From contig OZ025664.1 of NCBI GenBank assembly GCA_964019335.1, forward strand, positions 372,001 through 436,000: a stretch of DNA of 64,000 nt. The letters are read 5' to 3'. A program made the position numbers and the translations under genes. This stretch comes from Diplonema japonicum. Taxonomy: Eukaryota > Protista > Euglenozoa: Diplonemea. The notes below the pieces were generated by a model that was not told the origin of the DNA, did not search any database, and saw nothing but the letters and a program-made list of their open reading frames with translations. Positions within the stretch are counted from its first letter, which is position 1. Every line of letters begins with the position of its first letter. Below are positions 1-64,000 of this stretch, one piece after another.

Positions 1-3000
1 CAATTGCGCGATACCGTTCTTTGCAGTCTGTGTTACCACAAGACACGATTTCACGAGATGCTTCAAAACGCTCTCACGCAGCATGGATGGAACCCCACCA
101 CTGCTTCCTTCCCCGATAAAACACCCCGCACCCAGCCCCACGACATGCGAGCCACCGTTACCCTCATTGTCTCGGAGCATATACAAACCTTCCGCAACAG
201 AGTGCCGGAGTGGGTCGCTGGTGACGTCGGCGGACACTTCCACCAAGAGATCAGCGGTTTATTCGGGAAGGATTTCCTGGTGCAGGACATCGTCCTTGCG
301 GAGGTACCTGTTTACGACGCTGTTGAGTGGGCAGACGAGGCGGGCGAGAAGGTCCGCATGCAGCTCCGCGATAAATCGCTTTTCAAGGCAGTTCAGGGCA
401 GCTACACACAAGTTCAGTCCATATCGTACTCCAGCAGCAATTCCGTACACATGATTTACGATCAAAATAGAAAAGGTGGGCGTGTCCCTGCCCATGTACT
501 GTCACCTTTACGAGCACTCGCATCGCAGGCAGGCGTCAGCCATAATATACCACCCATCACGGCTCCTGCCAACCAAGTGCACGGCACACGTGTGACCATC
601 ACCCTTCACGGTGTGCCTGGTATCACATATATTACTGATATTCACAAGGTCCTCGAAAGAGTTCTTGCGAAGGCTAGCTTTTCCTTCCTCTGTCTCTCTT
701 CTCGTGTTGCTGTTTCCTGGGAACGGGTTCGTGCTTCGAGGAGCTTGGCGTCATCGTTGCAGCAGGCAGTCAAATGGATGGAATCAAGGCAGGCTTTGCA
801 AGACTTTGAGTGGAGCAAGCTGCAGGCAAGCGCCGCGTTCGACCAGCCTGGCATGATCGAGAGGATTCGGGAGACGGCCACGCGTTGCATGAATGTCGAG
901 GTGGGGAAGATCACCATCGTGCTCGCCAATCAGGAGCACTCCAGTGTGTTGGGTTGTTCGCTGGATAATGTAAGCCTTGTTTCCACACCTGAGTCCAATC
1001 ATGTAGCCATGCACAAAAACCTCTCAATCACGGGGCTTGGCATCTTTGCCGATCAAGGCCCACAAGTGGCAGCCCTGCTGTCTCGTTTGAAGAGCAGCAA
1101 GTCTCCAGCTGACCTTTCATCGCAGCTCCAGCCTCTCAAGAAGTGGCTCCTCCGTCCAATGAGTACTACGATAAAGTACAGCGAGCTTGAGAGAACAGCA
1201 CCAAAAGATGAGGCGCTTTTGCGGATGCCTGCAAGGTTCAACATCGGTGTGTCTATCTCGGCCGTAGAACTGCAGGTACTCAGAACACACATCCAATCGC
1301 TTGCTGTTTTCAAAAGATTCTTCTCGTTGCACACCCTAAAAATGAAATACAAAAAACTTGATAAATTTGCAGAATCGAAGGTCTGGTGGCGGCACGCTGT
1401 CGCTTGTGTCACAAAGGAGGTGAAGGACAAATACTGCGGCTCCTTGCGAGTTTCTCGGGGTAAAGATCTCCTGAAACAAGACTACATCAAAATGTACAAG
1501 AGGAGCTTGAGGGAGGTGCAAGGGTACCCCGTGACCTCTGATGAGGATATGGACGGGTGGTACTCTCCCCTTCCTGTTAGCAAGCAACATCGTAAAGGGC
1601 TTCATGTGAAGTACTTCGAGCTACTGGAGTCGGTGATTGCTGTCGACGTCCTCCTGCAGTACAGGGCACAGGCGGTGAATGAAGTGAAGGATGAAATTGC
1701 GGTGAGGTTGCTGGATACAGATGCACGTAATGCGCTATACGTGTCGCGCGAAAAGCTCCTGAACAAAAAACTGCAGGCAGAGGAAAGCAAGGAGCAGTCC
1801 TTTTTCTCCCGAGGGGTTTCTGTGCTCACAGGAGCTATGAAGAAAAGCGTCACAATGCTTGGACTGAGCCAGACCTTGAAGGATTTCAGTGTCCTGCCTT
1901 GGAACACAACACTCAATGAACTGCTCAGAGTGCAGGAAGAGATCAAGGCTGCTGCTGGGTTCAATGATGACGGTGAGCACGTATCAGACGAGAGGCTCCC
2001 TTCGTTGAAGGTTGCCGTAGCCATCGAGGGATGCAAGATATCAAGCAGCACAACTAGCATTGCCGTGGAAGGTCTCAGTGTTGGTGCAACCTGTTGGGAA
2101 GCGGAGAAAGTGCTAAAGTCAACAGGCGGAAGGGTCCACATCAACGATGTGACGCTGAGTGCGGTGACGCTCCTTAGCAGCGACCGACCCGTGTTGTGCA
2201 AACGGCCTACAGACAAGCCTTTCTTTTACACTGAATACATCGACGCAAACATCGGGACGAAACTCATTAAAGTAGGCATCTGCGACGTGCGAGCACTGCA
2301 GGTAAACGTCGACATCCCTGCTGTGGCAACACTACTACAGGAGTTCAGGTTCCCTTCCATGAGCGGGGCCATCGAACCTTCTCAAGTGGTGGCTGTCTCT
2401 CCATTAGATTTGCGCGCTCCATCGCCTCCAAGCCCGTGGTCCGTGACTATCACATCGAGCTTCACTTGCTACGCACCGGTCATCACCCTCAAGAGGATGA
2501 CCCTGTCCCTCGGGGTCCTCACTGTGAAGGGCTCCACCACGAGAGGCATCAAACTTGGGTTCGACCAGCTGGCATTGAAAGTCAAGGATGCATTTGTGCT
2601 GCACCCTATTTGCCTGACCGCTTCATACGGCGACGAGTCCAAGTGCTTGATTGACCCTGTCAACCTTGAGCTCAACACTGGCATTGTGAACATGATGGCG
2701 GCTGACGTGAAGGATCTGGTTTCGTTTGCCGTTGACCCCTTTACGTCGGTACGTGAGGAAGTGTTTGTGTCCACTGGTGAGGTCTGCGGTCCTGTGCTTG
2801 TTGACTACCAGGGCGAGACACAGGTGTCGCGGTACCTGACAGAATGGGGTGAGAACACAGCTGACCATCGAGAGTCGTCAGCAGTCATTGAACAGGGCTG
2901 GGACAGAATCCCGAAGCAAGCAAGAGAGCTCAAAGGGTTCTCACAACACAAACCCCATACCATCAGTTTGCAGACGACACGAGTGTTCGGGAAGGACTTA

Positions 3001-6000
3001 GCACGACTGGTGCTCACCCCAACAGAAAGCGGCACACCTATAAGTGTTGATCTAGGTGGTGCGTGCCATGTAGTAAAACTGCCTGACCCTTGGTTGGCGT
3101 TAGTTCTCCCGCAAGACAAAGCAGACAGCAAATTGTTCTATTACGTCATGTTGTCAGTGGCCTCGCCTCAGGACAGGGAGGTCCTGCATGAGATGCTCCA
3201 TGCGCAGATCTTCCATCTGAATAGAAGCGCCGGTGCCCCCGCTGTACGTGTTTTCAACGAAAGAGACACACGTATGATGCAGCATCCTAAAAGGAATCAT
3301 GTGCAGGGGCCTGGGCCCGCCTTGAGGTGCAACGTTTTCTTAAAAGCCGTGGCGTGTTCATTTAACGAGCTTTGCTTTGAAGTCAAAGCACCGACCGGAG
3401 ACAACTTTGCTATTGGGGCACGTTTCTACAAAAGCAAAGCTACTCTTAAAGCAAGTATCGATGTGCAGGCGGCAAGGTTTTCTGATTCGAAGAACACGTT
3501 GCTACAGCTAGCTTCGAGCAAAGGGAAGGCGTTCTCCTGCGAACTACACAAGGAAGGCAGCGCTACCTCCGTGTCAGTGTCACTTCCAAAAGTGCTGTTG
3601 AAGATGAACAGGTACTCTGTGCCGACACTTGTGGAGTACGCTGATGACATACGCAGCAGCATCAGGATAGCTACAGATAGACAGCTTGTGTACCACTACC
3701 AACAGAACATCACCACTAGTGAGGCAGTCCAACCTGATGGCAACAGCGAAAGTAGAAGCACGATGAAGCTTGTTTGTGTTCCTGTGAAAGAGTTCTTCAC
3801 AATCGAGTTCTACGACCTCAGCAAGCTTCTGTACGCTGCCCACTTGCAAAGCATCGACAGCTGCTCTTGGGAGATGCGGCCCAAGGGGGTGTTCGGGTCA
3901 CTAGAACTCGGTACCTTCAGTCTCCGCAGCGCGGCAGAAGAGGTGCCGCTTATCAGCTTTGGGACACCGTCGTGCCTGGAAGTTGCTGTGAAGCAGAAAG
4001 CGATCGCCACCACAGAGGTGTCCGTTGGCGCTCTTTTCATTAGTGCTGATGCTTCCTCTTTTGTCGACCTCCTCACCTACTTTACTCCCGTCCTCGACAT
4101 ACAGCCACAAGAAGTGCCCGTACCCGATCCTAGGAGGTACGACCTCCCCGCAATGCGCAACGAAGCTCTGAAACGGAAACTCGGCACGGAGGGAGAACCT
4201 CAGAGTCTGCCAGAGTTCTCCGTCGTCGTTGACACATGGACTGTGAGCTTTCCATTGATCGAGCTCCCCATCAAGATCAACCTGTGGAACACTCTGCACA
4301 TATCTCAAAACAGTGACGCGGGCAACGAGGATGCCATGTTTGTTGTCCGAGCCCAAGGTTTCGGGATACAGCGTGGCGTGCATCCGTACTCGGGGTACAA
4401 TGCACTGGTGGTGCTGAAGAAGTCTGAGGTGCCGTCCTTGGGTTGGGGCACAGTAGAAGTGCAGTTAGTGTGTCCGGAGTTGGTTAGTGTGAGGCACAGT
4501 GAGTACTGCGACGTGGTGGACAGCATTGTAGCACAAGCTTACAAGCTGCTTGTCTTTGGCAGGACTATCAAGAAGCAGCCAGCAAGGGTTGCGCACCAAC
4601 AACCATACGCATACACGAAGCCTGGAGGGAAAAAAAGTAGTGTAAAGGTTAGCCTGACATGGAATGCGTGGGGCATGGTGCTGGGGGACAGCCCTAGGGA
4701 AACGCTGCGTGTGGATGTCGGCGAAGGACTGGTCACTGCTAACATAGGGGAAGAAATCAATTTTTCAGTGTCTCGGCCCAGTGTGGCTGTCGTTGCAATG
4801 ACGAAGACGGTGTTCAGGATGTTCACCAATGCGGGAACAAGTGATTTGGCAAGCATCTCGCTTCAGAGGACAAAGTACCCCACTTGCACTCACATCATCA
4901 CGACTTCGATTGTCGACTTCGGTCAAGCCGTCATCCTCATCGACGCCGAGACTGTGGGCTTCCTGAAGCGCCTTCTTCTCGTCGCACCCCCGCTGCCACC
5001 GGCACCACTTGAGACCCAACCCATCTTAATAGACCAGCCTTCTAGCGCGCCACTCCCTCTACAAGAGATCAACCTCTTCTGCATCGATGTTGAGGCTGTC
5101 AACTTGCCGCAAATAACTGTTGCAAACAACAGCTCGACTCTGCAAGTGGGGCTGAAGCGGATCTCTATCCAATCAGATGAGACAAAGGCATCGCACCAGG
5201 TCACAGCGCACAACATAAAGGTGAACGAGCTCACCTGTTGGATCGACGATGCACAGGTTACTGACTTGAGCATTGCCATGCGATACACCGAAACTGCTGT
5301 CTATGGGAGCCTCACGGCGTGTGACTGTGATAGTACTATATGGAAGGTAGACAAGGGTGATCATCCTTTGGGGGTGGCTCGGGGTTTGAGTGTTTCTGCG
5401 GAACATATCAAAATGATGGTGAGTCCGGGTCAATTGCAAAGCCTGCTGTTCATCAAGGAAGGCTTATTGCAAGGGACGAAGGGACCCAACACAGCAACAA
5501 CACCGACGCAGGCGCCTGAAATTAAAGGCTGCTCGAGCTGTGAGTGGCCATCCCCTGAACCCGCGCTCTTCTTCCAGTGCTCGATACCGCTTATTGAGGT
5601 GGTGGTTGGCGACCACGACACTGTTGAGTACATCACAGCACAAGTGACCTCGCTGACGACTACTGCTTCAGTAGGCACCATCATAGGTGGTCCTGTGTCG
5701 CCCGTCGCGCTTGAGACGACGTTGTCCACCTTCGTGCTGATCGATGGCAGTCGTGCTTCCTCTGCTGTGCCTAACCTCGTATCCGTGTACAGCCCTTCAA
5801 ACACCATATGCAGGCATCCTAAAACCGGTACTGCTTCCCCCGACACTTCCCTGTCCCTCACCTTCCGGTCCAACGCCACCTCTGACCCCGCACTCGTCGA
5901 GGTCAACGTGGGTGTCGTTGCTGTGGATCTGCACACTGCGTCCCACGCCTCAATATCCTCTGCTGTTCCCATCATCGTCGTTTTCAAGAACCTGATGGAA

Positions 6001-9000
6001 GTGTTCCCTCCTGCGCCCCCAAAGAGGGTAGCAGTGACCAAACAGCCCGCATCGGCAGCACCATTGCCACGCTTGAAGTTCGCTCTCAAGCAATTCGAGT
6101 TAGGATGCGCGATGGACTTCTACTACATCGCATCCTGCACATGTAAGGAAATCAGCGTGGAACAAGGTAACAACGGGATGGAGCTTAGAGTCACCAAACT
6201 CAACATCGTCAACAACGGGAGGGGCGAGGATGACGTAGACATCATGAGGAGTCATGGAGCTGTGTTTGTGCAGCTCACGATCAACAAGGAGGGTTTGATC
6301 AAAGGGAACATTGAGGGAGCTAATGTTGCGGTCATTCGCGAGCAGCTGTTTCATTTGACGTCATTTGCAATGGTCTGGCAGGGGGCTCTTCTTGAGCTGA
6401 AGCGTGACGTGGACGAGCTACCCCGCCAGCCTCCTCAACCGAAGGTGAAGCCCACAATACCTGACATGTCAATCACCGTCAAAGACTTCACACTTGCAGT
6501 GCCTGCGAATATTACGAACCTACATTCTGGCCTAACCGTGAGCGTGAACAGGGTTGTGTTGAAATCAAGGGAAGGACTTGTAACTAGCACCGTTGATGTG
6601 CATGCGAATGCTGCTGCAACAAGCACCAATGTGTTTGTCTTGCAATGCAGTGCTTCTGTGGAAGTCACAGAACCGACAATTACTGGCGGGCTGCAGTTGA
6701 CGTGCTTCGACATCAACTGGGACACACCCATCAGGAAGGTCGTCCTTGACACATGGTACGATAACCTTGACGGCCTGTGGTTGCCTCACAAAAAACCGAG
6801 AAGCTACAGAGAGCAGAGCCCGCGTCCTGTAGGTACAGTCGCCATTCGTACTGCTTCACCGGTCCCCACAGCGCACGGCACAATGATAATGGAAAGCACC
6901 ACCGCGGCGAGCAGCTGCCCTTCTGTAGCGAACACAGTGTTTCCTTGGCTCGTTTTTAACTTCAGCTGCTGCCCAATAACATTCACTGCTGAGGGTGACC
7001 TTGTGGTGAGCATAACAGAGGTAAGCGCATCTGTGCAACTACACACAACCAGTGGCAGCGCGGTGTTGCACCACCCAGATGTAGTACTCATCAGCAAAGG
7101 GTTCACCATCATGGAGTGGAGAGGAGAGCGTGACACCGACAACGACACCAAACAAGCGTGCGTCAACACGGAGTGGAACGACAAATCTTGCACAGCAAAT
7201 GTAGTGGCCAATCCGATACGGTTAGATGTGCCTCATAACTGGAAAGACTTCATGCCAGTGTCTCTAAGGCCGGGAAGTGGGAGGGACACGAGCATACCAG
7301 TGAGAAGCACGACCGTGATGCACAGGGGTGAGGTGTGTCTTGTGTCTGAGTACGTGATTCACGACAAGTGCGTTGTGCGGAAGGACATGGTGCTGGATGC
7401 TTACTGCAAGTGGGTTGTAAGCAACATAAAGGAACACGATCACGTATCATACCGCCTGAGGGACGGGTGGCACGACGATGGCGTGGTAGCAAAGGTGAAC
7501 GAAAACGGGACATACAACATCAAGCGGGAGAACGGCGAGGTGCTGGAGGGGTACAAAGATATCAACGTGAAGCGTGACGATGCGATGCACGCAGAGGAGA
7601 CGACTATCGTTGAGGTCGACTGCCGCGGCAGTAAACTTACTCTGTCGCAGATTTCGAGCGGTTCGCTCATTTCAGTCCCTTCAGGGACTGTTCTGGTCCT
7701 GCACAATGCCATTGTGGTTGAGTCGTACCCAGGGTTCTTTAAATCCTCGAGCTGCATCGAAGGACTCTTACGCCTGCACCACACGTCAAGCCTCATCAGC
7801 TCTCAGGACGCGGTGAAACCAGAGTCTATTCTCCACGACGACGCTCCTGTAGCATCCGTGCAGACCCCTGCACCTAGGTACGTAGAAGTTTCCCTCCAAG
7901 CTGGTGTCGATATCCAGTTTCTTGTGATGGGTGATGCGGCCCCTATTCGGATGATCAGCACTTTGCAGGTGCTGTCCGAAGACCTCCTCAAGGAGACGCC
8001 TAAGAGAACATCTCTAACAGTCACAACAGAGTGCACTGCTGCTGATGATGTGATGGTCACCTTGCCGAACCTCGTTGTGACACAGTCTTCTGACCCTTGT
8101 TTGGCTGTTGATATCTCCATCAGTGGCTTCGTTGTCAAGATGGCGCCCAATGCCTATGCCTCTCTGGCAGAGTCTTGCTTCAGCGACCTCGTCCCTTCCC
8201 TCTACGACGTGTCACAGCAACCTGTCATCCAGGTCCGGTCCTTCACGGCGGAGGTAGCACTTACATCGTGCGAGTCGACGTACCAGTCACCAGCTTTGAA
8301 AGATCTCAGCCCTCATGCATGGGCCGTGCCTGAGCCAAAGTGGGCCTTGAAACATATCAAGCTTGGTCTGTCCGGGTTAGGGTGCGATGATATTTCCGCG
8401 TTCAGTAGTGCCATCCCAGCACCTCTGGTACCTGACATCGTGCAGATCGACACAGTCACCTTGTCTATCGACTGGCAGAGCCTTGTGACAAGATCCACTG
8501 CTGTCCCGGCTGTAGAGCTCTCTGTAGGGAATATGTTTGTAGCAAATGTGCCAAACAACTTCACCCGCTGGATGACTGCCCATGCAGTACTCTCCTCTAG
8601 AAAACCCGCGCAAACAGGCCAACCTAACCTTCAGATTTACGACTTGGAGGAAAGGGAGCGGCACCACGCCATGGACAGTTGGCGAGCGTCGCTTATCCAC
8701 TCCATAGCAGAGAAGTTCGCCATCACGGCCGCACCACAGCTAGTGGCCACGCGTTGCAACGTGTCTCTAAAGGAGGTGCTGCTGCAGGTGAAAGTAGACG
8801 AGACGATTCTCAACATGTCAGTGCCTGTGCTTCGCGTGGCGCCTTCCAAGATGGACGATAAGCGCACTGAGGCCATGAGGTTAACTATCCCGACTTTCAT
8901 GCTCAGCATGTCGCAGGGGCTCAGCCTAGTGGAGGTGACTGACATAGATGTGTACGTTGGCATCAAGCAGACACTGCAGAGCATGATGCTGGAGGTGGGT

Positions 9001-12000
9001 CTAGGTACGGTTAAGACTACCATTGACTCAGCCTTGCTGCCCCAGTTGCTGAACATGGGAACTGAAATTGCAAAGAGTAGCAGGGCTGCTGCCCAGTACA
9101 CATTTAAGAAAGAAGCTCGTGCAATGGGCCTTGACCGTTCTAGGACTAGGTGGCAGTACGCTTTGCGGTGCTTGACACACTACCATGCAAGCCACAGACC
9201 AGCAAGAAACGGCGGTGGCAAGACTGCTTCGTGCCTGGCGCACGGTATGAAGCTGCTCCTTTCGGACTATGCCATTCTTCAAGTGTCGCGCCTTAATGAG
9301 CGACCAGTGAAGGTGCGTTGGAGGAACTCTGGGTACAGCAAGAACGAGCACACCTTAAGGTACACACAGCTACTGGAGTCGTGCCTCCCGATAGAGATGC
9401 TTTGGGCAACACGAAAGAAGGTGTACAGTGCCTTCAGGAGCAGAGGGCTGGTGACCGACGCTGTTCCGAGTCTGTCTGTAACCCTGCTTCCTACAAGGAA
9501 GCAGGATGTACCGGCATTCCTGAATGCCGTGAAACCTGCTGAAAGGAAATATGCACTAAAGTTCAAAGCCAAAGCGTTTGCGCTATTGTGGGACAACTTG
9601 GAGATTGCGGTAGAAGGCATGTTCGGTGAGGTCAGCGAAGCTAACATTGTAGTGGCACATCCTAAAGTAGAGATGAGGCTAGGCAGGGACACGTTTTTCA
9701 CGTGTTCCAGCAAGAGCACACAGCTTGTGACCGGAGACATGCAGGAGGTGGACATTGTCGTTGGAAAGGTGGATATCGAACTGGGGCTGTCCACTCTGAG
9801 GCAGCTGACTGTCTTTGACAACGGGCTGCAGCAATCGCTGATGTATGGGTGTCAGCAAGATGACGGGTCAAGCACGGCAACTGTCACAGTCGATACCTAC
9901 ACCAAGCCTACCGGTTGTGTGACGGTGCCAGTGAAACTTGGCATGACCTTTGGTGTTCCGTACAAGACAAGTAATGCGTTACTGCCGCAGTGCTTTTTAC
10001 ACAAGCTCGACAGCCTGCTAGGAATTCGTGAGCACCACCTTACTTCTGATGCAACATTCTCACCTTTTAACCAGCTGCTGCTCGGCCCGCATAGCAAGGT
10101 GCCCTACGGAGGACATGGTCCATTCCCTGGGTTGCGAAAGCTGATGGCAGAGGTCACAACAGTACAAGACACTTTTGCTGAGACGGAGGTTTTGGGTGGC
10201 GTACTCAAGCTGGACGGGCATGGCAAGACACTGACACTTCTGGAGATGGATAACAAGATACAACGGCAGCCAATAAAGGTTGATAGCCGGCTCGCGTGTC
10301 CCGTGCTGGAGATACGGAACTGCAACATTGTGCTTCCTGGGCTGGAGCGGCTTTGCTTGGAGAAATTGATCGACATGCCTTCAGGGTGCGTGGTGCGCTT
10401 CGTGAACTGTACCGTGCACTACGCCAGCATCGCTGCAAACAAAACGGTGCACCTCGATCTCGAGGGCGACATCATGTCGTTCGAAGTTCCTGATGGGAAG
10501 ACGGAGCAGGAAAACCTGCAGACACTACACGCGCTGCTGAGATGTGACAACATGAAGACTACGCTGTACGATATGAACGGTGAGCTGACGCAGCTCTTGC
10601 ACCGCTGTGTACAGGCAGGAGCGTATTACAAACTAGTATTAACAAATGTGACAAAAATGCGCAAAATGGAAATTTCAGGGGTTCGTTTCAGCATGACAGC
10701 TGAGAAGCATGGGCTGTGCCTTGAAGTCAGCGGGGGCCAAAAACCGGCGATCGTCCTGTCCACAGTGCCGCAAAAGGATGCCCGCAATACAGCGTGTTTC
10801 CATGCTGCTGTGCAGCTCCGGCCTGGTGAACACGTTGAAGTCAGTGTTGTGTCATTTACGCTTAAGACGACAGCATCTGATGAACCCATTGTGTCATGCG
10901 TACCTGAAGGGGCCGCTCTGACAGTTAACGTCACTGCGCATGACGTAAAGACCATGCTTGACCAAAACACCCCCCCCTTCACTGATTTTGCTATCACATT
11001 GCACACCTTCTCGTCTTCGCTGGACCCTATCCGAGTCCTCTCGTTGTGCACGCTCGTCAACGGTATCATCTCTGTTGTCCCTGTTGGCTGGCTCGATATT
11101 TCTGTCGACTGGCTAGCTGTCAAGAGGCTCGTGCTAACTTTGACCGAGAAAGGCCGTATCTACTCCCTGGAGCTCCTCCCGCATGGTGAAACCGCCAAAC
11201 ACAACCTCTTGTGTTTTGGAAAGCTGCAAGTACGATGTCCCTTAGGCCTCTTAGCTGCGACCTTGCTCTGTGACCAGTTCTTGCCCTGCGTCGATATGAT
11301 GTCCTGGGAAGGTTTCACCATAAACAGCCACCCTACCACCGGTGTGTCCGTGGAGTTGAAGCAACCGAATATTAAGTTGGATTTCCCCCAAGCACCCAGC
11401 CTTGACGAGCTGTCTCGGCGCGACGAACTCAGCAGCAAGCTGTTCCCCCAGTCAAACTGCATTGTGGCCCATGGCTTGGGCAGCATTAAAGAGTACTCAC
11501 AAGCCATTGATGAAGCAGAATGGGCTGGGCTCGTGAAAAAGGAGAGCAAATTACGATTGTCTGTACCTTGCTTCACGGTGGTTGTCGAGGATGCTGTCCT
11601 GAGTGTAGCAGTGCCTGCCTGTGGGATGTCTTTGGAAGGGGTCATACCGCTGGTCAAGATTCAGGCACAAATGCCACCGAACAGAATTTCCCTTCACGTT
11701 TCCGTGGAAAGCGCCACTGTAGGTGTCCGTCAAGGTAGTGCAAAGAACATCCTTCTCGGAAGGGGTGATAAAGGGCTTGCACTGAAGCTAGACATCACCG
11801 ACAATATGAATGTTGAAGTGACTACACTGCCACTGACAATCACCAGTTCGAACATCTCAAGACTGCTCGTGCTGTTGAGGGGCATCACATCGGAACAGAA
11901 ATCCCACGCCGAGCTTGCTGGCATGCTCCGTTTCATTGCCCCGAACAAGAGCAGAGAGAAGCTGCCGCCGTTGTGGGTCCTCAAGGTGAGGATTGCCATC

Positions 12001-15000
12001 GGACGATCGAGGGAAAAGGTGAGGCGTGAGCGAAAGGCGCTTTGGATGAAGAACGGCAGCTGCAGCCTTGAGAAAGACATGCGGATGCTGTTCACAGCGA
12101 AGATGCTCGATACATTTGACCAGTTTGTGGTGCCAGAGACACAGAGGCGCTTACCTTGTAAGCTTGTCAACGCCGTGTGGTACTACCAGCTTCTTCACAA
12201 GATCTTAAACGTAGCTATGACTGAAGGCATGTCCGTTTCCTTGAAGTGCAGGTACGATGCTTACCGTTTGGCACATCTCAAGAATGAAACATTGCTCCTT
12301 GGTGACAGACCTGAGTATGACTACACAAAGCAGGTGGTTGCATGTGCTCCTGTCAGCACCGATCAACGCTGGGTAGTGACAGGGCTAGGGTCTCGCTACA
12401 CAATAACAGACGTGCGGGAGGAGGGCCGTGCTTTGGCGCTGAGGGGGGCAACAATGCCAGCGACGTGGGACAGATGCGAGGCCAAGAATGGCTTCCTTCT
12501 ACAGTCCGGTCAAGGAAAGTCAACAAGATATCTAATGCACGCCGACGGGCGGCTACAAACGACATCGAAAAAGGATAAAGCTGCCCTGTGGCTCTCCTCC
12601 GAGACTGTCAGGTTTTACGCAGTTGACGACATTGTGAAACACTTCATTGCAGCATGTGACAATCACGCCATTCTGACTCTCCCAAACATGGTTGTGCAAC
12701 TGGGCCTGCCTGACCTCCTTTTCAGCGTGATTGGATTTGCTGTCCATACCTCGTTTGAGAAAAAGTGTGTCACAGCAACCCTAAAAGAAGTCTCTCTCAA
12801 GTACGGTGACAGTCACTACTTTCTTCTGACACCCCCTAGCACAGACATGCTCACGGTCGACTTGTATGACTCGACGTGCGACTTAAAGCTCAACGTGGGC
12901 AACGTCGAAGTGGTGGCTGACAGGTCGCTGCCGAGTTTGAAAAAGGTGGTCTTGAAATTGATGACTGCGGTCAGGGGTGCGAAGCCTGCCCAAAAATTGC
13001 CCGACGAAACTACGGATACCACGTTCAGCAAGACAAAGACCATTCCCGTGTATACCGATGGGGTGTGGCTCACAAGGGAGATTCTGTACCTTCGTGCACG
13101 TCAGCCATCCGTGAAACTCCAACCAGGCACCGTGGTGCACTTATCCGTGCTTCGTGCCCTTGTTGTTGAAGGCTCCTCCGTGTCTCTTATTGAGCCAGCA
13201 AGTCCTGGTACCAAGCCGACGCTCCTCATGACAGGTATTCAACCAGTGCTTCAAGTGGCAAAAGGTGCGACGCTCTTGCTGCGTGGCCTTGTCATCATGT
13301 GCCCTGGGGGTGCAGCAGGTTGGACAAACTTAATAGAGCTGAAGGGTCAGGATGATCAAAAAGGCAAAATATCTCTGACGGACTGCGAATTCAAGGACTT
13401 CAACGTTGGATCGCCAGAGTCGTGGAAACCAGTGTCCCCTCTTTTCATGGGTGGTGTGCATCTTCAAGCGGAGCTGCATGTCACGCAGTTCAAAGCGAGG
13501 ATCACGGGTGGAGGCACTGATGATTTGTGCATGGAGATATCAAGTGTGAGGGCAAAAGCCTCCCAGGGTAGAGTCCTCGAGGGTGTGCCGCCGCTTCCCG
13601 ATGTTAGCTTGGATGTGAAGCAAGTGCGTCTTGTGTCGGGTAGCTCCGACGTTATCGGGAATCTAGGGACACACGAAGCAGCCAAAGCTGTATCGGTGAG
13701 CTGTTGCTTGAAGAACAACGAATACAAGATCAAAGCAGCTGTGGCTCCTGGGGAATTTACAATCGATGTGGTACAGGTCCTGACACATGTCAAGCATGCT
13801 TCGCCAGAGGGAAGCTCCACTGTGAACTTCTCAATCGCACCCGTCGCGTCCGACGCACACAGCGTTCAGTTGGAGGTACTATTGCACACGGTTCCGAACC
13901 CCGATTTGGTATCCACAGACTGGGATGCTTCTGCAGCATTAAGTACCAAAAACCTGTGGGCGCCAGAGCACCTTCACTTTACGTCAGGCGCACTGCTATT
14001 CGATGCAACAAACTGCGTCTGGGAACACCTACGCACTTCGTTGCCCCCTGCAGTTCCTCAATACCTGAACATCGAGGAGTGTTCAGTGCAAATGCCTCTG
14101 AGCACCACTTCGAAGTCTCCTGCCGTCGTCAGCGTAGGGTACATCACCGCCTCCGCAAGCGTCGTGCCCCCGCGACCGTCGAACCGTGGCAATGAGGCAC
14201 AGTTGTACTCGACTGCGTTGAGCACTGAAGAAGACCCGATGAGCTTCATAAAAGAATACGAGAAGAAGCGAATGGCAGCCATTCTATACGAGATGTCCCC
14301 AAGGGGTATAGCTTTCAAGGACTCAGCCGTGTACCTCGGATCAATGATTGTGAGAAAAATGATGTTCAGCTTTTCAGGCATGCACATCAGGACCGAGTCG
14401 TTTGGCAATGAGAATGACACGCCCATCGCGGCGGGTGTGATGGTGGGGGGTGTCGGCATGGCACACCCGAAGCCTAGCGCAGCTGTGGTCACAGTGTGTA
14501 ACTTCGGAGTGTACTTGCACTCCGATGCCCACGTCGGTGACTGCACCGACACGAGAGGGATCCCTTCGCACGACATCGACAAGAGTGTGCTTAACATTGT
14601 CAACAACGATGAGCGTGTAGAAGCGCACCTCAACTTGCAGCCACAGATGGGCTTCACATCAGCCGTGCGTGCTGAGGGCATCAACATACAGATCTCAGAC
14701 GACACACTAGCAACAGCAAAGGAGATACGCAACCGCCTTGAGTGGAGTGCGCTCGAAGGGTCACGCCCTGGACAGAGCGGTGTACTTTCCCTTTATGACT
14801 TCAAGAAGCTCATCCGTATCAGGCAGCGGCTGAGCGGGTCGGGAACCATCTCTATGGACAGTCCCGAGATCACAGCCCGTGCTAGATGGGTGTGGGCAAA
14901 GATTCGCATATCCCGGCAGCTCAGCATTATGAAGCAGGAGCAGCGCAGGAGTAGACGCTTGAAGAAATACACATTAGAATACTACGACATGCTTATGAAA

Positions 15001-18000
15001 GGCGACATTAGGTACATCGACATCGAGGGGATGAATGGGAAAGACGTGTGCAGTGCAAGGGCTGTCGCATACAAGACAGCGGCAAAGGAGTCGAAAGTGC
15101 GAAAGCAGGATTGGTGCTGTGCCAGCACGGCTTCCACTAGTTACTTCACCCTGGCACCTTGTCCCATGACTCATAAGTCTTCATGGAAGTCACATTGCAA
15201 AAGTGTGTTCTTTGATGCGATCAAGGAGCACCCAACACACTCGACGCGCGACATCCTCAACTCCGTCGCCGACACCACTTCAGGCGCTCCATTTGATCAG
15301 ACATTGCTTGCTGCTGCGCGTTTCATCGAAACATCAGTCCTTGACCACCTCACGTTCAAGGCCACTGTCACGCTGTCGAACCATGCGACCTCCTTCTGTC
15401 ATGTGCAGGTTGCTGGCGTGGCTGTCATGAGCGAAGTGGAGGTGTTGCTTGACTTGACGCAGCTGAGGGTTTCTTCCAACGAAGCCGTCATTTTCTCTGC
15501 TGAATCCGAGCAATGCGAGAAGTTGCGCGTCCTCCTCGCCACCGGAAAGGTCAAGGTTCTAGGTCTCGGTACCTGTTTGGATGTGGCCCTCCCGAAGGAG
15601 TTCCTTGACGCCATCGACCAGTTCCGAAAGAATGTAGCGGTACTGGGTGTGAACAACTACTCCCTGATATCCGAAGTGTCGAACGATGCGCTTCCTGCTG
15701 TGGGCGACGAGGTGGAAATTCACGGCGTGACACCAGACATCAACGGGCAGACGGGGCATGTCACTGGCTACGTGGAGAACTCGGACTACGTTTTGATGTG
15801 GGTGCAGGTTGAGGATTCTAAGAGGGTTGCCTTACTTGCTCCATCAGAAGTACATCTCAAAGAAAAGTGTCGCACGAGCCACGTGTTGCCCAAGACTCCT
15901 GCAGCAGTCCTGAACATGGATGTGCATATATCCAAGGGTTGCAACATCAAGATTCCGCTGCCGGCTATTTCGTCGTCCAAGAAGGTGTGGACCGCGTTGA
16001 TCAAGACGAGCAATCTGCAGATACCCTCCGAGGGGGATGCTTGGATCGATCACGACAAATACCAAATGCCGCTGGTGATCGTCATGGATACTGTTGAAAT
16101 GCATCTGTGCCCCTTAAGCAGCAAAGGCTCTCTCTTGACGGTAGCGGAGATCCGAGAAGACGCAGAGAGCGAACTACCTGCCTTTGGGATCGTTGGGAAG
16201 GCTAGCCGTCTCGTGGACGAAGAGGCACTCGCGGAGCTAGCGATGACTCAGACACCGTACTTGAAGGCAGAGGGACTTGTAGTGAAGTGGAGGACTGCAA
16301 AGTGCTTGAAAGGGACGCAACTGGCATGGAAAGACTGCGAGGTGCTTTCTACAAAGATGGAAATCAACTACTCCGCTAAGGTGGGAGCTGTAACAGGGTA
16401 TCTGTACGCAGCAAGTATGGACCTGATGCGGTTCATCAATATTATGCCGCCTCCAGAACTGTACTCGGAAGGGAGCTGGGAGGTCTCAGGCCCGATATAC
16501 TGCACAGCAGAAACAGAAACTCCGAAACCAACATGGAACACCAGACACATCACCGTAGTGAAGAACATGGCCGGTGAGTGGTGCGTTGTCGCAACCTCTC
16601 CATCGGCCAAGGCACCTAATACATTCATCCCCAGGTCAGGGATGCGCATATCCCGCCTCTCGAAGAACGACACCTCAAGCAACATCACTGTGTCTGTCCC
16701 TAAGCTGGCAGCCGAGATACACCTGCCAACTGTAACAGGCACATACTGCTTTCTTGCGTCGTATCAATTCATGTTGGGTGTCTCAGGTTTTGTCATTGTC
16801 ATCAATACTGAGGACTTTCCCATCTCCAATATCCACTTCGGTACCCACCTCGCGGCGGATGGCAGACATCAGAATTACATCAAAGTTTATATTAAAGAAA
16901 ACGTCATTGTGTGCGAAGTGTCCTCGAAAGACCTTGTGGTGCTCGCCAAGTTGAAGTACATGGCAAATGCGCAAAGTGTGCCGTGCACAATCCCTGAAGT
17001 CATCCCGACGCGTGAACGAAACGCAGACTTCGTGTGGGATCTGCGGCACATGGACGAGAGTACTGTTGTGAAGTTGATGGAGGCACTGTACCGAGCACAG
17101 CAAGAGAATGATCTTTTGACTCCGAAGCTTGTATCATGCCAGTGTGCTGAATGCTACAGCAACACACGAAGCAGGGGCGACAGTGACTTTGGTTGGGATG
17201 TTCCGACTGAGCTGCAGAATTCCTTGCGTAGCCGCTACACAAACCCGGCCACAAGGACGTACTGCACTTGTACGACGTGTCTTCCTCACAAGAGGCTAGA
17301 CGGTAACCCCCAGGTCAACCAGTTGCATGTCTTTACTAAAATCGACAAATGTACTGTATGGGTGCAAGACCTTTACGGGAGCAGCACCCTGAAGGTGGAC
17401 TGTGATGACTTCTGGTACGAGCAAGCAGCATCCGACGGGTACGGCCTTGTCAGTGACATAGGTATCAACCGTTACAGCGTCTTCGTGAAAAGGACACCTG
17501 AGGAGAACGCACTCGCGATGACAGTTGAAGGGAAGGAAACAATGTACTACCTAAAACAAGGACTCATGGATGAGCAACCAATGTGGCAAGAAAGCCAGAC
17601 AGCGCGGACTATCATGACCAAAGACAAAAGGTGGTACATACCCACAGTGAGAAATAGCGCTGTTCTGAAGAGCAGCAAGGGTGAGACACCATTCGGTGAA
17701 GGCGTGACGTGGAGGTACAATATGCGCGAGACATGGCGTGGTGCTACAAACATGAAATGGACCGTGCTACGGGAGATTGATGGGATAAAGCGTGTTGCGC
17801 TGCATTCGTCGCTGAATGTTTCAGGGTTCTATTTCGAGGAAAGCGAGGGGTATTGGAAGAGCGGAACACACGTCATCAAGCAGAATGTAGACAAAACATG
17901 GGAGCTGACTGAAAACGCAATGCAAAGCACGGGGTCCCCTGAGAACGGCGACCTGCGTAGCTGCAAACACGAAGGAATGCTTCCGTGCGAGATTCACACA

Positions 18001-21000
18001 TGGGAACAATACTCAGGGTTGACTGGGAAATGGGTACCGAGACCCAACGTCGCTGTCACAGCCACCACGGACCATTCTCTTTTCGAGAACAGCAAATTGC
18101 ACTGCGCTAAAGCATGGCTGTGCAAGTGCAACGAATCAAGTGGAGAATGTGTGGAGGTCATCCAACCAGTGAAGACAGACTGGCATGCCGTACCTGTTGG
18201 GACCCATGGCACGGTTGTCAGCAAGGCTGCAAACTGGCTCGAAGTGAAGTTCCCGTTGAGATGCGACAACTGCCAAAAGATAACAGAGTGCTCGGTGTGT
18301 ACGGCCGACTGCCCTTATAAGAACGTGCCGTTGTGCGAGGAGTGCGACGAGCGTCTACACAACATGGTGCGCTGTCTTTACCTGCAAGAGGTTTCGGCAC
18401 AACTTCGCAACGGTTTCCACATGGCAGACGCAAATGTGGCCGCCATGACGGAGGCAGGCATTGAGGAAGCAGACAGCAAGCTCATCCAAGTGCTGAAGAA
18501 AGCCAAGCACTGCTGGGACCAAAAGCTTGAACCAAACGAGATTGTCCGCGAGCTGCGAGAAGCCATCTCGCGAGAAATCGGTAGAGGCGAGCTGCAACAA
18601 GCACTTCTCGACATCCTAGATAACGGGGCCAAGAGCCACACCTCTGGTCCATGCATTGTTAAGGTGCCATCAGAGGACGTGCCGAAGGTCTTGAAGACGC
18701 TATCGACGGATTTCAAAGAGAACTGTATTACGTTAGAAGCTGCCCTGAAGCACGAGAAGAATTTTAAGCTCCACGTAGAGGGCGTCTCTGGCATGTATAG
18801 TGCTGACCGCAGGGACACGTTCTACACATGGACCCGCTCACAGTTGGCTGTATCGCAGGCAGCGATGTTCTTCCGCTTCATCAATCGCCTTGAGGGCCAC
18901 CCTATGATGGCAACGACAGACCCCTCCGGCGACCCTTTGCGGCCGAGTGACCCGCAGCGGTACAGCCAAGTATTTCTGGGTGCGACGAACGTATTTGTCG
19001 ATCCCAAAGTCCTGGGCACCTTGTGGGCTGCTATAAGCCACCTACAGTTCGAGCCGTTACTCGGTATGAAAGTGATGATGGGCGGCATGTTCCCTCCCAT
19101 GTACACCCCGCTGTTGCTTCCCCCTGCTCCGCTAGTCAACACGATCGACTTGGTGATCGAAGACCATGTCAACATTGAGCTAGCTGCACGGAAGCCTTTC
19201 TGCTGGGAGGAGTCGAAGCTTGTGACAATGACAGTGGGGAAGATGACCTTTGGGTTCGTGATGCGACCTGCTGTGATGACAACAGTGATTAAACTGGACA
19301 GCTTTAAGATGCTAGATGCAAGGGAGGGGGTTGCAAAGGAAATAAGTGGGCTTGTGAAGAGCAAAGAAGGATTCATGGATGGCCTGTTAGTTGTAGACAA
19401 GCGTACATGGGGGAAGAAAGCTGAGATTGTAGGCGGACTGAACGCGAAATTAAGGATGGGTGAGGTGAGTATCATGGTGATCCCGAAGGTGCTGGCTGCA
19501 ATCCCTGCGGTATTCATGGCCATGAGCACAGAAGCTACAGCTTATCTGAAGGAAATATACTCCATTGAAGCCATCACTGACCTGCCGACTGGCGCCTCTC
19601 TCGACCCAACTCTTCGAAAGGCTCCCACAACATGGTTCGGCGCTGCTACAATGTCGCAACACCCTCTTGAGGATAGTTACATTTCCGAGTACAGGCATAT
19701 GATCTCAAGGAACGAAACTGAGGCGCGTGATGCCATCTCCCGTGGCCTGGTGTCCACGTTTAATGTTGACGCGACGCTGCAGAGTGCCATCCTTCGTCTC
19801 CCTTATGAAGAGGGCGGTAAGTATGGTTTCCTGAAGGCGAACTGCGACACGATATGCGCGAAGAGCTGCACCAGACAAGAAGGCGTCGACACTTTTGAGG
19901 TCATCACTGTCGACAGCGACGGTGATGGAAATGAGGTCACATTGTCTGTAGAGTTCGAGGTTGTGCAGACGGACTATTACAAGGAAGCGAAAGAGCCGTT
20001 CGTTGAGAGGATGGGATACATGTTTAAGGGAAAGAGGCTTCTTGTACCTCAATACTTCGCGCGTGACAAGCGGGAGTGGGAGATCGTCATAGACAAACAA
20101 CAAGGCGAGACATTAGACTGCACATGGAACGACACTTCTATGGTCCTCGAGTCTATTTCACCCAACAGTATAGCATCCGCTCTGCTGCAACGCTACGCAG
20201 GACTCCGGCTTGTGAAGATCAATGGGCTTGCCATCACTTCTGACAAGGACGTTGATGAGATATGCAAACCCCTTGCTACGTTGGTTCTCCGGTTCGAACC
20301 GTGGGAGGAGTACGAGGCACAGGTAACAGATGTAGCCATCAAGTACACTTCAGTAATGCACGCGAGGCTTAGGAAAGTGATTGAACTGGCTTCGATTCCA
20401 ATCTGCACGTGTGTGGTGGATGCTTGCTCATGCCCAATTAATAAAACGGTGCAAAAAGCCGCCGCGCCCTCTCCTGAAGCGGTGCCCAACGAAGCCCGTA
20501 CTGTTGCAAGACAATTTGCCTTCTCCAGCGGGAGACTGCGTGTCGACGTTGTGACGCAGGCTCGTGACGTGGTACCTTCGTCCAGTTTTGAACCCACTGT
20601 CATCTCAATCCCGAAGCCTTTGGGGAGGCTGGAGATCTGTGGCGTTGAACTAGCGTACACCAATATCTGCGGGACATTTAACCATGTGAGCATGGCGCAA
20701 CCCGAGGTCCTTGTGCAGGACACAAGGGTGAATCGTAGAGGCGTTGACATCGACAAGCAGCTGGGCCACGTCATGTGGACACACCACCACATCACAGACG
20801 TGTATTTCAAGAACGAAAATAGCGGCAACTTCCTGAATGTCAGCCTGTACAACGAGCAGCTTACTGTTTCCGTGAACGATGTCAGCGAAGGAATCGTCTC
20901 GAAGATCGAATACGATGGCGTGGACATGCTGGTTCTCACGACTGAGACGCACAGCAGGGTCATTAGGCTAAACAAATCCACAGTGGTTGCGACTATCAGT

Positions 21001-24000
21001 GGGCTGAGGAGCCTCGCGAGACAATCAGGTGCAACACAGGCGAGCCTTCCCACCTTCATTGCACCCACTATCACCGCCATGCAGTACTGCACCGACTCGA
21101 CGGAGGCACTGCTCTCCGTCAGTTGGTCGATGGAGAAGGAAGACAAACGTGTCACTGCGTCGGTGTATGCAGGGAGGCTTAAGGTACTTGCTGCCATGGA
21201 CTTCATAGCGCAGTGCAAGTCCATCGTAGAGGACACTACTGCGCCAGACAGCAAAGAGGTCGAGACAGACAACACGGACCGCGTCGTTGAAATCGAGGAC
21301 GACGTCGAGCTGAACAGGATCTTCATACCACCCACAGAAGCTTCTGATCAAGCGATGTACCTTACTCTTGACCAGCAGTCGTGCGTGGCCGACCTAACCC
21401 GTGAGGCGACACCAGCAACACCGTCGGTTGATGGACTGGAGGACTGGGATGGGGGTGTTCGCTGGGCAGTCCGAATGAGCCAGGACGTCACCATTGGACC
21501 TTACGGAAACATGGAAGCGCCGCAGTGGCTGATCCGCCCCCATAGCATGTTGTCCAGAAGCGCAGAGTGCCACTTTGTTGAGATCATAGGTGACCACCAG
21601 CCGGCTGGTGCCATCATCGACAAAGAGAACTGGAGAAGGATTCACATGAAGTTAGATGGTAAATACACAGATTGCGCGCAGTGCGGCATTCTCGACAACA
21701 CGGCAGCGGTCATCGTGCAGAGAGACACAAAGCTGTGGTTTAAGAGAGTGATCTTTGTGTTGGATTACCCGTTATCTAAAGTGCCGATAGATGCGTACTT
21801 CAAGAAGCTGAGCAATGATATGACGTGCGCTGTGCGGTTCGAGGAGTGCTTGGTCCAAGAGGAGATCGGGTTGAAAGACCTGAGGGAGTATATCCCAAAA
21901 GGCTTCAATAGCTCAACATGGGTGGCAGCGGTGCCTTTCAAAGAAGACGAAGATATTTCTGGAGAATTGAAGTTCATGTCCACTGCGAACTGCTGCAAAG
22001 GCATGGATCTGAAGGGACAGGACGATTACAAAACCGACGAGGAAGACGAGGAGGAGGAAGCTGTAGCGTCAAGCGCAAAGCTGTTGCTGAAGAATCTGCC
22101 TTGCGACACAATGGACCTCGTTGGGAGGTTCGAACGCTTCGACATTGAGGTGGTGAAGGACATCTGCGACAAGGCGTCGCGCATGTACAGGATGCAGATG
22201 ACATCAAATAATAAAGTCCACTTGAAAGAGAAAAAGAATTTGGTACTTATCCCCGTTGAAGGGGAGAGCACAAGCAACTGCACGGGTGCAGGGTGCCCCG
22301 AGTGCATGACTCTTGACGAGGCAAAGGCTAAGTGCAAGAACAACAGCTCCATCTATGGGTTCACATGGTTGCCGAAGTCCCGCGACGAAGAAAATGAGGA
22401 TACTGGGCTCATTCACGTCACGTTTATCACGTCGGAGTTTACAGCCGTCAAGCGCAACAAATGGGCAACATTCATAAAGGAAACCTGTGCCGAGAACATC
22501 TGTGCATCAATGCAACTGAAGGCCAGCAGGAAGACCGGCGACAACGAAGACGACAACGAAAAGCTGTTCGTTTCTGCGTCCCTCAACACCATGAGGGTCA
22601 AGGCCCGTAGCGTGTTGCAATGGGGCAAGACCTTACATGCCAAGAACATTGCAAAGAAGAGTGTTGTGATCCGGAAAGTACTGGCCTCGGGGTCCATGGT
22701 GACACCCACGATAGAAGGTGACGTGAAGAAGGGTGAAGTGGTGTCGCTGGTGGTTTCGTGCAAGGACACAGGGACGTTGTTGGGTGTCCCAGAGACACTG
22801 CCTGTCGGAGCACAGTTCAGAGTGATGTCTGTCGAGGAGGGCGTGGGGGCCACATTGGTCCCCATCGATGCGTCTCTCGACAGCAAGGTAGGGCAGCCCC
22901 TCAGCGAAGATGACATCAGCGAGTGCGCGCAGATTCTACACGTGCCCTTATGCAAGAGGCCTTGGACTGCTGAACAAATGACAGTGCTGCGAAAATCTGT
23001 TGGCGATGTGGTGGCCTCTGAGATTCAAGAAATCAAAGACACCATTTCAAGAGTGCAGTTTTCATCCTACATTGCGTCACTGGGCTCCCATGAGCTCAAA
23101 GAGCTGGCTTCGTTAGCGGATGTACCGCTCCCACTTTCCGTGTCAGACGAAAAAGAAGAACGGTCAGAACTGTTGTCTTCCCTGCGGTCGGCCCACAGAG
23201 ACAGGACACGGCATGTTACAAGGTCGAGGAAGGGCCGTGTTGTGCTCGAGATGGCATACTTCTCAACCTTTTTCATGTACCCCAAGGTGCCCTACCCTTA
23301 CTACGACGTGGTGCCTGCTGATGTTGTGACGGAGGACGGCGATGAGATCGACATGGAAACAGACTTCGTACCAGGTGCGTCCTTGATCCTAGCGAAGGGG
23401 AACAAAGTGGCTCTTCCTGCGGACACTTTGGTGCGCATCGTTGAAGTTCCTTCGGACTCCGTTGCGCGTGTAAAGCCTGAGCTGCACTTCAAGCCACCTG
23501 TACCTGTGCAGTTTGAGATTCTATTGGACGAATGTGTCAGAGTGAACATCACAACGAGCGACTTTGCTGCTCTGGCTTCGTTGCAAGGACCGAGCAAACC
23601 GCGTGCTGAGTCAGCCAGGAAAAGGGAAGAACCCAAGAAACAGCAGCAGCAGCAAGTGGTGACTTCCGAGACCGTCGTGCCGCCTTCGTCGGATGCACAA
23701 ATGTACGTCAACGTGAAGTTCGTGTTGCGGAGCTGCTGGGTGACAATTGTGAACGACAAGGAGGGATTCAGCCAGAACGTGTTGAAGGCCAACTGCAACG
23801 GAATCAAGGCCAAGGGGTCATGGCGTGGAAATGACTTGTACAAACCCCAAGAAGGTGTCGCCTCTTTCAATGTGGCTATCATGTTCGCACTACGCTACTT
23901 CAATCCCCTGAACGGGAGCTGGGAGTCTGTCCTTGACAACTACGGTTTGTGGATCGGATGGGAGCGACACCGCAACGTGATGTTCTCTCCGCCATTCAAG

Positions 24001-27000
24001 CAAGTCTTCAACATCTATCCACTACTGCAGGGCGGCATGCCTGTAGGGAGACAGGGAATTATGAACCTTTCTGTTACACAACACCTCATCTCGAGCATGG
24101 TGGAGCTTGTGCAGAACATACAAAACACAAAAGCCAGCAAGTCTGCGGAGTTTGAAAGATACGAAGGTCAGGTAGTTCGCAACGAGAGTGGCATTTACCT
24201 CACAAGCATGGAGCCGCTGACGCTGCTGTGGGACGCAAATGACATCTCACATGTGTTCTCCGTCAGCGGGGACAGGACCGTATGTGCCACGAAGGAGGGC
24301 ATCCGGCGTGCAAGCTTGCGTGCTAGCAAGCCCTTGCCTGAGGACAGAACTATCATGGTACAGCTTAGGGTAGAATCAGCCCCTGCAAGGGACCCCGATG
24401 CCCTGATCGGGTTGGTAGACAACAACGGCAGCAGGTGTTGCATACGATGCGATGACGGCTCTGTGGAACTAGGCGGGCTGATGTACAGCGTTCCTGCATT
24501 GGGGAGGATCTCTGATGCGACGTTCGTCAAAATGCTTGTCGAGCCCTCACAACTGAAGGTCAGGTTCTGCGTGTCCGATGGCAGTGATGAGGTGTGGAGC
24601 AACGACATTTTCTGGCCAGAGATGGAAGGCCCCCTAACCCCCACCGTATGGGGCCGTTCAGCGGGGTGGAGGTTCACCTTCCCAACAGAAGACCAGGAAG
24701 CAGCGCTTTACATCTCGAACACTTATCAATCGGAACGCGGTATTGGGGCGCATCTCGCAGAGCACCCCTACTTTGTCATATCCCCTGGAAAGGTGACACC
24801 TGGCGACAAGGCAGACAAAGAAGTGATGCGCTGCAGGTGCGACACAACGTACTTGATGTACAATAGAGTGGCATTCCCTGTTGAGAGTGAGGTGTGGTGG
24901 GTGTGGCGGAACATCACGCGGAGTGTCGCCAGTGACATGGCAAGGCCCACATCGCACCACAGCACGGCGTACACGGACAACTTGTTCAAAAATCTGTACG
25001 CGTTGCAGCACCTTGCTATAGAGTGCAAGACTGACGAGTGGAACCCCAGCTGCATGATGTGTGGGGCTGACGAAACCACCGAAGAGAAACCTGTACTTCT
25101 ATCCAGAAGGCTGCTTGTCCCACGCCTTAAAATCGAGACAGCCGTTGTGGAAGGCAAGGTGCAGACAACTATCAGATCCAGCATACAGATCAGGAACAAC
25201 TGCAAGTTCCCTATTGCTATCGAGTTGATCCTCCGAGGCACGCAGGTGGAGACCACGAAGAAGCTCAACAAGATCCTCACGGACGTCTTCCCCTCTGTGA
25301 CAGAGTGCGTCATCGTTGTGAATGAGAACGTAGGCCACGCCGACAACTCGACTGGCATCCCGCTCCCCTACGCAACGAGAGGCGGCTACTTCAGGATCCG
25401 ACCTCTTGTTTCCATCCAAGCTGACGTCGACAGCAGGGCCAGCCACCTAGGCCTCAAAGCGATCGAAGAGACTGAAGCAATGATGTCACGCACTGACCTT
25501 ATCAACGTGATGTGGTCCGAAGGACAGCTTCCTCTATATGCGTACAGTAAAGAGAACAATGAGCTATCCACTGTCCAGATGTCAGCCAGCTGCCCACGAG
25601 GGATCAAAGTTGGGAGGGCACCGCCTGCAAAGACGAACTCCATAGTAGACCCTGTCCCGCAGCACCGCCCTGTGTACTTCCACGTGCATCATAAGCCTAT
25701 CAAGCCACATGCCACTGACAGTGGTTGGCTGACTACCAACACTGGGGAGGAAGACAAATTGAACCAAGAGGTGGAGGTTGTGGTGCAGCCACTGCTGCAA
25801 TTAACGAACTTGTTGCCATGCAACGTTCGATACTGCATTAAGACAAGCCAGACAGACATCCCCAGCAGCGACGACGCACAGGGCACGCTTTCCCCGCAAG
25901 GGCCTGGACAGCACAGCACTGCTATCATCATGAGTGTGCCGCCTGGCGAAAACTTGTACCTCACGCTTGAACTAGACTCCGATCAAGGGTCAAGGCTTGT
26001 TCAGGAGGAGCTGCTGCTGATCCACCCCTCAGACAGGGAATTCCAGAACGTGAGAGAGAAGTTCGCGAAAAACAGGGACGATGTAGTCATCATGAAGGCC
26101 AAGAAAGAGTATGCGGGGATGTCCTTTTTCACTAGCCAGCTGCACGTGAAAGTGAAGAACATCATCGACGGCAACGTGGGGGCCTACAGGAACATCCAGC
26201 TGTGGACGCCTTTCTGGATAATCAACCGCACCCCGATGTCTATCAGCATGAGGGGTGGCCGCTCTCTACAGCCCCTCCCTGGGGTGTCAGGTGACGGGTT
26301 GCTGAGCGACATGCAGGCAGCAGGTGGTCCGCCTCCGCAAGCAGTGCTGTTCTCTGATGGTTCCAAGAGCCAGGCAGTAACGAAGTTCAAGATACAAGCA
26401 CAACAATCCGCGTGGTCTAAAGCCGTCGCCATCTCAGCGCCCGCCTACCATAAAGTGATCTGTGAGCAGGCAACGAACAAGCAGCGTGTTGTGATCCCAT
26501 TGGGCCTCAACCTCACTATCGGTTCAGGCGACCTCGTAATGAGCAAGATCCTCTCCATCCAAGAGGCGTACGTGGCAGTCAACAGGTTCGACAAGAGTAT
26601 CGGGCTGAGGATAGCACGGGATTACAATGCTGACGCGCCGCCCCCAAACGACGAGGAGGATGATGAAGCGATCCCTGTGAACATCCTGGAAGGCTACATG
26701 GAGGGACGGCCTCTACCGAAAAAGCCTTTGAACTGGGTGTTTGCATTGGACACTCTTCAAGGATATGCAATGTCGAAGGCGTTTGATCCTCATGCGTCCC
26801 CTCAGCTGGAGCTGTGCGTGATGGAAGGCGATAAGCGTATCTCAAGCTGGTCATATGCTTTTGAACTACAAGAGGTGGGGAATATCCATCTGAAAGTCTT
26901 CCTGAAAAACGCCGACAACGCTCCAGACCAGGAAGCGGAGATACCCGTGATCCTTTCAGCCAGTTTCACTACAATCGGGCCCACTGTCGTCCTCGAGGTC

Positions 27001-30000
27001 GACAAAGCAATGGCCCCACCTGTACGGATCATCAACCAAACCTGGGATCCAGTACATGTGGTACAGGCGTGTGCCCTTGATGAATCCCGTCTTGGGAAAG
27101 TCCTTGATAGGTCTACAGGAGAGTCGCAGTACCGTGTGCACACGATCCCCCCTGTCACCGCGTACCATTTCTTCTATGATGACCATAGGACGAAGATCGG
27201 TAAAATTGAGACAGCACAACGGATCAGAGTGCACACAGGCACCAGCATGGATTGCCCACAAGGGCTGCTTGTACTCTTAGAGCCACAAAAACTGCCAAAG
27301 AGGACTGGCGATGCTGGGTTTATGCGTCTCGAGAACGGGAACAACGACGGAAACAGCTTGAAGCACATCCACTGTGAACTCGGGAAGAACTCTCTAGATG
27401 TCATTATCGAGGTGAAGCTACCTGTGTCACTCTTAAAGGTGAACGTGCTGAAGGCGTACAGGCTCGTGGCAGCGGACGTGAACCTCATTGGGGACGACAC
27501 CAGCGACCCTTTCTGCATTGTGAACCTCGGGAACGAAACAGCTCAGACGGAGGTGGTGAAGAGGTCCACAAACCCTGAATGGAACGATGAATGGCTGAGC
27601 CCAGGCGGGGGCAACGAAGGGTTCACGATGCACACCATCCATGAAGATCTCTCAATTCAAGTTTTCGACAAAGACAAGTTGTTAGCGAACGACTTCTTGG
27701 GACAGGTTGTTATCAACCCGTCGGAGCTGCCCTCGACAGGTACCCGCACTTTCCCGTTGACCATGCGCACAAGGTCTGATTTGAAACTTGTGCGAGGTAG
27801 GTCTGCAAGGAAGGATGGAAGACCGGACTTTGGCGACATCACAATACAGTGGGAGAAGCAAGAGCTGAACGAGGAAGGCGCGCAAAAACCTGTTAATATC
27901 GTGTCGAAGTTCGAGATCCTGGGTGCTGACGAAGAGGATGAGATGGACTCCTTTGACGTAGGTGCGGAGGTAGAGGTGCAAGAAACAGAAGACGCGTGCT
28001 GGCTGGAGGGCACCATTGCCGAGATCGCAGACGAGCAGGTCACCATCGATGTCAAGGAGGCCGATGGCATTACAGCTGTGCGGAGGGAGTTCAGTCTGGA
28101 CGGTATTATCATGCGCCGCCACATGGCGAATGAGATCCCACCACATGGCGCAAGATTCTACCTTACGGAACCTGTGAAGGTGAATGGAGTGACCATAGCA
28201 CGCACAGGTGCCGTGGGCGGGGTGCTGTGTGACGAGACAGGCATTTCAAAGACAGGAAAGATGAGAGTGTACTTCAACATGCGAGAAGATCACAGCGACG
28301 CGTGCGTCTTTGTCCTCCCCAGGAAACTCAGTGTGGAGGCGGGCACAGTCGACAGATGGCCTTCCGAGTTCGTTATCCAAGCAAGCTTTGCCATCAGCAT
28401 GTGCGGGAACTACCTGGGCCACAGGCGGGAGGTGATGTACGTACAAGTGCAGTCGCTGAGCATGTACTACTTGGTGGCGAACGACGGGAAGATTAGTTTC
28501 GACATGCAAATAGAGAATGTACAAGTGGACAACACGCTTGGGAACTGCACGTTCCCCGTTATGTTCTCGCTTGCTCATGACAGCCACACCGGGAATGCTT
28601 TCCAGTTAGTGATGACGAACTTCCTCTCCACAGGGGCGAGCAGCAGGCTGGACTACCTCGGGGCACTTATCCTGCCGTGCATCATCACAGCAACCGATTT
28701 GTACATCCAGACCATTTATCAATGCTTCGGTGAGGAACTGAGGCGCTTCACAACCCTGCGGACAGACGTGACACGCGACATGGTAAAGTACAACGTGGTG
28801 CATGAAGAAGTGGCGAAGATGGACTTGACAGACGGGGATGACCCTTGGGTGTATATCCGAGAGATGGAGGTGCGACAGACAGGAGCGAGGCTGACGTTCA
28901 ACTCATTTGGTTTGGAGGACACCACCACCGACACAGCTTTGGTGTGGCTCACGTCTTTGGGGATGCAGCTAGCTCAGGTTAACGACGCGGTGATCGACCT
29001 GAAGGGCTTCCCAAGCTCGAAAAAACTCCTCCCGCTGTACATGAAGCGACGCGAGCTGACGTCGCTACTGGCGAACCATTACCTGAAGTCTATCATGACG
29101 TCGATTCTTACGATCATCGGTGCCTCGGAGCTGCTGGGGAACCCCGCACGTGCCGTGGACAAGGTGAAGCAAGGAACCAACGACTTGGTGACAAGACCCA
29201 TGGAGGGAGCTCTCTTGGGCCCTCGTGAGTTGGTAGAGGGCGTTTTCTCAGGCACCACATCGTTCCTCCGTGGCACCACTGGCGGCGTGGTCAGCTTCGC
29301 TGAGGACTTAACAGGCGCTGCGTCTGGTCTGGTCGGCATGATGACCTTCGACAACGACTATCAACGTGACCGTAAGCTCAAGATGCGCAGGCCTCCTAAG
29401 AACGTTGGCGAAGGGTTCATGGACGGTACACGCTTCTTGGCCATGTATGTCATTTCTTTCCCACCACCACCCAAACAGGAGCGTTTTCGACGGGATATCA
29501 GGCGTAGTCAGGCAGCCCTTCCAAGGCGCTGTAGACGAAGGCCCAATGGGGTTCGTGAAGGGCGTGGGTAAAGGTGTTGTGGGTGTGGTTGTGAAGCCCG
29601 TGCAAGGGGTGTTCCAGATGGTGAACAGGACACTGGCAGGGTTGAACAGCATGCTGGAGAGTATGGAAAAAAGAAAAAAAGAAACAACGAACAACAACAA
29701 AAAAAAAAACAGAGAAAAACAAACGCCAAAGGTGCAGGGAGCCGAGGGTGTTGGTAGATGAGCTTCTTCTCCCGCACGACAACACAAGGAGCAAAATCTA
29801 TAGAATGGCCTGTGCGGTGAACAATGGGAAGTACAACACGCACGTGTACGAGCACCACCAGTACGCCAGCAAGGGCGACGGCCACGTCATCTTCATCCTT
29901 ACATCGCAAACATTGCTGAACGTCACAAACGCGGAAGATGCTGTAAACGTGGACGAGCTGTGGCACGTCCATCTGGGGAAGATCCGTTGTGTGGAGAGCG

Positions 30001-30514
30001 CCGTGGGCTCCTCTGTGATTCGGATCATCCAGAAAGAAGGAACCGGTCTAGGAAGCTTCTTCAAGGGCAAGGTCTTCAAGATGAAGCTTGACACCAGCGT
30101 CGACTGCGACTCCTTCCTCATTGTGCTGAGGAGGTTTCACCCTGAAATCCCTGTCTACGCCAACATCGAGAACATGACACTCCGCCCAGTGGACGTCATG
30201 TTGATGCGGCAGTTGGACAAACACATGGACACTACAATGATCACCAATAATGAAGATCATCAAGCTGTGGAGGAAATAAGAACATATGAGTATGGATTTT
30301 TTTTTGGGGAGGAGAAAAAAAAAAAAAAAATCGTAGTCCTTGGGGAGGCCATCCGTCTGGTGATGATGCTGCGGGTGATTCTAATGAGCAGAACACCAAC
30401 ACAAACAACAATGCATCAAGCCCTCAAGGCGGAGGTGCTCAAAAGGCACCCCGCGCGCAAGGGTTGTCACAGCAGCAGAAACGAAGCTGTTGTGAATGCT
30501 GTTCCGTAATGTAG
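1..30514 (+). CDS. VPS13: Giant VPS13 (chorein)-family bridge-like lipid transfer protein, 5'-partial; exons <1-29444, 29479-29660, 29713-30289, 30337-30514 (>=10,126 aa)
   Basis: Frame is open from base 1. Chorein-N-like segment PGMIERIRETATRCMNVEVGKITI and VWWRHAV...DYIKMY motif. VAB/SHR-BD-like repeats (LRYFNPLNGSWESVLD, SSIQIRNN, QPLLQLTNLLP, WTPFWIINRT, PPVRIINQT). APT1-like QIENVQVDNTL..FPV. Gly-rich ATG2_C helices (ELLGNPAR, SVFDGISGVVRQPFQGAVDEGPMGFVKGVGKGVVGVVVKPVQG), RQRCREPR and a PH-like tail. Three GT-AG introns join the three ORF-track pieces in frame. Confidence 0.92.
27430..27855 (+). other. C2 domain within VPS13
   Basis: LLKVNVLKAYRLVAADVNLIGDDTSDPFCIV...TEVVKRSTNPEWN...LSIQVFDKDKLLANDFLGQV is a canonical C2 pattern with the Ca2+-ligand Asp positions present. 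Confidence 0.9.
29445..29478 (+). other. Intron 1 of VPS13 (34 nt, GTATGT...ACAG)
   Basis: Removal joins FLAM to SVFDGISG and restores the conserved ATG2_C region encoded in another frame. Confidence 0.88.
29661..29712 (+). other. Intron 2 of VPS13 (52 nt, GTATGG...ACAG, A-rich)
   Basis: Removal gives MLEKKNKRQRCREPRVLVDE, in frame with ORF 29748-30509. Confidence 0.85.
30290..30336 (+). other. Intron 3 of VPS13 (47 nt, GTATGG...GTAG)
   Basis: Removes a polyT/polyA stretch and yields a final exon ending KRSCCECCSVM-stop. Confidence 0.8.
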
Positions 30515-31315
30515 TTTGTTCCCCCCCCCCCTCCCCCCCCCTAATCAAAAGTTTTTTTTTCTACGCGTTGCTTAACTCTCTCTCTCTCTCTCCCCCCCAG
30601 CGATTTTTTTGTTCCTTTTCTGGTGGTCGTTGCTAGCACTTCTCTTCTCCCCAATCACCATGTTTTTTTTTCTTTCTTCTTTCTTTGGGGGATCGAATCC
30701 GTCAAAATTGGCAATTTTTGTATTAGGAAAAAAAAAAATAGAGAGAAGAACAAAAAAAAAAAAAAAAAGAAATGCCATGTACTAAAAGACTAACAGCGTA
30801 GTTGATATACTACAGCCCCCTTCTTTCTTTCTTTTTGAGATTAACCGTACCGCAGTAACAAGCAACAAAGCGTAGCTCCCCCCCCCCCCCCCCCCCTTAT
30901 TTGCATTGGGACCAATCCCTGTGGCTAGCGAGCGCAAAAAGAAATATTCTTAACCTTAACATGGGGGGATTTCCAAATAGGGGGTCAAGTTGACCCTCCT
31001 GTTTAGGAATTAGCGTCAGTTTCTTTCCCCCCGTTTTCCATCATAGTGATTTTCTTTTTTTTTTTTTTTTTGTCCCCTGACGAACGGCGGGGAACACCCT
31101 CCTCTTCCCTCCCCCCTCTTGTACTCAAAGCCCCCCCGTTTTATTCTTTTTCAATCCCCCAAAAAAGAATTGGGGTGAAAAAAAAAAAAAAGAAGAAGAA
31201 GAAAAGAAACAACAATGCAGAGTAGAAACAAAGGGAGTGGGGGGGGGGGAGGGGGAGGAGAGGGGGCAAACAAGGCGTTAACAAAAAAAAAAGAAGAAGA
31301 AAAAAAGAAAAGGAA

Positions 31316-32071
31316 ATGGCCAAATCCAGGGCGGACTTTCTGCAGGAAATGGGGCTGAATGAGGAAGACCTTGCACCCCCGACACAAATCGAACGAATGG
31401 TATGAGAAAAAAAAAATAAAAAAAAAAAAATCATAGAATTCATCTGGTGGGGTTGACGACGCACTGATACGGAGCACTCCCCTGTACGATACTGGTTTAT
31501 TGGAATCCTTGTATGTGTAGGTGTCTTCCTTCTCTATATGCCCCACAGAAAAGCAGAACAATTTTCCATTCTAAACCCAGAAGACAAAGGTGCCCAGGTG
31601 GAGGGTGTCGAGCTTACCGGAAATGCGTATCTTAAGCAAGAGCTGGACCGGTTCAGGCTGTCAAGGGTAGCTAGTGATACAACGCCACAGCCAGAACCAG
31701 ACACAAACACTACCCTACCCCCACTGGTCTCTGAAACACCTAACTATCAGCAGATGGGTTATGACGCAAGTGTAGGTAAGACCTACCGGGACGACCTCCT
31801 CAAGAGCTTCAGGTTGCGAAAGGAGAAAGGGCTTACAACGTCAGAAGGGGAAGTTATAGAGGCTGCGATCGAGACACGGCATCCCATGGAGGAAGATGCT
31901 AAGGAAGACAGAGAACCTTTGGAACCAGATTCAAACGAGTTGAAGGGCCCCGACGTGCACCCTATGGAAAAGGAGAAGTCGGACGCCGAACGAAACCAAG
32001 AAAAGCAGGAACAAGCCGACCAGCAACAGAAGCAACAAAATCAAGAGGTTGAAAGTCAGAGTGCTGAGTGA
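31316..32071 (+). CDS. Hypothetical acidic, low-complexity protein (~226 aa); exons 31316-31399, 31437-31510, 31549-32071
   Basis: ATG follows an A-rich leader. Introns 31400-31436 (GTATGA...ATAG) and 31511-31548 (GTATGT...ACAG) give a continuous frame MAKSRADFLQEMG...IERM|NSSGGVDD...LLESL|KAEQFSIL into ORF 31538-32071. Confidence 0.7.
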
Positions 32072-32262
32072 GAAGGGAAAGAGAAAAGAAGAAGAAAAAA
32101 AGAAATGTGTTTCCACACATTTTTTTTTTTTTGTGAATACAAAAGAAAAATAGTCTACTCCATTCTTGTACTTAACCATGTTTCTTTTTTCTTTTTTTCC
32201 CCCCCTCTTTGCAAACAAAACCAAAAAAAAAGTGAGGGGAAGAAAAGAAAAAAAAAAAGAAA

Positions 32263-32787
32263 ATGTCGGGGGACAGCGAAGCGAAAAAAAAAGCAGCGCA
32301 GAACAAACCATGCCCAAGCAGGATGCAAATGGATCTCACAGAGGAGCAAGAGGCGGATTTGAAGGAAGCGTTCAATCTGTTAGACAGCGAAGGCTACGGC
32401 ACGATCGACGCACGGGATTTGAAGGTGGCGTTGAGGGCCCTGGGGTACGAACCGCAAAAAGACAAAATGAAGAAAATCATTTCCGAAATCGACAAGGACA
32501 GCATGTCGGGCACGCTGCTCTACGAGGAGTTCAAGAGGATCATGACGGAAAAACTCTTCGACTACGAAAACGACGAGGAAATAAAAATCGCCTTCCCGCT
32601 CTTCACGGAAGGAAAGAGCAAATTCATCACCGTCGACGACTTGAAACGAGTTGCGTCTGAACTGGGCGAGACCTTAACAGAAGAAGTTTTCCAAGAAATG
32701 ATTCGAGAAGCTGACGTCCTCGATCACGACGGTGTGATCTCTGAAGAAGAGTTTCACAGAGTTATGAAGCGAGAAAACGCTTATTAA
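32263..32787 (+). CDS. Centrin (EF-hand protein), resembling the kinetoplastid flagellar centrin-3 type
   Basis: [62 protein letters not shown] are centrin signatures. [10 protein letters not shown] and EADVLDHDG recall trypanosomatid centrin-3 (from memory). Confidence 0.92.
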
Positions 32788-32910
32788 AATTTTAAAAAAA
32801 AAAAAAAAATGTAAATTAAAACATTTCATTTCCCCTATTTTTTTTATTGCCCCCATCGTACAAAACCCACACATTGCAAACAAAAAAAAAAAAAAACAAG
32901 GAGAGGGGAT

Positions 32911-35900
32911 ATGGGTGGGGCAACCTTGCACATTGCCATTGTCTTGTTGGCGGTGCTGTCGAGCTCGGTTCACGGCAAGACGCGAACAGACTGTTTGCCG
33001 GAGAGGTACCAGCCGAGCAATGTGACCATCACGAAAGGGATCAAAAAAAAACCGGAGCTGTACGTAAACGGTGAACTGTTTGAAGTAAAGGGCATTGGGT
33101 ACTCCCCCATCCCACCAGGGAAGAACACTCTGAACGAACAGTTCGATTTCTTCACCTCAGACAGAGACTACATCTGGAAACGAGACGTCCCCATCATCGC
33201 CAACATGGGCGCTAATGTCATCAGAACATGGTCATGGGACGCGACGCTGGACCACACAGCGTTTCTCAATCTCTGCCACCACCATGGGCTGAAAGTTTTG
33301 ATCCCGTTCGGTGTCACCCCTATCGAGTACCCTGACCTAGCTGACCCCGCAACACGTCACCAGCTTATGACAGATTGGAAAGCGTTTATCCATAAAGTAC
33401 GCAACCACCCAGCCCTGTTCGGTTACATGATAGGTAACGAGCTTAACGAAGCCTACGCAGGCCAGTTCGAAGAGCTCTTCTCAGCCGTGAACGCGATGGT
33501 CGCCCTTCGTGATGAGTACGATTCGAAAAAGCACCCCATCACCCTCCCCTTCAGCGACAACAACTTCATGGAGGACCTCGTCGAGAAGTACTACCCCTGG
33601 CTCAACATCGACTTCTGGAGCCTTCAGATCTACCGTGATGCCATCAACATCGATTCCGTGTCGTCTGAATATTCCGAGCTCTTCCTTGAGCCCGACTTGA
33701 TGTCGGTCAAGAAGGGCATGTTCCACCAGCTTCCCATCAAACCCCTCATCTTCACCGAGTATGGTATTGACGCGCTTGACGGCGACACTTGTGAGTCGTG
33801 GAACAGATCGTGCACTACGAAGGAAGTGACACGTCTCATGCTCAGCGACACGCCTGTCTCGCAAAACGAGACCAAGCAAGCCCTCGGATTCTGCAATAGG
33901 TACTCTGCCATCAGGAACGGCACCTACAACACCTCTGCATACGTTAACGGTGGCGTCATCATGGAGTACGTTGATGAGTGGTGGAAGGGGACCTTCCCCG
34001 ACGTGCGTCGCGAAGAGTGTCCCAACCAGCGAACCGACGTCCACACCTACTGCGCATCGAACATCAACAAACACAACAACAACACAAAAGCCGACTTTCT
34101 CCACGAGGAGTGGCTCGGTCTCTTCAGACAGATCCCCACCCTCGCCGACACCAACAAGCTTGTCGAAGACATGGACTACTGCATCCACCCACGTCTTGCG
34201 CAGTGCGTCATGGGGCTTGCTTTCGAGCTTAAAAGCAGTGCCGACCTTGACTGCATGGGCTTGGTGCTGCAATGCAACCAAACTTTCAACCAGCACCCTG
34301 TCCCGCAGTACTGCGCCACAAAAAAGACGCTTTGGAACAACTACATCATGATGTGGATCGTGCCGCCCATGCTGATTCTGATTGCTGTGATTGTCATCTT
34401 GCGTGTATACCTCAAGCGAGGGTGGAGGTCCCTGATGATGATGGACTACCAGCAACTGAACGACCACTCACCCGAACTCGAACCCGAGCAGGAAGGCCCC
34501 TCAGCCAACGAGCAAGGTGTGGGTGTAAACGGCGAAGCGGCGAAGTCTGCAAATCCCGACATCATCGACGTGTCGAAGAACGAACCCCGCTGCGACAACT
34601 TGCTAGGGGGCATCGACCCCAAGATCATCGAAAAGGAATGTAAAGTACTGGAAAATATCATCAACCAAGCCTTCTGGAAGTACACGGCAGCACGCAGCGA
34701 GGAAAGCACGTTCACCAAATGGGCGGAACCAAAGGTGAAGGGCGCCAACAGCGTCAACGTGGAACAGTTTTTCGAACAACATCTCAGAAATAAGCCCTGC
34801 CCGCACTTCGTGCTCGCACAGAAGAAGATATACCACGCTGTGTACGATCAGTTCTCGAGGCACATTATGGATACGAAGTTGAGTGACCGTACTGACAAGG
34901 ACGTAGAATGTAAAAGGTTGATGGGACGCGCAGTGCGTATAGTGTTCGAGAAGTACACAGAAGGATACTATCTGTACTTGGACAGGCCCAGTCCCGAGGA
35001 GAACGATGTGAAGAAGAGCATTGAGATCCTGTCTCTGTACATGCTGACCCAGCAGTGGTCGGGAACCATCAACCATGCTCCAGAGAAGATCTGCGAGCTG
35101 CTCAACTGGTCACTGCAGTACTTCGAGAACATCTCCAAAAAGGACGCTGTGATCCTGGATAGCAACTGCGAAAGACTAAAAAAGCGCTGGGAAGAACGCA
35201 CGGGTTGGGTAATCAACTACCACTATGGGTTGGTGGAGATCATCAGGACCTACTGTCTCAAGGTGCAGGAGGGGTTCTCCTTCGACGATATCAACAGCGA
35301 CTCGATCTACATTAGGAAGAGACTGATGAAACAGAACAAGGATGTAGGCAGCAAAAGCTCAAGCGATTTTCTGGAAACACCTTCCTGTTTGCAGTCCGAA
35401 ACAATCATCGGTACTGAGGGCGATCTGCTTCCCACGAAATCCAACATCCAAAACCGACGCTCTGCCATCCATGGAACGCACTTGGAGTACAACTCTGCAT
35501 GCCGACCAGAAGAAGTAGTAACAAGCTATAGTGCGAACCACTTCTTCAAATCGAGGCTGCCCGAAGGGAACACCGATGGAAAGTTCTTACCAAAGAACAT
35601 CGCGTTCCCTCAGAGGGGTGGTGTGTTCTCGCTTCTGCTGAACTACCAGTGGTTGATCAGGTACTTGGTGTGGCAGAACATGCTGGCGTCGGTAATGCAG
35701 CCCGAGACAGTGTCCACGCCGGAGTGCAAGCAGACGTTTGTCGTGAGCGGGTTGGGTATTGCCGATGCTACCATGTGCGCTGTTTTCTGTTTCTGCCACA
35801 GGATTACGTTGGGGAGGTTCAAGAGGAGACTGTTGTTCGAAACATTCTTCTACACAGGAAGCTGTATCATGGTGTGGATCACTTTTGTGTTCTCGGACTA

Positions 35901-38900
35901 CCTGAGTTTCGTGTGCCATTACCTTAACGGCAGCTGCCAAGGGAACAAAGGCCCCGACGTGCTGGGCTTTACTATTGACGTCCCGACGGTTTACCTTTTG
36001 ATTGCTGTTCTCCTCGCCATCATTGACGAGGTGCGGCTGTTTGCCTGGACGTACCAATCCAACGCCATCAAGGGACGCTTCAAGTCCATGGACCATTACC
36101 GCTCCGTCCGCATAGGCTACGCAATCTGCTGCATAACCGGGATAGTCATCTTCATCATCCTCAAAGCGTCTTCCTTTTACTCAGTATGAAAACATTAGGA
36201 AAAGGAAAAAGAAAAAACTCAAAATAATCAGTTCAACGCCTGGAGCTGGTGGCCGCACATGGACAGCGACCTGCTAGTCATCATTCTTCCGATTGGGTGT
36301 CTTGCGGGCGGGCATTGCCTTTCGAGGGTGCTCCCGAAGTGCTCGTCGACGTACCACCGCAGTGCTAGAAATGATTTGGAGATCAAGGAAGAGTCGCGTT
36401 ACGTGGTATGCAATGGAAAGAAACGAGAACAATCAAACAGGCACTGAACATTGTGTTCTGGGGCATGTTCTTCGCGCTCAACTGGATGCTGGCGTTCTAC
36501 GTCCTGATACCTGCTGTTAACAACATAGGGTTGGATATCTGTGACTGTTCCGACGCAGAGTATAGCTTGGACCAGACACAAGTCGAGAACTGCAAGGGAA
36601 AGGTGAAGTTGATGTGTGATGTGGGCGTCATCTTTGTCTGGATTAGCGCATACCTCGTGTCGTTCGTTTTCCTCTACGCGGTGTTCGTGACACTGCTACT
36701 CTTGTTCGGCATAGCGAGGGCAAAGTACATCCGTGTAGGGAACGTTCAGGACTGGAACGATGTAGAGAGGTTCTGGGGGACTATTCTGAAGAGGTCACTA
36801 CCCGAGGTTTCTAAGTCGCTTACACCGCTTGAACCTACACCGCAGCAGATCAAAAACGGAGACTACGTGACTGACGACAGGTTCGTGATGAACGAGGGGC
36901 TGTCTCTGCATCAGTCCACAGTATGGAACTGTTTAGTAGACTCCTTGTACCGTGACGATCTGTTGTCTTCAGACGAGATGGACGCGCTAAAGGTGTCCAT
37001 CAAGACGGACCTCGAGTCCCGCCAGCTTGTCCCGAACTTCAGACTCAAACCCCGTTCCAAAGAAGCGCAGCGCCGTGTCATCTCCTACATGTGGGGCCTC
37101 GAGTCCCTTGCTGCTCACGACGGCCACCATGAGAAAGCCATTCTCAAAGGCGGCGACTTCACATCAGGCCTGCGCAAGTCGCATCGTGTCTACGCCATGC
37201 CCTCCTTCACTACGATCGTCCCTATTTACAACGAGGCCATCTTGCTGTCGAGAGAGAACATCAAAAGGATGCGCGACCACGGCAAGTCGGCTAAAAGGAT
37301 CACCGAGCTTGAATACCTTGCGTTAGTCTACTCCGCTGAGTGGCAGAACTTCGCCCAGAAGATGGACAACAAGCACTCCGGTTCCTGGATCCTCGACAAG
37401 AAACAAAAGGAAAACCTTGCGAACGAGCTGCTCCACGCCTTCATCGGCCAGGAGCACCCCAAGCCCCTTGAAGACAAGAAGGATGCCCAACTGATCAGGG
37501 ATATCGAGCTGTGGGCTTCTATGAGGGGCCAAACCTTGGCGAGGACCATCAAAGGCCTGTGTAACATCAGGCTGGGGATCGAACAGCTGTGTGTTCTGGA
37601 GGAACCAGACATGACCCCAAGGCAGATCATGATGCTTGTCGCCAGGAAGTACCAGATACTCATCTCACATCAGACGTTCAACTTGTCACTGGTTGGGCAA
37701 AACGACGGGAAACTGTCGCAACAAGAAAACGCCCTCGTGCACATGTTCCGCACAGAGAAGTATTTGGAAGTGGTAACAAACGATGACACGGTGTTCCAGT
37801 CGCACTGTTTGAAGCTGAGGGACGTGCTCTTGTACCCGCCAAAGGAGAACGACATACGTCACAGGGACCCGCGGAAGACAATGGAAGCTATTGAAAACGA
37901 AACAGCGAAGTTGCAAACGAAAATCAACTTGCAATTTGACACTTTAATGAAATGGTACGGCAACAAGTCCACAGTATTGCCTGAGGGTACTATGGTCAGG
38001 ATGAACAACACTGGCACGTGGGAGAAGAAAAACCAGAAAGACATCGGCCGCCCTGACATGAAGAAACTCTTCGGCGGGAAGTGGCAAGAGGGTGTTGTCA
38101 TGAAGTTCACACCGGCACCAGTTGTCTCAGAGCTTCGTAAGTTCACACCCGACGAACTGCAAAGCGTGCAGGAAAGCAGAAGGCTTTCACCGTCCCTCGA
38201 CACGGCGAAGAAGCTACAGCTGCTCGGGTTAGAGGTGTGCCCTAGTGACAATGGGGTGCTTGTGAAGCGCGACACAGGAATCGTCTTTTCCTTCAATGTC
38301 ACAGGCTACACCCTAACCAAGTACGAGATCAAAATGGAAAACACGAACACTACCGTGAAGAACGAACCGACCACTGACAACTTCCTTGAAGCCATGTGCG
38401 ACACGGGCAAAGAGGTGAGCTTCACCTTCACGAGGATCCCCGGCTGGGGGGATTCGAATATGGGGAAGTACGAAATTAAACTGGACAACGGCGACACGCA
38501 GAAAGACGTGTTGTTCGACCGTGTCGAGCCCTTCCCGTGGACGTGCCAGACAGTGCAACGTGTGTCGCCGCTTAAGATCGGTGAGGGCAAAGCGGAGAAC
38601 CAAATCCACGCGCTTCCGTTCGCAAGGGGCGACGTGCTTCAAGCAATGGACATGAACCAGTACGCCACATCGGACCAGGGCATGAAGATTCCATTTCTGC
38701 TGAACGACTTCTTCTCAACCCCAGACGAAAAGACGCTCTCTGCTTGCATGAACGGTGACGACGGTTGGGACCACAACATCCTCATCCCGCCTTTTAGGAT
38801 CGTCGGTTTTCCCGAAAACTGTTACACAAGGGATCTTTCTATGGTAGGGGAACTGATGGGTGCTGCTGAATGGTGCTTCGTCACTATCAACCAACGTGTG

Positions 38901-41625
38901 TTGTCATGGCCGTTAAGGACACGAGCGCATTACGGACACCCCGACTTCTTTGATGGGTACTGGGCGAGGACAAGAGGAGGGACGTCAAAGGCATCGTTGA
39001 AAGTAAACACCAATGAAGATATCTTCGCGGGGTATGAGATGCTTGGCCGTGGGGAGCGTGGTAGCTATGTGGAGTTCCTCGAGGTTCACAAAGGCCGTGA
39101 GACGGCGTTCCCCAACGCATATGGTTTCGAGGTGAAGCTGGCTCAGGGCGCGGCTCAGCAGATTCGATCGTTAGACATCTACATGCTGAACAGAAAACTC
39201 GACTTGTTCTCAAGATTTTCCCTGTTCTACGGGTCGTTGGCCTTTTACGTGACGAACTTCATCATGGCGATATCCATCAATTACTACATCCTGTCTATAG
39301 TGCTTTTCGCGATGAGCGGGGTCTCATACCATCAGCTTGGGCTGATGGACGCCATCATCGCCATCCCATGGTTGCTGCAGGTGGGCTACGTCCTTGCCAT
39401 CCCTATGATCGTTGAACTCGTTCTGCAGAAGGGTTTCCTTCGTGGAGTGGTGGAGTTCATAGTGACCCTTCCCATTGCCGTCTTCTTCTTCATCTTCCAC
39501 ATGAGGACCAAAACATACTACTTTGGAAAGGGGCTCCTGGTCGGCTCTGGTGGTTATGTGGCGACCGGGCGTGGGTTTGGCTTGGAACGGCAGAACATGA
39601 AGGAGATGTACCAAACGTACTCAGAAAGTCATTTCCTTGAAGGTTTGAAAACAAAAAAAAAGAAAGTGGCAAATAAGAAAAAAAAATAAAGGTTTCCTAA
39701 TCTTGCTCTGTCTCATAATGTACGCGGTGTACGGGTCAGACCCAATTGTCCCTTATTTGGCGAGGGTATGGCGAGATTTTTTTTTTTTTTTATAAAAAGA
39801 AAAGTATAATAACACCACCACACTCACAGACCTTTACAATCATTCTCATCACCATCTCGTGGTTGTGGGCGCCGATCATTTTCAACCCTATGCCCACCAC
39901 GCAGGAGTTGCAGAGCGACCTATCTGCCATGATGGACTGGATATCGACAAAGGTGCGGCACTGCACCGTGGAAGAGGCTGACAAGATGGACAGAGCGCTT
40001 CAAAGCGTTCAGAAAGCACGCGAGCTGACCCTCGAGTACAACATGACAGAGGAGACGACAGAAGAGAAAGACGCTTCAAATGCCAACGAAACGACCGTCA
40101 TCGGGGATGCGGACAGCAGCTCAGGGTACGACTCGGACTCCGGCGGGGCGGTGGGAAGAAACCCCGAGGAGGAGAAAAAAAAATGGTTCGCACTGCTCTA
40201 CCATAACGAACACACATCGTTCACCTGGAAACCTGGCATCAAGAAGAACCCGTTGGTCCCAAACATAGACGCCAGAAAGAAAGAGGTGTTCGTCAGTGTG
40301 GAGGGCCAGGTATTCTAAAAAAAAAGATTTTTTTTTAAACAAATAAACCCTGTTCACAGTGCGACATACCGAATATCGGGTTGGATTTCAAGGAACAGGT
40401 GCTGAAAGAGTTGAAGACCAAAGAGAAACCTACCGACACGGAGCTGGAACAGAAGAACATCATGGTTCTTTCTTTCAAAGACGAAGCAGCTGTTAAAGGG
40501 CTTGGAGATCTTCCAAAAGAGTTCGACCTCGCCGTGGGCAACAACATGCGGGCCAGGGTCAAGGTTGAAACCTTCGCCCAATGGAGCCAGAACCGTATCC
40601 CGTCGTTCAAGAGCTACGAAGAGATGGTGGCGCAATACTGGAAAACGGAGAACGGGAAGCGCAACACGGCAGACGAGTCTTGGAAAGCATGGTACATCCA
40701 GTACGTCGTCTTCAAAATGTGGCAGTCGGAGGACGAACACTCCAAGACCCCAGTCCAGTTTATCAGCACAACCATTATAAAAGTATACCTGTATGCAGAG
40801 TTCTACCTCCCTTGGGTATTGATCTCCTTCGCATTCTGGAACATGGAGTCGCTGTGGCTTGTTATTGTTGGTGTGTTCCTTGCAGGGCTGTTCTACGTCA
40901 TCGACTACAACACCAGAGACAGGCACGACTACCCGCAACTGATCAAGGCCATCACGCTTCTCATGCTGCCGTTTGCTTACATGTACTATAGCACCGCGCT
41001 TATCACCGCGAAGGAACTGTTTTGGTCAGCTGTGTTCTACGTCTTGGGGCTTACCATAATAGCAAGAATCGCAATGGGCGTACGAAACATCGAAGCGAGG
41101 GACGTTGGCGTGGACGCTGAGACTAGTGGAAACAGTATCGAGGATGCTAGGAGGAGCGATGTCACCCGCTTGAACAACAAAGAAGCACGGGAAGCAAAGG
41201 TCTTTTACAAAAGACTGATGATTTGGCCCGGGTGGATCGCCTTCAGGAGCATCACACCGTTCTGCATTATGGTGCTTCTTGCTATCGGGAATTTCCTTGC
41301 AGTTGCGCTGTCTACCTGGCTAACTGCAATGTTGTATAATGGAGCCGTTGCCGAGGCATGGCGAAAAGCGTATTTTTCTTCTTCTTCAGCCACTCCCCCA
41401 CCACCTTCTGACTCTCCTGGACCAAGAGGGTTTTCCAATGTAGTTCTGGAAACAGCGCCGTCGCCCATTGCGCAGGCTACAATCGATGCTGTTAACACAT
41501 CCACAGGGAAAAAAATTAAGAAGAAGGTCAATAGGGGTAAGCAGGCACATGGTGTACGATCGGCACGCAATGTGACAACTATTCAGGAAAGCGACAACAA
41601 TGCGGGTGTTGAGGAGGCTTTCTAA
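32911..41625 (+). CDS. GT48 beta-1,3-glucan (callose/paramylon-type) synthase with N-terminal signal peptide and clan GH-A glycoside hydrolase domain (~2,822 aa); exons 32911-36183, 36232-36405, 36441-39642, 39692-39765, 39830-40309, 40360-41625
   Basis: GT48 motifs: MPSFTTIVPIYNE, WASMRGQTLARTIKG, GEGKAENQ.HA..FARG..LQAMDMNQ, HYGHPDFFD, TRGGTSKAS, NEDIFAG, YVATGRGF, SHFLEG, SWLWAPIIFNP, plus many TM helices. N-terminal TIM-barrel motifs: KGIGYSP, RDVPIIANMGANVIRTW, IGNELN, FTEYG, GGVIMEYVDEWWK. Five GT-AG introns (36184-36231, 36406-36440, 39643-39691, 39766-39829, 40310-40359) join five ORF-track pieces in frame. Confidence 0.9.
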
Positions 41626-41896
41626 GCATCTCATCCCCTTCCCCCCCCCCCACCCCCTATGGTTCTTCACAATATTGCAAGAAAATGGGGGGAAAAAAGG
41701 GGGGTTTTTTTCTTTCTTTCCCTTCCCTGACGAAAGAAAAGAAGGAAGGGAAAAAAAAAAAAAAAGAAAGAAAGAAAAAAAAAAGAAACTTCTTCTTCTT
41801 CCCGCCCACCCTTCTTCCCGCCACACGGGCTTTTACTAGCGTCGTGAAGGCTTACTGTTTCTCGCTCCTGAATAAGAAAGAAGACAATAAAAAAAA

Positions 41897-41928
<32 letters not shown>

Positions 41929-42582
41929 AAAAAACCCCCCAAGAAAAAATAAATCGTCCGACAGAACTGTTCTGTGAAGCAGGCAGACAGAGAGAGGGAG
42001 GGGAAACAAATGTACTTTCCCGCAACTTTGAGAGGGGGAGAAAAAAAAAAAGAAAGATAGGATAAAAGGAAGAATACATTCACCATTGTTCTTCCTTTTT
42101 TTTTTTTCTTTCTTTCCCCCTCTCTCCCGTGTTCTCTCTTCTTTTTTTATTTTTTTCGATTTTTTTTTCTCTCTCCATATCTCTCTTCAACCTCCACCCT
42201 TTTTTTTTTGCAAGAAACGAGTTTTTGACTTTTCTAAACAAAAGGGGAATGCTATCAACGTGTTTACGGGTTATGAACTTATCCAGGTTTCTACCCGGGC
42301 ACATACGCACACCAGCCAGTTTCTCTGTTCGTTCACCTCCAGCGCGAAGGTCACAGGGGAAAATTCGGGGGAAACCATTTTTTTCCAACGAAAGTATATT
42401 TTCCATAACACAAACTGTTTTTTTTTTGAGAGGGGGGAAAAAAAAAAAGCAAAATAAAAAAGGGGGGAGAAGGTGTTGGCCTTCTGTGCTTATTTCCCCC
42501 CCCCCCCATACCCCCCTTTTCTAACTCGCAACTTTTTAAAAAGAACCATTTTTTTTAAAAAAAGTGTTGGAAGAAGAAAAAA

Positions 42583-43344
42583 ATGCGATACACATGTGAA
42601 GAGGAACGCAAGGCCGTGGAAAACGACGAAAAACTGAGACTGCTGAAAAAAGGGGAAAGCACGTGGGGGAACGTGATAAAAGAGTTGGAAGACACCGCGA
42701 GAGGCGAGACAGAGAGGGAAATGGACAGGCTCAGACACCCATTGAGCGTCATCGATTTCATTAACATACAAGAAAACGACAAAATACTGGACCTGGGTGC
42801 AGGGAACCTGTATTGGGAAACACTGTTCAAGCAAATAACAAACAAGGCGATCACAGCCATGAACCCCTGGGAATGGGAAGAAGAAGAAGAAGAACAAGAA
42901 GCTGAAACCTGTCCACAAGTTCAAAGACATTTTGCTCACTTTGAAGACCCCGCACCAAGCCACGCCTCTGGAGATTTTGACATCGTCTTTAGCTTCAACA
43001 CGTACCACGACACAGTAAGCATGGTCCGTGCAAACCGCTCAAAGATGAACAAAAGAATTTTCGATTTGCTTGCACCTGGAGGGTGCTATGTGATTGCCGA
43101 CCACTCTGCGGTGAGCAACACGGGAATTCGGCATGCTGCTGATGGGCTTCACCGTATTGATGAAGCCTTAGTTGTTGAAGAGGTTGAAGCTGCCGGTTTC
43201 GCTCTTGTTTCAAGGTGCTCATTTCTCAGATGCTCTTTGGACGAACGCGTGTACTCTGGGTGGGTCCCCGCAGGGCAACCTCGCACAGACCGCTTCCTTC
43301 TAAAATTCGTCAAGAGTCCGGAAGAAAAAAAAGTGGATTTATAA
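42583..43344 (+). CDS. Class I SAM-dependent methyltransferase, bacterial COG4798-like
   Basis: DRLRHPLSVIDF, ILDLGAGNLYW (motif I), FDIVFSFNTYHD, LLAPGGCYVIADHSA, LHRIDEALVVEEVEAAGF, RTDRFLLKFVK. Confidence 0.85.
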   Translation: MRYTCEEERKAVENDEKLRLLKKGESTWGNVIKELEDTARGETEREMDRLRHPLSVIDFINIQENDKILDLGAGNLYWETLFKQITNKAITAMNPWEWEEEEEEQEAETCPQVQRHFAHFEDPAPSHASGDFDIVFSFNTYHDTVSMVRANRSKMNKRIFDLLAPGGCYVIADHSAVSNTGIRHAADGLHRIDEALVVEEVEAAGFALVSRCSFLRCSLDERVYSGWVPAGQPRTDRFLLKFVKSPEEKKVDL

Positions 43345-44278
43345 TGAGGGGTCGCATTGGTGCGGTTCTTCACAAACACGTCAATGCAGCCCGACTTTTT
43401 TTTTTTTTTTTTTTTGGAGAGTGCAATATGGTAATAAAAGATTTGAATTTTCTTTTTCACGTACAAACAACGGCCAGTTCCTCTTTTTTTTTTTTTTTAT
43501 TTATTTATATCTCTCTCCTTGTTACTACCGTGTTTTGGAAGGAACAACAAAAAAAAAAGAAGAGAAAAAGAGAGAAAAAAAAAGAGAAAAAAACGTGTTC
43601 TACCGGTATAATGCTGAAATTTCAAAAAAAAAAAAAAAAATGGTCTTTTTTTCTTTTTCTTTTTCTTTTTTTCTTTATCTGTTCAAAGCGTACTGAAAAA
43701 ATTAAATCCCCTCTAAAAGGCACTGAGCATCTTGGCACAGAGGGGAGGGCTCAGAGGTATATTTCAGTAGTTTTTTTTTTCTTCTTTTTTTCTTTTACTA
43801 ATAGACTGTAATACTACCCTCTCTCTTCTCATTCGCATCAACGGAACCAATCAGATTGGCCCGGGAGAGCTGGCCTCCCCACGTCTGCGACTGCGGGTTG
43901 ATGAGGTCACTAGCTACTACCGGGACCGTGATGACGGTGAAGTTATAGTTCCGATTGAGGGAAGCCCGCCTTCCCACCAACGCCAAACCGAGGGTGCATA
44001 CATTCTTTTCTTTTTTCTGTTCTCTTTTTTGTCAACTCTATCTCTTTCCTACAAAGGGAATGTGCGCAAGATTACATTTTTACAATTTGTCAACCTGGCT
44101 TCTTCTTCTTTTTTTTTTTTTAATTTTGCACACAACATCCCCTCTTTTAAGTTTTTTTTTCCCCACTTTTATCCACCCCTTACCCCTCCCCTCGTTTTTT
44201 TTTTTTTTTTCCTTTTTGCGTGAGCACTGTTCTTTCAAATGCTAAAACACACAGGAGGGAGGGGGAAGGGAGAGCAGG

Positions 44279-44316
<38 letters not shown>

Positions 44317-46538
44317 ATGACAGAGGTAGGCCCGGTAAGGGACCACCGCAAGGGCAGCATCAGCAGAGAAGGCGGGGAAGGGTTCGTCTCTCTCCGTAAG
44401 GGCGACGAAAACGTCAAAGCTGCCGTGGAACTATTGAACGATCAAAACGAAGGCCAGAAGAGAGAAATAGGAACCCCAGCACTTTGGACAGACGGCTTCC
44501 AGGAGGTCATCATCCCCCCCAACCCCGGTAAAAAACGCTCTTCTGAAGAGCTCCTTGTTTTTGCCGACTCAGCCGTCGTGCAAAGTAACGCGCAAAACAC
44601 GATCTTCAACCCAACAGAACTGTCGTTGGAACATTTACTCGGACCGCCTGGCAGCCCTCATGCAACGATGGGGCACTCCGACGATTTATTTTTCGAGTAC
44701 ACCATTTTGAAGAAGAAGCTGATCGAGGAGACGGCCACCGCCAAAACCCTAAAGGACAAAAACTATTTTCTCCTCTTAAAGGTCAAGGCCAAGGACGAGC
44801 AGATTCAAAGCATAAAGGAAAGCCTGAGATCGCGCACCAAAACACTGCAGGAAACAATGGCAGAACTCACATCCGTGAAATCAGCACGGGACCAACTGGG
44901 GAAGAAGGTCGCTTTGATGGAAGCGCATCAAATGCAGTTGGAGTACGAGAAGTACAAATTGCAAACAACCGCTTCCGCGACAAAAACAACTGAAGACGAT
45001 AATGTCGTCCACAGCAGAGGGGTGGAGAAGGCAAAACTGCTTCTGGCACACCAGATCTTCAAGCAGCAGAGCGACAGAAAAGTCGAAGCGTTAAGAATAA
45101 AGAACATCAAAACGAAAAAAGACTTCAGAAGACGGCTACAAGTGCTTGAAACCATTTGCATGGAATACGAGGATGAGTACAATTCCGACACACTCCACTC
45201 CCTCATGAACACTTTGCGCTTCGGGAAATACCAGCAAGATCGCGAGGCACGTGCTAATGTCGGCCGTGATTTGCGTTTCAACGACAGAGTACAGTTCACC
45301 GCCCCTGACGATTCCCATGTTAAAGCGCTCACCGAGCGGTCGGACTACGCGCTTCTCATCACCAAGGTGAAGGAAGAACTGGGGGAGCCTACCAAGGAGA
45401 TCAAGTTGCTTTTCGACCGGTCCCTCCAAACCCTTTGGCTGCTCTTCAATGAGAAATCTTCACGCCTTTCAGGCGGGGGAAGCCACGCGAGCGCGAAACC
45501 GTTCAGAAAGCTGTTTGAAGAGTTTTACAAAACAATCGAACAATCTTTGCTGAAGTCCAAGGTAGGTGAATGGGGTGCTTTTTTTCTTTTTTTTTTTCCA
45601 AAAAAAAAAAAAAAAAACGAAAAATCACACAGCAAATCATCGCGGAGTTCTCCAGACGGTGCAACGCGTTTGCCAAGGCGTTGTGCACAAAGGAGAAGGA
45701 GGTATCTCCCTCTTTTTAACTCAACTCCTTTTTCTTTGAATTTTTTTTTAATCAGGTCGCGGAAGTAATCCGCACCACGAGATACAGCACCTGTGACAAG
45801 GAGATAGAGGTGAACATCAGACCGCCGACACCAGCAGAGATATACGACTTACGCCACGAAGTAACAATGTACCAGAAGCGGTTGAAACTCTTGAACCAGG
45901 AATCGGCGGAAAAGGAACACGCCATGGAGCTGCGGGCCACCAAAGCGGAAAGCAGCTTGGAGTACTTACAACGGCACATCCTGAGCCTGCACCGGTCTCT
46001 GTTCAACACACTTCACCTGGTGTACAAACACCGGTTCAGGTGGACCCCAAGACTCCCAGACCCCATGAGGACCTTAAGGATACCTGAAGCAAAGGACCGA
46101 ACGAAGGCAATGGAAGTTGGTTTTAACATGAAACTGGGCGAGCTGCTACAGTCTGATAATGAGTACATGGAGGAGTTTGGGAACTACATGATTTCCGAAG
46201 ATTTTGGTGCGAATGCTGTCGAGAAGCGACGCCGGGTAGACGACGATGAACCTACTAAGCTACCGAAGGCTCCTGGCGGGTTTGCTACGTCAAGCAGCAA
46301 CACACGGTCCAGGAGGCTCTCCGAGGTAACAGAGAGGAAGTCGTCCCTACCCTCGTTCGCACAGCCCATTGGGAACGTGAAGGGAAAGCCGAACAAACCT
46401 CGGTATCTCCCCTTCCCCCACGATGTAGAGACCACGAAAGAATCTTTGAAGGTCACCCCCGACCCCGACCCCTCCACAACCGGAGCAATGCGACGCGCCG
46501 ACACATGTCGTGCCTTCCCTTCCCGGAACTCCGTTTAA
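44317..46538 (+). CDS. Coiled-coil hypothetical protein (~698 aa); exons 44317-45561, 45633-45701, 45756-46538
   Basis: ATG at 44317 after a polyA leader. Heptad-rich segments. Introns 45562-45632 (GTAGGT...ACAG) and 45702-45755 (GTATCT...TCAG) join ORFs 44239-45768 and 45810-46538 in frame. Confidence 0.75.
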
Positions 46539-46693
46539 AAGGAAGGAGAACAAAAAAAAAAAAAATCTATTTACATAGATTCTTTCCGCATCCACCTTAA
46601 TCTTTTTTATTTTTTTATTTTTTATATTTGTTTTACAGTCGGGGAACAACAAAACAGGAGTAAAAAAGGGAGAAGGAAGAAATAAAATATTAG

Positions 46694-47224
46694 ATGAACA
46701 GCACCGACGAGTGGTTAGACAGCAGGCGGAAAGAAGGGCCGGGGGATGGTGTGGAGATAGGGAAATATGCAACATGGGCGGTGAGCACCGCGAAGCATGG
46801 GAACGGGGTGCACCAGCTTCGGGATGGTAACGAGGGGACGTTCTGGCAGAGTGATGGGACGCAGCCACATCTGATAGATGTGCAGTGGAATAAGACAATG
46901 AAAGTAACTTGCATAGGCCTGTGCCTGGAGTACAGCATAGACGAGAGCTACACACCTAAGAAAATCATATTGCGCGCAGGGAACACTTACCATGACCTCC
47001 AGGACATAAGCACCCATGACCTGACGGAGCCAGAGGGTTGGATCTGGCTCCCCACCACCCACGGCGGGCACTGCACCTACGCCTCCTTAGTGCAGATCGC
47101 CATACAAGAGAACCACCAAAACGGCCGCGACACACACATAAGACAAGTCAAGGTGATGGGCCCGCCACTCGGTCTTGACTCCTTCTCGACTCTTGAACTC
47201 AGTCAGCACGCTACACTGCGTTGA
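46694..47224 (+). CDS. APC10: Anaphase-promoting complex subunit 10 (APC10/DOC1)
   Basis: EIGKYATWAVSTAKHGNGVHQLRD..TFWQSDGTQPHLIDVQ, DESYTPKKI, QIAIQENHQNGRDTHIRQVKV, and a C-terminal LR tail. Confidence 0.95.
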   Translation: MNSTDEWLDSRRKEGPGDGVEIGKYATWAVSTAKHGNGVHQLRDGNEGTFWQSDGTQPHLIDVQWNKTMKVTCIGLCLEYSIDESYTPKKIILRAGNTYHDLQDISTHDLTEPEGWIWLPTTHGGHCTYASLVQIAIQENHQNGRDTHIRQVKVMGPPLGLDSFSTLELSQHATLR

Positions 47225-47359
47225 GTGGCTGTCATTAGATTCTTGCTTTGTAGATGTTTAATATCTTTATTTTTTTTCTTATTTGTAAAACGGAGAAGGG
47301 AAAAAAAAGAAAGAGAACGAAAAGAAACCCATCTTCAGGGGCAGGGGAGGGACGGCACG

Positions 47360-49567
47360 ATGCCCTATAGTAACACCTGGACCAATGTCCCAGCGTCCCT
47401 TCCAAGGAGGAACAGCGTCAGTCGCTCACGTCAGTCTATGAGCAGCTATAGCCCTGAGGTGAAGTCTTCGCTTGAGGTCATTCACAAGTATCTGAGCGGA
47501 GAGCGGCTGGTACCCGAATTGAACAACTGGGAGAACAGAGGTAGAGGCGGTGCGCCACATGACGTAATGAAACTAGACGAGTCGCAAGGGAGTGCTGCGA
47601 GCCTTGGGTTGCAAGGGAAGACACTAGACTTCAACAGCCTAGCTTCGACGAGCCCGAACCCGCAGATGGCGGGGCACAATAGCTCTTTCCGGAGCATTTC
47701 CCCCGCAAGGGGCAAACTAGCGGCACAGTATCTCACCTCGCAGCCACAACCTCTCCAGCCGCACCCACAGCCCGTGCCTCAGCCCCAGCTTGTTGCCCCC
47801 GTGCAGCCAGCGACTGCGCAGCAGCAGCAGCAGCTACGACCTGTCTCCCCCAACAGCGTATTCTCTAGTAACGTACACCACCCACCGGTACACACCTTCC
47901 ACTCCCGCCTCTACACCACGCTTACCCTTACAGACATTGTTAACTTCCTTCGCTGGCACTACTCCATCGACAAAGCTGAAGAGGAAGCGCAGCTCCGACG
48001 GGGTGAGGGCATTTCCACCCTCTCAGAAGAGGACATCATCTCCCTCACATCGTGCTTCACGGAGGAGCTCCTTCAGGACAAGCGGACTGGGAACTTCTCG
48101 TACATGTCACAAGAAGCACCCAGTGATTTACTCGAGGCACCCCAGCAGGCTTATCAGCAACTTCAACCAGTGCAGCCACAGCAGTACGCGCAGTCACCAA
48201 CACCGCAGCCACAACCGCTGCCACAACAGGCAAAACCGCAACCACAGCAGCGTGAACAGCAACAACAACAACAACAGCAACCAGAGCTGTACCCTACACA
48301 GTCATCAATGCCTGCCTCCCAGCCTGAGGCACCAGCATCGGCAGCACGTTCGAATACGGGGGCATCCGTTGCACAGTCACAGCCCCCTGACTCTACTCCC
48401 TCCAAGCCAGCATCTCAGCAGGCACCTGAGCCTGTTGTTCAACTGCAGCCCGTGCGGTACCCCGTTCGCCAACACGTAGCCCCTACTCCACCGGTGCCCC
48501 CTGCTACACTGCAGGAACCGAAACATGTGGCCAGAAGAGCCAGCGACACCGACCTTGGCACCAACCCTACTGTCACTCAGCCCATGCATCCCCCCAGCAT
48601 CTCGATCCCTTCTTCTCTATCGCAGGAAGACGGTGCATCGACACCAGACCCGACGCCCGTGCACGGACCCAGCAGCCTCCCGACGAAGGCACGGGCGACT
48701 CCGCCTAGTGTTGTCACCCCGAGGTCTCGTTCCTCGTCCTTAAGGAGGAGCTGCAGCCTTCCCACGACACCCAAAGGCAGTACTGTGCCGTTGACGCCGA
48801 AAATGGCAAGGTCGCCCTCGAACCCAGCACAACTGACTCCAAAGGGGCATCACTCCCCTCACGCCCCCTTTCCACATCCGCAACCTAAAGGCAGCCCTAG
48901 CCCTCCGAGAAGGTCGCCTACTCTTGGGTCCACGTACTCGTCGTTGCCTCTGCCGCCACATCCGCAGGACGCACAACAGGCACAGATGGCTCCACAACAT
49001 GGTCTACCACCTCAGGCACCGACTGCACCTCCGAGGACTCAGACTCCTAGTGCCCAGACTGACTCTCAAGTATGAATATGAAGACGCAATCATTCACTTT
49101 CATTAGCAGGAAATCGCATTGCTGCGACCTAGACTAGGTGAGCTGCAGGTGATAAAGTTCCACAACACCACTCGCGGCAGGGACGTCAGGTGGCTGGTAT
49201 GAAATTGTCACCCCTCAACATACTGCCAATACAGAGCATCGATGAGAAGAATGATAACTTCCTGGTCTCACGGCGGTTCCCCCCCAGCATGAGTGACGGA
49301 TCGACAAAGGCTTGCAGCCTGAGATCTCTCAGACACTTCGAGACAGGCGCCAAGGACAGATCATGGAATGGACACCGGGCAGGTGGCAACACATTGAAAG
49401 GCTTGGCGTCGGGTGAAAAACTGAGTGCGGATAATTGCTTCTCCCTGTCTTTCGGGAGCATCTCGTTCAACTTTTATTGCGGGGAATCTGTCACTTCATC
49501 TGGCAAACGCGCTCTGTGGATGCGATTCTTCCAGCTGCTGGCCCACTTCAACACAACAGGGCAGTAA
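47360..49567 (+). CDS. Pro/Gln/Ser-rich disordered protein with C-terminal PH-like domain (~710 aa); exons 47360-49069, 49107-49196, 49235-49567
   Basis: Introns 49070-49106 (GTATGA...TTAG; alternative CAG at 49109) and 49197-49234 (GTATGA...ACAG) bypass two GTA-TGA stops. They yield LQVIKFHNTTRGRDVRWL|SIDEKNDNFLVS...NCFSLSFGSISFNFYC...KRALWMRFFQLL, a PH-fold pattern with the terminal Trp helix. Confidence 0.72.
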
Positions 49568-49739
49568 GGAACACGTCGGTATTGTTATAGTTAATTAGAT
49601 CAAAGCTAGATAGAATTTTTTTTCTTCTCCTCTGTTCCCCTTTTCATCTAGAATGATGTTCATGTACCCATCCCATTGTGTGACTAGGACCTTCTGATTT
49701 TTCAACCCGTTTACACTGATCGCATCACAGGGGATCACA

Positions 49740-52700
49740 ATGGGTGTCAAGAAGGGACAGAAGCCGAAGAAGCTGAAACGGCATGAAGTTGGCACAGTGC
49801 TGCCTGGGGTAGTTGTAGGGATATGCGGGGAGGTGATTGCCCGCCGAAGTGAGGACGAGGTGAGCGAGAGTGTGGCGCGTGATGTTGAGCAGCTGATGAA
49901 GTTGAACAAAGTACAGGATCAGGTGAAGGTGGTGTCTTCATGGGGGATGAACGTGTTCGCAAGGTCTAAGATAGATGATAAATGCAGAGACGAGACCAGT
50001 GTCTGGCACTACGTGGTGAAGCTCATGGTGTCTTTCTTGTTCCACTACGAGCTGGCCCACTTGCAGAAGGGCATCATCGGCGTCTTCGCAACATCAGCAA
50101 AACCTGCCACCCTGCAATACGCGCATGAGCTCTTCGGCAAGCTCTGCAAAGAGTGGTGCGATGCCCACTGGGAGGCCCTGAGCAAAGCAAAGGAAGCAAC
50201 TGTGACCTCTGTAGACACCCGTGCCGCCCTCACAAGGTGCGCCCTTAAGGTGGTGTGCGACGTGGATTGCATGTTGGACCACCCCAAGCCTGTTTTCTTG
50301 CCTGCAACTGCTTCCTGTTTCCGCCATCTGCTCTCCCTTATGATACACTGTGCTAACATTGCTGTCGCTGACACTGTGGGCACTACAGACGACACCACTC
50401 TCTGCTCTGGCATGGAGGACATGAAGTACTTCACGCGCATCACGCTCTACCTCATGCAGAAGTACAAGGAAGAAACACGTCTCGAAGTCAGCAAAGCTGC
50501 ACAAGGCGAAGCATCTCCCATTCTCTCCATCGCCGACACGTGCCAGAGGATCCTCCTGTCAGACGTCTTCGCCAAAGACTGCCTGTCCACTGCAGGGCTC
50601 ATCACGTCGATCCTTCTGCAGTGTGTTTTCAAAAAAGGTGAAGAGCACGTCACAGTGTCTTCATGGCTGAGCAAGTGCTTTGCTGCAGTTTCTCCTGCCG
50701 AAGAGGCATTGGGTGGAAAAGAGCTTGCGGAGGGCTTGCTTGGCAAAGACTCTGCAAAGTTCAACTTCCTGTACAGCAAACTGTCAGAATTCAGTAAGCT
50801 TGTTGTGCTGCGTGGCATCGTGAACTGCGGTGAGGATGTGATGTACCTGACGCCCATCGACGGGTGCTGCTTCCTGTACAAGGAGGTGATCCCCTTCGCA
50901 GAGCCACTCTGCACGTCGTCGGACCCGCCCCTCAGGTACCTTGGGCTGCAGACTATCGAGCTTGTCGTAAGAAAGATCAGAGACTGCATCCGCGATGAAA
51001 GCACGGCGGTGCAAAAGGCACAAGACGAGGATGCCCCTGTCCCCCAACTCTTGGTCGTTTATGACACCACTCTTGCCGATGTGTTGGGAAGGGTCCTTGA
51101 CGTGCTGTGGTCTGTGTGGGACGAGCCCACTGCCGCCATCGGGCACTTGTTAACGGACATCTTCAACATGTCGCTGGGTATCCACAAGGAAGCTTTGGCA
51201 CTCCACAAGGAGGCAGGGCTCGCGGACACTGGGTGTGGCCTTAATTTAGAGGACATCTCAAGAAGGCTCGTCGACGCCCACTGGTTGCGCAGAGGGAAGT
51301 ACCCATCCCTTACAGTCATGCTTCCTGTTGTGGGTGTGATGAAGTTGCGCAGCATGTGTCCGCAGCTCATCTTAAGAATACTAGAAGTGCTACACATCAA
51401 GGCTCTTGCCCACGGTGCTGGTGCGCTCTTCGCTGCTTATGCACTGGCACTTCGGGAGGAGCTCTCAGTTGAGGAGTGGAACACGGAGGTACTGCGGCCA
51501 ACGGCAGAAGCTCTTATCTCAGGCAGCGAAGCCAGTGGTTCTATGAACGCTGAGACTGTCTCCACACTGCTGCGACACAATGTTTCCAACTACGCTCTGC
51601 AACCTCTACTAACAGCCAATGCCTCCGTCCTTGACGACGTGCTCAGCATCTTGGCCGACGCTGCTGCTAAGCAGCCCAATGACCCCAGCGTAGCCTCCAG
51701 GCACCTCGCCAGCCACGTCTACATCATCAAGCTTGCGAAGGCCAAGCCTACGGAGTTGGTAAAACAGGCAGTGACCTCGACTGACCCTGTGGTTAGGATC
51801 AACTCCGTGCAGCTGTTGTCCCTGGGGTACCGCCCGTCAGACCTCCCCACGCTTGAGGAGATCACTGTTCTGAAACTCTTCACGATCAGGAACCTGAAGA
51901 CTGTCGATAGCGCATTCCGCTCGCAACACTCGGAGCTGCTGCGAAAGTGGTTAAGCAGATGCAAGGAGTCGCTGCACAGGTTTGGGAAAGATGCTGCTGA
52001 CCTTGCAAAGCGCGGTGGTGAGATGGAGCCTGCAATGGCAGCCAGGAGAACGGCAACAGAGGAGTACCTCATCTGGCTGGCCCGGTACCTTGTGCGTTCG
52101 TCGTACGCAACGTCGCCCTTGGAGAGGCGCTGTGTTGCTATGGAACTGTTGCAATTTCTGCACGTGACCTTTAACACTGTACCTCCTTCCGTTGCCCCCT
52201 GCGCAGCACTAACGTACCAGCGCACGGCAGCTGAGACACTCCCGCGGAACTTCGTGAGTGTCCTTATGGGGTCCTTGTGTGAGAGTTGGGATAAGGTAAG
52301 AGTGGCTACGTGGAAACTCTTGCAGCTTGTGCCCTCGCCCCTCCCGGGGTACAGCACTGAGCAAGAAGTCGCTGTCCTGGCAAGCAAGGCGTCTGAGGAA
52401 ATGAAAAGTTTCAAAATCAAAGACGCAGATTCTGGTGCTTTGGTGTGGCGGTTGCTGCACCGCAAATATTCTGTGCAGTTGGGCTGGACAGTGACGCTCG
52501 ACGACAATGGCGATGCGGTCGTGAACAGCACTGTTGACACGAAGCTTGAGTGGGCAAAACATGCCGAGGCGCTGCAGAGCCTTCTCGACAGGCTGCACGG
52601 CTTGAAGAGGGACAGGAAGAAGGGCGAGTTTAACCCGACGCACGGGATCCTGGCGGCCATCAAGAACCTGCTAGCTGATGCAAACCTGAAAACAATGGTA

Positions 52701-55640
52701 GAGGTTGATAAGCAGGGAGACACTAAACTCAAGGCTGGGGTGGAACAAGGCGTATGGAAGAAGCTGATTTGCGAGCTGCTGTCGTGTGTGCAAACCATCT
52801 GCAGCGACGCTATGAGAAACGTGGCCGGCGCCACCACAGGGGATGTCGACGAGTTTAGCCCCATTGGTGTGGACTGCAGGGGGCATGCCTTCTACGCTGA
52901 CAGGCATGATGACGCTGGGGACAGGCTCGTTGTTGTTAACTCGTGGCTTGCAGTGAAAGAGGGTTGTGGGCTCATCGCGGAGATCATCACATCGACACCA
53001 CTGTCGGGTGCGGGCAGCCCTGCAGAGCTGCTGCCAGCTGAGAACATCGCTTCTGCTGGTGAGTTCCTGATGTCGATGGGTCTGCAGTCAAAGCACAACG
53101 GCGCCATTGCCAAAGCGACAGAAGCACTTGGCATGGTGTGCCACCGCACTATCCGCTGCAGATTACCGTCGCTCTTTTCACTGCCTTCGAAATGGCTCAA
53201 CAGTCTCCTGACTGACGGTGGTGTGCAGAGCGACAAGGCATCAAGAATCTTGAGACGGTCTGCTGGCCTGCCCCACGTATTGGTTGCCATCCTCGATGCT
53301 GAGGACCACTCCGCCGGTGCCCCCCTCGCTATGCATGCTGTCACAACTTTGCTCAGTGTAGTGGAGCAGGAGGAGGTTCCCACCGACGGTGACCAGCCCT
53401 CGTACCTGCACAGGGTCAACGCGCTCAACGTCTTGAAGTACATCGCCGACGATACTTTCATGAGGGACGTGATCCTTGGGTTTGGTGCCCGCTGCCTCAC
53501 TCTCACTTTGAACGGCTTCAACCACGAGGTGTGGGCGGTGCGCAACAGCTCCCTAATGTTGTACTCGTCGCTCATGCAGAGGGTTATCGGCGGCGGTAAG
53601 GTAGGTGCTGGGAGTTTATCCTTCAAAGACTTCCTCATTAAGTACGCAGAGGCACTCCCCACGCTCATGGACTATCTGAACCAGGCATGCGACGCAACGC
53701 AGGACAAGGAGCTCCACCCTTGTCTTTTCCCGTTGCTGTTGCTCTTTTCATTACTGGCACCCAGTACTGATGTGCAGACGGCAGCCTTGCAGACCAAGTA
53801 CTTTGAGACGGGTGTTGCGACCTCGTCCGACATCCAAGTGCTGTCGTTGGTGGACAAGAGCCACGGCTTGAAAAACTGCATGGGCAGGATGATGGCGGCC
53901 AGGGCGTTGGTTCCGTTGGTGACGACAACAGCGATCCCGACTGCGGTGAGGGTGCTGTGCGAAAGGCTGCCCGCGAAGGACGGCGAGATCCTGAACAACA
54001 AGCTCCACGGGAGGCTCCTACAGCTGCAGCAGTTCCTGGTGGTCGCCACCGACTACGAAAAGGAAGAAAGGGTAAGGGTACACATGGCGGCTATACAGGG
54101 CATCTTGAAATCAGGCATCCTGACAGCTCTGCCTGACATGCACCACATCGCCCCCTTCAACGCAGCGCTTCTCTTCAAAGCATGCAGAACACTGATGTGG
54201 GAAGGTGCAGCAGGAGAGGAATGCTTCATGGAGTTTGTGACAAACTGCAGAGAAGCCGCTGGGAGCATAGCCAAAAGGAACGCAGTTCACGACATCGGAA
54301 GCGACGAGATGAGGTACAGGGTCGCAGGGGTCTACCTGCACGGGTGCAAGGTGACGGAACAGCCCGACGAGGCTGTACAATTCCTACTGACAACCGTTCT
54401 TAAAAGCGAAAGGAACCTTCTAGCAGAAACGCTAAAAGAGGTTCACAAGACATGGCTACAGAGGAAAGACGTAAGGGCAGGGCTGTTAGAGAAACTGGAC
54501 AACCTGGTAAACGAGACCCTTGCGGTACCCGACAAGGCGTACAATATCCAGTATGCTGACAACATGAAGAGTGTATTAGAAGCAGTGGCAGTTACCTGCG
54601 AGGGTACCCCTGCAGGGCTGGCCGAGACTCTGACGAAAAAGAAACTGGTGGACAAGCTGTGGGAAACGAAGAGGAAGATCAACAACCAAGCTGTGATCCA
54701 ACCCATTCTGCACTGCCAAGCGGAGTTCACAGCTGCGGACCTATCCACTGCGAATGTGGAAACCTTGTGCAGCGAGCTGTACAAAGCATCCTACTGCGAG
54801 GAAGCCGTCGAGGTCCGCATGGGGTGTGTCAACGCCTTGAAAGGGTTAAACTTTCAAAAACTATACGAAACCCGCAACAAATCCAGTGTCATCCCAATTC
54901 TCCTGATCAACCTCACAAGAGTGATATGCATACTTCTAAATGACGAGCACGATGGCGTGCGGGACATGATGGCAAAGCTTGTCTCGGAAAGCCCTCGATA
55001 CGGCATTACGCTACCCGGGCTTGCTCATAACGAGAAAGCATGCGAGATGTGTTTCAACTGGATGGGCGACATCGCGTGCGAGACTAAGGACGCCGGGCTT
55101 GCCGCTTTGCAACATTTGTCGAGTATTATTCTACACCCGAAGACGCCTGGGCAGTCATCGATTCTTTACGAGGGTGTTGCCGTGGAACGGGAATGTGATG
55201 TGGTGTTGCAGTACGCCCCGCAGGTGATCGCTGGGAAGAGAAATGTCGTTTTCGAAGTGGAGAATCATAATTATTACGCTGAAGATCTGGTGACAGTCAT
55301 GCTTGCTGTGAAGGAGGTTCGGAGGATTTTGGAGAAATGGGGTTCTGATGAAGAAGTGATGAAGTTTATGAGAAAATTTGCGTCTCGCACCCTTTCTGAG
55401 GCACGAACGGTGGCCTCGGTCGTGACAACCACATCTGGTGAGTCGCGTTCCCTTGCGTTCTCGTCCATCTACCGTCTTAAGATCGCGGCGCTCTTGTGCC
55501 TTCCGCACGCTGACGCTGCCGAGGTCTTCCCCCTCATCCCCGAACACCAAACAGACTCGATGTGGCTCGGCGCCTTGCCTAACCCACCGGCGGTTCCTAA
55601 AAACTCGGAATGGGAAGAGTTGTTGTTCCTTGTTCCGTGA
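49740..55640 (+). CDS. THADA: THADA / Trm732-like ARM-repeat protein (DUF2428), tRNA 2'-O-methyltransferase cofactor
   Basis: 1,966-aa helical-repeat ORF with VNSWLAVKEG, SKHNGAI, ILRRSAGLP, RVNALNVLK, WAVRNSSLMLYSSL, LHPCLFPLLLLFSLLAP, RMMAARALVP. Confidence 0.92.
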   Translation: MGVKKGQKPKKLKRHEVGTVLPGVVVGICGEVIARRSEDEVSESVARDVEQLMKLNKVQDQVKVVSSWGMNVFARSKIDDKCRDETSVWHYVVKLMVSFLFHYELAHLQKGIIGVFATSAKPATLQYAHELFGKLCKEWCDAHWEALSKAKEATVTSVDTRAALTRCALKVVCDVDCMLDHPKPVFLPATASCFRHLLSLMIHCANIAVADTVGTTDDTTLCSGMEDMKYFTRITLYLMQKYKEETRLEVSKAAQGEASPILSIADTCQRILLSDVFAKDCLSTAGLITSILLQCVFKKGEEHVTVSSWLSKCFAAVSPAEEALGGKELAEGLLGKDSAKFNFLYSKLSEFSKLVVLRGIVNCGEDVMYLTPIDGCCFLYKEVIPFAEPLCTSSDPPLRYLGLQTIELVVRKIRDCIRDESTAVQKAQDEDAPVPQLLVVYDTTLADVLGRVLDVLWSVWDEPTAAIGHLLTDIFNMSLGIHKEALALHKEAGLADTGCGLNLEDISRRLVDAHWLRRGKYPSLTVMLPVVGVMKLRSMCPQLILRILEVLHIKALAHGAGALFAAYALALREELSVEEWNTEVLRPTAEALISGSEASGSMNAETVSTLLRHNVSNYALQPLLTANASVLDDVLSILADAAAKQPNDPSVASRHLASHVYIIKLAKAKPTELVKQAVTSTDPVVRINSVQLLSLGYRPSDLPTLEEITVLKLFTIRNLKTVDSAFRSQHSELLRKWLSRCKESLHRFGKDAADLAKRGGEMEPAMAARRTATEEYLIWLARYLVRSSYATSPLERRCVAMELLQFLHVTFNTVPPSVAPCAALTYQRTAAETLPRNFVSVLMGSLCESWDKVRVATWKLLQLVPSPLPGYSTEQEVAVLASKASEEMKSFKIKDADSGALVWRLLHRKYSVQLGWTVTLDDNGDAVVNSTVDTKLEWAKHAEALQSLLDRLHGLKRDRKKGEFNPTHGILAAIKNLLADANLKTMVEVDKQGDTKLKAGVEQGVWKKLICELLSCVQTICSDAMRNVAGATTGDVDEFSPIGVDCRGHAFYADRHDDAGDRLVVVNSWLAVKEGCGLIAEIITSTPLSGAGSPAELLPAENIASAGEFLMSMGLQSKHNGAIAKATEALGMVCHRTIRCRLPSLFSLPSKWLNSLLTDGGVQSDKASRILRRSAGLPHVLVAILDAEDHSAGAPLAMHAVTTLLSVVEQEEVPTDGDQPSYLHRVNALNVLKYIADDTFMRDVILGFGARCLTLTLNGFNHEVWAVRNSSLMLYSSLMQRVIGGGKVGAGSLSFKDFLIKYAEALPTLMDYLNQACDATQDKELHPCLFPLLLLFSLLAPSTDVQTAALQTKYFETGVATSSDIQVLSLVDKSHGLKNCMGRMMAARALVPLVTTTAIPTAVRVLCERLPAKDGEILNNKLHGRLLQLQQFLVVATDYEKEERVRVHMAAIQGILKSGILTALPDMHHIAPFNAALLFKACRTLMWEGAAGEECFMEFVTNCREAAGSIAKRNAVHDIGSDEMRYRVAGVYLHGCKVTEQPDEAVQFLLTTVLKSERNLLAETLKEVHKTWLQRKDVRAGLLEKLDNLVNETLAVPDKAYNIQYADNMKSVLEAVAVTCEGTPAGLAETLTKKKLVDKLWETKRKINNQAVIQPILHCQAEFTAADLSTANVETLCSELYKASYCEEAVEVRMGCVNALKGLNFQKLYETRNKSSVIPILLINLTRVICILLNDEHDGVRDMMAKLVSESPRYGITLPGLAHNEKACEMCFNWMGDIACETKDAGLAALQHLSSIILHPKTPGQSSILYEGVAVERECDVVLQYAPQVIAGKRNVVFEVENHNYYAEDLVTVMLAVKEVRRILEKWGSDEEVMKFMRKFASRTLSEARTVASVVTTTSGESRSLAFSSIYRLKIAALLCLPHADAAEVFPLIPEHQTDSMWLGALPNPPAVPKNSEWEELLFLVP

Positions 55641-55889
55641 GTTTGTTTGTTTTTTTTTTTTTTTATTCATTTCAGTGTTTTGAAGTTTTTTTCTTTTTTC
55701 TTTTTTTTTTTTATATTTCCGTCATCAAAAGAAAAGGAGCAGAAAAAAAAAAAAAAGAGAGAGGGAAACACAAGTTATTTTATCTTTTTCTTTTTTTTTT
55801 TTTAAATTCCAACGACCAACCAAAAAAAAAAAAAAAAAAAAAAAAAGGAGGAGGGAGGCAGGGGGGATCTTACAAAAAAAAAATTAAAA

Positions 55890-56578
55890 ATGGCAAACGT
55901 CCCGAGTAAAAAGCACTTCTCTGACATCCAGCACCTGCCTAGCTATAACAACAGGCTGCCGATACTGGCAGACCTGCTCACCACTCTGTGCGCGAAGAAC
56001 GACAAGTCTGGAGGGAACACTAAGGAATCGGTGTTCTCCACCTCGAAGCCGGCTCTGGTGAGTGTGAAGGATTACCTGGTGCGGATGTGCAAGTACGGCC
56101 ATTGCAGCCCAACGGTCTTCATCTGTATGGCAGTGTATGTAGACCGTTTGTGTGACAAGACTGGCATAGAGCTGAACAGCTCTAACATCCATAGAATCCT
56201 AGTGGGTGCGTTTCTTATATCAGCGAAGCTTAATGACGATGTGTATTACAGCAATAAGTACTACGCCAGCATTGGAGGTGTTTCGCTCAAAGAGACAAAT
56301 GAAATAGAAGCAGCATTTTTGGAACAGACTGACTGGGATATGTATGTATCTGAAAGTGAGTACAAAATGTATATGAGTGATTTGAAGCTGGTGCCTCCAC
56401 AGCGGGTGCAGGGGGTAGAAGACGCAGGGCAGCAGATTTCTGGAAACGAGGGTCAGAATTCTGCCGGGGCCACGCATGTTGCTGGGACACCTGTGAATGC
56501 TTTGCGGTACCGAAGGGGTTCAGCCAAGCCGTCTCTCCTTCCCCCTTCTAAGCCTGTTATTAAACCTGCTTCCAGACG
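55890..56578 (+). CDS. PHO80/PREG (U-type) cyclin, 3' end lost in assembly gap
   Basis: SVKDYLVRMCKYGHCSPTVFICMAVYVDRL, NIHRILVGAFLISAKLNDDVYYSNKYYASIGGVSLKETNEIE. Confidence 0.92.
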
Positions 56579-56778
56579 NNNNNNNNNNNNNNNNNNNNNN
56601 NNNNNNNNNNNNNNNNNNNNNNNNNNNNNNNNNNNNNNNNNNNNNNNNNNNNNNNNNNNNNNNNNNNNNNNNNNNNNNNNNNNNNNNNNNNNNNNNNNNN
56701 NNNNNNNNNNNNNNNNNNNNNNNNNNNNNNNNNNNNNNNNNNNNNNNNNNNNNNNNNNNNNNNNNNNNNNNNNNNNNN
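56579..56778. other. Assembly gap (200 N)
   Basis: Run of N bases. Confidence 0.99.
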
Positions 56779-57498
56779 AGCACCCTGACCTGGTCTGCAC
56801 GCACAAATTCCCACAAACGTTCAATGTTTCAGAATTTCACTTTTGAAATTATAAAAGCAGCAGTTACACCTTAGGGAAAACTCCCGAGTTTTACAATTTT
56901 TTTTTTTTTTTTCATTTTACAGTAAATAGTAATTTCGCTCTGAGGGGTGGCCGACGTTATTTTTTCTGCTTTTTTTTTTTGAGACAAAAAAGAACTGGAC
57001 GGAGACTAAAGGAAAAGGGGGGAATAAAGGGGGGCAGGTGGAAAAAAAAGAAGGTCTTTTTACCTCCCCCCCCCCCCCCCCCTCCTGTTTGTTCTTCTCC
57101 ATGCCTGTCTTCTCAAAAATCCTCCCATACCCTTGCAATTGCTTTCCCCCCCCCAACCTCCCCGCTTTTTCGGGGTTATTTCTTTGGGATTACGGCAAGT
57201 AGTACCCAGTAGAATAGTGCTGCAAGTTGTTAAAAATCTATGGGAATTTCCCCCCCTCCCCCCCCTCTTTCTTCTTTTTTTTTTCAGTATACCACCTCTT
57301 TTTATTTTTTTTTCTCCTGTGTGCTGCCATCTTCATTTGATAGGCAATACATGAAGGGGAAGGTAAATTTTTTTTTTTTTAAAGAACAACAAAAAAAAAA
57401 AGAAAAAAAAAAAACAAAAACATGTATGCCATACTCTTATAGTATGATACCTTGGGGAAGGGGGGGAGTTTTTATTTTATTTTATTTTTGGAGAAAAC

Positions 57499-57643
57499 TG
57501 CTAACTAGACCCTTGCGATCTCTCTCTAATTCCATGATCTGAAGGCAGCCAAACCAGGCACCCTTTTTTGCTATCGAGAGATCCAGAGTCGCGCTTCGAG
57601 GGCGGGCTTTGTGCAGTTCTACAAACTTAGGGTCTAGTTAGCA
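57499..57643. repeat. 145-bp element with perfect 15-bp terminal inverted repeats (MITE-like or fold-back)
   Basis: TGCTAACTAGACCCT (57499-57513) and its exact reverse complement AGGGTCTAGTTAGCA (57629-57643) bracket a GC-balanced island in homopolymeric DNA. No obvious target-site duplication. Confidence 0.7.
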
Positions 57644-57911
57644 CCTTTATTATTATTTTTTTTTTTTTCCTTTACACCTGCTCTTTCCCCCCCCCCCTCC
57701 ATTTTTTTTCAATAATACAATGTTACCCTAGTACAAAAAAAAGAAGAAAAAAGAGAAAAATGATGTGAAGACACAGCGAAAATCTTTTGGGCTTGCTTTT
57801 TTTTTTCTTCTTCTTTCCCCCCCCCTTTTTTTTTCCTGGGCATTCCCCTGGGCTTATTCCCCCCCCTTCCCCTCCTCCCTATTCATGGCTGTGGTGTTAG
57901 TTGATTTATAC

Positions 57912-57947
<36 letters not shown>

Positions 57948-58648
57948 CTTGTACCCTTTTTTTGCGGCTACGATAGCAACAGAATTCACAGGTAACATTC
58001 TGCCAGAATGGTTTTGCTTCTACTTTTTCTCATTCTCTTCGTGCAAGGAATAGAGAAGAAGAGGGGAGTGGGGGAGGGTGGATGGAAGAATTCCCCTCCG
58101 TCTTTTCACATAATTTTTTAAATTATCCAAACGAAAAAAAAAAATGGTAGGGAGGGGTGGGGAGATGACAGTAAAGCGAAACGGGAGAAAAAAGAAGGGG
58201 AAAAAAAAAGGGAAAGAACGTCCTCTTTCTCTTTTTTTTTTCCTTTTTTTTCCCCCTTCTCCTCCCTTCTTATTTTTTTTTCTTTTTTTTTTTTTTTGCA
58301 ACTTCCCTGCTCCCCTTTGTCCGTCAAGCGAAAATGAAAGAAGGGAAAGAAAAATACAAAAAAAAAAGGAGGGGGAAAGAAAATACTTTACACAAAAAAA
58401 AGGGGGGGGGTTTTTTAAATTGTCGGTAAACCTTAGAATGAAAAAAAAAGGAGAAAAAAAAATGATTGAGACAATTGGGTGTTCCTCACACAATGGTAAA
58501 AGGAATGTAAACCCGATTTTGCACATCATCGCAACCCCGACACTCTCTTTTTTACAAAAACTTTTTTTCTTTACCTTTTTATATTTACATGCTTTAGCTT
58601 AGGCATGGCGCGTGTCTTGAATTTTTTTTATTCTTCTTTTCTCCGCTG

Positions 58649-58696
<48 letters not shown>

Positions 58697-59092
58697 AACA
58701 GTGGTACCCCCTCTCGTGTCACCATCGGACAAAAAAAAAAAAAAAAAAAAAATACGGTGTTATTTTTTTTTTTTTTTATCTCACTATTCAGAAATCTTCA
58801 CTCCGGAAGCCCATTATCTTATTGGTAAGGACTCATAATTTTGATTGTTTTGGGGGCTATTTTTTTTTTCTTTTTTTTTTTTTCCATCCAACACTCAAAT
58901 CATATCAACTAATGCCAACGTCGAAGAAGGAAGAAGAGAATCTTCTGCCCGCCACTAGCCGCGTAGGCTGAAGCATGCGCCCCTTCTGTGCTGATGTTGT
59001 CACTTAAAACACCAAAAGAATTCCCGTTCTTTTCGAGTCACCAGAGTGACTCAGTTTTCTGAAAAGTGAGGTAAAATTACTTATTTTCCGCC

Positions 59093-59217
59093 AGATTATG
59101 GCCATTCCTTTCACTCTCGAACCCTTTTTTTTTTTTTTTTTTTTTTTTTTAAACCCTCCGGGTCCTCGGGCAAAAAAAATACCCCGATTCTCGAGTGAAA
59201 ATTATGGCTTATAATCT
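59093..59217. repeat. Imperfect ~30-bp inverted repeat
   Basis: AGATTATGGCCATTCCTTTCACTCTCGAA (59093-59121) versus TTCTCGAGTGAAAATTATGGCTTATAATCT (59188-59217). Confidence 0.6.
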
Positions 59218-59354
59218 GTTGGCAAAGAAATAGCTATTCTCCTTTTTCTTTTTCTTTTTTTTTTTTTCTTCTTTTTTTTTTTTTTTTTTCCATACTCACG
59301 CAGCAATGTAGGACAATTTAAATAGAAGGGCTAAAAACACTTTTTTTTTTTTCC

Positions 59355-59385
<31 letters not shown>

Positions 59386-59861
59386 ACGATTTCCGAAACA
59401 TATAAAAAAAAAAGGGGGGGAAGATGCCATTTCTATTTGAAGAAAAGAGAGTCCACAAAGCTGAATGGGTAGTTCAAAAAAGAAAATCACCCCCCCCTCC
59501 TACATCTCTACTAACACGCACACAAAGGCCCTAGGCAAAAATAAATAAAAGAACCTACGAACGAAAAAAAAAAAAAAAAATGGTGCACAATTTGTGTGAA
59601 GTTCGCCGTGTAATTAACTACTCCCATAAACCCCCCTCCTCTACATCACGATATTCTTTTCTTTTTTTTTTTTCTTCATATGTTTCTTTTATGTTATTCA
59701 TCACTAAAGTGATTTTTTTTTTTTTTTTTTTCCCTCTTAATCCCCCCTTCCCCTACTTGAGAAAGGTGCTCCCTTTGGCTGAATAAGAGCGGGCAAAACG
59801 GCCAACAGGAAGTTTCTTCTTTTCTTTTCTTTTTTTTTTTTTCTCTGCATCCCACTTTTGG

Positions 59862-59908
<47 letters not shown>

Positions 59909-61155
59909 AACTGCAACAATTGGAGGCCACGGTGCCACAAAGCAGTGTTTTTCTTTTTTTTTTCTTCTTCTTTTTTTTTTTTTTCTGTTCTTAAATGAGG
60001 GGGGCGAACGAAACGAGATGGGACCAATAAACAGAAAAGGTGAGACACATCTTTTCCCCCCCCTTCTTTTTTTTAGTTTCCCTTTTTACACGAGGTAGAA
60101 AAAAAATTATATATATAGCATTGTGGATCAAAGCAAAAACGCGGGGGGAAAAAATCTTTGGGCAGTGCATAAATTGTTTTTTTTTTTTTTTTTACTCGAC
60201 TCAATTTTTACTGCTGGACCATGAGGAAACGGGGACGAGACACGTCATGTCTGAGGTGGGGCCGCACAGATTAGAAGCTCACCTCGACACATCGTTTGAC
60301 TACAAATACCCATGTTGTTCATGGCACACTTGAAGCCAACGTGTGGTGGAGTACTGAGCGCCATATGACTTGTGTCACCTTGACGTTTAAAAAGAATTCT
60401 TTTTTTTTCTTCTTCTTTTTTTTTTTCTCTTTCTTCTCTCCCTTGCTCCCCCAAACAAACGTTTTTTTTTTTTTTTTTTTTTTTTTTTTCTTTCTTTTTT
60501 TTTTTTTATTTGTTTCTGTTTCCCCCCCTTTTTTTTAAAATTATATAGCTGAACCTCTGGACCTCGTTCCTTCCATCATAGTGAATTTTTTTTTTCTTCA
60601 TTTCTTTTTTTTTTTTTTTTTTTTTTTAAATCTGCCCTTAAAAATAACTCAGACTTACCCACCCACCCACTCCCCCCCTTCTTTTTGGAATAAAGAAAAA
60701 AGAAGAAAAAAGAAATTAATGACATATCTAAAGCGATCCACCTTTCTTTTTTAAAAAATCTTTTTTGATACTGGCAAGAATGACCGACTTGTGTCATCTG
60801 AACCTATTCCATGCCCTTTAGTATCAGTAAATAGAGGGAAAAAAAAAAGAAAAGAAACCGGATTTTTTTTTTTTTTTTTTTTGCTTGTACAAAAAAATCG
60901 GAGCAATTCATTTACAATTATTGTTTTTCATGTTCTGGCAAAAAAAAGGGGGAACGGGGGGAACGCTTAGATACCCCCCCCTCCCAGAAATTAATATTTT
61001 AGAGGGAAAAAAAAAAGGAAAAAGAAAATGGGCCCCGAAGAACTTTTCTCTTTAGTAAGGCACCAGAAATTTTTATTTTTATTATTTTTTTTTTTTTTAG
61101 AAAGGAGAGCGGGGGGGAAACCCCCCCAGTCCCTCACACAACAAAGAAAACCAAT

Positions 61156-61197
<42 letters not shown>

Positions 61198-61875
61198 CCC
61201 CTTTATTTTCCCTGGCTATATGATACCCCCTCCCTTTCCCCTTCTTTCTCTCTCCCCACTGCTTCTTTTTTTTATTCTCTCCTTTTTATCAGTAGGAAGG
61301 CACCAGGTAATTCGTTCAAAGTAAAAAAAAACAAAAAAAAAAAAAAAAAAAAAAGCATGGTCGTATTTTCCCAAAAGTCTTAAACCGTTTGGAGAAAGCA
61401 GAAAATCCTTAAAATAAGTTTTTAAAAGTTTTGTACTACTTTTTGACTTTTTAGTATTGTCAGGACTAAAAGCTAATTTGATGCAATGGTAAAAAGAAAT
61501 ACCGCCCTGAGTTCTGTGGGACAAGAAAACCAACCCTATTTATCGAAAATCGCACAATTTTTTGGAGTAGGGAAACGAAAAATTTTAAAAAAAAGAAAAA
61601 AAGAAAAAAAAAAAAAAGGAAAACCCCGGTTTTCCACCACAAAACGTCTTAAGACCTTTGCGAAAACGAGACCATATATATCCTTATTTCTCTTTTTTTT
61701 TTTTTTTTTGTCCTCCACCCCCTGCTCCCCCATCTCTTCTTCTTCTATCCACATACCTCGGTTTTATCACCCCTCCCTCTATTCCACGTATCCTTTAGTT
61801 ACAATTTCTTCGATTTTCCCCCCCCCACCCGTCCGGTACTCAATAAACAAAAGCAAGGCAGGAGGGGGGGGGGGG

Positions 61876-62889
61876 GATCTTCGCACCGTGGCACACAGGG
61901 ACCCGGCTGAGTGTATTCTGTGTTCACAGTATGTAGTGGTTAACCTAGGGGTGTTCATCACCGCGTCCGAAATAGCGGCACTGTGCTTGTGCAGCAAACG
62001 GTGTCTTGATGTCTGGGGCTCCCTCTTGAGAAGGAAGCTGGCTCGGCACGGAACGGGGTTTATAGCAATGCTGCATGCAGCACTCGACGAAATAGAGGTC
62101 GAAGCCCGAAAGGAACCCGTCATCATTCTCCCTGGATACGAAATCAGCGAGCTTTCCATAAAGCCCCCAGGATCTTTATACACCTGGAATTCTTGCAGAC
62201 AGGTAACTGGAAGAGAAGCCGCTTGGCTATCACACGGAAAACGAAAATCGGACAACAAGGAAGTCACCCTTTGGATGCACCACGTACCTTGTGGGATGGG
62301 AACCTCGGTGTGGATATCTATACTTTTTTTAAAAAACGGTGGTGTGGAATGGGCGTTTCAACTAGCAGAGGTCGATCCCTCAGCTGATCCAGAAACATCA
62401 ACAGTGTTCTTAGGTTACCCTTTACGTGCATCGGTGGCCCGTCTTCGTGCCTTGAAAGACCCTGAAAACACAGTGTCTACCAGCACAGAGCACTACACAA
62501 CATATCAGGTTTCTTTTGAAGCTTCCGAAGATGGTGGGCATGCTGCTTTGCTGCGTCTAGGCGTGCGTTGCTCTATTGGGGTGTTGAGCTTGTATATTAA
62601 ATCAGAGACAGAAGATTTCCTTTCGTTCCTCAAAACCCAGCAGGTTCCTGAGCTCTTTACCATTGACACTGAGACTAAGGCGCTTGTGACACACAAAGGT
62701 GTGACTCGGTACACAACAGGCTCCTGCACCGCGACGCCTTCCCCTCCAGAGACATTCCACGATGTTATTTATCTGAAGGCCGTGCGGCTGCAGCGCTACG
62801 CCACGAGACATGAGGCAGATATGTCTGCGGCGCTCGTTTCTCTGATTCCTTATGGCATTCTCTCGTGGGTGCCTGCTTCGTGCAGATGA
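61876..62889 (+). CDS. Hypothetical protein with N-terminal F-box-like motif; start codon not resolved
   Basis: Coding-like composition begins after the polyG at ~61875. VVVNLGVFITASEIAALCLCSKRCLDVW resembles an F-box. The 61486-61875 part of the ORF-track call is homopolymer translation. Confidence 0.55.
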   Translation, partial: DLRTVAHRDPAECILCSQYVVVNLGVFITASEIAALCLCSKRCLDVWGSLLRRKLARHGTGFIAMLHAALDEIEVEARKEPVIILPGYEISELSIKPPGSLYTWNSCRQVTGREAAWLSHGKRKSDNKEVTLWMHHVPCGMGTSVWISILFLKNGGVEWAFQLAEVDPSADPETSTVFLGYPLRASVARLRALKDPENTVSTSTEHYTTYQVSFEASEDGGHAALLRLGVRCSIGVLSLYIKSETEDFLSFLKTQQVPELFTIDTETKALVTHKGVTRYTTGSCTATPSPPETFHDVIYLKAVRLQRYATRHEADMSAALVSLIPYGILSWVPASCR

Positions 62890-62994
62890 TTAATTGTTTC
62901 TATGCTCTTTTCTTTGCTTTTTCGACATGCAATTTTTCAGGTGGTATTTACACGCTTTAAAGAAAGAGAAAAAGAAGAACAAAAAAAAGAAGGA

Positions 62995-64000
62995 ATGGCG
63001 GTAAAGATAGCAGCGGTGCTGCTGTTGGCGACGGCAACGAGGGGACAGCAGACCTGTTCAAACTTCGGGGATGAGGAGTCGTGTGTGAACTGGAAGTGCG
63101 ACACGGGTGTGTGCCAGTGGGAGGCGACTTTGAGGAGGTGCGGGTGCCCAACGGGGTGCTCTGTGTTCCTGAACCCGGACACCTGCAAGGGGAACCGCTG
63201 CCCTGGGACGCAGGACCCTTGTGATTGGAACAGCAACAATGACAAATGTGAGTGCTCCAGCAGGCCCTGCTCCAGCTTCACTGACGAGAAAATCTGCCGG
63301 ACAATGCAATGCCCTGGTAAGCCGAACACTCTTTGCGTGTTTGAGAACGACAAGTGCGACTGTCCTCCTGAAACATGTAAAGACCTACAAGATGAGAAAT
63401 CGTGTATGAACTTCGTCTGCCCTGACAACAAAATGCAGTGCAAGTGGAATACTCCCGCTCGTGCAAGGCATTTCTGTGATTGTCCTCCTGCTGAGACGGA
63501 GGCACCCGCCCCCAGGAACTGCTTGGACCTGCGCGACGAGAAGTCTTGTGAGAGCTTCATCTGCCCCGACAACAACATGAACTGCAAGTGGATGACCTCT
63601 TCAGCCGGGAAGCAGTTCTGCGACTGTCCTCCTCGTGAGACGAAGGCACCTGAGACGAAGGCACCCGCTCCAAGGAATTGTAAAGACTTGAGGGATGAGA
63701 GGTCTTGTGAAAACTTCATCTGCCCCGACAACAAGCTGAATTGCAAGTGGATGACTTCACCCATTGGACAGTATTGCGACTGTCCTCCTCATGAGACAGA
63801 GGCACCTGAGACGAAGGCACCTGAGACCAAGGCACCTAGGACGAAGGCACCTGAGACGAAGGCACCTGAGACCAAGGCACCTAGGACGAAGGCACCTGAG
63901 ACGAAGGCACCTAGGACGAAGGCACCTGAGACCAAGGCACCTGAGACGAAGGCACCCGCTCCAAGGAATTGTAAAGACCTGAGGGATGAGAGGTCTTGTG
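62995..64000 (+). CDS. Secreted or surface cysteine-rich repeat protein with (E/R)TKAP linkers, 3'-partial
   Basis: Absent from the ORF track because no stop occurs before the window end. Signal peptide MAVKIAAVLLLATATRG, then six complete 6-Cys modules (e.g. CKDLRDERSCENFICPDNKLNCKWMTSPIGQYCDCPP) and the start of a seventh. Confidence 0.85.
   Translation, partial: MAVKIAAVLLLATATRGQQTCSNFGDEESCVNWKCDTGVCQWEATLRRCGCPTGCSVFLNPDTCKGNRCPGTQDPCDWNSNNDKCECSSRPCSSFTDEKICRTMQCPGKPNTLCVFENDKCDCPPETCKDLQDEKSCMNFVCPDNKMQCKWNTPARARHFCDCPPAETEAPAPRNCLDLRDEKSCESFICPDNNMNCKWMTSSAGKQFCDCPPRETKAPETKAPAPRNCKDLRDERSCENFICPDNKLNCKWMTSPIGQYCDCPPHETEAPETKAPETKAPRTKAPETKAPETKAPRTKAPETKAPRTKAPETKAPETKAPAPRNCKDLRDERSC
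63793..63957 (+). repeat. 11 x 15-bp coding tandem repeat (GAGACGAAGGCACCT; ETKAP/RTKAP)
   Basis: Units counted directly, with variants GAGACC- and AGGACG-. Confidence 0.95.

What the first reader, a model, noticed from the sequence alone, without database searches (positions are those of the whole stretch)
1..30514. A >10,000-aa VPS13, two to three times the usual length
Seen: at least 10,126 codons after splicing, still open at the 5' edge, with VPS13 N- and C-terminal landmarks. Known: typical VPS13 proteins are ~3,000-4,500 aa, and channel length scales with the number of repeating beta-groove (RBG) modules. Inference: this could be an exceptionally long lipid bridge spanning unusually wide membrane contact sites.
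Basis: partly seen in the sequence, partly recalled or inferred. Interest (0 to 1): 0.8.

Follow-up and report, generated by a model that had tools for sequence, protein, structure and literature searches.

The report
Giant VPS13 bridge with lipid-anchor tail
A protist, likely a diplonemid, has one intact gene for a lipid-bridge protein (VPS13) of at least 10,126 residues, about three times the usual size; such giants are known from other protists, but this one ends in a predicted lipid anchor and likely repeats its front-end module inside the chain.

Summary
One frame is open for 9,856 codons from the 5' edge. Three short GT-AG introns are spliced in RNA-type contigs, giving 10,126 residues. 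VAB, ATG2_C and PH-like domains make it a VPS13; the N-terminal region matches only indirectly. Size alone is not new: Levine 2022 (PMC7613979) lists VPS13s of 7,192, 9,307 and 13,455 residues and already proposes the wide-contact idea. This scan also noted a 6,579-residue one in another genome. The RBG count stays open: both folds failed (pLDDT 35-37). Residues 1,350-5,000 look weakly bridge-like, and the extra length is not disordered. I estimate 20-30 repeats (inferred). First, the spliced C-terminus ends in CCECCSVM, a CaaX-like motif with neighbouring cysteines; my searches found no such tail reported for VPS13. Second, residues 2,780-3,150 likely form an internal copy of the N-terminal chorein/RBG1 module with its calmodulin-binding helices. 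It beats every control in one profile test but is not significant by HMMER or HHalign. A single full-length mRNA is likely but unproven.

The parts
1..29444 (+). Exon open at the 5' edge; no stop in frame 1
   Evidence: DNA-type contigs of X1 and X3 match 12001 onward without differences in their long records and begin 788 nt before base 1 by record coordinates
409..1701 (+). VPS13 N-terminal module (aa ~137-567): RBG1 strands and the helical RBG1-RBG2 linker that binds calmodulin in other VPS13s; chorein cap divergent
   Evidence: PMC13430412 passages
4051..15000 (+). Long stretch (aa ~1350-5000) that looks weakly RBG-like
   Evidence: 22 of 24 overlapping windows above their shuffles against reference VPS13 bridge pieces; ESM Atlas leads at 0.75-0.77 to VPS13_N, Hobbit and BLTP1_N for aa 2801-4400
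8338..9444 (+). Likely internal copy of the N-terminal chorein/RBG1 + helical linker module (aa ~2780-3148)
   Evidence: for; not significant
11095..12225 (+). Possible further copy, mainly the helical linker (aa ~3699-4075); within control range
13975..15108 (+). Possible further N-module copy (aa ~4659-5036); within control range
   Evidence: (HHalign P 0.036, probability 1.4%)
14851..19950 (+). Region with little bridge-like signal, likely rich in inserted accessory domains; Cys-pair cluster at aa ~6085-6126 resembling a B-box
   Evidence: 4 of 11 windows above shuffles; no Atlas hit for aa 5501-7500; B-box-like PDB match only E 2.6; CxxC at 6088, 6097, 6112
25765..27180 (+). VAB adaptor-binding domain (matched part)
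   Evidence: Pfam PF25036 E 1e-20; PDB 7u8t E 4e-6
27430..27738 (+). C2 domain downstream of VAB
   Evidence: Pfam PF00168 E 6e-15
28909..29433 (+). ATG2_C-like amphipathic region, continuing into the next exon
   Evidence: human VPS13A 9yg5 E 7e-18, VPS13C 9yqp E 1e-13
29445..29478 (+). Intron, 34 nt, GT-AG
   Evidence: joint in X6, X7, X10, X11
29479..29660 (+). Exon
29661..29712 (+). Intron, 52 nt, GT-AG
   Evidence: record coordinates of X6 contig 21 and X7 contig 26
29713..30289 (+). Exon carrying the PH-like VPS13_C domain (29736-30038)
   Evidence: Pfam PF25037 25.1 bits, cut-off 21
30290..30336 (+). Intron, 47 nt, GT-AG
   Evidence: joint in X6 and X7; matching loose end in X10
30337..30514 (+). 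Last exon: low-complexity linker ending in CCECCSVM-stop (CaaX-like motif plus adjacent cysteines at 30488-30511)
   Evidence: the reading as a prenylation/palmitoylation signal is from established knowledge and is untested

Best explanation
The window holds one intact VPS13 gene of at least 10,126 codons whose product likely works as an extra-long lipid bridge, lengthened by added folded repeats that likely include a copy of its own N-terminal module, and predicted to be pinned to the acceptor membrane by a prenylated, palmitoylated tail. Shown: the frame, the three splices, VAB, C2, ATG2_C, the PH-like domain and the terminal CCECCSVM. Inferred from the family: the N-terminal end draws lipid from the ER and passes it along a hydrophobic beta groove to a second membrane engaged by VAB, C2, ATG2_C and PH. 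Inferred here: about 20-30 RBG repeats (33-50 nm, against 12 repeats and about 20 nm); inserted accessory domains mainly in aa 4,950-6,650; and a duplication that carried the chorein/RBG1 strands and the calmodulin-binding helices into the rod at aa ~2,780-3,150, which would give a second EF-hand-protein site along its length.
For: Frame and uniform codon bias. Spliced contigs of X6 and X7, from two studies, each cover 29 of 30 bins of 10701-30600 and show no large joint. Of 58 tabulated differences in related-strain runs X10 and X11, 42 are synonymous and none makes a stop, against 23% synonymous at random (all but two lie 3' of 23,600). Family domains are in canonical order. Predicted unfolded fraction is 13.8% for aa 1-8050, against 17-29% in four ordinary VPS13 bridge regions. 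Against reference bridge pieces, 36 of 51 windows beat their shuffles and 33 of 51 beat their reversals (windows overlap). Atlas leads for aa 2801-4400 all name RBG families. Internal module: best interior score -39.6, against best of 60 shuffles -44.6, reversed controls -43.5, and interiors of five reference VPS13s -49.7; with module 1 added, -51.0 against -61.4, -56.8 and -58.9.
Against: No RBG repeat in the middle was shown structurally: pLDDT 35 and 37, and no VPS13 among the listed fold matches. No Pfam family reaches its cut-off in the 85 tiles starting before 25501, of 97 in all. Atlas scores are under 0.9 and aa 5501-7500 gave nothing. The internal module is not significant by HMMER, HHalign (P 0.14, probability 0.4%) or PDB search. 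Three of four outside linkers (P0003, P0005, P0007) do not pick it. It was noticed first and tested afterwards with several scoring schemes. Length does not always track RBG number (PMC13036008, PMC10683392). CaaX prenylation occurs in about 1-2% of proteins (PMC11152559, search listing), and conservation of the tail in distant orthologs could not be checked.
Confidence: 0.58

Rival explanations
1. An ordinary-length bridge (12-15 RBG repeats, 20-30 nm) carries several thousand residues of folded accessory domains inserted in its loops, so the size reflects decoration and scaffolding, not a wider gap.
For: PfVPS13L1 has 12 RBGs with twice the residues (PMC13036008). Length and RBG number are not always correlated in plants (PMC10683392). 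aa 4,950-6,650 has little bridge signal and a Cys cluster. A C2 domain is inserted near the end.
Against: The extra length is less disordered than ordinary VPS13 bridges, unlike the Plasmodium case. A run of about 3,600 residues is weakly bridge-like (22 of 24 windows) and its Atlas leads are RBG families. That stretch alone is twice a whole canonical pre-VAB bridge.
Confidence: 0.25
2. The protein is a chain of VPS13 front halves. Internal chorein modules keep their caps and break the groove into separate segments, so it would act as a hinged tether or load lipid at more than one point rather than as one long tunnel.
For: The three best interior scores of the N-module profile fall at aa ~2,780, ~4,660 and ~3,700 in both versions of the test. 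RBG1 normally caps the groove with a crosswise helix (PMC7613979).
Against: Only the first copy beats all controls. The profile that detects it leaves out the capping helix. No cap was demonstrated at any internal copy.
Confidence: 0.12
3. The length is an artefact: two loci joined in frame at a short shared segment, hidden in-frame introns, or several trans-spliced mRNAs.
For: Contigs of three runs break at 17429-17520, where a variant copy of about 90 bases exists. No listed contig spans the whole stretch. Diplonemid genes are processed from polycistronic RNA (PMC10161547).
Against: The variant copy has a one-base deletion, so only the window's version keeps the frame. An X1 contig runs through 17520 without differences. 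Real introns here are short and rich in A/T runs, while the frame has one homopolymer of 8 or more before 29445. RNA-type contigs show no large joint in 10701-30600; one 161-base skip at depth 2 lacks GT-AG ends. There is one VAB and one C-terminus.
Confidence: 0.05

Closest known systems
Canonical VPS13 (yeast Vps13, human VPS13A/C; PDB 9yg5, 9yqp, 7u8t; Pfam PF12624, PF25036, PF25037)
   Same: N-terminal module, VAB, ATG2_C and PH-like domain in the same order.
   Different: About 8,500 residues before the matched VAB part, against about 1,750-1,900 before VAB in P0003 and P0004; at least 136 residues in front of the N-module; C2 after VAB; CaaX-like tail; likely internal N-module copy.
Giant protist VPS13s of Chlamydomonas, Plasmodium and Toxoplasma (7,192, 9,307, 13,455 aa; PMC7613979)
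   Same: Same size class; same proposed long groove and wide contact site.
   Different: Different lineage (likely diplonemid); mostly folded rather than padded with flexible loops like PfVPS13L1 (PMC13036008). No internal chorein copy or lipid anchor is mentioned for them in the passages read.
VPS13C and VPS13D internal duplications (RBG5-7 doubled, 15 RBGs; PMC7613979)
   Same: Growth of the rod by internal duplication.
   Different: There the central repeats were doubled; here the likely duplicated unit is the terminal RBG1 type with its calmodulin-binding helices.
VPS13Y of green algae (TM-Chorein-VAB-C2-C2-ATG2_C-PH; PMC10683392)
   Same: C2 placed downstream of VAB, and a built-in membrane anchor.
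   Different: One C2 detected here; the anchor would be a C-terminal lipid rather than an N-terminal membrane helix; the 5' end is not in the window.

Membership tests
VPS13 | VAB repeats (unique to VPS13 per PMC10408353, passage) | tested here: met
   PF25036 E 1e-20, 74 bits against cut-off 22.6; 7u8t E 4e-6
VPS13 | ATG2_C amphipathic region after the last RBG | tested here: met
   VPS13A E 7e-18, VPS13C E 1e-13
VPS13 | C-terminal PH-like domain | tested here: met
   PF25037 25.1 bits, cut-off 21
VPS13 | Chorein_N/RBG1 with capping helix at the very N-terminus | tested here: inconclusive
   aa 261-567 match VPS13_N-bearing proteins; cap not aligned; true start lies outside the window
VPS13 | Helical RBG1-RBG2 linker (calmodulin/centrin site, PMC13430412) | tested here: met
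   sequence match of aa ~430-567 to the linker of P0007 and P0008; binding itself untested
VPS13 | Continuous hydrophobic groove of RBG repeats from end to end | tested here: inconclusive
   weak statistical signal; low-confidence folds without matches
VPS13 | Lipid transfer at a membrane contact site | not testable with these tools
   needs localisation and transfer assays
VPS13Y | Tandem C2-C2 after VAB and N-terminal membrane helix | tested here: inconclusive
   one C2 found; 5' end missing; no tree built
CaaX-prenylated proteins | Cys fourth from the C-terminus of the real spliced product | tested here: met
   ends CSVM-stop after RNA-shown splicing
CaaX-prenylated proteins | Actual prenylation and membrane targeting | not testable with these tools
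   motif reading is from established knowledge

The most novel reading that the evidence does not exclude
This VPS13 grew by concatenating copies of its own front half, so it carries two to four chorein/calmodulin-binding modules along a rod of 40 nm or more, and it is fixed to its target membrane by its own prenyl and palmitoyl anchor instead of relying on adaptors alone. It would be a calcium-segmented, self-anchoring lipid bridge.
Probability: 0.25. Interest if true: 0.72.

Novelty: new variant of a known kind. Interest (0 to 1): 0.47.

Why it matters
Whether bridge length is matched to contact-site width is an open question (PMC7613979), and the known giants are confounded by flexible loops. 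A mostly folded giant in a likely free-living, intron-poor lineage is a cleaner test case. A covalent lipid anchor would be a way of targeting a VPS13 that my searches did not find in print. An internal copy of the terminal RBG1 and its calmodulin site would go against the pattern of growth by central repeats only.

Tried and rejected
No whole genome is held, so the upstream sequence and paralogs were out of reach. Ortholog searches failed: none of 1,728 candidates of 5,420-17,248 aa; four weak ordinary VPS13s among 7,997 shorter candidates; one unrelated-architecture hit of 52; two hits among 1.84 billion representatives; nothing in two metagenome scans. These blanks do not show absence. Self-comparison found no recent repeats. 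Generic RBG-unit HMMs were too weak even for reference VPS13s or gave nothing above controls. An alternating-hydrophobicity count barely separated the giant from shuffles (z 2.0) and failed on one reference. AlphaFold2 gave pLDDT 35 (single sequence, aa 1901-2400) and 37 (4-row alignment, aa 2777-3160). Their secondary-structure strings showed a five-strand-plus-helix unit at aa 2163-2256 and four helices at aa 3049-3147, but four fold searches listed no VPS13; uninformative either way. Alignments to whole-length references smeared and were not folded. The complex prediction of the neighbouring centrin with aa 3001-3160 returned no answer (score 0.02). No holder run was on record as RNA; X6, X7, X10 and X11 are called RNA-type only because they lack the introns. 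Depth rising toward the 3' end in X6 was not used, as contig depth cannot rank parts. Small accessory domains suggested by eye in the middle (PH-, SH3-, PDZ-, SPRY- and trefoil-like) got no Pfam support and were not tested one by one, so they stay open.
Full report
Observation. Frame 1 of the + strand is open from base 1 to 29568, 9,856 codons. Up to 27,000 it has no stop in any 3-kb block, while the other two + frames have 36-65, and base use by codon position is steady. The window's long genes lie on the + strand and the introns are short GT-AG ones, which fits the gene organisation described for Diplonema (PMC10161547, passages). Unreviewed notes on this genome also call it Diplonema. I treat the lineage as likely, not shown. 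No whole genome was available.

Splicing and integrity. Thirteen runs were listed, none on record as RNA; I laid eight of them. X1, X3 and X4 carry the intron sequence. X6 and X7 (two studies) do not. X6 contig 21 (5,050 nt) joins 25362-29444, 29479-29660, 29725-30289 and 30337-30541, with exactly 12 letters between 29660 and 29725, and X7 contig 26 does the same. This fixes introns 29445-29478, 29661-29712 and 30290-30336. X10 and X11, about 98% identical relatives, show the first intron, and X10 has a loose end matching the third. The spliced product is 10,126 residues and ends CCECCSVM. X6 and X7 each cover 29 of 30 bins of 10701-30600. The only other joint is a 161-base skip at depth 2 without GT-AG ends. 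Of 43 loose ends, 22 were shown; none of those inside the exons looked like a leader addition (leader recalled). Of 58 coding differences tabulated from X10 and X11, 42 are synonymous and none makes a stop, against 23% at random. I left out a three-base cluster at 28459-28461 and non-coding sites; 11 rows were not shown; only two sites lie 5' of 23,600. X1 and X3 contigs begin 788 nt before base 1 by record coordinates and break at 17429-17520, where a variant copy with one substitution and a one-base deletion occurs in X3, X7 and X12. An X1 contig crosses to 17520 without differences and only the window's version keeps the frame, so a false join is unlikely.

Family. VAB (E 1e-20), C2 (6e-15) and VPS13_C (above cut-off) are found in order, and the ATG2_C region matches human VPS13A and VPS13C chains at 7e-18 and 1e-13. 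At the other end Pfam VPS13_N does not hit and the PDB gives nothing. A search of aa 181-1380 against 1.84 billion representatives returned two proteins, matching aa 261-567, both with VPS13_N above cut-off. The match covers RBG1 strands and the helical linker, but not the first ~110 residues of the cap. At least 136 residues precede the module. No close ortholog was found, which crippled folding.

The middle 8,000 residues. No Pfam family reaches its cut-off there and there are no recent repeats. The region is not padded with disorder: 13.8% predicted unfolded, against 17-29% in four ordinary VPS13 bridges. Scored against bridge pieces of five reference VPS13s, 36 of 51 overlapping windows beat their shuffles (p 9e-5) and 33 of 51 beat their reversals (p 0.018); the overlap inflates both. 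The signal is steady over aa 1,351-5,000 (22 of 24), weak over aa 4,951-6,650 (4 of 11) and strongest just before VAB. An earlier run gave means near zero for three unrelated window proteins. The Atlas leads for aa 2801-4400 name VPS13_N, Hobbit and BLTP1_N, at 0.75-0.77, which is lead level only; aa 5501-7500 gave none. Both AlphaFold2 models were of low confidence and four fold searches listed no VPS13. Packing at the fungal density would give 42-45 repeats before VAB; Levine's Toxoplasma ratio gives 29 in all. Allowing for the non-bridge region, I estimate 20-30 repeats, or 33-50 nm at 20 nm per 12 repeats (PMC10683392, passages). This is inference.

Internal copy of the N-module. The N-terminal 200 residues of reference P0005 matched aa 2701-3000 best (robust z 9.2), and an alignment placed the chorein strand-helix motif at aa ~2,815-2,830. 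A whole-module profile built from five outside VPS13 N-termini ranks aa 137-565 first, then 2,747-3,143, 4,666-4,971 and 3,679-4,058. With controls, aa 2,780-3,143 scores -39.6, against a best of -44.6 in 60 shuffles, -43.5 among six reversed sequences and -49.7 in five reference interiors. With module 1 added it scores -51.0 against -61.4, -56.8 and -58.9. The other two sites stay within control range. The protein's own linker (aa 400-590) finds aa 3,000-3,190 as its best non-self window (2 of 2,000 shuffles reach the score); P0008 does too, but P0003, P0005 and P0007 do not. HMMER, HHalign (P 0.14, 0.036, 0.057; probabilities under 2%) and PDB searches are not significant. The idea came before the tests and several schemes were tried. 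I put one internal copy at about 60% and further copies at about 30%. It matters because RBG1 is the terminal, capped repeat type and VPS13 is thought to grow centrally (PMC7613979, section 5 part 1 and passages), and because the four helices between RBG1 and RBG2 bind calmodulin in VPS13C and fungal Vps13 (PMC13430412, passages).

C-terminal tail. After the PH-like domain, the RNA-confirmed last exon adds a low-complexity linker and CCECCSVM. A cysteine fourth from the end followed by S-V-M is a CaaX-type prenylation signal, and neighbouring cysteines are typical palmitoylation sites (established knowledge, not tested). The base rate of prenylated proteins is about 1-2% (PMC11152559, search listing). 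Searches for VPS13 with CaaX (8 papers, 7 listed; the one I opened, PMC12406788, uses CAAX only as a GFP marker and in a reference) and with palmitoylation and prenylation (1 unrelated paper) found no such tail. The terms do not occur in the main text of PMC7613979, and 'prenyl' does not occur in PMC10683392. Subscription papers and these papers' supplements were not covered.

Known context. PMC7613979 states that VPS13s of Chlamydomonas, Plasmodium and Toxoplasma have 7,192, 9,307 and 13,455 residues, the last suggesting 38 RBGs and a groove over 75 nm, perhaps for wider contacts. PMC13036008 (passages) models PfVPS13L1 with only 12 RBGs despite twice the residues, and PMC10683392 (passages) finds length and RBG number not always correlated. 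A search for VPS13 with diplonemid gave two papers unrelated by title. The D. papillatum genome paper has no VPS13 in its main text; one supplement row names a diplonemid VPS13a orthogroup without a length (2 of 18 places seen). A search for chorein with internal duplication held four papers, three listed; I read only Levine's, in part. PMC13298984, PMC10341546 and PMC10408353 were seen as passages.

Verdict. A real giant VPS13 in a size class that is already described. The CaaX-like tail and the likely internal N-module make it a new variant. Interest 0.47.

Noticed in passing
window 32323-32787 (+): Centrin gene about 1.8 kb downstream (best PDB match 'Centrin, putative', E 1e-48). Yeast Vps13 binds the centrin Cdc31, but adjacency in a one-strand gene cluster is probably chance.
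   Followed up: partly
window 17429-17520: About 90 bases of the coding region have a variant copy (one substitution, one-base deletion) in runs X3, X7 and X12 that continues into other sequence in X12. It is likely a small piece duplicated elsewhere in the genome; there is no second copy in the window.
   Followed up: partly
window 32815-39689 (+): Adjacent open frames with a glycoside hydrolase domain (Glyco_hydro_72, E 1e-10) and a 1,3-beta-glucan synthase domain (E 3e-101); possibly one spliced hydrolase-synthase fusion gene.
   Followed up: no
window 49698-55640 (+): 1,980-codon THADA/Trm732 gene; used as a helical control.
   Followed up: partly
window 63491-63956 (+): Cys-rich 156-159-nt repeats alternating with 15-nt repeats in a frame open at the 3' edge, like a mucin-type surface protein.
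   Followed up: no
window 56579-56778: Assembly gap of 200 N, outside the finding.
   Followed up: no
window 1-408 (+): At least 136 residues precede the VPS13 N-module, with no family match; the first methionines are at residues 20, 49, 120 and 151.
   Followed up: partly
protein P0009: An 873-residue protein with glycosyltransferase domains (PF00201, PF06722, PF03033) matches the 60-residue ATG2_C-like exon at 52% identity.
   Followed up: no

What the first reader, a model, noticed from the sequence alone, without database searches (positions are those of the whole stretch)
32911..41625. Single-polypeptide glucan synthase fused to a luminal glycoside hydrolase/transglycosylase
Seen: signal peptide, then a (beta/alpha)8-type domain with both clan GH-A catalytic glutamates (GNE, codon 33439; TEYG, codon 33757), a Cys-rich cap, a TM helix (~34345-34410) and a complete GT48 synthase with the ED motif (39015-39020). 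The ORF track splits it into five pieces. Known: fungal FKS and plant callose synthases lack such a domain and rely on separate GH72/GH17 remodellers. Euglenozoans store beta-1,3-glucan made by GT48 enzymes. The motif order resembles GH72/GH158/GH2/GH5. Inference: the chain is polymerised in the cytosol, extruded, then cut, primed or re-ligated by the tethered domain on the far side, giving built-in control of chain length or branching. Related architectures may already exist among Euglena GSL proteins, so novelty needs checking.
Basis: partly seen in the sequence, partly recalled or inferred. Interest (0 to 1): 0.82.

Follow-up and report, generated by a model that had tools for sequence, protein, structure and literature searches.

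The report
Diplonemid paramylon synthase with glucanase-like head
This is a real six-exon gene of the marine protist Diplonema japonicum that joins a sugar-cutting or sugar-rejoining domain to a beta-1,3-glucan synthase, but the same layout is already reported for the Euglena storage-glucan synthase EgGSL2, so it is a new member of a known kind.

Summary
Window 32911-41625 (+) is one gene of six exons and five short GT-AG introns, about 2,822 aa. It encodes a signal peptide, a GH72-like clan GH-A domain with both catalytic glutamates, one TM helix, and a complete GT48 beta-1,3-glucan synthase.

Full-length transcript-derived proteins from Flectonema and Hemistasia match all pieces in order. 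Three paralogues in this genome carry head and synthase in single uninterrupted ORFs.

The novelty claim fails. The same head-plus-GT48 layout occurs in Bodo saltans, two prokinetoplastids, several diplonemids, Eutreptiella and Euglena gracilis. The E. gracilis protein has C121-W122, as published for EgGSL2. [quoted passage not shown] A GT48 tree places the window gene with the diplonemid counterparts of EgGSL2.

The head's mechanism remains untested. This scan had already flagged the paralogues on other contigs of this genome.

The parts
32911..32976 (+). Start codon and predicted signal peptide (residues 1-22)
   Evidence: Hydrophobic stretch at residues 2-20, score 1.85. Orthologue N-termini also start with a hydrophobic leader. 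No signal-peptide predictor was available, so the cleavage site is read by eye.
33052..34245 (+). GH72-like clan GH-A (beta/alpha)8-type head, residues about 48-445
   Evidence: PF03198 E 1.3e-10, 41.5 bits, above the cut-off. Gas2 2w62 E 2e-9. Profile of 12 fused proteins: Gas2 4e-11, 9fz9 1e-8, GH158 3e-6.
33439..33441 (+). E177, predicted acid/base Glu of the G-N-E motif
   Evidence: Aligned to the Gas2 G-N-E; the Gas2 mutant chain 2w61 has Q there. Invariant in 12 of 12 fused proteins. Present in 34 of 37 GH-A-type rows; the other 3 are gaps or truncations.
33757..33759 (+). E283, predicted nucleophile Glu of the T-E-Y-G motif
   Evidence: Invariant T-E-x-G in 12 of 12. Present in 35 of 37 rows, 2 gaps. 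At least 90% conserved in the 35-row family alignment. Its role is inferred from the clan GH-A pattern, not tested.
34345..34401 (+). TM helix between head and synthase (residues 479-497)
   Evidence: Hydropathy 2.86, the highest in the protein. Four basic residues lie in the 10 residues after it. An equivalent helix is present in the Euglena, Eutreptiella, Flectonema and Apiculatamorpha proteins.
34402..36183 (+). Rest of exon 1: synthase N-terminal region, presumed cytosolic, plus the first TM helices
   Evidence: Same uninterrupted ORF as the head. Matches residues 487-1098 of Flectonema P0001 at 1e-123, which runs on into GT48. No PDB match.
36184..36231 (+). Intron 1, 48 nt, GT..AG, contains an in-frame stop
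   Evidence: Sequence; orthologue collinearity; splice-site print.
36232..36405 (+). Exon 2, 58 codons, one TM candidate
36406..36440 (+). Intron 2, 35 nt, GT..AG
36441..39642 (+). Exon 3: TM helices plus the GT48 catalytic domain
   Evidence: PF02364 E 2.9e-101. FKS1 7xe4 E 1.8e-48. Genome six-frame hits at window 37170-37679 and 38568-39650.
37617..38576 (+). About 320-aa stretch inside the GT48 domain where FKS1 has about 100 residues
   Evidence: The FKS1 alignment breaks between query 392 and 713 (chain 976-1078). Kinetoplastid-type orthologues lack query residues about 466-692. No Pfam match.
39015..39020 (+). E-D of the conserved N-E-D-I-F-A-G motif
   Evidence: aligned with the FKS1 N-E-D-I-Y-A-G; E and D invariant in 12 of 12.
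39643..39691 (+). Intron 3, 49 nt, GT..AG, phase 1
39692..39765 (+). Exon 4, 74 nt, one TM helix
   Evidence: Matches Flectonema residues 2218-2246 at 66% identity; hydropathy.
39766..39829 (+). Intron 4, 64 nt, GT..AG
39830..40309 (+). Exon 5, 160 codons, end of the GT48 profile
   Evidence: PF02364 profile 665-737 at E 0.029, below the cut-off on its own. Orthologue match.
40310..40359 (+). Intron 5, 50 nt, GT..AG
40360..41625 (+). Exon 6, 421 codons plus stop: C-terminal TM bundle and tail
   Evidence: Orthologue match up to 41376; four TM candidates.

Best explanation
The gene is the Diplonema japonicum counterpart of Euglena gracilis EgGSL2, the GT48 beta-1,3-glucan (paramylon) synthase.

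Shown:
- One six-exon gene encodes, in order: signal peptide, GH72-like clan GH-A domain with an intact N-E acid/base and E nucleophile, one TM helix, and a complete GT48 synthase.
- This layout is shared across diplonemids, kinetoplastids and euglenids.

Inferred:
- The signal peptide sends the head into the lumen of the secretory or paramylon-vesicle system, and the TM helix acts as a stop-transfer.
- The GT48 domain polymerises UDP-glucose on the cytosolic face and threads the chain through its TM bundle, as in FKS1.
- The tethered head then acts on the emerging beta-1,3-glucan with a retaining mechanism.
- I think endo-cleavage that releases or sizes chains is about as likely as Gas-type transglycosylation that re-ligates them. 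Sequence cannot separate the two.
For: Gene model:
- Flectonema P0151 (2,843 aa) and Hemistasia P0004 (3,476 aa), both transcriptome ORFs, match the pieces in order with continuous query coordinates.
- 12 of the 150 listed library hits carry both the head and the GT48 exon.

Same genome:
- Paralogues on C83, C86 and C87 have head(s) and GT48 in one uninterrupted ORF.

Orthology:
- In a 28-row GT48-core tree, the window groups with Flectonema, an ENA contig and Hemistasia (100/99). The kinetoplastid group is sister (97/96) and the euglenids, including the E. gracilis protein, lie outside.

Link to EgGSL2:
- E. gracilis P0170 shares a 90% cluster with BAX37083.1, named 'beta-1,3-glucan synthase'.
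[quoted passage not shown] Mutating them lowers paramylon (passages).

Head likely catalytic:
- G-N-E and T-E-x-G are invariant in 12 of 12 fused proteins.
- No GH-A-type row has a substitution at either Glu.

Substrate:
- Of the three nearest solved families, GH72 and GH158 act on beta-1,3-glucan; the third (9fz9) has no function given.

Context:
- Diplonemids store paramylon (passages citing a paper I could not read).
Against: - No transcript of this species for this gene was found. One search listed none among 13 hits in the searched length range, and the library holds only 50%-identity cluster representatives.
- My crude hydropathy count gives 7 TM candidates between the head TM and the GT48 domain. 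An even number is needed to put both flanking regions in the cytosol, so topology is not settled by my data.
- The two GH81-type paralogues lack the two glutamates I recall as catalytic in GH81 (C86 by alignment; C87 by eye). Their GH-A remnant is also degenerate. A non-catalytic luminal head is therefore viable in this protein family.
- The published C121S/W122L phenotype could reflect misfolding rather than loss of head activity.
Confidence: 0.6

Rival explanations
1. The head is a non-catalytic, lectin-like module. It holds or templates the nascent beta-1,3-glucan for triple-helix or granule formation, or is needed only for folding and trafficking of the synthase.
For: - In paralogue C86, the two Glu of R. 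miehei GH81 (positions 553 and 557 in the 4k35 alignment) align to S and T.
- The GH-A remnant in C86 and C87 has lost the N-E and changed the nucleophile Glu to Asp.
- Sulcionema and Artemidia proteins show the same loss at the acid/base site.
- These synthases are nevertheless conserved across diplonemids.
Against: - In the window gene and all its GH-A-type relatives, both Glu and the preceding Asn are kept from diplonemids to euglenids. This is hard to explain without catalysis.
- Seven further head positions around beta-strand 8 are also invariant.
Confidence: 0.2
2. The enzyme makes a surface or cyst-wall beta-glucan at the plasma membrane rather than storage paramylon. The head would then work outside the cell, like fungal Gas/Gel wall remodellers.
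For: - The signal peptide and TM fit a plasma-membrane location equally well.
- The genome has four GT48 genes, so roles may be divided.
- GH72 enzymes are wall remodellers in fungi (established knowledge).
Against: - The gene groups with the lineage that holds EgGSL2. Papers I read in passages say EgGSL2 is needed for paramylon.
- I know of no beta-glucan wall in diplonemids (recall only, not searched).
Confidence: 0.15
3. Two neighbouring genes: a secreted, membrane-anchored glycosidase and a separate GT48 synthase, read as one by mistake.
For: - The GT48 Pfam domain starts only in exon 3, after two introns. Intron 1 carries an in-frame stop.
- No same-species transcript was seen.
Against: - Exon 1 runs 594 codons past the head TM. 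That stretch matches the synthase N-terminal region of orthologues that continue into GT48.
- Orthologue coordinates are continuous across every junction.
- 13 of 13 long relatives carry both Pfam domains.
- Paralogues in this genome are single ORFs.
Confidence: 0.03

Closest known systems
[quoted passage not shown]
   Same: - Same order of parts: signal peptide, GH-A head with G-N-E and T-E-F-G, the conserved D-E-W-W-K and C-P-N motifs, a TM helix, then GT48.
- Same lineage in the tree.
[quoted passage not shown]
   Different: - The window protein is about 2,822 aa against 2,254 aa, with an extra stretch inside the GT48 domain and a longer tail.
- W122 of EgGSL2 is H here; C121 is kept.
- The gene has short conventional GT-AG introns.
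Fungal FKS1/GSC2 and plant callose synthases (GT48)
   Same: The GT48 catalytic core, the N-E-D-I-[FY]-A-G motif and flanking TM bundles.
   Different: The FKS1 and GSC2 chains match only the synthase part. They have no counterpart of the head or of the region after the head TM. That plant enzymes lack a head is from general knowledge.
Fungal GH72 beta-1,3-glucanosyltransferases (Gas/Gel/Phr; PDB 2w62, 8pe2)
   Same: - Best solved match for the fused heads (E 4e-11).
- Pfam PF03198 above the cut-off.
- The acid/base G-N-E aligns.
   Different: - The relationship is distant.
- The heads are tethered by a TM helix to a synthase rather than carried on free proteins (a GPI anchor for Gas proteins is recalled).
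- No X8/CBM43 match in Pfam.
- A profile built mostly from the standalone environmental relatives scores 9fz9 and GH158 above GH72.
GH158 bacterial beta-1,3-glucanases (BuGH158 6pal; GH158(Pro) 9oro)
   Same: Clan GH-A fold family. Matches at 1e-20 and 4e-15 with the broad family profile. They act on beta-1,3-glucan (passages).
   Different: Weaker than GH72 with the fused-head profile (3e-6). Not found with the single window sequence at E up to 1.
S. pombe Bgs3-Ghs2 synthase-remodeller pair (Nat Commun 2026, PMC13612389; abstract read)
   Same: The same logic: a GT48 synthase coupled to an extracytosolic GH-domain protein placed near the extrusion pore, acting on the nascent chain.
   Different: Two polypeptides rather than one. 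The partner is GH16 rather than GH72-like. The proposed product is branched wall glucan.

Membership tests
GT48 beta-1,3-glucan synthase | Match to the family profile above the curated threshold | tested here: met
   PF02364 E 2.9e-101, 340.5 bits against a cut-off of 37.2.
GT48 beta-1,3-glucan synthase | Homology to the solved FKS1 catalytic region, with the conserved E-D motif | tested here: met
   7xe4 E 1.8e-48. N-E-D-I-F-A-G lies opposite N-E-D-I-Y-A-G. E-D is invariant in 12 of 12.
GT48 beta-1,3-glucan synthase | TM bundles on both sides of the catalytic domain | tested here: met
   A crude hydropathy scan finds clusters at cumulative residues 943-1240 and 2075-2720. The exact helix number is not settled.
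GT48 beta-1,3-glucan synthase | UDP-glucose-dependent beta-1,3-glucan synthesis | not testable with these tools
   Needs an enzyme assay.
GH72 glucanosyltransferase | Match to the family profile above the curated threshold | tested here: met
   PF03198 41.5 bits against 25.9, but covering only profile positions 23-230 of 314.
GH72 glucanosyltransferase | Acid/base Glu in G-N-E aligned to Gas2 | tested here: met
   Residue-level alignment with 2w62 and the mutant chain 2w61.
GH72 glucanosyltransferase | Nucleophile Glu aligned to the GH72 nucleophile | tested here: inconclusive
   The single-sequence alignment stops before it. The profile match reaches chain residue 280, but I did not print it residue by residue. 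The T-E-Y-G motif fits the clan GH-A pattern.
GH72 glucanosyltransferase | Closer to GH72 than to sister clan GH-A families | tested here: inconclusive
   The fused-head profile ranks Gas2 4e-11, then 9fz9 1e-8, then GH158 3e-6. The broader family profile ranks 9fz9 3e-22, then GH158 1e-20, then GH72 6e-18. dbCAN/CAZy was not available.
GH72 glucanosyltransferase | Transglycosylase activity on beta-1,3-glucan | not testable with these tools
   Needs an assay.
EgGSL2-type euglenozoan glucan synthase (head plus GT48) | Signal peptide, GH-A head, TM and GT48 in one polypeptide | tested here: met
EgGSL2-type euglenozoan glucan synthase (head plus GT48) | Groups with EgGSL2-lineage sequences rather than with the GH81-type paralogues | tested here: met
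   Tree: window clade 100/99; with kinetoplastids 97/96; the GH81-type clade is separate at 100/100. The tree has no outgroup and is midpoint-rooted for drawing only.
EgGSL2-type euglenozoan glucan synthase (head plus GT48) | Required for paramylon synthesis | not testable with these tools
   Reported for Euglena only (passages).

The most novel reading that the evidence does not exclude
The head is an active luminal beta-1,3-glucan endo-hydrolase or transglycosylase. It works in cis on the chain leaving the GT48 pore and sets the chain length and crystallinity of paramylon. On this reading a synthase-remodeller machine in one polypeptide was already present in the euglenozoan ancestor. The diplonemid paralogues with apparently dead heads (GH81 plus a degenerate GH-A remnant) would be natural loss-of-catalysis variants with a different product or role.
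Probability: 0.45. Interest if true: 0.55.

Novelty: new member of a known kind. Interest (0 to 1): 0.3.

Why it matters
How a beta-1,3-glucan synthase controls chain length, release and crystallisation is unsolved. In fungi the remodelling enzymes are separate proteins, and a synthase-remodeller pair was proposed only in 2026 (abstract).

Euglenozoa carry the pair in one chain, so it is a natural system for testing coupling. The head-plus-GT48 proteins named here come from Euglena, Eutreptiella, Bodo, two prokinetoplastids and diplonemids. The catalytic pair is invariant in the 12 aligned full-length ones.

This window adds a clean genomic copy and shows the layout is not specific to Euglena. 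In D. japonicum it sits beside three paralogues with altered or apparently dead heads.

It does not add a new kind of system. The domain was predicted in 2017, according to a 2024 paper that cites that work.

Tried and rejected
1. Structure route. Structure prediction on the 35-row head alignment failed. There is therefore no model, no fold search, and no check of where the head sits relative to the pore.

2. Same-species transcript for this gene. One search, a word search with the Flectonema head over lengths 1,564-4,975 aa, gave 13 hits and none from D. japonicum. The library holds only 50%-identity representatives. A D. japonicum transcript was found only for the C86 paralogue (P0171).

3. 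An idea I held and dropped. I thought the GH81 domain in paralogues C86 and C87 had functionally replaced the degenerate GH-A head, which would have pointed to hydrolysis as the shared function. The two Glu at chain positions 553 and 557 align to S and T. Their catalytic role is my recall. For C87 I read the same region by eye only.

4. The region after the head TM (residues 481-1091) against the PDB gave no match at E up to 1.

5. Literature.
- '9FZ9' gave 0 papers, so the best broad-profile PDB match has no function I can cite.
- GH72 + GT48 + fusion gave 5 papers, 4 listed, all fungal by title.
- diplonem + glucan synthase + paramylon gave 3 papers. I searched one of them (PMC8219788) and PMC12501133 for passages; neither describes the architecture. 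The third I saw only in the listing.
- Diplonema papillatum + glucan gave 5 papers. The two I searched by passage have no GT48, GH72 or GH81 mention.
- The GH158 paper has no mention of eukaryotes or synthases.
- Tanaka et al. 2017 (FEBS Lett 591:1360) and the 2020 Protist paper on D. papillatum paramylon are not held. I saw nothing of either and know the 2017 claim only through.
- Supplements were not consulted. I did not ask for any, the task notice says they are closed, and the CAZyme tables of PMC10161547 may list these genes.

6. TM counting by hydropathy is too crude to fix the topology.

7. I did not build or search a joined spliced CDS or protein. All searches and scripts treated the exons separately.

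Full report
**What is there**

Window 32911-41625 (+) lies in a eukaryotic contig, G000:C17. The ORF list shows four long same-strand ORFs: 32911-36189, 36408-39689, 39746-40318 and 40381-41625.

Pfam finds the following:
- Glyco_hydro_72 (PF03198): E 1.3e-10, 41.5 bits against a cut-off of 25.9, at residues 52-256 of the first ORF.
- Glucan_synthase (PF02364): E 2.9e-101, in the second ORF.
- A weak continuation of PF02364 in the third ORF.

The head is the only PF03198 match in the 62.5-Mb genome.

**Gene model**

I worked exon by exon. I did not build or search a joined CDS or protein.

tblastn of two full-length transcriptome proteins, Flectonema neradi P0151 (2,843 aa) and Hemistasia phaeocysticola P0004 (3,476 aa), gives collinear matches with continuous query coordinates across all pieces.

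| Exon | Coordinates | Following intron (nt) |
|---|---|---|
| 1 | 32911-36183 | 48 |
| 2 | 36232-36405 | 35 |
| 3 | 36441-39642 | 49 |
| 4 | 39692-39765 | 64 |
| 5 | 39830-40309 | 50 |
| 6 | 40360-41625 | none |

All five introns are GT..AG and keep the frame. Summing the exons gives about 2,822 codons.

Exon 1 alone holds the head, the TM helix and 594 further codons. These further codons match the N-terminal synthase region of the orthologues. The head is therefore physically part of the synthase ORF before any splicing is assumed.

**The head**

- E177 (codon 33439) lies in G-N-E and E283 (codon 33757) lies in T-E-Y-G.
- phmmer against the PDB finds yeast Gas2 (2w62) at E 2e-9, with G-N-E aligned. 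The mutant chain 2w61 has Q at that position.
- In a 35-row alignment of the head with short library relatives, G175, N176, E177 and E283 are at least 90% conserved.
- 31 of these 35 rows hit PF03198 and 26 of 35 hit Glyco_hydro_2_C. Accessory domains such as the type-9 secretion sorting tail, RHS, Big and CARDB suggest most standalone relatives are bacterial.

The family assignment depends on which profile is used:

| Profile | Best solved matches |
|---|---|
| Broad 35-row family | 9fz9, an uncharacterised 'GH2 catalytic domain-containing protein', 3e-22; GH158 1e-20; GH72 6e-18 |
| 12 full-length fused proteins | Gas2 4e-11; 9fz9 1e-8; GH158 3e-6 |

The head is therefore a clan GH-A domain best called GH72-like. 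Formal family membership is unsettled.

**Topology**

Indications that the head is non-cytosolic:
- a hydrophobic leader at residues 2-20;
- the strongest TM helix of the protein at residues 479-497, followed by four basic residues;
- 7 of the 10 exon-1 N-glycosylation sequons, and 12 Cys, in the first 478 residues.

The helix count between head and GT48 domain is not settled by my crude scan.

**The synthase**

Exon 3 matches FKS1 (7xe4) at E 1.8e-48, with N-E-D-I-F-A-G opposite N-E-D-I-Y-A-G. The E-D is at 39015-39020.

About 320 residues (exon-3 residues 393-712) lie where FKS1 has about 100. Kinetoplastid-type orthologues lack most of this stretch.

**Who else has it**

- A full HMMER search with exon 1 found 831 proteins at E up to 0.001. 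Of the 150 listed, 12 carry both the head and the GT48 exon in order.
- A word search with the Flectonema head returned 13 long proteins, and 13 of 13 have both PF02364 and PF03198 precomputed.
- Named sources:
  - Diplonemids: Flectonema, Rhynchopus, Hemistasia.
  - Prokinetoplastids (placement recalled): Papus, Apiculatamorpha.
  - Kinetoplastid: Bodo saltans CUI14841.1, 'glucan synthase-like protein, putative'.
  - Euglenids: Eutreptiella gymnastica, Euglena longa, Euglena gracilis.
- The E. gracilis protein P0170 (EG_transcript_73) shares a 90% cluster with BAX37083.1, 'beta-1,3-glucan synthase'. It has the same head motifs and C121-W122.

**Already in print**

[quoted passage not shown] It also reports that C121S/W122L strains have low paramylon. 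I could not read Tanaka et al. 2017 itself.

Other papers, read in passages, name EgGSL2 as the paramylon synthase. The D. papillatum genome paper mentions paramylon and beta-1,3-glucanases but not GT48, GH72 or GH81 in its main text. I did not consult its supplements.

**Orthology**

I built a maximum-likelihood tree of the GT48 C-terminal core (28 rows, 377 columns).
- Rows left out: redundant 90%-cluster members, and the truncated P0001, P0002 and P0003.
- There is no outgroup, so the tree is midpoint-rooted for drawing only.

Results:
- Window, Flectonema, an ENA contig and Hemistasia group at 100/99.
- That group is sister to the Bodo/prokinetoplastid group at 97/96.
- The euglenids lie outside.
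- The GH81-type proteins form a separate clade at 100/100.
- C83 and P0131 sit on long branches of uncertain place.

The order fits vertical descent from the euglenozoan ancestor.

**Paralogues in this genome**

There are four GT48 loci.

| Locus | ORF | Layout |
|---|---|---|
| C83 | 2,922 aa, uninterrupted | About 185 N-terminal residues, a TM, a GH-A head (S-N-E and S-E-Y-G; E 4e-31 to the window head), a TM, then GT48 |
| C86 | 3,278 aa | Signal peptide, GH81 domain, degenerate GH-A remnant (E 5e-7 to the window head; N-E lost, nucleophile Glu now Asp), TM, GT48 |
| C87 | 4,943-aa open frame | Same order of parts as C86 |

In C86, the two Glu at positions 553 and 557 of R. miehei GH81 align to S and T. 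Their catalytic role is my recall.

GH81-plus-GT48 proteins were found in 7 of 7 hits. Six come from diplonemids, including D. papillatum KAJ9444635.1 'putative callose synthase 8' and a D. japonicum transcript that is 100% identical over the searched region. The seventh is an unnamed ENA contig.

This scan had already flagged these paralogues on other contigs. Note s1-856408 led me to check the GH81 glutamates, which removed an inference I had been building.

**Catalytic pair across heads**

Among 37 GH-A-type rows (window included; many are near-identical cluster members), the N-E is present in 34 and missing only by truncation or gap in 3. The nucleophile Glu is present in 35, with 2 gaps. 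No row shows a substitution. Both are invariant in the 12-row full-length alignment.

**Mechanism**

Shown: the architecture, its conservation, the intact catalytic pair, and homology to beta-1,3-glucan-active families.

Inferred: luminal placement, action on the nascent chain, and the kind of reaction.

The apparently dead heads in paralogues keep a lectin-like role open. The strict conservation in this lineage favours catalysis. The fungal Bgs3-Ghs2 pair (abstract) is the nearest functional analogue acting in trans.

**Verdict**

On novelty, this is a new member of a known kind. Interest is modest at 0.3.

Noticed in passing
window 4-29571 (+): One open frame of 9,855 codons that may run off the window start. 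Its last third has a VPS13 adaptor-binding domain (E 5e-20) and a C2 domain (E 2e-14). The first 4,990 residues have no Pfam match. It is probably a giant VPS13-like lipid-transfer protein.
   Followed up: partly
window 56001-62000: G+C falls to 34-38%, against about 52% elsewhere in the window.
   Followed up: no
G000:C86:163337-173170 (L017 137-9973): Paralogue: signal peptide, GH81 domain, degenerate GH-A remnant, TM and GT48 in one 3,278-aa ORF. The two GH81 Glu positions align to S and T. The matching D. japonicum transcript protein P0171 is 3,773 aa, so the gene has more exons.
   Followed up: partly
G000:C87:281261-296089 (-) (L014, L015): An open frame of 4,943 codons: GH81, degenerate GH-A remnant, GT48, then more than 2,200 residues with no Pfam match in my scan. 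I did not check that.
   Followed up: partly
G000:C83:50361-59126 (-) (L018 58-8826): Paralogue whose GH-A head (S-N-E and S-E-Y-G kept) is a loop between two TM helices, after a 185-residue N-terminal region without a signal peptide. It sits on a very long branch in the tree.
   Followed up: partly
window 37617-38576: About 320 residues inside the GT48 catalytic domain where FKS1 has about 100. The stretch has no Pfam match and contains two similar short K-Y-E-I-K segments.
   Followed up: no
library proteins P0012-P0150: The head belongs to a large family of mostly environmental, apparently bacterial multidomain proteins, with type-9 secretion tails, RHS and Ig-like domains. Its best solved relative, 9fz9, has no paper in the library.
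   Followed up: partly
metagenome proteins P0020, P0021, P0011 (JGI/ENA contigs up to 80 kb): Head-plus-GT48 proteins of unknown organisms whose nucleophile motif reads [ST]-E-R-G. They form their own long-branched group.
   Followed up: no
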